Assembly: GCA_964016885.1 (NCBI GenBank)
Contig: OZ024742.1
Location: 123,132,001 to 123,196,000, forward strand
DNA from: Eledone cirrhosa
Lineage: Eukaryota
DNA: 64,000 bases
Reading direction: 5' to 3'
The translations under genes and the position numbers were made by a program. The notes under the pieces were generated by a model that saw nothing but the letters and a program-made list of their open reading frames with translations, ran no database searches and was not told the origin of the DNA. Position 1 is the stretch's first letter. Every line of letters starts with the position of its first letter. Below, piece after piece: positions 1 to 64,000 of this stretch.

Positions 1-330
1 GTGTATTACTGGTACTTTATTTTATCGACCCCGTAAGGATGAAAGGCAAAGTTAACCTTAGCGGAATTTGAACACAGAACCTAAGGGCCATACCTGTATG
101 CTGCAAAACATGGTGTCTGACGCACTACCGATTCTCAATGATTAATAATTGTTTCTACTTTTGGCACTAGGCCAGCGATTATTCCATTGCATTACTGGTA
201 TTTTATTTTATCGACCCCGTAAGGATGAAAGGCAAAGTTAACCTCGGGGGGGATTTGAACTCAGAATGGCAAGGGCCGTAACTCTATGCGTCAAAGCATG
301 GCGTTCGACCCTCTACCGATACTGCCAATC
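1..330 (-). mobile_element. Two tandem tRNA-derived SINE copies (first cut by the window edge)
   Basis: Reverse complement of the ~190-bp SINE at 46840-47032, with A-box-like TGGCAGTATCGG, B-box-like GAGTTCAAATCC and core GCCTTTCATCCTTACGGGGTCGATAAAATAAAGTACC. Confidence 0.85.
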
Positions 331-1155
331 ATTTATACTTAACATATTAAACGTTAGCTACTCTGTTATCTCTATTTATCTCACCTGACTGACAGGTTGA
401 CAACTAATATATACAAACGTAAAAGGTTTCAGTTTTGTACTCTTTTCAAAATTTTTCTTAATAATTTAAATTGAAATTAAATATAGATAACATTTTAACA
501 AAATTAAAAGCTATTGATAATGTTGCCTTTCACTTTTATGGTGTCTTTTCATTTTAATTTGTTTTCCTTATAAACACAAAGTGAAAAGAAAACGTTCACC
601 AAAACATAAATATATCAAAAAGAAATTGATATTAAATGAATTGGTACCAGGAAAGATATGTGAGTTTCTATGATTATAAAATAGAAATATCATTAAGTTT
701 CGTGAGTAGAAAAATATATAACATAAGAGAAATTGCGGCACAAGTCAGAGCATTTTAATCAATTTGAGAAAACAAATACAAGTATACAACCCACACATTG
801 ACAGACACATGAATATTCATACGTACATATATATATATATATATATATATTGTTATACTTTGGGAGGGTCATATATATAAGAGTGTATGTGTGGATGGGT
901 GAATGTATGTATTGATTGATATATATATACTTATCAATGTATGGATCCAAATATATGCATAAAACATCACCACCGCTTCCGTAGGCACATGTCGTGTGTA
1001 GGCTTGTCCTTACTATGTTGGCGTATCTCTCTGTAATGGTGAAAAGCTTTGACAGTAAGGCAAAACATCTTTAATTTAAAGGGGTTGATAGACGCGCAAA
1101 AGAGTTCATACTCGCTAATGAGTTGACAGTAGTTATGTATATGTGTGTGTGTGTG

Positions 1156-1194
<39 letters not shown>

Positions 1195-1232
1195 ATGTGT
1201 GTGTGCGTGTACGTGGGTGTGTGTGCGCGTTT

Positions 1233-1273
<41 letters not shown>

Positions 1274-1348
1274 CATGCTCTGGGAGGGTCATGTTGCCAA
1301 TAACACACGTTTTCAGATAAAGAACCTTGCTAAACACATTCAGAAACG

Positions 1349-1390
<42 letters not shown>

Positions 1391-1917
1391 TATATACACA
1401 CACAAACATATATATTTGTTGTGTGAAAGAGAAACAGAGAGAGAAAAAGAGAGAGAGAAAGAGAGAGAGAGATAGAGAGAGAGGGTGGAGTCATCGAATC
1501 AGATATGGACATATTCTTTTTTTTTTTTTTTTTTTCGTTTTTGATTTTTCAATAAATATTTCCTTAAATGAAAGCAACGAATAAAGATTTGTCTGAAATG
1601 TTGCTTTGATCATATAGGTGTATTAACATTTGTTAGTGACAACATATGTTATACAGTTATTGGCGAGTGATTAGTTGTTAACATCTGTAACATCATAAAA
1701 TGAAAGATATAGTTTGATCTTAGCGACGATAAATAACAGATGATTGTCATAAATTTGCTGTCATTTTTACGACACTCTTCGACTGTCAAAATGTTTATAG
1801 TGGCTGCAGTTTTATGGGGGAGACTTCCGAGGGATATTTGTGGAGAAAGCCCATTAAAAGACCACAGTGTCTCTGACCACCAGGGCAAGTGCCCTCTCCC
1901 AGTGTTCCACCTTTAAT

Positions 1918-4601
1918 TTACAGACACATACTCAGAGAAGGCCCATTCATTCGGGCCATACTTGCTTCTCTCACCCATCTTTCAACAAAATGCTGGGAAG
2001 AGAGCACTTCCGTCTCTACCCTGATTTTCCTTTTCAAATAAAATTTGAAAAAGTTAATCAGGGCATCACCAAAGAGGTAAGTGCTCGTCTTCAGCCCTTT
2101 CAAACGTGTCCACCATATTATCTCTTTCGCCATGGCCACAAGACAGATAAAAACTGCCTGCCATTCCCGGCTAAAGGAAGAGGGCGGGGCAATCCTCACG
2201 ATCGACTCAGCTGATAGCTGGATCCGTCCTACACGTGACACCACGTGTTCGACATAAACCCACAAGTCAGCAATTACTTGGACACTGGACGAGTGCGTGC
2301 AGGACGGTTTCGTCGCCCTTTGCGAATCTCGGACATGCCCGGCTGACGGCACCTCCATGCCTGTAGAGTTTATCTCGAACTGGCAAAGCTCCCCGGTTGC
2401 ACTGCCAGGCCAGGGATTTCTGGAAGTTGTCCATAGTCCCCGGCCCGAAAGTTCTTCCGAAGAGATTGGCTAGTTGATTTTCGTCGACGCCTATAGTTTC
2501 TCCAAGTACGTCGTCGCTCTTCCCCTCCACTAATCCCCTATAGAACGCCCAGGTGGAGTTTCCACCGATCACATTGCCCGATTGGTCGAGGGCTGTGAGC
2601 GCCTGAAGACATTCCAGTCTCCAAGCGCTCCCTCTCGGTCTTCGCTTGACCAAGGACTGCAGCTCTGTCAAGGAGACGAGCTGGGGAAAAACGTGTCTAG
2701 CAAACGGCGACCACACCTGATCACCGTCGAGGAAGAGGTGGAGATGTCGTAGCCTGAGCGCGTGTCTGCGCATCATCAGCCCCTGGGTATGCCATGGCTG
2801 ATGATACGCAGACACGCGCTCAGCCTACGACATCTCCACCTCCACGATCTAAATTGATCAAGGACCCACCAGGTTCCCTAGCTACCCTCTCTACGATGTA
2901 TCGCATGAGGTGGAGGTTGTCGTGGATGGATCTGTCGGGAATGGCGCATGTCTGCGCCTCTCCCACCAGACCACCAACGACAAGCGCCAATCTCTTTGCT
3001 AGCACCTTAGCCACAATCTTGAACTCTGTGTTTAGCAGAGTTATGGGCCGGAAATTATCTATGTTATCCTCCTTGTTCGGATCCTTTCTCAGCAGTGCCA
3101 CCGCTCCTCGGCTCACAGAACTGGGAATTCTCCCGTTCTGTTGCGAGTTGCAGTAGACGTCCACCAAGAGGCCTCCGAACAAGTCTGGCATCTGTACGTA
3201 AAGTTCATAGGGCAGACCATCCAAACCAGGCGATTTACCCCTTGTGCAGCCAGTCATTGCCTCCCTTAGTTCAGCGGCTGTTATCGGCTTTTCGCAACAC
3301 TCCGCCTCAGTGGCCGAGAGCCGCGGCAGTCCGTCGAGGTAGACACTAAAGTCCATCCCTCGACCCGGCTCACCGCTGCCCCCGAACAGCTGAGCGAAGT
3401 GTCGCTGAAAAGCTTCACACATTTGCCCGGGATCGAGTAGCATGCGCCCGTCGTGGTCCACCAAAGACCGGATCGTGGCTTTGTTGCCACGACACGCCTC
3501 CGCCACTCGGGCCCATTGAACGGCTTTCGTCCCCTCGTGTCTGAGAGCACGCACCCTTGCTCTGACAACGCAGCCTTCGTGCTTTGCATTGAAGAATTGG
3601 TCAAGGGCCAATTTCGCCGCAAGCACGTCGGTCGCAATGCCTTTGCTAAGCGCCTCGTCTAATTTTCTAACTAGTTCTCCCTCTGCTCTATTTTTCTTAA
3701 TTGCTAAAGCCTTACTAAACCTAATGGATTCTATTCTAATCGCTCTTTTCAGAGCAAACCACGTCTTGTTGTTGACGATGGCCCCCGTCAACGCCCGCTT
3801 AACTAGTTCGCTAATCCGGTCTCTGTAGGCCTTGCGCGCTGGTAAGGACGCGTTTAGCTTCCAGTAGCCGGGTCCTCGTCTATGAAGCCTATCTAATTCA
3901 AGCACACAGATCACGAATTTGTGGTCCGTGTAGCTGACTATCTTGAATTGTGGACAGCCTATGCTAGACCTATCTATTTCCCTACAAAATACTCTATCTA
4001 GATATGATCTGGATGACCCTATGCGATTTGTCCAAGTCCACATTGGCACATTCGGGAAATCCAATCGGTACCTGTCAGACAGTTCAAAACGCCTGAGCAG
4101 GTTGGTGAGGCTCTTGCACCCTCCACCCCTATCCGCTAATCCCACACAGTCCCAGCGTGCATCTAAGATCCCGTTCCAGTCGCCCACTAACACTAAAGAG
4201 GGGGACGTTCCAAGAAAGGTCTCCAGACGCCGGAAGAAATCAGGCCGCCCTGCTCCTGTCGGGGCATAGACGGCCACTAGCCTGAAAGCTTGCCCGTCTC
4301 CGCTGGTCACATCCAGCACCACCAGCTTACCCTCTGGGTCCAGGAAGATGGCCCGTATGGCGAGATCCAAACCTCTCCGAAAAAGCACAGCAACTCCTCC
4401 CCCCGATCTAGGACGGCTGGGAGATGCGTACACATCGTAGCCGCCAAAGATCGGTGCGAAGGCCCGTGCTTCGGAGATTCTGGTCTCGCTGATGGCCACT
4501 ACATCTATGTTTAGTGACCTGAGGTCGTTAAGCAGGTGACCCTGCTTCCATGACGACCCCAAGCCACGCGCATTTATGCTGCCTATTATGAGTGAGGTCA
4601 T
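1918..4601 (-). pseudogene. Copy A ORF2 (APE endonuclease-RT-zinc finger) with ~0.8 kb of RT core deleted and a frameshift near 2270
   Basis: APE motifs NARGL, ETR, GDWN, YLDR and TDH and RT motifs PGLDG and FRPITLLN are present. Homology breaks after LINLD (no SKAFD, QGCPLS or YADD) and resumes at LMMRRHALRL. Zinc-finger CPRC is changed to CPRF. Confidence 0.92.
2735..2842. repeat. 47-bp-arm inverted repeat at the deletion junction of copy A
   Basis: 2735-2781 versus 2796-2842, with 2 mismatches and a 14-nt loop. Confidence 0.95.
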
Positions 4602-4636
4602 GTTTAAAATAGAGTGGAAAAGATGGGTAAGACCAC

Positions 4637-6732
4637 TTACCGTACTTTTCGTAGAGGAGGGATGGTTTTTACATCCCTTTTCACTTGATCGTCTGGTGAA
4701 GGGTCCGTTGAATCGTCCCTTCGGCTGGTCGTCGGCTCTTCTAAGAGAATGTCTGAATATACTCTTCGATTGATAGTTCCTCGTAGGTCCCTGAAATCAC
4801 CAACTGCGTTGGGGAATTTCGTTTTAATGTTTGTGTATTGCTTCTGTGCTATTTTTAGCAGTCTTATGTTAGTTGGCGTTTTGATTGGTGCTGGTATTAT
4901 GTAGTCCTGTTGTGAAATGTCTGTGTGTTCAATTATGTAAGTCATTAGTTTCTTGTTGTGTGTATTTATTTCCGTGCATTTGTTTTTCTGGGGGTGGGGT
5001 GTGGTTCTGCTATTTTCTTGTCGTTGTTACTGGGTGTGTGTGTTTTGTTGTGTTTGCGATGTTGGTGCTTGTGGTGGTGGTGTTGAAGGTGTTGTTGGCG
5101 GTGGGGTTGTCGCCGGTGGTGATGGTGGTGCTAGTGTGGGTGGTGATGGTGTTGGTGGTGTTGCTGCTGTGGGTCTCTTTGCAGTAGACTTTACCCTTTT
5201 CTCATTTCTTTCCTCTCTTTTCAAAGGCGACGATGCACTGCTTCTGCGTTTGTGCCTTCTTACGACCTTTTGCCATCCCTCTCCCACCTCACACTCCATG
5301 TCTGATTCTGTGAGGTCGGGGAGGGGTACCAGCTCCACTCTTTCACTTGTTGTTGTTGGTGATGTTTGCACTGGAGTCTCTGTTGCAGCTGCATTTGGTA
5401 TTGCTGTTGTTGTTGTTAATATTTTCACTGCTGCTGCTGTTTTTGATTTCCGTGGCGTGGGTATGGGTGCCACGGACCTATCGTTCCTGGTTGCCGCTTG
5501 TCCTGTTGCTGGTAGCCGTGGAGCCGGTTTCGGAAGGAGGGGGGTTTTCTCCTTTCTCAGGGTCTTCTCGTTGCAGAAGGCCCTGAGGTGAGTCTTCGAT
5601 CCACAGCGAAAGCATTTCGGGCGTTTGCCCTCAACACTTATGGGCAGTTGAGTGCCGTTATCGAAGTCAATCACATCCGGGATAGCTTCGATGCACTCCT
5701 GGTTGGTTTGGATTAGCATCTCAATGGAGGTGCCGACCCAATCTTCTCTTACTTTTTTCTGTACTTGCAGGACAGTTGTTTTGTCCTCGATTCCGACGAG
5801 GACAGACGCGGCCAGCCAAGAAGGGGCCATTCCGGGGGGGACGTGGGTCAGTTTGCCCCTCACAATTTTTTGCCCGCAGTAGGAGGGCACCAACACCATT
5901 TCCTCGCTCCTTAGGGTCACTACGGATTGGGCCTTTGCCTCCTGGGGTGTGGCAAAAAGTACATCTACGGTGGCATATTTTTTTGGCCTCGGGTGATGTG
6001 CGTTTTCCGCTGCCACACAGACCCCAAGGCTTTTTGTATTTGGGCCTCTGTGGCTCTTTCCACCCTACGGGATTTTGTACTTACTGTACGGTACGTGACC
6101 GTACAGTGCTGTTGGGTTTCGAAAAATGTTTCCCCTGCCTTGCAGATTGCTCGGTGTCCATTCTTTGTCACCATCTTCTTCGCTTCCTCTAATTGCTCAT
6201 TTGTTATGAGGATTGTTTCCAAGTTTTTCGCAATACCTGCAAATGAGATTGGTTTTTCTTTGCTGCTGTTGTTGTTGTCGTCGTCAGAGCTGCTGTTACT
6301 GTTGTTGTTGCTGCAGGTACTACGACTACTGCCTTCGCCGCTGTTGCTGTGGTTGTTATTGGTGTTGCTAATGCTGTTGTTGTTTATGCTGCTGGTGATG
6401 CTGTTGCGGCTGCTACTGTTGTTTTCATTTTCACTGTTGCTGTTGTTATTACGGCTGCTACTGCTATTATTCCTGACGTCAGACGAATGAACTGGGTTTT
6501 CGTATTTCCCGCACACCTGTTTCGTCGCTGTCGTCGTCGTCGTGGAGAAACCTTGCACGCTTTGCACGAGACTTTTCTTTTCTTTCGTCGCTTGCGAAAG
6601 AGAAGGGAGGGAGAGAGACACATTTAAAGAAGGGAGGGAGAGAGACAATCTTCTCTCTGCTGTAGTGATGATTGAGGAAGAAGAAGACGGAATGAGTGGG
6701 AGTGACCTATGCAAATTCTTTTTCGTAGCCAT
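4637..6732 (-). pseudogene. Copy A ORF1 (gag-like CCHC protein) with one frameshift (~5980, A7 run) and one in-frame TAA (5027-5029)
   Basis: Knuckle ISVEGKRPKCFRCGSKTHLRAFC. ORFs 5027-6016 and 4637-4945 share a frame, and the gap reads INTHNKKLM, matching INTRNKKLL (D) and INTENKTLM (C). Confidence 0.85.
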
Positions 6733-6947
6733 GTTGATTTTTTTGTTTAAAATAAATATTGGGTGCAAAACCCCAATAAGCAGTTATTTAACCCCGAAGG
6801 GCCAAATAACGGACAGAAAGACCCCTCTCACGAGGAGGAGGGTGTTTTTGTCTACAAGTTGGTCTAAGTTTTAAACAATTTACAATTGTTATAGCGTTCA
6901 AAATTTACAGTACCTTACAGAGCCGAGCCTCCGTCAACCATAGCATT

Positions 6948-6948
6948 C

Positions 6949-6980
<32 letters not shown>

Positions 6981-7176
6981 TAATAATAATTGTTTCTACT
7001 TTTGGGCACAATGCCAGAAATTAACCAGTGCATTACTGGTGCTTATATTTTATCGACCCCCGTAAGGATGAATAACAAAGTTAACGTGGCAGGATTTGAA
7101 CTCAGAACGTAAAGGGACATAACTCTATGCTGCAAACATGGCGTAACGCCTTACCGATACTGCCAATCCACCGCCT
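6948..7176 (-). mobile_element. tRNA-derived SINE with (ATT)n tail
   Basis: Same family as 46840-47032. Its tail runs directly into the 5' end of copy A. Confidence 0.85.
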
Positions 7177-7180
7177 GATG

Positions 7181-7300
7181 ATTTCTTTATTGGCCACAAG
7201 GACTGACATCAAGAAAAACATTACAGACGGCACAGGACGGCACAGGGCGGTACAGGACGGCACAGGACGGTACGATGTGGGTTTTGCGCGTGTAAAGATT
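7181..7300 (-). mobile_element. Short retroposon 3' end with a Tx1-like terminus and a 10-bp tandem repeat
   Basis: Ends TGTGGCCAATAAAGAAAT on the minus strand, like B and C (TGTGGCTAATAAAGAAAT). About 5 copies of CACAGGACGG at 7226-7273. Confidence 0.5.
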
Positions 7301-7335
7301 TTTATTATTTATATAAGAAAAGTAGAAACATATAT

Positions 7336-7418
7336 AAGAAGAAGAAGAAGAAGAAGAAAAAGAAAAAGAAGAAGAAGAAGAAGAAGAAGAAGAAGAAGAA
7401 GAAGAAGAAGAAGAAGAT
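7336..7418. repeat. (GAA)n microsatellite
   Basis: Direct reading. Confidence 0.95.
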
Positions 7419-7524
7419 AATGGGGGAAAGTGACGGATTTATATGTATATATATATAAAGGATCGATCGGCTTTCGTCAAATCGGACGGAGAAAACGTTG
7501 CTCGTACTATTTATCGGTCGAAAC

Positions 7525-7642
7525 ACCAGGTAGAAGGAACAACGTGAAATAAAGTGTCTTGCTCAAGGACATAACGCATCGCCCGACACTACAACCTTAA
7601 CATTGCGAATCCAATTCTGTAACCACACAGCCACACGCCTTC
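7525..7642 (-). mobile_element. Second SINE-like family, degenerate
   Basis: AAGTGTCTTGCTCAAGGACA core and a GGCGTGTGGCTGTGTGGTTA A-box-like head on the minus strand. A related remnant lies near 9925-9985. Confidence 0.5.
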
Positions 7643-8954
7643 CTGATGATTTCCCACGAATGAAACAGTTCTAGCCCTGTAGAAGCCTTTCTATACTAAA
7701 TATATATATATATATATATACGTGTGTGTGTGTGTGTGTTTATTACAACTCATTGAATGAAGGAGTTTCTAGCATCTTCATATCCACTTTTACATTTTTT
7801 ATTATTATTCTCCGACCCTGCCATCTAACCTCTAATATACAATATTTTTTCTATGTATTTGTTTCAGACTATACTTCTTTACAAAGTTTTACCCTCTTCA
7901 CATCTAATGTTCCATTACTGAATACAAATATCTATAAGAATTTCTTTTTCTTTCTTGTTTCGTTATTTATTCTTTTTCATATCTCATTCGTCAAGCTATT
8001 TATTATTTTTTCTTCAAATGTCAGAAGAACATCCGAAATAGATTCTGGTATAAGTGTGATTTAGAAACACTCGTTGCTAAGTTCTAGTCAATTCAATTAC
8101 TATTACAGCTGAAAGCAATATGTTATCAAGTGCAGAAAATTACCTTTTGGGAAGTGGAATTATATCTTTTCTCCTTATTTAGTAATATTAATAAAGTTAT
8201 GAAACGATAAAGAAAGATATTGAAGTATTTAACTTTTCCTCTGTCTGCCTCTTTTTTCTCAAAGACGCTAGGGTTTGTTTGTGATTAATTTCTCTCTGTC
8301 TATCTCTCAGACACTATCTCTCTTCCCCATATCTCCCTCTCCTCTTTTTTTTTTCGTTTTTCGTTTTTCTCTTTCTGGATTCAATAAACATGATGAATAC
8401 CAGTAATATACTATCTCCTCAGAATTTATATTCATTTGATAATTCATTATATAATATGCGTGAATGTATTGCCAGGAGCGTAATCGTAAAAAAATAGTAC
8501 AGTATTTAGTACTTTCAATATTCAGGGTTCAAAGTGTCATAATAATCCAAATTTAACTTCCCATTTTCTACTCTGAGTGTGAAGAGATTAAATAATATTA
8601 ATATCAAGTGTAGCCATCCTCTTATATAGCAACAGAAGTTTATAGAGTACAACGAAACTTGTGATGGATTACTGCACAAAAACCTCATGTGGAATGAAAA
8701 GTGGTCTCTGACGATGTTTCGTAAATAATTAACTTGTCTACATATTATTAATATACACATGTTTTTTATGTGTCTTTTTTGGTAAACAAAGCAAACAAAA
8801 TATACATTTTCGATTTTGGATTCCTTTCTATTCTAGATATATAAAATATCTTCAAGCAAACATTCATTCGCGATTATTTAAATGATATAAAATTGTAAAC
8901 ACGATGTTGTTAATAAAAAGCTAACATTTATCATGTCATAATAAGCATATATAT

Positions 8955-9028
<74 letters not shown>

Positions 9029-11109
9029 ATGTGTATGTGTATGTGTGTGTGTGTGTATACATATATATATATATACATACACAAACACACACGCACACAC
9101 ACATACTCACACACACATACACACATACTCACATACACATACACACACACACACATACACACACACACACACACATAACACACACAACATGACACACACA
9201 GAGATAGAAAAACAATTAACGTTATTAGTTTCACACTATGGGTGAAAGAGAGACTGAAAAGTTCAACGTAGCGGATTTTAGCCCGTCCCCAGGAGAGTAC
9301 AAGTAGAAAAATTTGTAAAAAGTACTTTTAGAAATAAATAAAGTGTGTTGTTCCTATTTCTGTGTGTGTATGAGTGTGTATGTTTCATATACATTTCTCA
9401 GTGTATGTTCCTGTCTTCCTTCTACTCGTCTGCTCTCTATAATATTCTCTCAGTGTAAGTTTCATATTCATTTCTCAGTGTATGTTCCTGTCTTCCTTCT
9501 ACTAGTCTACTCTCTAATATTTTGCTTGCACTCAGTTCTCCTATCAAGTTTTCATAAGTTTTCAATACCATTTTTATCTTTCTCCTCAACTCCTACTTAA
9601 AACAAAACATAAGGGCTCTTCTAACCAGCAATTGTGACAATTTGTAACTCAGTATTCAAGCAATTCTATATTTAGCCTTATTATTATTCTCCAACCCTTC
9701 CTCCTGAATCCGTTGTTGGTTTATGTATGCTGGTTGTAGACATCCTTTCCAAGAAGCCAATTGTTTCATGTAGTGTTCATGTTTTCGAATTATTAGCTCA
9801 GGCTGTGGGGGACTATTAAATCAAAGTGTTTTCTAAGCCGGTTTCCTTAAGCGACTGAGATTTCAAGTTCTGCCTGGATAGGACGCCGCTCTATTGAGGG
9901 TTTAACTCCCCAACTTCAGCTTATTGTACTGGAGCAACGTGAAGATCACAACGCAGGAATCGAACCGACGACTTAGGCCATAACTCTTCATGGTGACTAT
10001 CCGGGATATAAAAGCATAACACAAAGAGCTGTAACAGTTATCGCAAGGCATCTCATCCGATGTTCTAACAGACCTAACGATGCGCCGACCTGAATTGGTA
10101 TATTAATTATTGACACTGAAAGGGTGAAAGCCAAAATTAGCCTCAAATTAATCTTCAGCGTAACTCAAGATATTTTCACCAGAAAAAAAAACATTTGAAT
10201 GTTCATCGTAAAACAATTGTATAATGAAAGATGTTGGTTACATTCGTGTTCGTATTCCTATTAATACTTATAATCTCTGGCAAATATATTAACATTATGA
10301 TTCTTATTATGGTTTTCTTCCCAATTTGCTTTCTCATCACGATCATTATATTTATCTTCATCGATGTTTTACGGAAACTAGTAATTCTTTCAATAACGAA
10401 TGCATCATCAGATATGGCAGTGGCAACAAGCAGAAGTAATAGTAGAAACAGCACCAGCTTTTGTTTCCGTGGACAATAAATATGATAAGTTTCAATTGGT
10501 TTTGACTGCAGCAACTTTTAAAGCGAAAAGCCAGAGCAACCTGTAAAAGGCAAAGCCAAATATAGAAAGTGTAAACTATTCCAAAGACAAAAAGAAAGTA
10601 AAATGACAAAAACTAATCGGTAAATAGAGAATTATAGCAGACAAACGAAATAAATAACCGAATAAGTCAGCAGGTTTATGTGAACGTATCTAGAACGCGA
10701 AAGAAAAGCCGATTACATGAGATAGTAGAAAACTGACAGAAATACTTGACGGAAGGAATAGGTGAAAGACTAGGCGTGAAGATGTGAAGACATGAAAGTA
10801 TATGAAACAAGTGTTGTACTTGAAAACTAACTACAGATGATATTTGTAACTGACCGTAATAGCTGTCTACTTGATCATGATCAATGAAAAGACGAAAGTT
10901 AAAAAAAAAAAAAATGAAATAGGGAATGTAGAAAAATAAAAAAGAAAGATGGTAGGAGAGGAAGTTAGAAAGTGGAATGAATGTAAAGAAGCATACAGCG
11001 ACTAAAGAAATAAAGGTAAATGTAGAGTGGCTCTTTTATATGAGAACAAAATAAAACAAACGATCTCTGAGTCGATGAAATATATTCCAAATACCATCAC
11101 TAAATCGAC

Positions 11110-11145
11110 AACCAGTACCAGCACTACCACCACCAGAACCACCAG

Positions 11146-11225
<80 letters not shown>

Positions 11226-11255
11226 ATAATAATAATAAGAACAATAATAATAATT
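11110..11255. repeat. (ACC)n/(ACT)n/(AAT)n compound microsatellite
   Basis: Direct reading. Confidence 0.95.
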
Positions 11256-11872
11256 CAGTATGATCGAAGAGTAACATTGCGAAATATTACCAACTTGTCC
11301 TTTTAGTTTCCTGAATACAGCTATTAGTTTCAAATGACAGAAAAAAAGTCGACAGAAAACAATCAATAAGATATTTGAGATGTGTCGACAAAAAGCAGCA
11401 TTGAAAGACATTTCAGGATTCATCGCCTCTAAATTGTTTGTTTGATAACAGAAATATCACATCGATTATCTATTATTTTACTTCTCTCTTTTTTTTCCTA
11501 CCTTTTGGCCAGTCGTACAATGAAGTCATATAAATAAAGATTACAACTTGCACGCTTGCTTTTAATGTAGCACGCACACACACACATACGTACACACATA
11601 TATACATACATACACATACATTCTTACATACACATACATGCTTACAGACACACATATGTATACATACATACATATGTATATACATACATGCTTACCTACA
11701 TACATACATACACACACAATCATACATACACACATGTATATACATTCACACATGCATACCTACATACATACTTACATACACATACATATATACACACATA
11801 CATATACACATATTTTTACTTGTATGAATGTATATATAGACATGTATAAATGTATAAATATATATACATGTA

Positions 11873-11940
<68 letters not shown>

Positions 11941-12019
11941 TATATATGTGTATATATATATATATACACACACACACACATATATATATATATACATGTT
12001 TATAATATATATATGTGTA

Positions 12020-12051
<32 letters not shown>

Positions 12052-12159
12052 CGTGTGCGTAAGTGTGTGTCAACTTGAATGGACCTGTCATTTATATCTA
12101 AAGACATTTATTTTCCAATTCCACCCCACTCGTCCCTTCAATCTATCATATTTGTCATT

Positions 12160-12200
12160 CTTTCTTCTGATGAAGGACTAGCGTCCGAAACGTTAAGACC
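12160..12200 (+). ncRNA. Minimal type I hammerhead ribozyme motif (Penelope-like element type)
   Basis: TCTT-CTGATGA-A-GGAC-TAGC-GTCC-GAAA-CGTT-AAGA: intact core boxes, 4-bp helix II, palindromic ACGT helix III and TCTT/AAGA helix I. Confidence 0.65.
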
Positions 12201-12309
12201 ATCTTCTTGCTATTTTAAGTGTTAACCTAATATATTCCTTCCATATATTGCACCGATTGAATTGCTATTTATGTTTACTTTTTACACACACACACACACA
12301 CACCTACAC

Positions 12310-12394
<85 letters not shown>

Positions 12395-12472
12395 GGAAAA
12401 ATTTGAACAGGAACAAAACAGAGAGGCAGTACAACGAATGTTTATTAATTTCACGCTCTGGAGAGTGGGGTG

Positions 12473-12512
<40 letters not shown>

Positions 12513-12589
12513 GCATACACACACACACTCACACACACACACACACACATACACACACACATACAGACACACACATATATATATATATA

Positions 12590-13925
12590 ACGAAGGAAAT
12601 GTGTTAAGGAACCAGATGGACCATAACACACCAAAGTACTCAATACTTAGGGTAGTAGAGTGGGTAATAGGAACGAGTAAGACCCCGACGGCTGAGCTCA
12701 TGCCGTTTCGACGGCTAATTCTGTACTAAATGAAAATGTTTATCCTGGTAAATGAATAGCCGAGGTTCTCAGGGGGTAATATTCCATATATGGTAAAAGT
12801 AATTGTCACAAGGATTGGTCAAAAGTTTGTTGTTGAGACACATAATTCTATCATGGCATTTTGTGGAAGGAAGGGGTAGCTGAACTTGCCAGTAGAAGAA
12901 AGAGGGTGAGGGAGTGGATGAAACCAAGTCGTGCGTTGAAAGTGACGACTACAGCAGAATCCTAAGGATAAGAGGTCAAGAGGGGAATTCGAAACAATAA
13001 GTAGATCTATATGGAGTAAATATATATAGAAGAATAAGAATGTTAAAAATATAATAAAAAAACACAATTTCTGGTTACTATTGCCCTACCACAATCATCA
13101 AATCTCTCACTGGTACTGCTAAACTATAGAAAAGTTTAATAGGTGGGGCGGGATACTAAATACGAGATTGTAGTGAAAGTATTTTATGAGTTAGTAGTAC
13201 TCGGCCTAATCTATCTTACAATGACAGGTCAACAAGTAGGGGGCCAAAATACTAAAAAAAAAAAAAACCTAATACGAAATGATAATTCCGAGTCCCGAAA
13301 CTAATACGAAATATTAATTCAGAATCCCGAAAATGAATACTAATACGATATATAAGAGTACCGCTACAATACATAAATTCTAATGCAAACTACATAAATG
13401 CTCGTACAATATATAAGAAAACATTAATACGAAAAATTAATTCAGAATCAACCCCCCCCCCCCTCGCCCGCCCCCAAAAATAAATACTGATATACGAGAA
13501 ACTAAAGCATAGATACCACTAAGATATCTAGAAATCACGGAAATGGGACAGCAATCAGATAAGAAAGCAAGTATCTAGGGTCTAACACATCAGCTATAAA
13601 AAGCGGAGTCGGCCAATTCTATCATAGAATGGGTGGGGGGGGGGGGGTACTGAAGCTACGGAGGACCGAAGGGCTGCCTAGGGGTGGGCGAGAAGGTGTA
13701 AAGAACGACGACAAAGAAGGAGAACTGGGGTGGAAGGACTAGGAAGGGATGGGGAGAAGGAGGGAATATAGAGGAAACGATAAAACATATATAAGAAAAT
13801 ATTACGTCTACCTTTGTAAGCAGGGGTTACCCATTACAAGGTCGGCAGGTGGGGTGTTACATCCCTTGTCTACTCCCCCCCCCCGGTCATTATGGGGTTT
13901 GAGAGCGAGGTAAGTCCTTTGCAAT
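12590..13925 (-). mobile_element. Unclassified repeat between (TA)n tracts, possibly a Penelope-like 3' region
   Basis: Contains the hammerhead-like motif and ~31-bp internal direct repeats at 13269-13335. No coding homology recognised. Confidence 0.3.
12682..12777 (-). ncRNA. Degenerate type I hammerhead with extended helices
   Basis: ACCCC-CTGAGAA...CGGCTA..TAGCCG-TC-GAAAC-GGC-ATGAGCTCA-GCC-GTC-GGGGT. The core reads CTGAGAA rather than CTGANGA. Confidence 0.5.
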
Positions 13926-14574
13926 CTATATATATATATATATTTATATATATATACATATGTGAGTGGGAGTTTGTGTAAAATAAAACCTTATATCAAG
14001 TTAGCTATTCAAAAAACGCGTAACAACTATTTAGATAATATAAATCTTAAATATCCACACGACATTGCTTGTATGTTTCTTTAAATAATCATATAATCGA
14101 ATTATACAAGGAACGGATTCAGTAAATTTATAATAGTACTTATTTTAAGATGTAAGGACAGAAACTGTAATCCACGTAGAACATGATTATCCTTGAACTA
14201 AATCAAATATCTTGAATCAATTAGCCTTACACTCTGGTAAATTTGATTACTCAAAATTTATACTGAGAAATAAAAACGATAAAGATGAATTATGTATTTG
14301 TCTTCCAGTCATATGGTCCAGAATAATATGAAATGGTAATGAAGTAATAGATGTGTTTAGAATTCCAAAAGGTGATAAGTAAAAACTATAGAACTGTTTA
14401 TATTTTATGTATAATACACAACATTCAGCAGATAAAAGTAGTTAGTAGCAAAATTGAATTAGTTTCAGTAGAGAGAAAAGAAATGTTAAGATGAACACGG
14501 CAGATTTCTCTTTCGAAGTTATTAGGATTCAGTATAAAACCTTTACACTTTTAACACTATATAAAATCTCTCTT

Positions 14575-14693
<119 letters not shown>

Positions 14694-15133
14694 GTGTGTG
14701 TGTGTGTGTGTGTGTGTATTTAAAAGGTAAACAGAAATAACGACACAATCGGTAGAGTATATGGAAGGAATATATTAGGTTAACGCTTGAAATAGCAGGA
14801 AGAGGGTCTTAACCTTTGGGAGGCTATATAGATATATATAGATATATATATATATAAAGAGAGAGAGAGAGAAAGAAAGAAAGAGAGAGAGTGTTCATGG
14901 TGCTAAGAACGAGGAGCCCACAAATCAGGGGAGTACTCTATGCATGGGAAGAAGCAGAGGTGGCATCATAGAGGAAGATCTAAACGTGACCGCGACGGAA
15001 AGTGATTTCGTGTCGTATACAAAACGAAACCACTTGGCCTCGCTGTCTGCCTGTCTGTCTGTTTCTCTTTCTCTTTCTCTCTCTCTCTCTTTCTCTCTCC
15101 CTCTCTAATATATATATATATATATATACACAC

Positions 15134-15174
<41 letters not shown>

Positions 15175-17626
15175 GGCATGAATGTCCCTTAATAGATAAG
15201 GCTATTTGATCGTGTTCGTGGATAACTTGAAATGTAGTTAAAAGCTAGTTACAATAATACGGCACCACTCTGTTACAGGTTTCTGCTCTTCTCAAGATTT
15301 GAAAACAGCAGCACATTCAGACGAAGAAAGTACTCGCAAATGCTTAAACATTTATCTATGTGCTTCACTGCGAATACATGTTTTATACATAGGCTCACTG
15401 AACCAACAACAGTTAATGGTATTTTCCTCTACGTCGTGTAGGAGGCGGACGGTAACACTTTCTACTTGATAGACTTGTGGATGTTTATGCTTATGTAAAT
15501 GAACAATTACATTAACGTAAATTAAATAAATAGTTTGAAAGAATTGACTGACAACACACAGAGCAATCAGTTAGATGTTTTACAGTAGTTTAGTTTTTGG
15601 TTTACCCCACTCTGTTACGATCTAGTACACGCTTGCTAAGATCAAATTCGATGTTCATTTCAAGTAATTCAGTAAAATAAATAGTATTTTTCCCTCTCTG
15701 AAATCTGCATTAAAAATACGGTTTCGGAATAGATGACAAACAGTAAATAAGCGTTATTCCGCAATTTGAAGAAATGCTGCTTAACACCATTTCAGAATTA
15801 TATTTAACAATGCACACTGCTTTCTTTATTCAGCGGGACATTCAGTTGTCAGCTAAAGCACCTTACATCGGTTTCAACGTGTGAGTGGTTAAGTATTCCA
15901 TAGACGCTTGCACCTTTAACACATTTTCCATGCTGAACCAGCGTGATACAGTTTGTGACAATGCTGAATTTTTCTATTATAGTTACAATCCACCCGGTGC
16001 GTTTCCACGCACTTTCTTTCTATCTTATTTAAATTAAAATGCTTGGATCAATATGATGCTATGCTAGATACACGTGCCTAAGAAGCCACTCATTGGGATC
16101 GAACTTGGGATATTACGAATACTGAACAAACTCCTTACCCACGTAGGTATGCCTGTGTCCACAACTAGCTACTAACCTTTTAAGTAAGGGAGTTGTTAAT
16201 AAATACATCTGATTGTCCCTTTATTTCTTATGTAAAAACAATCTTAAAATATACACTATCAAATTATTTTGCCACAAGTGTGACATACTCAGTTATTAAT
16301 AAGCATACCTTAGAAATTATAATTATTAGCAGTTGTACATTTTAGGTACAATTAATACTTGAAAAGACGGTTTTGTTAGCCTAAGTCGACCACTGAACCA
16401 CAATTTCATGGGAGCTCACTATAATCTACGATCGCAATAAACAGATTTACATTGATTTCTTTGTAGTTTACTTGTCAGACAATATGTGTTAAGTGTATAA
16501 ATCTAATTGAATCTGAATGAATATATTGCCAATCATCACTGGCATTTTTATTATCTGTTTCTTATCAGTAAAGTGTGCTTATAAATCCCTAAAGTACAAA
16601 ATCAACATTTACTACAGGTTATTACGGAGTCATGAGAGGTTGCAGCGTAATTACACATCTGATTAGAGAATAAAATAAGATACAAAGCTATTCTTTCTGA
16701 CCTCACACTATATTTAATTTGCAAACAATGAGGATAATATTCAGAATAAATCTGAAGTGATTTCTTGTATAAACACGAATAAAAAAAATAACAATAATAT
16801 TAATATCTAACGTTGGTATAATGGCAGAAACATAAACACAATGAATAATTAAATTCAGCAAAGGTTTTTATCTAGTTTTCAACGAATTACTTTTAATAAT
16901 AATAACATTGTTATTAATTTCACTTTTTACATTGGCACAGGCCATCCATTCTTGGTTGCAGATATAGAGACTTGAAAGGCAAAGCCAATCCAGAGTGTAA
17001 TTGGATATAGAATAAATTCAACTATATATCGTCCCAACGACCTGCTATTCATTACGAGAAAATATAGGCGGTACCTATCAGCTGTCGTTCGACTAACTAT
17101 TAATAACTCAAATGACACTCATATATTATAAAACATATTTTGAATATGTGAACGTCTTCATTTATTAATATTTTGTATAATATATATATATTGTGTGTGC
17201 ATGTATATATATACACACATGAAGAAGAATGGAATATTATCACTCCAAAACTGCAATATGATGGAAATAGTTTCATTGGTCTGCTTTGACGAGTTCCACT
17301 CCAATCGGTAAGCGAATGAGGTCTGGGAACTTGTCGATCGATTAGAAAAAAATCATGTGGATATCTTATCATATAATCTTATCACATAGTATCATTATAA
17401 GATATCCATTATATAGATATATTTCTTTATTAGCCACAGGGGCATAAAAAGAAGGGACAAATACAAAGGGGGAGTTTACATATAATCGAGTAAAAAGGGT
17501 GTAACATGAAAATAACCTCAAAAGGGAGGGGACGTGATGGGGGTTGCACACACCCCCGAAAAAGTGTGCAATCCTTTGCCCGGGGAGCACATGGAGAAGG
17601 TGCTCCCCTCTCCTTTACTTCTTTAC

Positions 17627-20600
17627 CTACAGGATGGTATACAGAGAAGGCCCATTTACACGAGCCATTCTCGCCACTATCACCCACCTTTCATAAAACT
17701 GCCTGTGGCCAAGCACCTCTCTCTCCATTCTTATCCTTCTTCCGAAGTGATATCGGAAGAAGTAGACCAGACTATGGCCAGAGAGGAAGTTGCCTGACCT
17801 CAGACCTTTCAATCGTGTCCACCAAACAACCTCTTTCAACATGGCTATTACGCACAGAAAAACCGCCTTTGCTTCCTTTGTGAAGAGGGGAGGTGGTTTG
17901 ATTGTCATCACGGACTCGGCGGTCAATTTAATCGGCGCCACCCGCGACAGCAGTTGTTCGGCGTAGCCCCACAGATCAGCCACGCCCGGACATTGCACCA
18001 ATGCGTGCGCAACGGTTTCTTCGTGACGCACGCATCTAGGGCATATCTTTTTTGAGGGATCCCTGCCCGGGCGCCCGTGTCTGTAGAGCCTCTCTCGAAC
18101 GGGTAGAGCCCCCCGGTAGCACTGCCAGGCCAGTGACTTCTGGAAGTTGTCCATTGGTCCTGGGCCGAAAGTCCTACCGAACAGGCTGGCCAGTTCGTCT
18201 TCTTCCATGTCCAGCGACTCTCCAAGGGTGTCATCGCCCCTGCTAGACACCAGCCCTCTATAGAATGATGAGGTGGATTCTCCACCGATGGCCTGGCCCG
18301 CTTGCCAGAGAGCCCTGAGCGCCTGAGCACACTCAGTGTGCCAGTCTCCCAGTTTTCCGGATCTTTGCTTGACCCAGGACTGTAGCTCGGTGAGTGAGAC
18401 GAGTCTCGGAAAGGCTCGTTTCACAAACGGAGCCCACACCGGTTGACCAGTGAGGAATATCTGTAGGTGCCGTAGCCTTAATGCGTGCCTACGCATCATC
18501 AACCACGGCATCCCCAGCCCTCCTTTCGAAGGTTGTTGGCAGCAGATGGATCTTCTCACCATAGGAGGACGCTTCTTCCAAAGAAATTGAAAGAGCATGC
18601 GTTCCATGGTGGTGAGTGTTTCCTTAGGGCAAGGCACGACAGTCAGGTGGTAGTAAGTGACGGACGCTATGTAAATGTTCGCCACCTCCGCCCGGCCTTT
18701 TAGGGACAGCTTACACTTGGCCCATTTCTGGGTTAGTGCAAACACCTTGTTCGTAACCTCGTTCCAGTTCTTTTCCACCTGGAGGTCCGGTCCAAACCAG
18801 ACCCCAAGCAACTTTACCGGGCCCTCCGTCCAGTGTCCGACGACACCGTCAGGAGGCATCGGTCTGCCTCTCCACGTTCCGAGTTGCAGCCCGATGGATT
18901 TTTCCCGGTTCAGTTTCGCTCCTGACAACCTTTCGTACTCCTCCAGTAAGGTACCGATCGCCTCGATCTCCGAGTCGGTTGATACCATTACTGTTACGTC
19001 ATCGGCGTAGGCCGACACCGCTTTGCTCAATCCTGGTTCCAGGGGGATACCCTGCAAAAACTCCAACTTCCTCAGTAAAGGCTCGAGAGTCAATACGTAC
19101 AGAAGGGAGGAGAGAGGGCATCCCTGTCGAATGGATCGTGTGATTTCGAACGGCTTCGAAAGGTAGCCGTTCACCTTGATCCTAGAACAGATGTGGTTGC
19201 TATGTAGGGCAGTGATCCAGCCTCTGAAAACAGGACCGAACCCAGCCGCCGCTAGCACCGCATCCAGGTAACCATGGTCGACCCTATCGAAGGCCTTAGA
19301 CTGATCCAAGTTGATCAGGGCCCCACCGAAGCCGGGTTTGTTGCCAACCCTCTCTATGATGTATCGCATGAGGTGGAGGTTATCGTGAATGGACCTGGAT
19401 TGGATAGCACATGTCTGCGCATCTCCCACCAGGCCACCCACCACAAGCGCCAACCTCTTTGCTAACACCTTGGCCAAAATCTTTAACTCTGTGTTTAGCA
19501 GGGTTATGGGCCGAAAATTATTTATACTATCCCCCTTGTTCTCGTCCTTCCTCACCAGCGTGACTACGCCCTTGGCTACAGAACAAGGAATTCTCCCGTT
19601 CTGCTGCCAATTGCAGTAGACCGCTTCGAGGAGTTCGGAGAAGAAGACCGGCATTGCTAAATAAAGTTCGTAAGGTATACCATCGAGACCTGGAGATTTG
19701 CGTCTGCTGCATTGGCTCAGCGCATCTCCGATCTCATCAGCCGAGATTGGTCCCTCGCAGGTCTCTGCCTCTTCGTTCGAGAGACGCGGCAGGCCGTCGA
19801 GGTATGGACCGAAATCCACGCCCCGGCCCGGACCCTCGTCTCCCCCGAACAATCGGGCAAAGTGCTTTTGAAAGGCCTCGCACATCTGCTTAGGCTCCCG
19901 GATCACTCGTCCATCTTCGTCTTGCAACGACCGGATGGTGGATCGATTTCCACTCTTAGCTTCTGTCACGCGGGCCCATCCAACGGCTTTGGCCCCCTCA
20001 TTACCTAGAGCACGTATTTTACTTCGAATGACGCAGCCTTCGTGCTTTGCATCGAAAAACTGGTTCAAGGCCGTCCTCGATGCCAGCACTCGGGCCACAT
20101 CTTCGCTCTTGATTGCCTCTTCTAATTTACCTGTTAATTCTTTCTCGTTTCTATTCCTATCGGCAGCTAACATCTTGCTATAACTTATTGATTCTGTTCT
20201 AATCTCTCTTTTGAGAGATGCCCACCATCGGTTGTTGACGATTGCACCCGTCAACCTCTCCTTAACTAATCTGCTAATCCGGTTTCTGTAAGTCTCTTTT
20301 GCCGGTAAAGACAAATTAAGTTTCCAGTAACCGGGACTCTGTCTATGTGTTTTCTCGAGATTGACCACGCAGGTCACTAATTTGTGATCCGTGTAGCCAA
20401 CCGTGCGCATTTCTGGACAGCTTAATATGTCCCTATCCTTACTTCTAACTAAGAATCTATCTAAGTACGATCTAGATTGACCACTGTGGTTTCTCCAAGT
20501 CCAGGTAGGCACAGTTGGAAAATCTAGTCGATATCTATCGACCAAGTTAAAACGGTCGAGTAACCCCTTGAGGCTGTTACACCCCCCTCTATTAGGACAT

Positions 20601-21064
20601 GCTCCTGCATAGTCCCAACGTGCATCCAGGATGTCATTCCAATCCCCCGCTAGAAGCAGGGAACGCGACGTTGCCAGAAAAGTCTCCAAACGCTGGAAGA
20701 AGTCGGGCCGTTCAGCTCCGAAAGGGGAGTAGACGGCGACCAGTCTCAAGGCCGCACTTTCACTACTGCCAACGTCTAGCACCAACAAACGACCCTCCGG
20801 GTCCGAGTGCACAACCTGTACGGCAAGACCCAGGTGTTTTTGCAGCAGTACGACAACCCCACCCCCACCTCCAGGTTGACAGAGAGATGCATGCACCTCA
20901 AAGTCATCGAAGGTGGGGGCCAGCTGCCGCACGACGCTGATTCGAGTCTCACAGATAACCATTACATTTATACTACATGACCTGAGGTCATTTAGAAGCT
21001 TTGCTTGCTTCCAAGTTGAGCCCAGGCCACGTGCATTCAAACATCCTACTCTTAACACATCCAT
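17627..21064 (-). CDS. Copy B ORF2: APE endonuclease, reverse transcriptase and CCHC zinc finger (1145 aa)
   Basis: Motifs NARGL, GDWN, YLDRF, TDH, PGLDG, FRPITLLN, DQSKAFD, QGCPLS, YADD, GGLG and CPRC-x8-H-x4-C. Confidence 0.97.
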   Translation of the reverse strand: MDVLRVGCLNARGLGSTWKQAKLLNDLRSCSINVMVICETRISVVRQLAPTFDDFEVHASLCQPGGGGGVVVLLQKHLGLAVQVVHSDPEGRLLVLDVGSSESAALRLVAVYSPFGAERPDFFQRLETFLATSRSLLLAGDWNDILDARWDYAGACPNRGGCNSLKGLLDRFNLVDRYRLDFPTVPTWTWRNHSGQSRSYLDRFLVRSKDRDILSCPEMRTVGYTDHKLVTCVVNLEKTHRQSPGYWKLNLSLPAKETYRNRISRLVKERLTGAIVNNRWWASLKREIRTESISYSKMLAADRNRNEKELTGKLEEAIKSEDVARVLASRTALNQFFDAKHEGCVIRSKIRALGNEGAKAVGWARVTEAKSGNRSTIRSLQDEDGRVIREPKQMCEAFQKHFARLFGGDEGPGRGVDFGPYLDGLPRLSNEEAETCEGPISADEIGDALSQCSRRKSPGLDGIPYELYLAMPVFFSELLEAVYCNWQQNGRIPCSVAKGVVTLVRKDENKGDSINNFRPITLLNTELKILAKVLAKRLALVVGGLVGDAQTCAIQSRSIHDNLHLMRYIIERVGNKPGFGGALINLDQSKAFDRVDHGYLDAVLAAAGFGPVFRGWITALHSNHICSRIKVNGYLSKPFEITRSIRQGCPLSSLLYVLTLEPLLRKLEFLQGIPLEPGLSKAVSAYADDVTVMVSTDSEIEAIGTLLEEYERLSGAKLNREKSIGLQLGTWRGRPMPPDGVVGHWTEGPVKLLGVWFGPDLQVEKNWNEVTNKVFALTQKWAKCKLSLKGRAEVANIYIASVTYYHLTVVPCPKETLTTMERMLFQFLWKKRPPMVRRSICCQQPSKGGLGMPWLMMRRHALRLRHLQIFLTGQPVWAPFVKRAFPRLVSLTELQSWVKQRSGKLGDWHTECAQALRALWQAGQAIGGESTSSFYRGLVSSRGDDTLGESLDMEEDELASLFGRTFGPGPMDNFQKSLAWQCYRGALPVRERLYRHGRPGRDPSKKICPRCVRHEETVAHALVQCPGVADLWGYAEQLLSRVAPIKLTAESVMTIKPPPLFTKEAKAVFLCVIAMLKEVVWWTRLKGLRSGNFLSGHSLVYFFRYHFGRRIRMEREVLGHRQFYERWVIVARMARVNGPSLYTIL

Positions 21065-21097
21065 GTGGGCGGCAGAGCCAAAGGAGAGTGTAGAGAC

Positions 21098-22999
21098 CTA
21101 CCTTTCCGCTTCCCGGGGTTCGGGTTGCACGACTTCCATGGGGTCGGGGGTGTTGGGTGAAGGGGTGTCTTGTGGTGGTCTGGGGTCGTCAGTGTGTGGT
21201 GGGGTTGGGGTGTTTGGAGTTATGTTGGGGAAGGGAAGGGGAGGGGGAAAGCTTTTTAGTAGGACGCGGTTTATGGGTTTGACAGAGGGTGGTCCTACGT
21301 CCTCCTTAAAATCCTTTTTTAGTTTTTGGTAGAGGTTCATTGGGATCTTTATTAGTTTTAAATGTGGGTGGTTTTCTGACGAAACAAAGTTTACACCTTC
21401 GGTTTGTACCGAAGGATTATTGTATATGAGTTCATTTAATTTATTATTGTTTCTGTTGATGTAAGTATAGTGTAATGTCTTTTTTTCCGATGGTGTGAGC
21501 GTTTCGAAGAGGGGAGGGGCAGGTTTGGTTTTGTTTGTTGCTGGAGGGGTGTTTTCTGTTTTGTTGGATTGTGTTGAGATTTGGGTGGGGGTTGTTTGTC
21601 CTTGTGTGTTTTGCACATGTTTTCTTTTTTTCCTTTTAATCTGTCTGAAGGACTCCGTTTCTTCCTCCGAATTCGTTGGGTTATCTTCAGTGTTGGAGGG
21701 AAGAGGTTTGTTTGCTGGTAATGTTTCCGTGTTGGTTTTCTTTGTGGGGGAGATGGATGTCACTATGTTAGACTGTGTTGTGTGTTGTGTCTGCGGTGGT
21801 TGTGTTGTTTTATTGAGTGAGAGGTTGGGTGGGCCTGTATTTTGTTTTGGGGTAATGTGTTGTGACTGTTTGTGTTGTGGTGGTGTTGTGATTTTACTGA
21901 GGGACGGGTTGGGTGGGACTGAGTTTTGTTGTTTGTTTATCTGTTGTGGTCGTGGTGGTGGAGCTGGTGTTGGTAGCAGGGTTTTCTTTTTGTTGAGTTG
22001 GGGACAAGCGGCCTTCAGGTGCCCTCTGCCTGCACAGATATGGCAGGACGGCCTTCTCCCCTCCACGCTAATGTTTATATACCCGTGGTCCTCTAATAGG
22101 ATTCTGTCGGGTATTTGGGCGATGCGTTCAGTCTTCATTTGTACTACCAGCTCTATACCTGTTCCACTGAACGCATTGCCTGTGGTTTTCCCAATGGAAA
22201 TCACGTTGTCATTCACTGGATCGATGAAGCCAGCTATGAGCCAGCAGTAGTCCACATCTGGCATCATTGCATCCAGCCATATGCGTTGAGTTCTTTTCCC
22301 CATATAAGATGGATAAAAGGTGAAATTTTTCGAACGAATCGGTGACAAAGCACATTTTTTTGCCGCCGATTCGTTCTTCATGATAATTGCTAGGCTTCCA
22401 TACAGTCTGTCTTTTCTTATGAAAGTGGTTTCATTGAGTACTTCTGTGAGTACTGTTTTGATATCTGCTTGAGAAGGCTGTTCAGGTTTTTTTGTACTGT
22501 TGTTGATGGTCCGAAACTTGACCGTTCGGCTTTCAATGTCTTTCGTGAATTCTTGAGGCATTTTTACCGATAAAATACCATTCTCTCCTTCACTTATGTA
22601 TTGTTTGGCGTCCGTGATCCTTCGTACCACATTTGAAATGTTTTCCGCTATATAAGTCAAAGATTTATTTGTTTTCTGTGCAAATGAAATCTTGTCGTCT
22701 GCTTTGTTTTCTGATATGGTGTTATTTTCAACTGTTATTTTTGTGTTTGTTGTGTCTTTGTTTGTGTTATTAGTATTGTCATGCAATTTTTGAAATTTTT
22801 TTTTTTCGTTGTTGGAATCCAAGTCCAGATTTGTGTTTTCGTCATTTAATTTTTTCTCCGCAGATTCGTCTGTTTTTATTTTAATTTTTCCTTCCTTCTC
22901 TATGACGTTAGTTGGGAAGGAAGGGAGGACTAAAGCGTGCGAGCTTACAACTCTTACCGCTGTCCCCCCACCACTATTTTCGTTCGCTGCGTTTAACAT
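21098..22999 (-). CDS. Copy B ORF1: nucleic-acid-binding protein with a CCHC knuckle (633 aa)
   Basis: VEGRRPSCHICAGRGHLKAAC. Lies upstream of ORF2 and is homologous to ORF1 of C and D. Confidence 0.93.
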   Translation of the reverse strand: MLNAANENSGGGTAVRVVSSHALVLPSFPTNVIEKEGKIKIKTDESAEKKLNDENTNLDLDSNNEKKKFQKLHDNTNNTNKDTTNTKITVENNTISENKADDKISFAQKTNKSLTYIAENISNVVRRITDAKQYISEGENGILSVKMPQEFTKDIESRTVKFRTINNSTKKPEQPSQADIKTVLTEVLNETTFIRKDRLYGSLAIIMKNESAAKKCALSPIRSKNFTFYPSYMGKRTQRIWLDAMMPDVDYCWLIAGFIDPVNDNVISIGKTTGNAFSGTGIELVVQMKTERIAQIPDRILLEDHGYINISVEGRRPSCHICAGRGHLKAACPQLNKKKTLLPTPAPPPRPQQINKQQNSVPPNPSLSKITTPPQHKQSQHITPKQNTGPPNLSLNKTTQPPQTQHTTQSNIVTSISPTKKTNTETLPANKPLPSNTEDNPTNSEEETESFRQIKRKKRKHVQNTQGQTTPTQISTQSNKTENTPPATNKTKPAPPLFETLTPSEKKTLHYTYINRNNNKLNELIYNNPSVQTEGVNFVSSENHPHLKLIKIPMNLYQKLKKDFKEDVGPPSVKPINRVLLKSFPPPLPFPNITPNTPTPPHTDDPRPPQDTPSPNTPDPMEVVQPEPREAER

Positions 23000-23232
23000 T
23001 TCTGTTAGACGATTGAAATTTTTTACACAAAATTTTTTAAAACAGGTTTTTCACCTCTAGGAGGGGTAAAGATGAGCTGACCCACCGCCTGACAGTTCAG
23101 ACGGAGGGTCAAGCTACACAATTGTATCAAAATTAAGTTTGAACTCACAAAATTTCCTCAATAAATTTGAACAAAACTTCTGTGCGAAGTGAATGACATC
23201 CACACTGTAGAACAGACGACAGCTAGATTTCT

Positions 23233-23275
<43 letters not shown>

Positions 23276-23300
23276 TATAGATAGATAGATAGATAGATAG
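23233..23300. repeat. (GATA)n tract, the (TATC)n tail of copy C
   Basis: Immediately follows AATAAAGAAATA on the minus strand. Confidence 0.95.
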
Positions 23301-23542
23301 ATATATTTCTTTATTAGCCACAGGGGCACAAAAGAAGGGGACAAATACAAAGGGGGAAGTTTACATACAATAAAAACGTGTAAAATGTTATCACAGATGG
23401 AATTTAAAAGTTAGTCGATTTTCCCCAATAGAGGGAGACAGTTTATATGGGTAACACATACCCCCGAAAAAAATGTGCAACCCTCATCTCCAGGAGTACG
23501 AAGAGCTTGTACTCCTTTCCTCTCCTCCTCCTTTTCCTCAAT

Positions 23543-26500
23543 CTACAGGCTGATATAGAGAGAAGGCCCATTCACTCGGGCCATTCTCGCCACTTTCACC
23601 CACCTTTCATAAAACTTGCTGGGGTACAGCACCTCTCTCACCATCCTGATTCTTCTTCCAAAGTGGTATTTGAAAAAAAGAATCAGTTGTTGGCCGGAGA
23701 GAAAGGTGTCTGACCTCAGCCCTTTCAACCTTGTCCACCATACAACCTCTTTCGCCATAGCTATCACACAAAGGAAAACCGCCTCTCCTTCGTTTTTGAA
23801 GGAGGGTGGCGGTTTGATCATGACAATGGACTCGGTGGTCAACTGGATTGGTCCCACCCGCGACAATAGTCGTTCTACATATCCCCACAGGTCAGTGACG
23901 CCCGGGCAGTGTATGAATGCGTGCGCGACGGTTTCTTCGTCTCGCACGCACCTCGGACAGATCTTTTTTGCAGGGTCCCTGCCCGGGCGCCCATGTCTGT
24001 AGAGCTTGTCTCGAACTGGTAGAGCTCCTCGGTAGCACTGCCAGGCCAGGGACTTTTGGAAGTTGTCCATCGGTCCCGGGCGGAAGGTCCTACCGAACAG
24101 ACTGGCCAGTTCATCTTCCTCCACGCCCAGAGTTTCACCGAGCGCGTCGTCGCACTTGCTGCGGACCAACCCTCTATAGAATGACGAAGTGGAGTCTCCA
24201 CTGATCGCCGGGTCCGCCTGCCAGAGGGCTGTGAGCGCCTGAGCACATTCGATGTGCCAGTCGCCCATTTTCCTCGGTCTCTGCTTGACCCAGGACTGCA
24301 GCTCGGTCAGTGAGACGAGTCGTGGGAAGGCTCGCCTCACGAACGGGGCCCACACCGGTTGTCCGGTGAGGAATACGTAGAGATGCCGCAGCCTGAGCGC
24401 GTGTTTGCGCATCGTCAACCACGGCATCCCCAGCCCTCCGTTAGAAGGGTGTTGGCAGCAGATGGATCTTCTTACCAAAGGAGCCCGCCTCTTCCAAAGG
24501 AATCGGAAGAGGGCGCGCTCCATTTTGGCGAGCGTTTTGGCTGGACAAGGCACGACGGTCAAGCGGTAGTAGATGGCGGACGCTATAAAAGTGTTCGCCA
24601 CCTCCGCTCGACCTTTCAAGGATAGTTTGCACTCGGCCTACTTCTGGGTGAGTGCAAACACCTTGGCCGTCACTTCGTTCCAGTTCTTCTCCACCTGGAG
24701 GTCCGGACCAAACCAGACCCCGAGCAGCTTTACCGGTCCTTCCGTCCAGCGTCCGACGACGCCATCGGAAGGCATCGGTCTGCCTCTCCACGATCCAAGT
24801 TGCAAACCGATGGACTTGTCCCGGTTCAGCTTCGCTCCTGTGAGACTTTCGTATTCCTTTAGTAAGGTGCCGACTTTCTCGATTTGAGAGGCGCTCGACA
24901 CCATTACTGTCACGTCGTCGGCGTAGGCCGACGCCGCTTTCCGCAGTCCCGGTTCCAGAGGGATGCCCTGCAATAGCTCCAGCTTCCGCAATAGTGGCTC
25001 GAGAGTCAGTACGTACAGAAGGGAGGAGAGAGGGCATCCCTGTCGAATGGATCGCGTAATATGGAACGGCTCCGAGAGGTAACCGTTCACCTTGACCCTT
25101 GAGCAGATGTTGCTGTTGTGCATTGCAGCAATCCAGCCCCTGAACACGGGTCCGAAGCCTGCCGCCTCGAGCACCGCATCCAGGTAACGATGGTCAACCC
25201 TATCGAAAGCCTTAGACTGATCCAAGTTGATCAGGGCCCCACCGAAGCCGGGTTTACACCCTACCCTCTCTATGATGTATCGCATGAGGTGGAGGTTGTC
25301 GTGTATGGACCTGGTCGGGATCGCGCATGTCTGCGCTTCTCCCACCAGGTTCTCGACGACAAGCGCCAGCCTCTTTGCCAACACCTTGGCCAAAATCTGT
25401 AACTCTGTGTTTAGCAGAGTTATGGGCCGGAAGTTGCCTATGTCACCCCCCTTATTCTCGTCCTTCCTGATTAGTGTGACCACGCCCCCGGTTACAGAAT
25501 TGGGAATTCTCCCGTTCTGTTGCCAGTTGCAGTAGACCGCTTCCAGGAGACCGGAGAATAAGTCCGGCATTGCTACGTAAAATTCGTAGGGTAGACCGTC
25601 GAGACCTGGAGATTTGCGTTTGCCGCATTGGCTCAGCGCGTCCCCTATCTCAGTGGCTGAAATCGGCTTTTCGCAGAACTTCGCCTCGCTGTCCGAGAGT
25701 CGCGGTAGGCCGTCGAGGTATGGACCGAAATCCATAGCCTCTCCCGGCGCGCCGCTCCCCCCGAACAGCCGAGCAAAGTGCCGCTGAAAAGCCGCACACA
25801 TCTGCTTCGGCTCACGTATCACGCGTCCGTTTTGGTCCTTCAAAGACCGAATCTTGGACTTGTTGCCACTTTTTGCCTCCGTCACTCGGGCCCAGCTAAC
25901 AGCTTTGGCTCCCTCGTTTCCCAGAGCACGTATTTTGCTTCTGACAACGCAGCCCTCGTGCTTTGCGTCGAAGAACTGGTCCAAGGCCGTTCTCGTTGCT
26001 AGCACGCTGGCTACGTTGCCTCTTCTAATAGCCTCTTCTACTTTATCTACCAGTTCCTTCTCGGTTCTAATTCTATCTAACGCTAATTCTTTACTAAAAA
26101 CTATCGAGTCTAATCTAACTGCCCTCTTGAGAGAGTACCACCATCTGTTGTTGACAATGGCCCCTGTCAAGTGCTGTTTAACTAAAGTGCTAATCCGTCT
26201 ACTGTAGGCTTTGCTTGTCGGTAACGACAAGTTCAGCTTCCAGTAGCCGGGTCCTTGTCTATGGGTTCTATCAAGCTTGGCCATGCAGGTCACTAGTTTG
26301 TGATCTGAATAGGCAACCATGAACATTTGTGGACAGCTTACCATGTCCCTATCCTTATTTCTAACTAGAACCCTATCTAGGTACGATCTAGATGTTCCGC
26401 TACGATTACTCCACGTCCACAGTGGCGCAGTCGGAAAATCTAGTCGATATCTATCGGCCAGGTCAAATCGGTCGATTAACTGTTTGAGGCTGTTACACCC

Positions 26501-26980
26501 CCCTTTATCGGGACATGCTCCCACATAGTCCCAACGTGCATCTAGGATTCCATTCCAGTCCCCCACTAAAAGCAAGGAGCGGGACGTTCCCAGAAAAGTC
26601 TCTAGACGTTTGAAGAAGTCTGGCCGCGGTGTCCCGGATGGGGCATATGCGGCCACCAGCCTGAACGCTCCACTTTCACTACCGTCAACGTCTAGGACCA
26701 CCAGTCGACCCTCCGGGTCCAGATGTACCGTCTGTGTTACGAGGCCCAGGTGTTTCCGCAGCAAAACGGCAACTCCGCCCCCACCCCCCGGTTGACAGAG
26801 AGATGCGTAGATCTCAAAGTCATCGAAGATGGGGGCCAGCTGTCGCTCGCCGTGGATCCTGGACTCGCAAATGGCTACCACATCCAAACTGTGCGACCTG
26901 AGGTCGTTTAAGAGTTTACCCTGTTTCCAGGGCATCCCCAGGCCGCGTACGTTCACACATCCAACTCTTATATTGGCCAT
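23543..26980 (-). pseudogene. Copy C ORF2, interrupted only by TAG at 24638-24640
   Basis: ORFs 24638-26980 and 23543-24619 share a frame. B, D and E have TGG (LTQKW/LIQKW) at this codon. Confidence 0.95.
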
Positions 26981-27013
26981 GTTGGTGCTGAAAAGTTAAA
27001 AGAGGAAAAGAGA

Positions 27014-28930
27014 TCACTCACCCTTCGCCTCCTGGGGACCAGGCCGCACGATTTCCATGGGGGTGTTGGAGGGGTTGTCTGGATGGGTGGTGGTTTCCGG
27101 CGGGGTGGGGACGCAGATGTTTGGTGGGGTGGGGTCTGGTGGGATGGGGGTGTCTGGGGTGGGGAGGCATTTGAGAAGGACGCGGTTGAGTGGTTTCACG
27201 CAGGAATTCCCCACATCCTTCTCAAATGTTTCTTTTAGGGACCTATAAGTTTGTATAGGGACCCTAATCAGTTTTAGGTTCATTTTTTTGCTATTTTTTA
27301 TAGAGTGGGCGAAAGTTTTCCCTTCGGTGAAAACCGAAGGGTCGTTCGTAATGGTCTCCATTAGTGTTTTGTTTTCAGTGTTTATGTAAGTGTAAGTGTA
27401 ATTTTCTTGTGTTGTGTTTGTTTTTGTCTGTAGTTCTTGTGTGTGCTTTCGTTTTGTTGTAGGTATTTTGTTTTCAGGAGGTGGGGGTTTTGTTTGTGAT
27501 ATTTTTGTTGTTTGTGTTGGTGGTTGTATGTTTGTGGTAGTGTTTGCTGGTTTTTTGCTTTTGTGATGTCTTTTCTTTCTTTTCGAGCGATGGGGTTCTC
27601 CCTCGTCTTCACTGGGTGATGGCGAGATAGCCTCATCTGTTGTATCGTCTGTGTGATTGGGGAGGGGTATGTCTTGGGGAGCTGTTGTGTCTGTATGTGA
27701 TTTTGCAGTGGTTTTAGGTGGAGTGAGGTTGGGTGGGACTGTGTTTGTTGTGGTTATTTTTGTGTGTTGGTGTTGTTGTTGTAGTGGTGGTGTTGGTGGT
27801 TGTGTTGTTTTGATGGCTGTTGGCAGAAGAGCCTTTTTTTGGTTCATTAGTTTAGGACAGGAAGCCCTCAGGTGACCCCTGCTAAAGCAATGGTAACATG
27901 AAGGCCGCCTACCCTCAACCGAAAGGTTTATGTAGGTAAGTCCGTCCAGGAGTACACGCTGTGGGATCATAGCTATTCGCTCTGGGCTCATTTGCACCAG
28001 AACTTCAATGCTAGTCCCATTGAATACATCTCTGGGGGACTTGCCTACTGACAGTATTCTGTCTTCATCAAAATTGATGAAGCCGCACAGTATCCACCAT
28101 ATGTTCACCTTTGGTGTGACACTTGTGATTCTGATCTTTTGTGTCCTTTTTCCCATGTATGTAGGGAAAAAGGTGTACAGGTTGGATACAATTGGCGACA
28201 CAGAGTAATTTTGGGCCGTCAATTGATCCTTCATCAGTACCGAAATACTCCCAAAAAGTTTGCTTCTTTGAATGAATGCAATATCATTCATTGAATCTTT
28301 GAAAACCAGTTCAATATCTTTCTGTGACAATTGGACTGGTTTTCGGGTAGAATTGGAAACTGTCCTAAAAACTATCGTTTTGAGAGCAGTTTCCTTGCGA
28401 ATTTCTACCGGAGAATTGATGCTGAAAGCACCATTTTTTTCGAAGGTGACATATCTCTTAGCGTCCTTTAAAAGGTGTTCAGCATTTGTTATGTCGAGAT
28501 ATATCAATTGTTCTTTCTCTTGAACTTTCTCCGCAAAGGAGATTTTTGGTTTCTTTGTGGAATCCGTATTGGTGGTGTTGTCATTATTGTTGTTATTCTT
28601 GTTGTTATTCTTGTTGTCACCGATGTTGGTATCATCCGTATTTTCCTTGGTGTTGTTGTTGTCTTTGATGCTGGTGTTATTGGCGTTGTCTTTATTTTTT
28701 TCTTTGTTGTTGTTATCATTGTTGCTTTTATCATCATTATTGGTTTTGCTGTTATTTTTGTTGTCATTGAGCTGTTTGGTGTCATTTGTGTTGTTTGGAT
28801 GTGAATTCGTTTTTTTATTTTCATTTTGTCTTTCCATCTCTATAGTATCTAGTGAAGAAGACGTTGTTGACTGCGAGCTTTGTAGTCTTACCGCCTCTCC
28901 ACCACCATTATCGTTGGACGCAGCGTTCAT
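27014..28930 (-). CDS. Copy C ORF1 (638 aa, CCHC knuckle)
   Basis: VEGRRPSCYHCFSRGHLRASC, with an Asn-rich N-terminus. Confidence 0.93.
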   Translation of the reverse strand: MNAASNDNGGGEAVRLQSSQSTTSSSLDTIEMERQNENKKTNSHPNNTNDTKQLNDNKNNSKTNNDDKSNNDNNNKEKNKDNANNTSIKDNNNTKENTDDTNIGDNKNNNKNNNNNDNTTNTDSTKKPKISFAEKVQEKEQLIYLDITNAEHLLKDAKRYVTFEKNGAFSINSPVEIRKETALKTIVFRTVSNSTRKPVQLSQKDIELVFKDSMNDIAFIQRSKLFGSISVLMKDQLTAQNYSVSPIVSNLYTFFPTYMGKRTQKIRITSVTPKVNIWWILCGFINFDEDRILSVGKSPRDVFNGTSIEVLVQMSPERIAMIPQRVLLDGLTYINLSVEGRRPSCYHCFSRGHLRASCPKLMNQKKALLPTAIKTTQPPTPPLQQQHQHTKITTTNTVPPNLTPPKTTAKSHTDTTAPQDIPLPNHTDDTTDEAISPSPSEDEGEPHRSKRKKRHHKSKKPANTTTNIQPPTQTTKISQTKPPPPENKIPTTKRKHTQELQTKTNTTQENYTYTYINTENKTLMETITNDPSVFTEGKTFAHSIKNSKKMNLKLIRVPIQTYRSLKETFEKDVGNSCVKPLNRVLLKCLPTPDTPIPPDPTPPNICVPTPPETTTHPDNPSNTPMEIVRPGPQEAKGE

Positions 28931-29173
28931 AACGTAATCAAAATTTTACAATATTTTTTTCCAAGATTCGATGGAGAAAAATTTTTTAAATGGATATTCC
29001 GCCCCTGAAGGGGCGAAAATGAGTTGACCCACCACCTGAAGGTCCAGACGGGTGGTCAAGTTACACAATGATATAAAATTGAACTAAAAACTCACGTTTT
29101 TTCCTTACATAAATTAACGGAAACTTCTCCGCGAAGTGACACACGACTGATAGAGAGATAGATAGATAGATAG

Positions 29174-29264
29174 ATATATTTCTTTATTAGCCACAGGGGC
29201 ACAAAAGAAGGGGACAAATACAAAGGGGGAAGTTTACATACAATAAAAACGTGTAAAATGTTAT
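29174..29264 (-). repeat. 91-bp exact duplicate of copy C's 3' terminus (23301-23391) with its own (TATC)n tail
   Basis: Base-for-base identical by inspection and flanked on both sides by (GATA)n. Confidence 0.95.
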
Positions 29265-29295
<31 letters not shown>

Positions 29296-29559
29296 TGTTT
29301 CTTTTATTTGCCACTAGGGCATCAAAAGTGGGACAAGTACAAAGGGGGGAGTTTACATAAAAAGGCGTCCTCAATAAGGAGGAGGCAATAACCAAATATA
29401 AAAATAAAATAAGATATAACAAAAAATAAAATTTTTAACAAAATCCTCAATAGAGAGGAGGCGCCTTGGGGGGTCGCACACACCCCCGAAAAAAGTGTGC
29501 AACCCTTCTCCTCAGGAGCACAGAGAAGGGGTGCTCCCTTGGTCTTTCATCTTCCTCAC

Positions 29560-32500
29560 CTATAGTCTGATGTAGAGTGAAGGCCCATTCACACGGGCCA
29601 TTCTCGCCACTTTCACCCATCTTTCATAGAAACGGCTGGGGTGCAGCACCTCTCTCTCCATCCTGATCCTTCTTCCGAAATGATATCGGAAGAAACGGAC
29701 CAGTTGTTGGCCAGAGAGAAAGGTGCCTGACCTCAGTCCTTTCAGACGCGTCCACCATACAACCTCTTTCGCCATGGCTATTACGCACAGAAACACCGCC
29801 TCTGCTTCATCTTTGAAGGGGGGAGGCGGCTTGATCATTACAATAGACTCGGTGGTCAACCGGATCGGTCCCACCCTTGACAGCAGTTGTTCGACATAGC
29901 CCCACAGATCGGCTACGCTCGAGCAGTGTACCAATGCGTGTGCAACGGTTTCCTCGTCGCACACGCATCTGGGACAGATCTTTTTGGCGGGGTCCCTACC
30001 CGGGCGCCCGTGTCTGTAGAGCCTTTCTCGAACGGGTAAAGCCCCTCGGTAGCACTGCCAGGCCAGGGACTTCTGGAAGTTGTCCATAGGTCCCGGGCTG
30101 AATGTCCTACCGAACAGGCTGGCCAGTTCGTCCTCCTCCATGTCTAGGGCTTCTCCGAGGGCGTCGTCGCACCTGCTGCGTACCAGCCCTCTATAGAATG
30201 TTGCGGTGGAGTCTCCACTGATAACCGGATCCGCCTGCCAGAGGGCGGTGAGCGCCTGGGCACACTCAGTGTGCCAGGCGCCCAGTTTTCTCGGTCTTTG
30301 CTTGACCCAGGATTGCAGCTCGGTGAGTGAGACGAGTCTGGGAAAGGTTCGTCTCACAAACGAGGCCCACACCGGTTGTCCGGTGAGGAATACGTAGAGG
30401 TGCCGTAGCCTTAATGCGTGTTTACGCATCATTAGCCACGGCATCCCCAGCCCTCCTTTCGAAGGGTGTTGACAGCAGATGGATCTCCTCACCATAGGAG
30501 CCCGCCTCTTCCAAAGGAATTGGAAGTGCGCGCGATCCATCTTGGTGAGGGTTTCCCTTGGGCAGGGCACTACGGTCAGGCGGTAGTAGATGACGGACGC
30601 TATGTAGGTGTTCGCCACCTCCGCCCGACCTTTCAGGGATAGTTTGCAACTGGCCCACTTCTGGGTCAGTGCAAACACCCTGTTCGTAACCTCCGCCCAG
30701 TTTTTCTCCACCTGGAGGTCCGGTCCGAACCAGACCCCGAGCAACTTCACCGGGCCCTCCGTCCAGCGTCCGACGACGCTATCGGAGGGCATCGGTCTGC
30801 CCCTCCACGTGCCGAGTTGCAAACCGATCGACTTGTCCCGGTTCAGCTTAGCCCCTGTGAACTTTTCGTACTCCTCCAGTAAGGTGCCGACCGCCTCGAT
30901 TTCGGAGGCCGTCGACACCATTACTGTCACGTCATCGGCGTAGGCCGACACCGCTTTCCGCAATCCCGGTTCCAAAGGGATGCCCTGCAACAACTCCAAC
31001 TTCCGCAGTAGTGGCTCGAGAGTCAACACATACAGAAGGGAGGAGAGAGGGCACCCTTGTCGGATGGACCGCGCGATTTTGAACGGCTCCGAGAGGTAGC
31101 CGTTCACCTTGACCCTAGAGCAGGTGCGGCTGCTGTGCATAGCAGTGATCCAGCCCCTGAAAACGGGTCCGAAGCCTGCCGCCGCTAGCACCGCATCCAG
31201 GTAACCATGGTCGACCCTATCGAACGCCTTAGATTGATCCAAGTTGATCAGAGCCCCACCAAAGCCGGGTTCGTTCCCAACCCTCTCTATGATGTATCGC
31301 ATGAGGTGGAGGTTGTCATGGATGGACCTGGACGGGATAGCGCATGTCTGCGCATCTCCCACCAGGTTGCCCACGACAAGCGCCAACCTCTTTGCTAGCA
31401 CCTTGGCCAAAATCTGTAACTCTGTATTTAGCAGTGTTATGGGCCTGAAGTTACTTATTTCGTCCCCCTTGTTCTCGTCCTTCCTCACTAGCGTGACTAC
31501 GCCCTTGGTCACAGTACAGGGAATTCTCCCGTTCTGTTGCCAGTTGCAGTAGACCGCCTCGAGGAGATCGGGGAACAAGTCCGGCATAGCTAGATATAAT
31601 TCGTAAGGAAGACCATCGAGACCCGGGGATTTGCGTTTGCCGCATTGGCTCAGCACGTCCTCTATCTCAGCGGCCGAAATCGGCTCCTCGCAGGACTTCG
31701 CCTCCCTGTCCGAGAGGCGCGGCAGGCCGTCGAGGTATGGACCGAAGTCCACGTTCCCAACCGGCTCCCCGCCCCTCCCGAACAGTCGGGCAAAGTGCCT
31801 TTGAAAGGCCTCACACATCTGCTTAGGCTCAAGAATCGCCCGTCCATCCATGTCTCGCAAAGACCGGATGGTGGATTTAGTTCCACTGTTGGCCTCTGTC
31901 ACGCGGGCCCAGCTAACAGCTTTGGTCCCCTCGTTCCCTAGAGCACGTATTTTACTTCGGACAACGCAGCCTTCGTGCTTCGCGTCGAAAAACTGGCTCA
32001 AAGCCGTTCTCGACGCTAGCACTCTGGCCACGTCGCCGCTTCTAATTGCCTCTTCTACTCTATCTATTAGCTCCCTTTCCTTCCTATTCCTATCCGCAGC
32101 TAGAACCTTACTAAATTCTATCGAGACTACTCTAATCTCTCTCTTTAGAGATACCCACCACCTGCTGTTGACGATCGCTCCAGTCAACCGTTCCTTAACT
32201 AACGTACTAATCCGATTCCTGTAGGCTCTACTTGCCGGCAAGGACAAGTTGAGCTTCCAGTAACCGGGGCCCTGTCTATGAGTTCTGTCAAGGTTGACCA
32301 TGCAGGTCACTAATTTGTGGTCTGAATAGCCAACAATGCGCATTTTTGGACAACTTAAAAAGTCCTTATCCTTAATTCTAACTAAGAACCTATCTAGGTA
32401 CGACCTAGATGATCCGCTACGATTTGCCCAAGTCCAGGTTGGCGCAGTCGGAAAATCTAGTCGATATCTATCGGCCAGGTCAAATCGACCGATTAACCCT

Positions 32501-32997
32501 TTGAGGCTATTACACCCCTCTCTATCGGGGCAGGCCCCTACGTAGTCCCAGCGTGCATCTAGGATACCATTCCAGTCCCCCACTAATAGCAAGGAGTGGG
32601 ACGTCCCTAGAAAAGTCTCCAGACGATGGAAGAAGTCCGGCCGCATTGACCCGAAAGGGCCGTAGGCGGCTACCAACCTAAACGCTCCGCCTTTACCACT
32701 GCCTAGGTCCAGAACCACTAGTCGACCCTCCGGGTCCAAATGTACCATCTGTGTTGCGAGACCCAGATGTTTTTGCAGCAGAACGACAACTCCACCCCCA
32801 CCTCCGGGCTGACAGAGAGATGCGTGCATCTCAAAGTCATCAAAGGTGGGGGCCAGCTGTCGCACGTTGCTGATCCGGGCCTCGCAAATAACCATCACAT
32901 CTATACGTTGTGACCTGAGGTCATTTAGAAGCATTGCTTGCTTCCAAGTTGAGCCCAGGCCACGCGCATTTAAACAGCCTACTCTTAGCATAGCCAT
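29560..32997 (-). CDS. Copy D ORF2: APE-RT-zinc finger (true start MAMLRV at 32997)
   Basis: All catalytic motifs are present (GDWN, SDH, QGCPLS, YADD). Start assigned by alignment to B and C. Confidence 0.97.
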   Translation of the reverse strand: MAMLRVGCLNARGLGSTWKQAMLLNDLRSQRIDVMVICEARISNVRQLAPTFDDFEMHASLCQPGGGGGVVVLLQKHLGLATQMVHLDPEGRLVVLDLGSGKGGAFRLVAAYGPFGSMRPDFFHRLETFLGTSHSLLLVGDWNGILDARWDYVGACPDREGCNSLKGLIGRFDLADRYRLDFPTAPTWTWANRSGSSRSYLDRFLVRIKDKDFLSCPKMRIVGYSDHKLVTCMVNLDRTHRQGPGYWKLNLSLPASRAYRNRISTLVKERLTGAIVNSRWWVSLKREIRVVSIEFSKVLAADRNRKERELIDRVEEAIRSGDVARVLASRTALSQFFDAKHEGCVVRSKIRALGNEGTKAVSWARVTEANSGTKSTIRSLRDMDGRAILEPKQMCEAFQRHFARLFGRGGEPVGNVDFGPYLDGLPRLSDREAKSCEEPISAAEIEDVLSQCGKRKSPGLDGLPYELYLAMPDLFPDLLEAVYCNWQQNGRIPCTVTKGVVTLVRKDENKGDEISNFRPITLLNTELQILAKVLAKRLALVVGNLVGDAQTCAIPSRSIHDNLHLMRYIIERVGNEPGFGGALINLDQSKAFDRVDHGYLDAVLAAAGFGPVFRGWITAMHSSRTCSRVKVNGYLSEPFKIARSIRQGCPLSSLLYVLTLEPLLRKLELLQGIPLEPGLRKAVSAYADDVTVMVSTASEIEAVGTLLEEYEKFTGAKLNRDKSIGLQLGTWRGRPMPSDSVVGRWTEGPVKLLGVWFGPDLQVEKNWAEVTNRVFALTQKWASCKLSLKGRAEVANTYIASVIYYRLTVVPCPRETLTKMDRAHFQFLWKRRAPMVRRSICCQHPSKGGLGMPWLMMRKHALRLRHLYVFLTGQPVWASFVRRTFPRLVSLTELQSWVKQRPRKLGAWHTECAQALTALWQADPVISGDSTATFYRGLVRSRCDDALGEALDMEEDELASLFGRTFSPGPMDNFQKSLAWQCYRGALPVRERLYRHGRPGRDPAKKICPRCVCDEETVAHALVHCSSVADLWGYVEQLLSRVGPIRLTTESIVMIKPPPPFKDEAEAVFLCVIAMAKEVVWWTRLKGLRSGTFLSGQQLVRFFRYHFGRRIRMEREVLHPSRFYERWVKVARMARVNGPSLYIRL

Positions 32998-33021
32998 GTT
33001 GGTGGTGAAGAGAAAAGGCAC

Positions 33022-34809
33022 TTACCTCTCTGCGTCCCGGGCATCGGGCTGCACAATTTCCATTAGGGTGGGGGATGGGTTGTTGGGTGGGGTGGTAGTT
33101 TGTGGAAGTGTGGGGGCATCAGTGTGTTGTGTGGTTGGGGAGCTTGAAGTTGTGAGGGTGTTTGGGGAGGGGGTGGGATAGTTTTTTAGGAGGACGCGGT
33201 TAATGGGCCCGACGCAGGGGGGACCCACGTCCACTTTAAAATTGTTTTTTAAAGTTTTATAGGTGTCCTGTGGGGCCTTAATCATTTTGAGGTGGGGGAA
33301 ATCCCCTGCCTGGGTGAAGTTAGGCCCTTGTGTTTTTATTAGATTGTTGTTGTACACAATGTTTAACAGTTTTTTGTTTCTTGTATTTATGTATGTGTAT
33401 GCATGTTTTTGTTTTTGTGTGGTGTTTTTTGTTTGCTGTTGTGAGCTCTTTTGTGTTGGTGTCAGTGTTATGTTTTGGGGAGGGGTTTTTTTCATTTGTG
33501 TGTCTGAGGTGTGTTTTCTTTTTTTTCTTTTGATTGTGTGGAAGTGCTCCTCCTCGTCTGACGACGAACTAGGGTCATCTTCCGCGTTGGAGGGGAGGGG
33601 TATATTTTCGGGTTGTGTTTGCGGTACGGGTGTTTTGGAAATTGTTTTTGTTTTTTGAGTGGAGGGGATGGGTTGGACATTGTTTTGTTTTGGTTTGAGC
33701 TGTGGTGGTTGTTTTTGTAGTGGTAGTTGTGGTGATTGTGTTGGTTGTGCAGTTGTTGGTGGTGTAGGCAGGATTGGGGTTTTCTTATTAAGTTGGGGAC
33801 AGACAGCCCTCAGGTGACCTCTGGTTCCGCAGAGGTAACACGAGGGCCGTCTACCCTCAACGGTAATGTTGATGAAGGTTAGATCATCCAGTATGACGCG
33901 TTCAGGGATCTGGGCGATCCTTTCGGCCCTCATTTGAACTACAAGTTCGAGGCTCGTTCCACTGAACGCGTCACCCGATGCCTTTCCCATGGACACCAGC
34001 ATGTCATCCTCAAGGTCCAGAAAACCTGTCAAAACCCACCATATGTCCATAATCGGCAGGATGGTGTGGATTTTTATTTTTTGTGTTCTTCTACCCATGT
34101 ACGTAGGGTAGAAGGTGTATGCGGTGGATGTGATTGGTTTGATTGACAGTTTCACTGCTGTGTCCCTGTCCTTCATGAGAATGGATAGACTCCCGTAGAG
34201 TCTATCCTTCTGAATGAAGGTGATGTCCTTCATGACGTCTTTTAAAACCAGCTCTATCTCGCTCTGTGATGGTTGAGCTGGTTTTTTACTTTTGTTCGAG
34301 ATTGTCCTAAACATGACCGTGTTTAGGAGTCTCTGGCTTTTTAGTTCCGGGGGGGAATGGATTGTGAATGAACCATTTTCCCCGTACACTATATATTTTT
34401 TCGCATCCGCCAGTAGCTCCTTCGCTTTTGTTATATCTACTGGCAGATAGTCGAGGGTTTTCCTTGTCGTCTCGGCGAAGGAGAAATTTTGTTTGTTTGT
34501 GTTGTTGTTGTCGTTGGTGGTGTTGTTGTTATCATTGTTGTTGTTGTCACCGTTATTGGTCTTGTTGTTGTTATTGTTATTGTTATTGGTGTTGTTTTCG
34601 TCCGTCGCATTGTTGTTGTTGTTGCTGTTGCTGCTGGTTCTTTGGGTTGTTGCCATAGCAACGTCAAGTTGTCGGTTAACAGGTGGAGAGAATTCTTCCT
34701 CTGGCTGACCTATCTTCTTGACCTCTGCTACTGTGACAGTGGCAGGGGGAAGCTGTAAGTTCATCTTCCCCTTTCCTCCTTCGAATTTTGGTGAAGAAGC
34801 TTCGGCCAT
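33022..34809 (-). CDS. Copy D ORF1 (595 aa, CCHC knuckle)
   Basis: VEGRRPSCYLCGTRGHLRAVC. Confidence 0.93.
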   Translation of the reverse strand: MAEASSPKFEGGKGKMNLQLPPATVTVAEVKKIGQPEEEFSPPVNRQLDVAMATTQRTSSNSNNNNNATDENNTNNNNNNNNKTNNGDNNNNDNNNTTNDNNNTNKQNFSFAETTRKTLDYLPVDITKAKELLADAKKYIVYGENGSFTIHSPPELKSQRLLNTVMFRTISNKSKKPAQPSQSEIELVLKDVMKDITFIQKDRLYGSLSILMKDRDTAVKLSIKPITSTAYTFYPTYMGRRTQKIKIHTILPIMDIWWVLTGFLDLEDDMLVSMGKASGDAFSGTSLELVVQMRAERIAQIPERVILDDLTFINITVEGRRPSCYLCGTRGHLRAVCPQLNKKTPILPTPPTTAQPTQSPQLPLQKQPPQLKPKQNNVQPIPSTQKTKTISKTPVPQTQPENIPLPSNAEDDPSSSSDEEEHFHTIKRKKRKHTSDTQMKKTPPQNITLTPTQKSSQQQTKNTTQKQKHAYTYINTRNKKLLNIVYNNNLIKTQGPNFTQAGDFPHLKMIKAPQDTYKTLKNNFKVDVGPPCVGPINRVLLKNYPTPSPNTLTTSSSPTTQHTDAPTLPQTTTPPNNPSPTLMEIVQPDARDAER

Positions 34810-35024
34810 TTAAAAAAATATTGACTTTTCAACAAGAAAATTTTTTTTTTTTTTTTTAACTATTTCGCCTAAAGGCGTAGAATATTTTGAGAGACTGACC
34901 AGATCAAAGTTTGACCTGGCAGTCCCTCTACAAAATGGTACAAAAATTAAAGTTATCAGACAAGAATTTCTATAGAAATTTAAACAGAACTTACTCAGCA
35001 AGTTATACGCGTGTGTCCATCCCA

Positions 35025-35025
35025 G

Positions 35026-35101
<76 letters not shown>
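35025..35101. repeat. (GATA)n tract at the 5' flank of copy D
   Basis: Direct reading. Confidence 0.95.
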
Positions 35102-35102
<1 letters not shown>

Positions 35103-35566
35103 TACGTTTCGGACGGACAAATGAGAGTTAAAACAAGAAACAGAAAAATAGACTGGAGTCGGAATAAAAAGAAAAGGAAAAAAGTGTTTGGCGAGAGAAA
35201 GAACGTGTGAGTTTAGTAGGGAATTCCACCCAGCGAAAATGTTTCCTATCTTCCTCTTCTTACTCTCATCTATTACTTTTCTTCTTCTTGTATCTTACAT
35301 TTTATTTTCTGATAAAGGATTAACGTCCAAAACACCAAGATTCTTTTCCTACTACACCAAGCGTTGAAATAATATATAGCTTAATTGAACTGTATCGTTT
35401 CCTTGACTTATTTCATTGTTTACATTCTGCATTTATGTATATACCAATGCGTACATTATCACCATATATTCATTGGATTCCCACACTGGGGCAGGATTAT
35501 CCCCCTGTCTGCTTGCACTGTGGCACTACTACCTGGATATGTCTCTGGATTATAGGATTTGTCTCA

Positions 35567-36050
<484 letters not shown>

Positions 36051-36104
36051 TAATGGTGCTGCCCCAGCATAGCCTCAGCCTGTCGGCTGTAACACGGACT
36101 GGAG

Positions 36105-36138
<34 letters not shown>

Positions 36139-36257
36139 TATATATCTGTATGTGTGTGTTGGTGTGTTTATGTGCTAAACGCAAAGAGAAATATCAAAGC
36201 AAACAACACAGTACAATAAAAAAAATATTAGTTTAACGCTTGATATATTAGGAAAAA

Positions 36258-36296
36258 TATCTTAACATTTCGGACACCAGTCCTTCATCAAGAAAT
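36258..36296 (-). ncRNA. Degenerate copy of the minimal hammerhead
   Basis: TTGATGA-A-GGAC-TGGT-GTCC-GAAA-TGTTAAGA. Same helix II as 12160-12200 with a different loop, and the first core C is lost. Confidence 0.45.
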
Positions 36297-36604
36297 AGAA
36301 TGAGAAACAAACGAAAAAACAATTTTATATAGAAAAAAAAACAAAAAAAAATCACGTGTGCATGCAATCAGCCATTTGGGGTATATATGTATATTTATAT
36401 GTATACATATGAGTGGGTGTGTGGAAGCGCGTGTGTGTGTATGAGGAGTTTGTTGAACATGGATGAGGAACTACACACACCAGAATAGTACTAGATGTAT
36501 GTTTAGGTAAGTGCAGGTATAGTGAACAGTTCGAAGTCAGAAGAATGTGTGTGGGACCTCCATTGAATTCAACTAATTATGATATATATATAATTATATA
36601 TATA

Positions 36605-39120
36605 CTAGCAGAAGTACCCGGCGTTGCCCGGGTGTAAGTCGACCTTTGGTCTGTTAGAATGTGTGAAAGTTACTTCCCGCGCATCACATGTTCAAAACTT
36701 CGAACTTCAATGGAAGAAAATAGGTTAGTAGACGCAGGTGTGTAATTTATTAATTGTAGTTACACAGTGTATCGTTGAAATTGTTCTCTGCACGACTGAC
36801 GGAAGTCAAAATCGCTTGATATTGAATGTTCAGTTAATTTAAAGCAGGGTGAAAATGTCGATTACTTTCGGGTTTTTTTTTTTTTACAATTTTTGCGCTC
36901 ACATGTGCAGAAGAAGAATTAAAAGGGCCTTTATCTTAACCGCGGCATAATGGCGAGTCTTTTGTGACAGTTTTCAAGAATATAGGATGTTCCTGTAAAA
37001 AGTTTTCCCATGTGTAACTTTGCCTTGTTTTTTTGCACAAAGTCGAGCCCCGCTTCAATTTTATTGATTTTTTCCAACAATGCGTCATCTCTGAAGTAGA
37101 TTTGAGTAGCTAAAAACCTGTCCCGGTAAATTTGCTATAGGTGAAAAAAAGTTGATCAAAATTGTATCTAGGGTTATGGCCCTTTGCCACAGCCTCAAGC
37201 CTCGTCTGACGGGATGTTGGTGATTCCTCCGTCAGCGCTTGTTGGCGGCGAAGGCGAACATCAGCAAGCCTTGTCGTACGTGATGTTGGTGACTCAACCA
37301 GCCGGGAAAGACGTCTATCAGCGAGTCGAGATTTGCGCTCAGCAGGTGTTTCCTAAAGAAAATTAATTAATTCTACTGGTTAGCTAAGCCAATGGCAGTG
37401 TTAATAGTAAATGAGAAAAGTCTAACATGAACAAAAGGGAATCAAGGTAAGCCAATAAATTTAATATAACTACGATTAGAATGTTGTAGTTGCTTAAACG
37501 TGGTGACAGTTAGGACAAACGCAGTACTTGCTAACATTAAGGGAGAATATTGCATAAAGGATTAATCAATTGTGAATGAACTCATACCTGAGAACGCCTA
37601 ATTCGTTGTCTCAAAGCAATAGCTGTACCTTTTTTGGAGGTAAGTCTTGAACGTTTCCGTGTGGGCATAACGACGTGTAACGAGGCTGTTAGGTTAGAGA
37701 GAGGTGATTAAATACAGAGAGATGACACCAGATTCGTTAGCATGGTTACTGGTGAATGGGAAGGTTTGGAAATATGATTACAATAACTTACCGAATTTTC
37801 CCGTCTATAAATTGCACTTAAAATAATTAAATTTAATCAAAAAAACAGCTCTGCGCTTTATACGCCTGTGAGCCTTATGTATAAATAATACAATGGTAAT
37901 CAATCACAGCTCTAACAGAAGTAATAGATCTAGACCAAAAGTAAAGAAGATAGCATTTTCTGGTTGGCCTTTCACGCCGTTGCGCGGACCTGATTTTAAA
38001 TGATACGCCTTATATCCTGGTGAGCCTTATAGAGCTGAAAATATCTATTGGAAAAGAATACGAATTCATGACCAAGGATTGACAAAATAGGCGTCTATAC
38101 AGCGCCTGAAACAAACTTGTCCAAAACCCTAGGATTTTTCTCGTTAAGTATCCACCCAAAAGGAACCGTTTTTTAGTTACAAAAAATAACCAAAGTGTAT
38201 AGTAGCTATATTTCTGACATATCATGCCAAAAAGAACAATATATTCAAAAAATGTTCTAAAGTACATTCAATCTCTCTTTTTGACCGATATCTTAATAAG
38301 CAAGTTATCGATTTTTTATTGGCTGTCAGTGTCTATCTGCATGCAAGTGTGCACGTGTGCGCAATTAATTGCAAATACGCTCATAACATTTAGTCGTAAG
38401 CAGAACAAAACATGGCATTAGAGGTGGGCTAATAATGAAGACACAAACCCTGGTGAACTTACGTTTAAACACCCGAAAAGTTACTCACTTCCTGTGCAAA
38501 AGACTGTATTATAAATTAAGTAATTTTTTAGAATCTTTTGTTTAAAAAAGGAAAACATTGGTACGACGTAAATTTTTTTACTTGTATTGTATGTGTACAA
38601 CACAACTTGGTCAACGTATTATTTAGTAATTTTTTTTTCAAAAAGCCTGATTATTTAAGACTGTTTGAAAATTTACTCACAGCTTTTAGCTTCACAAAAG
38701 ACACCATTAAATTTGGTTCCCTTTTCTGATAGGGATAATACTGTATTTCCACTTGAATAAGGTGGAATATGAAAAGAAACTCTTTAATGGTCGGTCGTTT
38801 ACTGAGATAGCTGGGAAGACATACAGCTGGCCGTCCAATCAATAACGCACGTCCTTATATGGGCATATGAAATTTATTTTTATTGCGCCAGATGTAAACT
38901 AAGAGTTCTTGTGTTCGAATTCACATAAAATTTCATTGGAATCGAAAAACATTCTGTCATAGGGCCCGATTATCGATTTTTCGAAAATTTCAAGTAGCCT
39001 ATTCCACTCTACGCGTTGAGTTTTATATATGTGTGAGGTTTCATGAAAATTGGATGAACTGTGTATCAGGCAAGTTAGGTACACTAAACAATGTCCATCT
39101 TCCCTTTATATATATATAGA
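36605..39120 (-). mobile_element. Non-autonomous Helitron (~2.5 kb)
   Basis: On the minus strand: a|TCTATATATATATAAAG 5' end, subterminal hairpin CCCGGGCAACGCCGGG and CTAG|t 3' end. Inserted between A and T with no TSD. Confidence 0.8.
37110..37668 (-). CDS. Two-exon remnant of a Helitron Rep N-terminus with STPR-like repeats (exons 37668-37588 and 37352-37110; 107 aa)
   Basis: MPTRKRSRLTSKKGTAIALRQRIRRSQ|ETPAERKSRLADRRLSRLVESPTSRTTRLAD...ESPTSRQTRLE, joined by a phase-0 CAG|GTATGA...TTTTCTTTAG|GAA intron of 235 nt. Confidence 0.65.
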
Positions 39121-39172
39121 TATTATGGAATACTGTTGGCTTCTTGCTACAATGTTTTCTATACCTTTCATT

Positions 39173-39205
<33 letters not shown>

Positions 39206-39210
39206 ATGAG

Positions 39211-39250
<40 letters not shown>

Positions 39251-39251
39251 A

Positions 39252-39331
<80 letters not shown>

Positions 39332-39345
39332 AATATGTATATATG

Positions 39346-39427
<82 letters not shown>

Positions 39428-40489
39428 CAGTATATATAAGATGGGGTGTATATACATGTGTTTGTGTGTATGTAGTGTACAATTCGATATTTGCGAGTTC
39501 CATCGAGATTCATTTCAACGCGCAACAAAAGTTTACAGCTTCGGTTTTTCAAGCCAATATGGTAAGTTCGCATTTCTTTGTTCGTATTACATTGCCTGAA
39601 GTGTGATATACCTAAACGAAGTTATATGACCTTCAACTTAATTCCTTTAAGACTGGCACATTCTTTATAACGTTTCTACAAACCACAAATATGCAACTAG
39701 TTCTTATATTTTCTTTCGGTAAGGGGTGACCAGTTCCTGTGACTATTTTTAGTGCACTCGCGAATGGGTAGAGCGAGGAAAATAGGTATTCTCGATCCGG
39801 AACATGGCCCAAGTACTTCCGACAGACTTGACCTAGGTAAAGGTATCCAAGGTCGATGTTGCGTTGCTAAATCGGCTGATGGATTAAATATGTCACACAA
39901 GATTAATTCTATCACCTAAGATTATATTTACCACTCAAGAATTAAATCTAACAAATTTTACATAACTATATTACACCACTTTATAGAATGATGCACTTAT
40001 GTTCTTAGTGTATTAATCTATATAATTGATATCTCACAATGATACTATGTGGTAACATGATGTGATTATATGATGAGTTATATGAATATAATTTTCGAAG
40101 CTTACCAATTTCAATTATTTTCTTGTATATATAATGTTAGTTTCATAGCTTTCACTGCATTAGAGGATCGATATTTCCTTCTAGGATATATAAACGACTG
40201 AAATATCGCAGATACTGATTTACCAGGTGTTGAAACATTCCTGGCTTTAGGTAAAAGAAAATACAGGAGGATCATTTAATTATGATTTTTCTCAGCATAT
40301 TCCCCTCTAAGATTCACACACGTATTGCAGCAGGCCAATCTCTCCTGTAAAGGTTTACCCTTTCACGAACCCTTAATCTGGGAAATGTTCACCACCCCGT
40401 ATAACAGGAAAATGAAAGTCAACCCTTATAACAACGTACCTAAAGCGACTAGCTAGGAAACACACAGACAAGCAAACACATGTATTTAT

Positions 40490-40521
<32 letters not shown>

Positions 40522-40534
40522 GCACACCCATATA

Positions 40535-40609
<75 letters not shown>

Positions 40610-40767
40610 ATAATAAAATTGAAGACTAAAATCCAATATATATATATACAACGACTGTGTGTGCTTGTAATATATAGAGAGAAGCATACATTCTAATAAG
40701 ATTTAACATATAAATGCTGCTCCGTGTTGCATTGATACAATAAGTGCACTGAACATTTTCAATTCTG

Positions 40768-40819
<52 letters not shown>

Positions 40820-41031
40820 TTTATTTTGTTTTGACCTGTTTAGCTTGATTTGCTTTTTGGCTTAGGTGGTTGATGCTTTCTTGACCACTATTTCAGTTTT
40901 GTATCGCATCTTAATGTATTGTTTAACACTGGTGTTTTAACTATAGAGCGCTTGCCAGCATTATTTCTGATTTTTGCGTTTCGTTTCGCCTTTTCTACCC
41001 GCCGAAATGCGATTCTCGCTAAATCTATATT

Positions 41032-41228
<197 letters not shown>

Positions 41229-41394
41229 ACAGAAATAAGGAAAACATTAGACAGAAGTTTCATTTACTGCATCAACAATAACATTCTATTGCGCATGCTT
41301 AGTTGCTCGAAGTCTCAAGAACTGCCATAAGGAGAAACTTGTAAACTCTAACTGATTGGGGCTTACTAAAGCATTTCTACAGGAATTTTCTATA

Positions 41395-41437
<43 letters not shown>

Positions 41438-42320
41438 ATGCCAGCACCCTTCAAATGGAGGGCTGGGAATGCCGTGGCTGACGATGCGCGAACACGCGCT
41501 CAGCCTGCGGCACCTCCACGTATTCATCGCCGGACAACCGGTGTGGGCCCCGTTCGTGAGGCGAGCATTCCCACGACTCGTCTCGCTGACCGAGCTGCAG
41601 TCCTGAGTCAAGCAAAGACCGAGGAAAATGGGCGACTGGCACATAGAATGGGCTCAGGCGCTCACAGCCCTCTGGCAGGCGGACCCGGCGATCAGTGGAG
41701 ACTCCACTTCGTCATTCTAGAGAGGGTTGGTCCACCAAGTGCGACGATGCGCTCGGAGAAACTCTAGCCAGACTGTTCGGTAGAACCTTCCGCCAGGGAC
41801 CGATGGAGAACTTCCAAAAGTCCCTGGCCTGGCAGTGCTACCGAGGAGCTCTACCAGTTCGAGACAAGCTCTACAGACACGGGCGCCCGGGCAGGGACCC
41901 TTCGAAAAAGATCTGTCCGAGATGCGTGCGCGACGAGGAAACCGTCGCGCACGCATTTGTACACTGCCCGGGCGTTACCGACCTGTGGGGCTATGTAGAA
42001 CGACTATTGTCGCGGATGGGACCAATCCAGTTGACCACCGAGTCCTTTGTCATGATCAAACCGCCACCCTCTTTCAAAAACGAAGGAGATGCGGTTTTCC
42101 TATGTGTTATGGCTGTGGTGAAAGAGGTTATATGGTGGACCAGGTTAAACACCTTTCTCTCCGGCGAACAACTGATTCGTTTTTTTCAAATATCATTTTG
42201 GAAGAAGAATCAGGATGGAGAGAGAGGTGCTGTAACCCAGCAAATTTTATAAAAGGTGGGTGAATGTGGCAAAGATGGCCCGAGTGGTTGGGCCTTCTCT
42301 CTATATAAGCCTGGACGTGG
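41438..42320 (+). pseudogene. Copy E ORF2 C-terminal part (inverted)
   Basis: CQHPSNGGLGMPWL...FQKSLAWQCYRGALPVRDKLYRHG...CPRCVRDEETVAH, nearly identical to C. Confidence 0.9.
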
Positions 42321-42523
42321 AAGGAAAAAGAGAAAGAGAGGAGGAGAGTACTCACTCTTGGTGATCCTGGAGATGAGGGTTGTACATCTTTTTGGGGTGT
42401 GTACAATCCCTGTGTAACGCATCCTCCCTATTGTTATTTGTTATTTGTTATTTTATTAATAGTTTTATTTTCATATACCTGTATATAAACTCCCCATTTG
42501 TATTTGTCCCCATCGTTTGTGCC

Positions 42524-44952
42524 CTTGGTGAGAGTTTTGGCTGGACAAGGCATGACGGTCAAGCGGTAGTAGATGATGGACGCTAAAAAAGTGTTCGCCA
42601 CCTCCGCTTGACCTTTCAAGGATAGTTTGCACTCAGCCCACTTCTGGATGAGTGCAAACTCTTTGGCCGTCACCTCGTTCCAGTTCTTCTCCTGGAGGTT
42701 CAGTTCATCACCTGGAGGTCGGGACCAAACGAGATCTCGAGCAGCTTCGAGCCATCGGAAGGCATCGGTTTGACTCTGCACGTTCCGAGTTGCATACCGA
42801 CGGATTTGTCCCGGCTCAGCCTCGCTCCTGTGAACCTTTCGTATTCCTTCAGTAAGGTACCAACCTCCCCGACACCATTACTGTTGCGTCCTCGGCGTAG
42901 GCCGACGCCGCTTTCCGAGTCCCGGTTCCAAAGGGATGCCCTGCAATAGCTCCAACTTCCGCAGTAGTGGCTCGAGAGTCAGTACGTACATGAGGGAGAA
43001 GAGAGAGGGCATCCCTGTCGGACGGATCGCGTGATATGGAACGGCTCCGAGAGGTAGCCGTTCACCTTGACCCTTGAGCAGATGTTGCTGCTGTGCATTG
43101 CAGCAGTCCAACCCCTGAACACGGGTCCGAAGCCTGCCGCCTCGAGCACCGTATCCAGGTAACAATGGTCAACCCTATCGAAAGCCTTAGACTGATCCAG
43201 GTTTTGATCAGGGCCCACCGAAGGCGGGTTTACACCCTACCCTCTCTATGATGTACCGCATGAGGTGGAGGTTGTCGTGTATAGACCTGGTCGGGATTGT
43301 GCATGTCTGCGCTACTCGCACCAGGTTTTCGACGACAAGCGCCAGCCTCTTTGCCAACACCTTGTCCAAAGTCTGTAACTCTGCGTTTAGCAGAGTTATG
43401 GGCCGGAAGTTGCTTATGTCATCCCCTTATTCTCGTCCTTCCTGACTAACGTGACTACGCCCTTGATCACAGAACTGGGAATTCTCCCGTTCTGCTGCCA
43501 GTTGCAGTAGACCGCTTCCAAGAGAGCGGAGAACAAGTCCGGCATTGCTACGTAAAATTCGTAGGGTAGACCGTCGAAACCTTGAGATTTGCGTTTACCG
43601 CATTGGCTCAGCGCGTCCCCTATCTCAGCGGCCGAAATCGGCCTTTCGCAGAACTTTGCCTTGCTGTCCGAGAGCCGCGACAGGCCATCGAGGTATGGAC
43701 CGAAATCCATAGCCCCTCCCGGCGCGCCGCCCTGCCCGAACAGTTGAGCAAAGTGCCGCTGATAGGCCGTGCACATCTGCTTCGGCATACGTATCACGCG
43801 TCCGTCTCGGTCCTTCAAAGACCGAATCGTGGACTTGTTGCCATATTTCGCCTCTGTCACTCGGGCCCAGCTCACACTTTGGCTCCCTCATTTCCCCCAG
43901 CACCTCTTTTGCTCCTGACAACGCAGCCTTCGTGCTTTATGTCGAATAACTGGTTCAAGTCCGTTCTCATCACTAGCACGCTAGCTACATTGCCACTCCT
44001 AATTGCCTCTTCTACTTTATCTACCAGTTCATTTTCGGTCTTATTTCTATCTAACACTAATTCTTTACTAAAACCTATCGAGTCTAATCTGACTTTCCTC
44101 TTGAGATAGTACCACCATCTGTTGTTGACAACGGTCCCCGTCAAGTGCTGTTTAACGAAAGTGCTAATTCGTCTACTGTAGGCTTTTCATGTCGGTAACG
44201 ACAAGTTAAGCTTCCATTAGCCGGCTCCCTGTCTATGGGTTCTATCAAGGTTGAATAAGCAGGTCGCTAGTTTGTGATCTGAGTAGGCAACCATGAACAT
44301 TTGTGGACAGCTTAACATGTCACAATCACTAACTCTAACTTGAAACCTATCTAGGTACGATCTAGATGTTCCGCTGTGATTGGTCCACGACCACAGTGGC
44401 ACAGTTGGAAAATCTAGTCGATATCTATCGGCCAGTTGAAATCGACCGATTAACTGTTTGAGGCTGTTACACCCCCTCTATCGGGACATGCTTCCACATA
44501 GTCCCAACGTGCATCTAGGATTCCATTACAGTTCCTCACTAACAGCAGGGAGCGGGTGTTCCCAGAAAAGTCTCTAGACCTTTGAAGGAGTCTGGCCGCG
44601 GTGTCCCGGATGGGGCATATGCAGCCACTTGCCTGAAGGCTCCACCTTCACTACAGTCAACGTCCAGAACCACCAGTCGACCCTCCGGGTCCAGATGTTC
44701 CGTCTGTGTTACGAGATCCAGGTGTTTCCTCAGCAAAACGGCAACCCCGCCTCCACCTCCCGGCTGACAGAGAGATGCGTAGATCTCAAAGTCGTCGAAG
44801 ATGGGGGCCTGTTGTCGCTCGCTTTGGATCCTGGTCTCGCAAATGGCTACTATACCCATACTGTCCGACCTGAGGTCATTTAAGAGTTTGCCCTGTTTCC
44901 AGGGCAACCCCAGGCTGTTTACATTCACACATTCAACTCGTATATTGGCCAT
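42524..44952 (-). pseudogene. Copy E ORF2 APE and RT part, frameshifted
   Basis: Fragments MANIRVECVNV..., LDQSKAFD, QGCPLS and CPAKTLTK in alternating frames. Confidence 0.92.
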
Positions 44953-44988
44953 GTTGGTGCTGAAAAGTTAAAAGAAGAGGAAAAGAAA

Positions 44989-46755
44989 TCACTCACATCT
45001 TCGTCTCCTGGTGACCAGGCTGCACGATTTCCATGGGGGTGTTGGAGGAGTTGTTTGGTGGGGTGGTGGTTTCTGGCGGAGTGGGGACGGAGATGTTTGG
45101 TGGGGATGGCGTGTCTGGTGGGATGGGGTATATGGGGTGGGTGTGGGGAAACATTTTAACATGACTCGATTGTAGGGTTTGACGCAGGGGTTACCTACGT
45201 CGTTAGGTAATTTTCCTTTTAACTGTTTATGTGTGTCCATGGACATCCTAATCATTTTAATATTAGGAATCTCCGAAGAGTGTGTACAAGTTTTTTATAT
45301 ATGTTTTTTATACAAGGGTGTTTATATATGATGTCTGTTAAAGTTTTATTGTTAGTATTGATGTAGGTGTAACATTTTTGTTGTGTTGTGTTGCTTTTTG
45401 TCTGTGGTTCTTGTGTGTGTTTACGTTTTGTAGTTGGTGTTTTGTTTTCAGGAGGGGATGTTTTTGTTTGTCCTGTTTGCGTCGCTTGTGTTGGTGTTTG
45501 TATGCTTGTTGCATTTTTGTTTGTGTTATGTCTTTTCTTTTTTGTCTTTTTACTGGTCGGAAAGGCTCTCCCTCATCGTCACTGGGTGACGATGATGAGG
45601 CCTCATCCGTGTTGTTGTGGAGGAGTACATTTTGAGGAGTTTTTATGTTTGTGGGTGGGTCTGGAGTTGTTTTTGGTGGGGAGAGGTTGGGTAAGACTGT
45701 GTTTGTCGTTTGTTTTGTTGTCACTATTTTTTATGTTGTTGTTGTTGTGGTTGTGGTGGTGGTGTGGTGGTGATTGTTGTACTAGTGTTGCCGGGGTTGG
45801 AAGTAGTGCCTTTTTTGGGCTAGTTAGCCGATGACAGGAATCTCTCAGGTGACCCTTGCTTAAGCAGTGGTAACATGAGGGTCACCTACCTTCGACCGAA
45901 ATGTTTATGCATATAAGCCCATCCATCAGCACACGTTCCGGGATCCTAGCTATTCGCCCTGGTGTCATTTGAACCAGAATTTCCAGACTAGTTCCGCTGA
46001 ACAGGTCGCCGGAGGACTTACCTACCGATATTATTGTGTCTTTTTCAAGGTTTAAAAATCCACATAGTATCCACCAAATATCAATATTTGGAGTGATACT
46101 TTGGATTTTTATTTTCTGTGTTCTTTTTTCACATGTAAGTGGGAAAAAAGGTAAACAGCGGTCACACAGTTGGCGACACAGAATATTTCTGTGCCGTCAA
46201 TTGGATAAACTCCCGTAGAGTCTCCCCTTCTGAATGAAAGCAATGTCTTTTACGGCATCTTTTAAAACCAACTCAATTTCGCCTTGTGAAAGTTGAGTTG
46301 GTTTTCGGGTTTTGTTTGAGACTATCCTGAAAACACAGTTTTCAAGGCAGTTTCTCTTCGCAAATCTGGGGGAGAGATTATGGAGAATAATCCGTTCTCC
46401 CCAAAAGTTATGTACTGTCGGGCGTTATTCAAAAGCTCATTTGCATTTGAAATATCCACCGGAGTGTAGCTTACCGTTTTCTTTACGGTTTGCGCAAACA
46501 ATATTTTGTTGTTTACTTCCCTGTTGCAATTATTGGTTTTGTTGTTGTTGTTATTGTTCTTATTGTTGGTGTTATTTTCGTTCATAGTATTGTTGTTGTT
46601 GTTGTTGCTGGTGCCGCTGGTTGTGTTGTTTTTGTTCAGTATTTCTCACTTTTGGTTTTGGTTTGTTGCCATGGCAATGTCAACTTGTAGGTCAGCAGGT
46701 GGACAAAATACTTCCTCTGACTGACCTTTGTCTGAGACATCTGTTACTATGACAG
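44989..46755 (-). pseudogene. Copy E ORF1, frameshifted, with the first ~20 codons missing
   Basis: Fragments DVGNPCVKPYNRVMLK and SYTPVDISNANELL, plus knuckle-coding sequence near 45830-45900. Confidence 0.85.
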
Positions 46756-46839
46756 TAGATAGATAGCTAGATACAGTGATGTCACATGTTTATACATATA
46801 TATTCAGTGACTATTATATAACTAACATTATACAATAAG

Positions 46840-47032
46840 GGCGGTGGATTGGTAGTATCGGTAGAGGGTCGTACGCCATGCTTTGCAGCAAAGAGTTACG
46901 GCCCTTTATGGTCTGAGTTCAAATCCCGCCGAGGTTAACTTTGCCTTTCATCATTACGGGGTCGATAAAATAAAGTACCAGAAATACACTGGGATAATTG
47001 CTGGCCTTGTGCCAAAAGTAGAAAGAATTATA
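46840..47032 (+). mobile_element. tRNA-derived SINE, full length
   Basis: A and B boxes, conserved core and GGCCTTGTGCCAAAAGTAGAAA tail. At least 9 related copies lie in the window. Confidence 0.88.
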
Positions 47033-47177
47033 CAACTAACATTTATAAGAGCAGAAATGTACATTAATAAATGGTCAACTATCCTATTTTCGTGCAGATT
47101 AAACATTGCAAACGTATTATACTCATAATAACACCTGAACTACTTCTTTGTAACCACATTTCCCCTTCTTTGTTAAA

Positions 47178-47215
<38 letters not shown>

Positions 47216-47226
47216 TATATATATCT

Positions 47227-47283
<57 letters not shown>

Positions 47284-47334
47284 TATATACATATGCATAT
47301 ATGTGTGTGTATATATATATGTATATATATATAT

Positions 47335-48052
<718 letters not shown>

Positions 48053-48163
48053 TACATATGCATATATGTTTGTATATATGTGTATGTGTGTATATATGCA
48101 TATTTACATTTATGTATCAGCTGTGCTAGGGTGAGTAATCAACTTCTTATATGTATAACATAC

Positions 48164-48204
<41 letters not shown>

Positions 48205-48309
48205 CATGTGTATATATATATATATATATTTTTTTTTTTCATGTCCGAGCTGAGGATGCGCTTATGGAGATACAATTGTTCTCGGTATGGTGAACTAACT
48301 GTTGGTTAC

Positions 48310-48404
<95 letters not shown>

Positions 48405-48405
<1 letters not shown>

Positions 48406-48649
48406 TTGAAATAAAATGAAAACGAAATTTCATTTCTCACTCTTATGCAAATTAGGCTGCTCAGCCGTTAATTTTCATAAGGAAAGTATATACTTTCGAA
48501 CGTTCAACTATCTGGCAGATGGGTATACGGTGCTGATGATAGCTAACAAGCTTGAAACTAGTACATCGTTCCTGTGTCAGTGTTGAACGAAAAGGTGACG
48601 TGGTTGCCTTAACACCGTATGGCATAAATTCAGGCTGTTCAGTTTGTTT

Positions 48650-48655
<6 letters not shown>
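48405..48655 (+). mobile_element. MITE-family fragment
   Basis: Shares the TIR-like GAAATTTCATT-CTCACTCTTA and internal sequence with 56400-56980. Confidence 0.6.
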
Positions 48656-48688
<33 letters not shown>

Positions 48689-48818
48689 TGCTACTGTACG
48701 TCTGTATACATATATGTATGTACGTATACATACATACTTATATATATATATATATTTATTAAAATAACAGATTAAAGTTTAAGCAAAGAATCGCTGCTTT
48801 CACCCTTATATATATATA

Positions 48819-49392
48819 TGGTGGTTGCCATGTAGTGGAACCCCTACCGATGCGCTGAACGAGTGTGACTTTTTAGTCCAGCCAACGATTTGAAAACTCT
48901 TGTACAAACACTACACTTGTGACAATTATTGACACATAGTGCTGGGACCATGGTACCATGTGACGACAATTGCAGAGAGATCTCCAGATATAAAGCAATG
49001 CCTGTGCCGTGAAGCTTTTATAGTGAGCAAAGCCACTACACAAAGCCAGTCCCACTCTCTTAACCAAGATGATATTTACCAAAAAGTAGAACAAGTCAAC
49101 ATCATTGGATACCATCAGCGTTGCAGGTGTTATATCAGAGTTTTCCTCCTCCTAGAATTCTGCCTTGACAAAGGCTAAGGGGTCATCTCTCCCGGTGATT
49201 TTGGATGGCCATTGATCTTAAGAGCTCCTTTGCCCTTTGACAGGTTTTGTTTTTAGTCCTGCAGGATGTCCAAAGTCACCCTCCTCACCAAGAAACCTTG
49301 GTGGGGTTGCCAGTTTACTCGCCAACGACGCGACCATGGGACAGGTTGTACTGGGATACATGTTACCAGTAGCACAAACTGGTGACCTGACA
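48819..49392 (-). mobile_element. Copy Y of the same ~600-bp element, in opposite orientation
   Basis: High identity to copy X and flanked by (TA)n. Confidence 0.6.
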
Positions 49393-50089
49393 TATATATA
49401 TATATATATACATACATACATATGTGCGAATGTGCGTGTGTGCGTGTTTGCGTGTATGTATATATATATATATGTATAATTTCATAATACACGCACATAC
49501 ACACACATACACACACGCACACACACACACAAACACACATATTTATATATATATACTTATATATCCTATTGTCTGTTATTGTGTGTGTGTGTGTTCGTAA
49601 TTGCTGGAAGCAATAATAGTCAAATCTATATGCGTTACAGTTTTTCCCTTATTCGTTTTCATATAATTATGTTCTTTATTGAAGAGTGCTTACAATATTT
49701 TTCAAAACGCCTTTCCCATTATTGGGGCATTGTCGAAGTCTTTTCTTTATTATTTCACATATTCTGTTCATTTTTTGGTCTATTAAAGGAAATGATATAT
49801 ATTTATGCAGTGCTCATAGCAAACGCATGTACGATATAGATCTACTCATCTACCTTGTGTATGTAAAAACATTTAGTTTGTACACAAATTTTTTATTGAC
49901 CGTAATGTAACACACCCATTTTTCAGTTCTATTTAAAAATAGGATTTGAACTCAATATCAATAGAATTTCAAATTTAAATTTCATTTTCCTTGTAAACTT
50001 ATCTGTGTTATGTATTACAGTATACTAACGTAAGCAACTATACTTTCACTTTACAAACTAGTTAAAATGTTATGGTGCCACAGAATGCA

Positions 50090-50470
50090 TGTTTTCGTGT
50101 GGTATATCCAAATGGAGTCCACCTCTTCTCCAAACGATTACAACAGAAGGAGTTGAGCTTTGTCTCGCAAATTACATTTCCATTTCGCAGTTAGGTCACT
50201 AATTGTAGATATTTTATCATTTGTGTATGAATCCGGGCTCAATTTTTTCCTGCAAATTTTAACCTCCCACAATATATGCAATCCATGGGGATTTGGAGGT
50301 CAAGGAGCTGCTCCTTTCTCCACCTGTAGCAAATAAAACAGTATTGTGTTGTATATATTTGCTGTTTGGGTAAATGAGCTCTCTGTGAATCACATTTTTA
50401 ATTTTTGGTACAACGCATTATCAGTTATGAAATACGTTCCACCGATCGTGAGGTATTTGGACAAGCTCCC
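50090..50470 (-). pseudogene. Possible Tc1/mariner transposase C-terminal relic
   Basis: Degenerate SPDLNP-D--WG-like sequence near 50265-50310 and GGHFE-like sequence near 50105-50130. Confidence 0.3.
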
Positions 50471-50529
50471 TCACATAATAGGTTATCGTTTTGTTCTGCA
50501 TGATAGAATTTAAAAAAAAAATCTGGGAA

Positions 50530-50622
50530 TTTGCCTTTCATCCTTACGGGGTCGATAAAATAAAGTACCAGTAATGCACTGGGTGATTGCTGGCCTTGTG
50601 CCTAAAGTAGAAACAGTTATTT
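50530..50622 (+). mobile_element. SINE, 3' half
   Basis: Core and tail of the 46840 family. Confidence 0.8.
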
Positions 50623-51379
50623 GAATTCTGTATATGAAAAATACTGTATTATATTGTTGTATCACTAGCAAAAATAACAACAGTTCCTAGCATGGTAGAA
50701 CACAACACATTACCCAGTCCATCAATCGAACGCACGGAATTACGATTGTAAGTCCCTTACCACTAGGTCATGTACTTCCACAATAAATCTATTTGGTCAT
50801 AGGGTTTTCTTTTCTTATAGTTGCTATCTCTTGAGGCAATTAAACATATGTTCTCCTCATTTAACACTTCTGCACAAATTACGATATATTCATTCACTAA
50901 GTTAATTAATTTAATAGTAAGAAATAATAGTTCTGCAACTGTGGTTAATTTGATAAAAATATTTCTCATCATAAACGGATTGGTAAATGTCCATATGGGA
51001 GAAAATTATGCAAAATCAATATCTTTAATTAAGCAATAAATTCGTCATGCCTCCCCAACATCTATAAAATGTATCAATTATATTTGATTGATAGGTAACC
51101 TTATCCAATATTTCAATATTTACTTGGAATCTTTTGACGACGGAATGCAGATGTTATATTTACGACACAGTACGTTTATACCAATATAAATATATATATT
51201 GTAGCACTCAATGATATGAGTGAGTAAGGAAGAAAATTATGGATACAAGGAAAGGAAAACACTACTATTATGCTTCATGGATGAGTTACAGCTGCGAAAT
51301 AATGTCCAGTTATATATTTTAGAATGTCATCCAATTCCAGCTCCAAAATGTCGCCATGGGTTATATAACATTGCTATAT

Positions 51380-52140
51380 GATATTACCATCTCTGATACA
51401 CCTCGCGAACAAGGAGAACATTTTCCATATCTAGGCTGCCTTTTATCAAACAAGCCGTGGAATTCTATACGGGTCATTTGGAAAACTAATCAAACCTGCC
51501 GTCAACATCAAAGGTCTGAACATAACAAACAAATTATATTCTATAATACTGTTGTTATTTCACCCATGCTATAAAGATTAGAACTCTTTCACAGGCAAAA
51601 GCTTCGTTCAATCTTGAACATCAAATAGGAACACTATGTAACCAACAACAAAGTCTTGGAAAGAGACAACAGTCAAACCTTTGCATAGCTAATCACGAAA
51701 CACCGTTTTCGAGGACCAGGACATGTATCAAGAATGGAAAGGTCAAGGTTTCTATATGCAGAGTTATTCATTACGCGCACTTCAGGGAAAAGTCTACGGG
51801 GTTATCATCTTCTAAGATATAAGAACCAACTCAAAACAACACTAAAAGCCAATGAACTTTAGCCTAAATCGTTTGAAACACAAGGCCGAGATCGTACAAA
51901 CTGGCGGTGTTTCATCACCATCGGAACCAACAATTTCGAAGCAACCAGAAGAGACAAAGAAGAAATCGAACGACTAGACAGGCACAACAAAATCAATCTC
52001 GTCCTCAATCAACATTACCATGCATCCAATGCTATCTCTATGCAAGAAATGGTCTACTTAGTCATCCACGCTATCACCATAATGGAAATGATCAGCAAAG
52101 AATAAATTAGATTCCGGACACGGGATAATGCCGAAGATGA
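51380..52140 (+). pseudogene. RTE (BovB-like) LINE 3' remnant
   Basis: EHFPYLG, RYKNQLKTTLKA and C-terminal CIQC..ARNGLLSH.R.H across frameshifts. Confidence 0.7.
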
Positions 52141-53299
52141 TATAGAGATTAACAAATTTGAGGGTATAATATGATTACACTTCTCAAGTGTAAATTATTA
52201 GGGGTGATACACATAACAGGTATCTATTTTTGTCACTAAATATATGTACGACAAGCGTTTCAATGGTTTCTACATGATAGATACGGTTCACAATTAAGTC
52301 GATTTCTTTCACCTATTATCATATCTCTGAATTTTAAATTCAGTTAATATAATGATTGATTTGACTGTCATATGGCATGAACACTGAGGCTTTAAGGAGA
52401 AATATTTAATATATTAAGGATTTTGAAATGTTTTCTATCACTTAAAATGTAAATTAGTTCGGTTTGAGATATGATAAGAGATAAGCAAATCCATTAGTTT
52501 TCGTCGGATAAAAATATATTATTTAAGCGGTATTAATTTTTTTTACGGAAAAAGTTAGAATATTTATCGCAAATGAATATCTTATTTTAAAAATTAAGAA
52601 TGATGTTTATGCGATGCAATTTTTAGGTGAAGAATATTTGGCATTTGCCGAATATTTAGGTAAAATAGATTATCTGTGCTGCTCAATCTATAAGATTATT
52701 AAAAAACAAATACAAAACCCAAAACAAAATGAAAAACTGCTAAATTAATCAATGTAGAGAAATATTCCGTTAATTCAGGACTACTACAAAATTAGACAAA
52801 TTTAATTGTTCTCTATCAAACAAGGATTCTTCGTTGAACGTTTTACAGTTTAATAAAATTTAAAAGAAAACATCAACGTAAATATTAAGATGGGAATATT
52901 TAATTTATCTTTAAATTGATTGGCATGTAGTGGACGACAGGATACTTCACAGGCAACAGAATATTTTTTCTTATATATTTCCAAAATTATATGTCGTATA
53001 ACATTTACTGACATGTTCAGTTGAGAGATTTGAAGGAGAATAAAAATAAATCAAAAAATTAGTCACACCTTTCTCTCGTTCGAAAAAGTACTATACTAAA
53101 TAAATAACCTATAATTATCTTATCAAAAAAACAATTTATATTTTTAGAATTCTATAACTGCAATTAAGGAACTGCCAATAGTCCTCCTTTACATTATGTA
53201 CATCACATATATTTCTTCATGATTTTGAATATTGGTCTAATTATTCAATTTGATCCGTAAACAAGATTCCATTATATTATTCCCAAGTCACCATATGTT

Positions 53300-53735
53300 G
53301 GTGGATTGAGAGTATAGGTATAGCGTCACCAACATGCTTTACGGCATAGTATTACAGCTCTTTATGTTCTGTGTCCAAATCCGCCGAGGTCAGCTTTGCC
53401 TTTCATCCTCAAGGGTTCTATAAAACAAAACCCCAGTAACGCACTGGGGGTCAATTTAATCGAATTTCCCCTCCCTCCAAAATTGATGGCCTTGTGCTTA
53501 AATTAAAAAAAAAACATTATTCCAAAGTCACCTTTCCATCTTTGACAGTCTTTATAGGATCATTACAAAATAACATGACACATATCACTATTTAGTATAA
53601 TTTAAATGGCGAGGAATTGGCAGTATCGTTAGAATAGTGGATAAAATGGTCTGTAGTATTTATTCTGGCTCACTGAAATCCCGCTGAGGTCAACTTTAAC
53701 TTGCAGGGTGAGAAAAATGTACCAGTCGATTCTTC
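53300..53735 (+). mobile_element. Two older, diverged SINE copies (53300-53520 and 53607-53735)
   Basis: Degenerate B box and core. Confidence 0.6.
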
Positions 53736-53741
53736 CTCTAC

Positions 53742-53840
<99 letters not shown>

Positions 53841-54517
53841 CCTCTCTCACACACACACACACTCTATCACTCAATTTCTCCCTTTGTGAGAAAGGAATAG
53901 ATTTTGTTCAAACCTGGAGAGGGATGGATTCTGCAATGTGTAAAATGACCAAGACACACTGTACGTCACTACAGCGCTCCTACGACCCCAACATGGGATA
54001 GAGCTACTCAATACATGCTGTATAATTATGTGTTATGCACAAAGTGAAATCAGAACATCTGCAAGTAAAACAAATTATACTTGAATTATGATGATCTAAT
54101 GATAAATATATTAATATATTTATATATATATATAGATATATATATATATCTATATATATATGATAGATAGATAAATATATACATCCCATATTTGAAGTTA
54201 TTCTCACAATAGACTAGATTTAGATGTCTATTTCAATAATAATATAATCATAAAACCACTCTAGCTTTATCACTTGACGATCTACTTATGAGGATCTTAA
54301 TGAGAAGCATAATTTTAATAATCACTCATATTAACAGACATTAATGATACTAGTACGAAGTCACATATTCGAAAAACTGGAGCATAGCAAGTGGCTCAAA
54401 TTTCTTTCTCTCTAAGCAGTTCCAATTAAGGCCGAACTGGTTCTTAACAACAATAATAATAACAACAACAATAAAAATAACAAGAATGAAATCAACAACA
54501 GTCACAGCAACAATAAT

Positions 54518-54725
54518 AATGGTTTCTGATTTAGGCACAAACCCAGCCATTTTTTTTTGGGGGGGGGGGGGATCGATTAAATCGACCTCAGTGAATTACT
54601 GGTACTTTATTTTATCGATCCCGTCAAGATGCAAAGCAAGACTAACCTCAGTGGTATAAGAACTCAGAACGTAAAATTACGTAACACTTTGTCCAACACT
54701 CCAACGATACTTTCAATCCACCGCA
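54518..54725 (-). mobile_element. SINE copy flanked by (AAC/AAT)n
   Basis: Reverse complement of the family consensus. Confidence 0.75.
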
Positions 54726-55305
54726 CTGACAACAACAATAATAACTACAACAATAAAAGCAGCAACGGCAACAGTAGCAACAAAAATGATAACAACAACA
54801 ACAAAATAACGATAATAACGATAAGAATAACAGCAACATTAACAAGAAAGACAGCAATAACGAAAGAAACAATAACGATGATAACAAACGATGATGACGA
54901 CTACAGTTACAGCAGAAACAAGTTTAATATAGTTAATTGAATTGAAATAATTACGTCTACATTTTTGTTTTAATCAACTTTGAGATGATTAAAAAAAAAT
55001 AATTCGGGTAGGATTTGAAAATAGAACGTCACCTTTTTGTTATAATTTAACAATCTATCGCCCAATGTGGCTTTTATGTATTCATATATATTTACATTCA
55101 CAATTGGCAAATTGGCAGTCGTTGGAAGGTCAGGTAGAATATTTTGCATTGTTCGTTTCAGGTCTCTGCTCTCTTAGTTCAATTCCCTTCGAGGTCAACC
55201 TTGTCTTACATCATTTCAAGTGCAATAAAAATTAAATCTAGTCTCGTATTGAAGTCGATTCTTCCTGTATATCTCTTTCTTCCTTCTCTGTCTCTGTTCC
55301 GCCTC

Positions 55306-55360
<55 letters not shown>

Positions 55361-55997
55361 CTCCCTTCTCTCTCTCAATCCTCCTCTGCTTTCATTGTTA
55401 GCTATTGCAGATGGAATGTCATTGTAGAAATATTCTTGTTTAATCCAGCTTCCCTATGACAGTAGATGCTGTACGACTAACAACATGTAATGGCTTCAAA
55501 CATCACAAAATATACCAGTAATATATGGAGGTTGATCCCATGTGTCCACCTGTAAAATGTGTGATTTTATCCCAAATCACGCAAGATGACTGAAAATGGC
55601 GCAAAATTAAGCATACAGAGATAAATAATTCTGCTGTCTCACACAATGATTCATACGTCTACATTCCTATAACGTTGCACTCCACATTAAATTTTATGAC
55701 TCTGTGGTGAATAAAATGCATAGCTAAGCTTGATTCAATATCATAAACTGGCAGGAGACTTGGTAATATCTGCAGTGAAAATGGAACCATTACTATCTGT
55801 CACAGATTTTATGTCTTCACTATCTCAAGATATTATAGCAGACTTGTCAAGAAAAATGTTCGTATTCAATAAATACTTGAACATATATGATCAATTGATT
55901 GAAGACAGATACACATAAACACACACACCCTGTCTCTCAGTCAGTCCCTCCCCCCCCCCCTGTCTCACTCTCTCTCTCTCTTTATATATATATATAA

Positions 55998-56095
<98 letters not shown>

Positions 56096-56153
56096 ATACT
56101 GTATATATATGTTTATACATACATATATGTATATATATGCATATATCTAAATA

Positions 56154-56198
<45 letters not shown>

Positions 56199-56399
56199 AT
56201 ATATTATACGTTTGTAATAAATAATATTATGATGCAGACTCAACAATAGAAGTACGATATATGTATACAAAACGTACATACTCACACACACACGCACACG
56301 AAAATTAAACGGAAATATCAAATCAAACCACACAGTACAGTGAATAATTATATTAGTTTAACGCTTGATATCGTAGAAAAAAAAATATATATATATATA

Positions 56400-56706
56400 T
56401 AAATGGAAAAAATGAAATTTCATTTCTCACTCTTAGTACGGCTGATACTTAAATATAAGTATGTATATGTACATACATAAATGTATACAGACGTACAGTA
56501 GTATGTATATACATACATGCACACATATATATATATATATGTACGTATGGGTTTACCGAACATTTATTATAATGCTCGGTTTGTTTGTAAACAAACAGCC
56601 CGAATTATTAGCCGTACAGTGTTCAGCAACCATCGTCGCCATTGTGTTCAACATTGACAAAGAAATGTACTAAGAGTGAGAAATGAAATTTCATTTTTTC
56701 CATTTA
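56400..56706. mobile_element. MITE with ~40-bp terminal inverted repeats
   Basis: TAAATGGAAAAAATGAAATTTCATTTCTCACTCTTAGTAC at 56400 and its reverse complement at 56667-56706. Related pieces at 56740-56980, 48405-48655 and 61340-61530. Confidence 0.75.
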
Positions 56707-56983
56707 TCTTTTTCGGTACGATCGGCCGACTGACTCACTCGATATGCAAATTATGCTGCTCAGCCGTTAATATGCATCAGGAAAGTATATACTTTCAAAC
56801 GTTCAATCAACTGACAGGAATGTATACGGTGCTGATGACAGCTAATAAGCTAGAAACTAGTTTCTCGTTCCTTTGTCAGTGTTAAATAAAATGGCAACGA
56901 AGGTTGCCGAACACTGTACGGCTAATAATTCGGGCTGTTTGTTTACAAAAAAAAAAAACCAGCATTATAATAAATGTTATTGT

Positions 56984-57045
56984 GTTTTATCTGATGAGAG
57001 CGTACCAATGTTTTGGTACCCTTGAAATATATATAATAGAATAAA
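56984..57045 (+). ncRNA. Hammerhead-like motif, slightly decayed
   Basis: TTTTAT-CTGATGA-GAGCGTACCA-ATGTTT-TGGTACCCTT-GAAA-TATATATA-ATAGAA. Confidence 0.45.
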
Positions 57046-57138
57046 TATGGTTTTATAAATATTGTTTCCATTTATTAATATCATTGATATTATACTCCAA
57101 AAAATATATTTGTTGAATTACCAACAAATTAAATATCC

Positions 57139-57292
<154 letters not shown>

Positions 57293-57746
57293 AAATGTAT
57301 ATATATATATATATATGTATAAATGTATATATATGTATATATATATGTATATATATATATATACATATATATATAATATATATATATATAATATATATAT
57401 ATATACGCATTTCCAATTTCAACTATCCCTCCGTAGAAAAACAAAAAAGCAATTCATTAAGGACATTATAAAGCGTATACACGCATGCATATTAAACTGG
57501 CCATTACAACCGTATGACATATATGGTTGAGCTGAAATAACTAACATACTTCCGGTCACAGTCATATATGTGAGGGTTGGTTCCTGAAAATTTGAATGGT
57601 ATTTCTAACTTGCTGTCGACTGCTCTATACTTCATTCGAAGAAATAGGTTGCATTCAGACATGATGGACAGGTGGGCTCCACCATGTTTAAAAATGTCCT
57701 ACAAAACGCGGTTGCCTGTACGGTGTCCCTACGGGTTATGAGACCA

Positions 57747-57815
<69 letters not shown>

Positions 57816-59373
57816 ATATATATATATATATATATGCATATACATATATATATATGCATATACATATATGTGTGTGTGTGTGTGTGCGCGTTCCTAATTA
57901 ATATTCACACACATAAATGTATTTACGTTCTACACTTTGCAGTTCCATATGTATATGTATGCTTATTTAGACCTGTAATAGGTTATACACTCACAAAGAG
58001 AAACATAAAAAGTAAATTTCTGCTCAACCTTTCTTAAGCATGCAAATAACATAGAGGCATATCGAAATATATCGGAATATACGACAGAAAATATTAAAAC
58101 AAAAGAAAACTCTTCAACTGCGAAAAGAAACTTTTAATTTTGTCTAAAAAGTAATTCGATATGTTAATTCGTATCCTAAGTTGCGGTTTGCATGAATATT
58201 TCTATACGTATTTTTAGAGAAAAATATAAATAGCAATAGTGGTTCGATACGATGTTAATTTATTTTCTGTAAAGTAAAAACAACCTCTCATTACTATTTG
58301 AATAATTGCCTTAATAACAATGTTGCAGGACTTAAAGAAAACATAGAGACTTTTCATTAGAATACATTGATTTTTCTGTTCAAATCTTTTTGCCAACAAA
58401 ATGTCAAATAAAACCGAATTTGGACGTAGTTTTTTTATGTATTTTGTGGGTTATTATATAAAGTATTTTAAGCTTAATTTCTGTAATCAATTTATTACGT
58501 TTTCCTATTGTTTTCGTGTTGTTTGTTTGTTGTAATATTTTTTTTTTAAATTTGGTATCTGATTGTTATCCTATTTTTGTTTTTTCAGTTGCATTGATAT
58601 AATTTTCCCTCCAGAGAACAATTCATTTTAATTGTGATTTTAAGCAGTGTTTTTGAGAAGATATTTCTATATTATAAAAAAAAACATATCGCAAGCATTT
58701 CTGAACTACGTGGCATCGCGAGCATATATGTTACGGCGGATTATCATTCTCTAGATCTGAACCAACATTATTGTGGATTATAAATATGTTGCTAATAAAT
58801 GAATTTACTTTACTTGTTGAATGTCCTTTTACTATTATACGTATGCATAATCTACGAGTCTAAACCCATTCTAAAACCATAACAATAACAATGCTTAGGA
58901 TGAATAAAGATTTTGAATCCTTTACATTCTGTATGTATTTCAATAACTTTTGCTCAAAAAGTAACAATAATGAATAAAATACTTCATTATACCTCTTCTA
59001 CCTACCAACTTCTAATAACATACAATCCATAAAATAAATATAATTTTGAAACATTAACTGTAAAACAACATTTCATCTTCTTGCTACCTTTTCCCTACGA
59101 ACAACTTCTATCAACAGAGCATCAACAATCACGTTTAGTTATTTTGCATCAACGTCAACACCTCCATTATTAAACATTCATCTACCTCTATTTCTCTATA
59201 TGTGTCTGCTCGCTCTTCCACTCATTAAGCACCTCCAGCTATCAGTATTTGACAACTGCCTCTCAAAGTATCATTCTCAATGTCTGTATTACGTACACCT
59301 GCTTGACTCTCTTGTCTCGTCCTCCATCCAGTCTCTAATTTTGGTTACTATTTTTACCCTTCATTATTTAGTA

Positions 59374-59770
59374 TTGGCAGTATCGGTAGAGGGTCGGACG
59401 CCATGCTTCGCAACAAAGAGGTACGGTCTTTTATGGTCTGAGTTCAAATCCCGCCGAGGTTAACTTTGACTTTCATCCTTACGGGGTCGATAAAATAAAG
59501 TACCAGTAATACACTGGGATAATTGCTGGCCTTGTGCCAAAAAGTAGAAACAATTATTTAGTATTCGCACGGTGGATTGGCAGTATCGGTAGAGGCTCGG
59601 ACGCCATGCTTCGACGCATAGAGTTACGGCCCTTGCCATTCTGAGCTCAAATCCCACCGAGGTTAACTTTGCCTTTCATCCTTATGTGGTCGATAAAATA
59701 AAGTACCAGTAATGCACTGGGTAATTGCTGCCCTTGTGCCAAAAGAAGAAACAATTATTTAGTATTCGCA
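59374..59770 (+). mobile_element. Tandem pair of SINE copies
   Basis: Two ~195-bp units, each ending ACAATTATTTAGTATTCGCAC. Confidence 0.88.
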
Positions 59771-59809
59771 CCTACTCAATATCTTTGATCAATACAGTAG
59801 ATTCCGAAT

Positions 59810-60037
59810 TTAGTTGTCGAATGATTTGTTAACTGCCATATCAAGGCAACGAATTTGACCAGTTTCCTCAACCGGACAACATACTTTAGTACTCAGATAT
59901 TTTGATACTTCGGGCCAGCAATCTGAGATATGTAAATTATACTGTAATCCCACCACCCACACGACTTTAATTGTAACATATTCAAAACATCTAAGAGAAA
60001 TGTGGACAGAAAATGCATTATCTTTCAAGTGCACCAC
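59810..60037 (-). pseudogene. pogo/Tigger-type DDE transposase relic
   Basis: PVEETGQIRCLDMAVNKSF resembles the P--T--LQPLD--VNK-FK motif. Confidence 0.4.
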
Positions 60038-61339
60038 AGTTTTACAAGAGAAGTGTTTAGTTTATAATTTTCATAGCTCAGATTATTGGCCTAAATTATC
60101 AAAGTAGATTTGTGCTGTTCAAGAAACTGATCAGATTTATTACCTTGATATGACAACATAAAGAAATCAAAGTCACATTCCATCACTCACTGATTGGTGT
60201 TTACTTACAACTGACACTCCGAAAATCGATGCATTCATCCTCATATAGTTTGTCTCGTTTCTTATCTCCTAAATCTTGTCCTATCCTTATGGTCACTTCA
60301 GTTAAATGTCTTTTATAGATTTGCAAATGAAGATGGTGCTGTAAACAACGGACTTGTTGATATTTATTTGCTTCTCACGATCTTAACGCACTGCACTCAA
60401 CATTACTAAACAATGTATGGTTTCATAGTTACAATTTCACTATATATAATTTTATTGCGTTTCACAAAACGGCGAGAGGTTTTTGTTAATGGAATCCTAG
60501 AGCATATTCAATTTAAGGATTTAAGGAATTTATGTTGTATATCTCTTCTTTACTAAACTTGTATTATTTTTTAAATTTTATTTTTTCGTATTTTAAAGGG
60601 TACAAAATTGTCTGAAATATAACATATCCAAAGCATGAAGCTGCAATGTATAAATGTCATTTTCCACGCAATTTAAGTTTCTCTCAATGCTTATATATAT
60701 CATAGGTGCTATTTCACAGGCACCCCATTTAGAAGTGTCACTTATGGGATTAGATTGTGATATATATTAAACACATTCCATCAAGAATCGAATCAAGTTG
60801 GTGTAGACATGACTGAGTATAACTCATGCAATTAGCAAAATATCTTTGAAAACGCAATCAAATTTAGTTGTAACATCACAACGTTGAATCATGTCAACAT
60901 TCCAGTATTGCGTTGGATATTTGAAATAAACTATTTCATAGATTATGTGCCTCGGGAGTCAAAGACGACAGAATGAAACACATCTTAGATAATGGTTTTA
61001 ACACTGACATTGGTAATCACTATTCACCATTCAAATGAATTAACCGACAATGTTTTATCTAGATTCCTAAGAGCTCTAAATGTAGTTAAATATATTTTAG
61101 TTACGCTTGGAAGGGTGAACATTCATAAAACGAAAATTTAATTGATCTCACATCAAGATTTACAAAATAGCAGTTCAAATCATTGATACTGATAAAACAT
61201 GTGAGGCATTCACTAGAAAAATATAAAAAAATATGTTGCTTTGTCCAACGTATAGGTGAAAATTATATTAGACATGAAGATAGAAGTGCACATTCAGCTT
61301 TATATACATATATATCTAGCTCAATCTTAATACGGCTGA

Positions 61340-61530
61340 TTTACAAACAAACCAAGCATTATAATAAATGTTCGGTAAACCCATACATACGTATATATAT
61401 GAGTGCATGTATGTATGTATATACATACTACTGTACGTCTGTATACATATATGTATGTACGTATGCATACTTATATTTAAGTATCAGCCGTACTAAGAGT
61501 GACAAATGAAATTTCATTTTTTTCCATTGA
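61340..61530. mobile_element. MITE-family end fragment
   Basis: Reverse complement of 56400-56590. Confidence 0.7.
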
Positions 61531-63107
61531 TATTTATATATATATATATATAATATAAATCTAGCTAACTGCGGCTAAGTTGAATGTAGGTGTCAAATAA
61601 ACCACTTATAAAAAGCAAAGAAAAAAAGTGATTGTGTAAATGAAGAGCTGATATACGTATAAATAAATGGCCATTCAAGGAGCCTTGTAGCTTAGGAATT
61701 AGATTCAATGTATAAATATTTCCCCGCGAGCAATTTGATCAGCAGTGCTTTATTCCCCCGTCTGGTCAGCCATTATTCATTTGTTTGCCAGTTTCTTATT
61801 TATGAAAAGTTCATTCAACGTTTATATTTACACAATTTAAGTAAATGTCCCGACCTTCTATTTGTGTGTTGTAGATCTCTGTCTTTATGACGTATGTTAA
61901 TTTCAGGTATTACACATTTTTGTTGCTAGAATCTTTCTTAAACAAATGTTAGAAGGTTTAACAGTAGCATTGTAGACACGTTATTTGATTAAGTATTGCT
62001 ATTTTTGTTTCAATTACAATAACGTAGGGTCTCGCTATGTTAGGGTGGGTATCTCGTATAGGAGAGACTATTGTCTACACGGAATTGTGTGTGGTGTAAG
62101 GCGAAATTTTTACTCTGATTCATTACAAGAATTTGTGGCATTTACGATATCAATAGAATGTTTATCCAGGTGATTAAATAATGGCTTCCCTATCGGTGTG
62201 AAAGCTTAGAAATTCAAAGATGCGTTATACCAATAGACCAAACTCTCTCGGTTTTCATGTCTTTCTTTTCGAAGATATAATTGCATTATATATATGTCGA
62301 ATTTCCACTCTCAAACCTCACCTTATAGAAATGATATGATTCATTAGAAGTGGATTTCGTTTGAAGATAATGAATATATTTTTAGAAGATTTTGAACTAC
62401 ATATTTGAAGGTCATTTTAGAGTGCTTATGTTGTTTGTTTATTCAGAAAGGATTCTTATTACTTTTGGTATTCGTTCCATATAAAAGTCGCAATGAGAGG
62501 CCTTTCTATATAAACAAGCATTCTAACCGTCCAGAAATTATCTCCAAATATCTCGCAAACATGTTTCGCAAAGAATATATTCATTATCTTCAAACGAATA
62601 CGTTTTCAGTGAATCAGCTCACTATTATAATGAAGTGCACTTGAAAAGTGGTGCGTGATTGAAAATTCAATATATACATAAAACCAATATTACTTTAAAA
62701 TTTTGAAATACATACAACACTTGATAAAACCCAACTTCCAAACTCTAAGCTTCTTATAAAATATAATCTTTCTAGAGATATTACAATTATTCAATAGAAA
62801 TAAGGTTAAACTTTCACATTCCACCACATATACTTTAGCATAATCTCTTTTAACTCCGCCAAATTAAGAAATCTAAATGTGAGGTCAATATGTAATTACA
62901 ATTTAACAAATATCAACATGCATTGCCTGATCATAGAATACCGTGTATACCGATCCAAATCTTCCATCCTATATATCTAGATGGGAAGCACATCTAAAAC
63001 TGTACCTACAGCATAAGGTTTCTTTTAAATATGATAATAGAAGCTCTACTAGCTTACTATCGACATACATCTGAATTGAATATCTCGTAAACAATTGTTT
63101 CCAGTCA

Positions 63108-63796
63108 TCTATATATATAAAGCTGTGGTTGTCTGTCTGTCTATCGATTTTTGGCACACATCTCCTCTTAGAATCTCTGACGGAATTGCACCGAAATTGC
63201 TATACTTGTACATTGAGCCCTAGCGAAGACATCGGAAAAAAAATATTTCAAATTGACCCACCCTATGTGACGAAATCGAATCTAATGTATCGATTTTTGA
63301 GCGTAAGTGACGAGTTATTTCCCTTTGTTCTGTTTACATTGAGCGTCTTACGTTCTGTTTACATTTTCTGCGTGCAAAAATTAAAAAAATTACGCTGGCT
63401 TTCTCAGCATTTAAAATGACATTAACACAATACACGAACAGTTGTCGAGCCAGCAAAATTTTGACCTGCAAAATTCATCAGTTCGAACACTAAGCTTCCG
63501 TTTTGGTTCATTTCCATTTAAAAGCCTTTTAAAACAATATTTTTACTTGAAAACAAGTCTATTTAAAGACTACGTAAAACAAGCAAATATTTCCGCTTTT
63601 GTTATAAAATTCGGGTTATCGTTATGTTTTCTTAACTTCATAAGGCATATTGTTGGTTGAGGGACTATTAATCAAAAACACCACATGCAAGTCTGCACTG
63701 TAGACACTACAGTTTTTAAGCCAAAAAAGAAACTTAATATTGTAACTTTAACACAGCTACTGAGCGACCCCGTGCAACGCCGGGCTTTACTGCTAG
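63108..63796 (+). mobile_element. Non-autonomous Helitron (689 bp)
   Basis: a|TCTATATATATAAAG 5' end, hairpin CCCGTGCAACGCCGGG at 63769-63784 and CTAG|t 3' end. Confidence 0.85.
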
Positions 63797-64000
63797 TAAT
63801 ACATAAAAACATAATAGAAATCTGGCCGATGATTAAGTAAAAGTGGAATCAGAAACAATATTAAATAGAAATTGAGAATTCATCTGATCCTCTACATAAC
63901 GTATACTTTTCCTTGCGATATATTAAACATATAAACTATTCAAACAAATACCTTTCCATAGTTTCAAGGAAACGTATAGCATTTTAGCCTATTCTAACTC

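Follow-up and report, generated by a model that had tools for sequence, protein, structure and literature searches.

The window analysed here is a stretch of 64,000 nucleotides of the Eledone cirrhosa genome (contig OZ024742.1, positions 123,132,001 to 123,196,000), and it holds copies A to E of a LINE, all on the minus strand (Table 1). The motifs that an earlier sequence-only reading had quoted for these copies were all found where it placed them.

Table 1. LINE copies and associated features in the window (arms are predicted and duplex values computed; a slash marks the exon–intron boundary of a donor, and +1 its first intron base)
Feature	Positions	Strand	Remarks
Copy A 5' arm	4575..4679	-	donor ACG/GTAAGT (+1 = 4640); ORF2 ATG at 4601; arms pair over 73 bp, -69.4 kcal/mol
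Copy A 3' arm	1829..1947	-	ORF2 stop TAA (ends 1918); without stop-AG acceptor
Copy B ORF1, intact, CCHC knuckle	21098..22999	-	
Copy B U1-type donor AAG/GTAGGT overlapping ORF1 stop	21096..21104	-	+1 = 21101
Copy B 5' arm (ORF1 end, donor, spacer, ORF2 start)	21038..21145	-	arms pair over 81 bp, -98.4 kcal/mol
Copy B ORF2 (APE endonuclease, RT, C-terminal zinc motif)	17627..21064	-	terminal TAG (last base 17627) is the candidate acceptor
Copy B 3' arm (ORF2 end, candidate acceptor, 76 nt of 3' UTR start)	17551..17659	-	
Copy C ORF1	27014..28930	-	donor AGG/GTGAGT, phase 1, +1 = 27021
Copy C 5' arm	26960..27065	-	83 bp, -107.7 kcal/mol
Copy C ORF2	23543..26980	-	ends TAG (last base 23543); broken by one premature TGA, 24640-24638
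Copy C 3' arm	23459..23567	-	
Copy D ORF1	33022..34809	-	donor GAG/GTAAGT, +1 = 33025
Copy D 5' arm	32975..33070	-	76 bp, -95.2 kcal/mol
Copy D ORF2, intact, 1145 aa	29560..32997	-	ends TAG (last base 29560)
Copy D 3' arm	29480..29586	-	
Copy E decayed donor GAT/GTGAGT	44991..44999	-	degraded C-type copy; +1 = 44996
(ATAG)n tail/target between C and B	23233..23303	+	similar runs at 29265-29295 and 35026-35102

The family is an L1-clade, Tx1-like non-LTR retrotransposon. ORF2 encodes an APE endonuclease, a reverse transcriptase and a C-terminal zinc motif (Pfam Exo_endo_phos, RVT_1 and zf-RVT, the last slightly below its cut-off), and its best relative of solved structure is human L1 ORF2p (E 1e-48, residues 8-857). 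ORF1 lies upstream, the 3' UTR is short (200-300 nt) and carries a poly(A) signal, copies are 5'-truncated and there are no LTRs. The Tx1 subgroup is characterized by a CCHC knuckle in ORF1 and by insertion into microsatellites. Both features occur here: (TATC)n, (TA)n or (ATT)n adjoin the element ends, and ORF1 has a knuckle, with a weak zf-CCHC match of its own (E 0.051) and atlas matches carrying zf-CCHC at 0.92. A search for ORF1 homologues returned no match, none of the viral contigs searched held a relative, an Rfam scan gave nothing close to the gathering score, and a search aimed at more distant lineages recovered known lineages only. The element is abundant, with at least 10,121 ORF2 starts in the 3.0-Gb genome, and 5' truncation is evident in lineage D1, for which 2,514 3' ends were counted against 1,211 donors. 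In Octopus vulgaris, the families listed as active include L1-Tx1 ones (PMC13282606).

The sequence-only reading held that the whole of ORF2 is a spliceosomal intron, removed between a donor at the ORF1 stop and the AG of the ORF2 stop codon to leave an ORF1-only mRNA. The donor proved to be conserved across the family: a U1-type site lies at the end of ORF1 in 101 of 104 copies, scoring at least 7 of 9 in 62 of 64 copies and then in 39 of 40 further ones, and under a weight matrix of textbook frequencies it ranks first or tied first among the ~240-316 GT sites of every one of the 17 lineage representatives. It is kept independently of the position of the ORF1 stop, in phases 0, 1 and 2, as nine different 9-mers between unalignable flanks, so that neither the stop codon nor base pairing alone explains it. 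Its conservation is beyond chance, and it supplies the consensus 5' splice site of a U2-type intron.

The donor also lies within one arm of a predicted long-range panhandle. Some 100 nt spanning the donor and the start of ORF2 have their complement in some 110 nt spanning the ORF2 stop, at a distance of 3.4 kb. The computed duplex measures 68-94 bp, with energies from -79.5 to -112.1 kcal/mol, across all 17 lineages, and is more stable on the sense than on the antisense strand in 16 of them. The predicted structure spans donor, ORF2 AUG, ORF2 stop and acceptor; it pairs the AUG directly opposite the ORF2 stop, encloses the ORF1 stop in its 5' arm and has the stop AG at its exact centre. In several lineages the partner bases follow the donor variant (GTAGGT opposite ACCTAC in F, GTGAGT opposite ACTCAC in C2a, GTAAGT opposite ACTTGC in A). 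Cognate arms form the best of 362,880 possible pairings among nine major lineages and the best of 720 among six, and the coding-end segment co-varies as well (1,262 of 362,880). Among 36 core pairs in one clade, 6 changed on both sides and 18 on one, with 361 of 396 cells still pairing, and changes that preserve pairing through G-U are seen in the arms. Like the conserved donor, the complementarity of the arms and their co-variation between lineages are established features of the family. The 5' arm finds its best partner within the element in the 3' arm in all six lineages scanned; in A1 and G the 3' arm pairs slightly better elsewhere, and the minimum-energy fold of the whole RNA contains the duplex in only 5 of 11 lineages. 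Distant metagenomic L1-like loci with a called ORF1 end carry no consensus donor there, and 28 of 30 lack the pairing (z falls below -3 in the other two), which marks the trait as specific to this clade.

The acceptor half of the proposal fared less evenly. An AG at the ORF2 stop is present in 15 of 17 lineages and absent from A1 and A2, lineage A being abundant, with intact ORF2 frames, without it. As a 3' splice site, with pyrimidine tract and YAG, the stop AG is moderate in 13 of the 15 lineages that have it (rank 1-9 of ~250-270 AGs) and weak in D1 (23rd) and G (36th). No branch point conserved across all lineages was recognized by eye, CTGAY being found in J1 and J2. The pyrimidine tract and the purine-rich 'enhancer' of the sequence-only reading are both present, and each, like the G/GT after the stop, is also explained by pairing with the ORF1-ORF2 junction; since the acceptor pyrimidines, the G/GT and the purine run are all duplex-paired, none of them counts as separate evidence of splicing. 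The joined product is likewise less regular than had been supposed. The joins read R* in copy B, D* in C (GE* when unspliced) and R* in D, and exact reproduction of ORF1 extends to just 4 of 15 lineages, with at least 33 residues added to ORF1 in 6 of the 15. A prompt stop after the join occurs in only 9 of 15, and the A after TAG by which copy C had seemed to shift its stop together with its donor is present in a minority of C-type copies, the majority reading TAG/GTTGA. We rejected the post-acceptor stop as a selected trait, since it occurs in 4 of the 10 phase-2 lineages with AG.

Genomic copies made from a spliced RNA would lack ORF2 precisely at these junctions, and a search covering lineages D, F, A and B revealed none. 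For D1 the exact spliced junction occurs 0 times against 1,211 intact donors, and an acceptor-side search gave 0 spliced against 2,514 intact sequences. Donor-side searches, with a capture of roughly 56%, returned 4 matches in the D clade, 0 in F, 17 in A and 1 in B. Of these 22, 21 are unspliced copies with mutations, and the remaining one, an A-type donor joined to other DNA (L292), was rejected as a short fragment. HAL1 (half-L1) elements are ORF1-only derivatives of L1 and would resemble retrocopies of the proposed ORF1 message; with no precise-junction copy found here, the idea that splicing spawns such elements is unsupported. As a separate observation, the depth profile of copy D over contigs from four runs is 3'-heavy and DNA-like, and the 29559/33026 joint is not among the 15 listed of 144 joints; the kind of run is unrecorded, and these data are silent on expression.

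The reading of ORF2 as an intron is partly supported. On its side are the conserved donor, the stop AG of 15 lineages and the predicted long-range duplex that holds both sites, an arrangement required of a regulated intron; against it stand the lack of a spliced genomic copy, the limited extent of exact ORF1 reproduction and the pairing that accounts for the acceptor's surroundings. From sequence and computed folding, we give about even chances to ORF2 being an optional intron that the predicted panhandle retains, such that RNAs that splice would yield an ORF1-only message and panhandle-closed RNAs would remain full length. U1 would bind the donor before the 3' arm, 3.4 kb downstream, is transcribed; once that arm emerges, terminal-exon definition on the 200-300-nt 3' UTR would compete with closing of the duplex. 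Spliced RNA would provide excess ORF1p and, without ORF2p in cis, would not be copied back into DNA. The closed duplex would conceal donor, acceptor and ORF2 AUG and so let unspliced RNA be exported, after which ribosomes ending ORF1 may unzip it and permit low-level ORF2 initiation. The fuller version, in which the entire ORF2 is a structure-gated spliceosomal intron and a single panhandle both switches between ORF1-only mRNA and full-length template and couples ORF2 initiation to ORF1 termination, we advance more tentatively, as somewhat short of an even prospect.

The panhandle might instead be real and serve translation or RNA stability, not ORF2 excision, with U1 binding at the donor as a decoy or an anti-termination signal that does not lead to productive splicing at the stop AG, an explanation we regard as rather unlikely. 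It would have the ORF2 AUG hidden until ribosomes ending ORF1 unzip the panhandle, and/or the poly(A) tail folded beside the ORF1 stop, so that the RNA escapes nonsense-mediated decay. Escape from decay by folding back, and decoy donors in retroviruses, are both known; the placement of the AUG opposite the ORF2 stop and of the ORF1 stop within the 5' arm suits this explanation, as do the retention of donor and duplex by lineage A without the stop AG and the lack of spliced genomic copies. In plant Copia elements, according to the passage cited, U1 binding without splicing blocks premature termination (PMC5580714); poly(A) hexamers are scarce in the present ORF2 (0-2 per lineage), leaving little for U1 to suppress there. 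A near-perfect donor before a usable terminal AG would moreover be expected to splice, and one site would need two separate functions.

We consider it improbable that the donor is used mainly with other acceptors, within ORF2, deeper in the 3' UTR or in read-through host sequence, the ORF1 message still being made and the stop TAG not being a designed 3' site. In most lineages 1-8 AGs do outscore the stop AG, in A1 and A2 the top-ranked AG is a strong CAG at +158/+164 of the 3' UTR, and tail length past the stop AG is not conserved; against this, no alternative acceptor tops the ranking in all lineages, the centre of the duplex falls precisely at the stop AG, and the donor-side searches reveal no join elsewhere, within their capture. 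Least probable by far, and already largely refuted by donor ranking and arm co-variation, is that functionless donor-like and complementary sequences arose by chance and were inherited from one ancestor. All lineages are indeed related and come from one genome, runs of pyrimidines and of purines will pair through their composition (against dinucleotide-shuffled 3' sides, z is just -1.1 to -1.7 in B, F, C2b, D1 and D2a), 1 of 20 control segments equals the inner-arm permutation rank, and two distant loci show pairing too; yet the arms co-vary across lineages with unalignable spacers, G-U pairing and sense-strand preference are maintained, and the donor is optimal in three phases. Three further candidates were discarded. 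A mini-intron fusing ORF1 to ORF2 would find an AG ahead of the AUG in just C, J1 and K, in inconsistent frames, and at 28-47 nt would fall under the minimum intron length; back-splicing of ORF2 into a circle fails in most lineages for want of an upstream acceptor; and stop read-through or editing meets ORFs that share a frame in only 6 of 17 lineages, with a second stop in one of these.

An optional, panhandle-retained ORF2 intron would have parallels in other reverse-transcribing elements, as described in the passages of the reports cited here. In Drosophila copia all of POL is spliced out to give a GAG-only RNA (PMC5580714); in D. melanogaster a catalytic-region intron of ~3 kb is removed and the RNA keeps its normal 3' end (PMC5580714; PMC7197481). 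The likeness lies in a whole catalytic region serving as the intron of a structural-protein-only RNA, as we infer for the LINE; copia, however, is an LTR element with a single ORF and demonstrated splicing, whereas the present element is a bicistronic non-LTR one whose splicing is proposed from sequence, and which, unlike copia, has a predicted duplex over its splice sites. For that duplex the nearest counterpart is duck hepatitis B virus (DHBV), in whose pregenomic RNA complementary sequences near donor and acceptor protect from splicing, according to a 2002 study cited in PMC3356268. Here too, computed complementary arms with compensatory changes cover both splice sites around a reverse-transcription template; in contrast to the viral one, the predicted LINE duplex also joins the exact start of one ORF to its stop and extends over the stop of the ORF upstream. 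Arabidopsis Ty1/Copia shGAG (EVD) and barley BARE1 have a conserved U1 site at the structural/catalytic boundary and balance spliced against unspliced RNA (PMC5580714), but they do so with a short intron and premature polyadenylation, and the cited passage describes no long-range duplex. Human L1 RNA has functional donors and acceptors whose use leaves spliced integrated copies, SpIREs; this splicing falls in the 5' UTR and ORF1, is harmful, and its copies amount to ~2% of full-length L1 (PMC5860796), whereas the donor described here lies at the ORF1 stop and is conserved, and no spliced copies were found.

If the proposal is correct, a panhandle-controlled spliced ORF1 message would be a solution familiar from LTR elements and hepadnaviruses at which a LINE had arrived independently; as far as the literature searched shows, the element would also be the first of the non-LTR kind to combine a copia-like subgenomic RNA with a DHBV-like retention switch. 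To our knowledge, how bicistronic LINEs make far more ORF1p than ORF2p, and how their long RNA stays intact despite an early stop, has been settled for few elements. The literature search found no description of a duplex closing on the start and stop of ORF2, and even without splicing such a co-evolving duplex would be a new structural element. With more than 10,000 ORF2 starts in one genome, junctions defined to the base and natural compensatory variants, the family offers a tractable system.

Minus-strand LINEs D, C and B lie head-to-tail in the window at ~70% identity, accompanied by the decayed copies A and E. ORF1 contains a CCHC knuckle and ORF2 encodes APE and RT domains with a C-terminal zinc motif; the best solved relative of ORF2 is human L1 ORF2p, the closest named homologues come from Argonauta hians, and at 3' ends a poly(A) signal precedes a run of (TATC)n, (TA)n or (ATT)n. 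The 'Tx1-like' label is a provisional one, assigned from features characteristic of that group. A degenerate-motif search of the 3.0 Gb genome located 10,121 ORF2 starts, many copies keeping an unbroken 1,153-aa frame, and tandem LINE arrays spaced at ~5.7-5.9 kb are a recurrent feature of it. Sixty of the first 100 motif matches listed were retrieved, picked for diversity, together with 40 of 150 matches from a distant-protein search. An endonuclease DNA tree resolved 17 lineages with both ends, plus lineage K, for which no 3' end was located. Because the automatic call was misled by frameshifted copies, the reading phase of each lineage was taken from intact copies and the common ORF1 C-terminus.

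Window features of the LINE copies
Position	Strand	Feature
4700-4640		Lineage A, ORF1 end: resembles a decayed ~45-nt tandem duplication relative to lineage G; donor retained by the second copy only, in a new phase
17400-35100		Different lineages inserted head-to-tail in one another's microsatellite tails
27021-26988	minus	Copy C, spacer: resembles a complete mini-intron
29480-29540		3' arm (and equivalents): alternative fold of two local hairpins
41440-42530 / 43237-46700	plus / minus	Copy E: resembles a 5'-inverted insertion, its 3' part on the opposite strand and adjoining a (TCTA)n run

The splice motifs and coordinates quoted in the sequence-only reading, which proposed that ORF2 is a spliceosomal intron, are all correct, and the donor at the ORF1 stop is conserved family-wide as it anticipated. 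This site scores at least 7/9 in 62/64 copies and in 39/40 more (in the three low-scoring copies its position is deleted, truncated or mutated), and ranks first or tied first among ~240-316 GT sites in 17/17 lineages under a weight matrix of textbook frequencies. It is kept in phase 2 (A, B, C2, D, F, H and K), phase 1 (C1, G and J) and phase 0 (I) and therefore cannot be explained by the stop codon; its variants all stay within the U1 consensus despite diverging flanks. Selection acts on the donor. Distantly related metagenomic L1-like loci with a called ORF1 end have no such donor at the ORF1 stop. Within the endonuclease coding region, A1 and G (L072 and L109) contain another perfect donor, AAG|GTAAGT, which lies 244 nt beyond the ORF2 motif. 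The spacers of K (L104) and C resemble 28-47-nt mini-introns with a branch-like TAAC, pyrimidines and YAG, probably too short for splicing. In lineage I, ORF2 opens with ATA (CCAAAATAGAT) in 5/5 copies (L087-L090 and L112), with ATG in other lineages, which may reflect non-AUG initiation or a non-autonomous lineage.

At the other end, ORF2 closes with TAG in 15/17 lineages, and the AG of this stop ranks 1-9 of ~250-270 AGs in 13 of these 15 (23rd in D1, 36th in G). Joining it to the donor was expected to reproduce ORF1 exactly, which holds in B, D1, F and H; in the other 11/15 lineages the join changes 1-3 residues (C1, G, J1, J2 and I) or appends at least 33 (C2a, C2b, D2a, D2b, D3 and D4). 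A prompt stop after the join, as predicted, follows within two codons in 4/4 phase-1 lineages, but in only 4/10 phase-2 lineages. Lineage A has TAA instead, and its top AG lies 158-164 nt inside the 3' UTR, where a join adds 19 residues; there (L072/L070, +158/+164) a strong acceptor-like CAG ends a motif whose counterparts in other lineages have no AG.

The two ends are also predicted to pair. In every lineage, including A, the donor-AUG spacer and the purine run that follows the ORF2 stop are complementary, and pairing reaches ~45 nt back in ORF1 (opposite the 3' UTR) and ~25 nt within ORF2 (opposite its last codons), with the ORF2 AUG facing the ORF2 stop. The whole duplex, or panhandle, comprises 68-94 bp at -79.5 to -112.1 kcal/mol in the 17 lineages and is more stable on the sense than the antisense strand in 16/17. 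Cognate arms come top of all 362,880 pairings when nine major lineages are compared, and of 720 inside a single clade; in that clade, 6/36 core pairs are altered on both sides and 18/36 on one, and 361/396 cells pair, a value attained by 28/5,000 row shuffles. In the A/G/J clade 4/19 core pairs are altered on both sides (155/5,000 shuffles), all such counts leaning towards the predicted duplexes because core pairs were chosen from them. Co-variation is weaker in the coding-end part (1,262 of 362,880; 12 of 720; 1/20 control segments as good), where one exchange is GGCTG/CAGCC in F and H for GGATG/CATCC in B. Within the element, the 3' arm is the best partner of the 5' arm in 6/6 lineages scanned, and the reverse holds in 4/6. 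Dinucleotide-shuffle z for the spacer part is -1.1 to -5.7, and in linker-joined folds the spacer mostly pairs with the post-stop run, local hairpins notwithstanding. When the full 3.9-4.0 kb is folded, the duplex appears in 5/11 lineages; forcing it costs 7 kcal/mol in D1 and 13 kcal/mol in B. The panhandle is well supported in silico. Among distant loci z falls below -3 in 2/30 (L141 and L174, z -4.4 and -3.7), where the region upstream of ORF2 pairs with the post-stop region. The alternative 3'-arm hairpins (in C1, GGAGCAC/GTGCTCC and GGAGTAC/GTACTCC), the first with anti-donor bases in its loop, suggest a two-state switch or toehold.

Genomic copies of a spliced RNA, which the sequence-only reading offered as a source of HAL1-like elements, did not appear. 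The genome has no exact match to the D junction versus 1,211 intact donors, and the D1 3' UTR start follows foreign sequence 0 times versus 2,514 intact, in a test that detects ~42% of arbitrary joins plus the predicted one. D1 keeps an intact donor for about half of its 3' ends, a proportion of long insertions that is unusually high for an L1-clade element. Donor-side searches matched 4 sites in the D clade, 0 in F, 17 in A and 1 in B, comprising 21 mutated unspliced copies and one short fragment. No processed ORF2-less copy was found in D, F, A or B by searches blind to old mutated copies, which removes support for the HAL1 idea; given cis preference (PMC5860796), it is only moderate evidence against splicing.

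Comparable arrangements are known outside LINEs. Removal of a ~3 kb intron spanning POL yields the GAG RNA of Drosophila copia, and in plants Copia elements make use of a U1 site that is conserved (PMC5580714; PMC7197481); in DHBV, sequences near donor and acceptor pair, limiting splicing (PMC3356268, a citing paper). By contrast, splicing of human L1 is described as harmful and uses sites elsewhere in the element (PMC5860796), and TART introns lie in antisense RNA (PMC1636488). An O. vulgaris repeat paper reports 13 active L1-Tx1 families, its main text containing none of 'splic', 'intron' or 'ORF1', although its supplement might bear on the family (PMC13282606). Among the papers listed by our literature search, with subscription papers and Repbase reports outside its scope, none reported a LINE whose ORF2 is an intron, or a duplex of this kind, and the panhandle appears undescribed so far.

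The splice signals are real. The pyrimidine tract and purine-rich stretch read as splice signals are indeed present; on the predicted folding, however, these and the G|GT are explained by base pairing without splicing, and are therefore weaker acceptor evidence. A role of the panhandle in translation, or in stability through folding back to evade decay, with a non-splicing U1 site, is a possible but less favoured account. The duplex alone fails to explain why the donor stays within the U1 consensus even as its partner bases co-change. The acceptor is weaker than the donor, and lineage A has its top AG beyond the stop; that the donor mainly joins other acceptors is unlikely. Chance is a very improbable explanation.

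Excision of ORF2 is a plausible candidate event. The reading we favour draws on co-transcriptional timing and the definition of terminal exons. In it, a single structure lies over both the nearly perfect donor and the stop AG, which no other AG at the terminal exon matches in conservation; an element that had to produce spliced as well as unspliced RNA would need such an arrangement. We put at about even the chance that this is an element needing both RNAs, with one duplex covering the donor and the stop AG.
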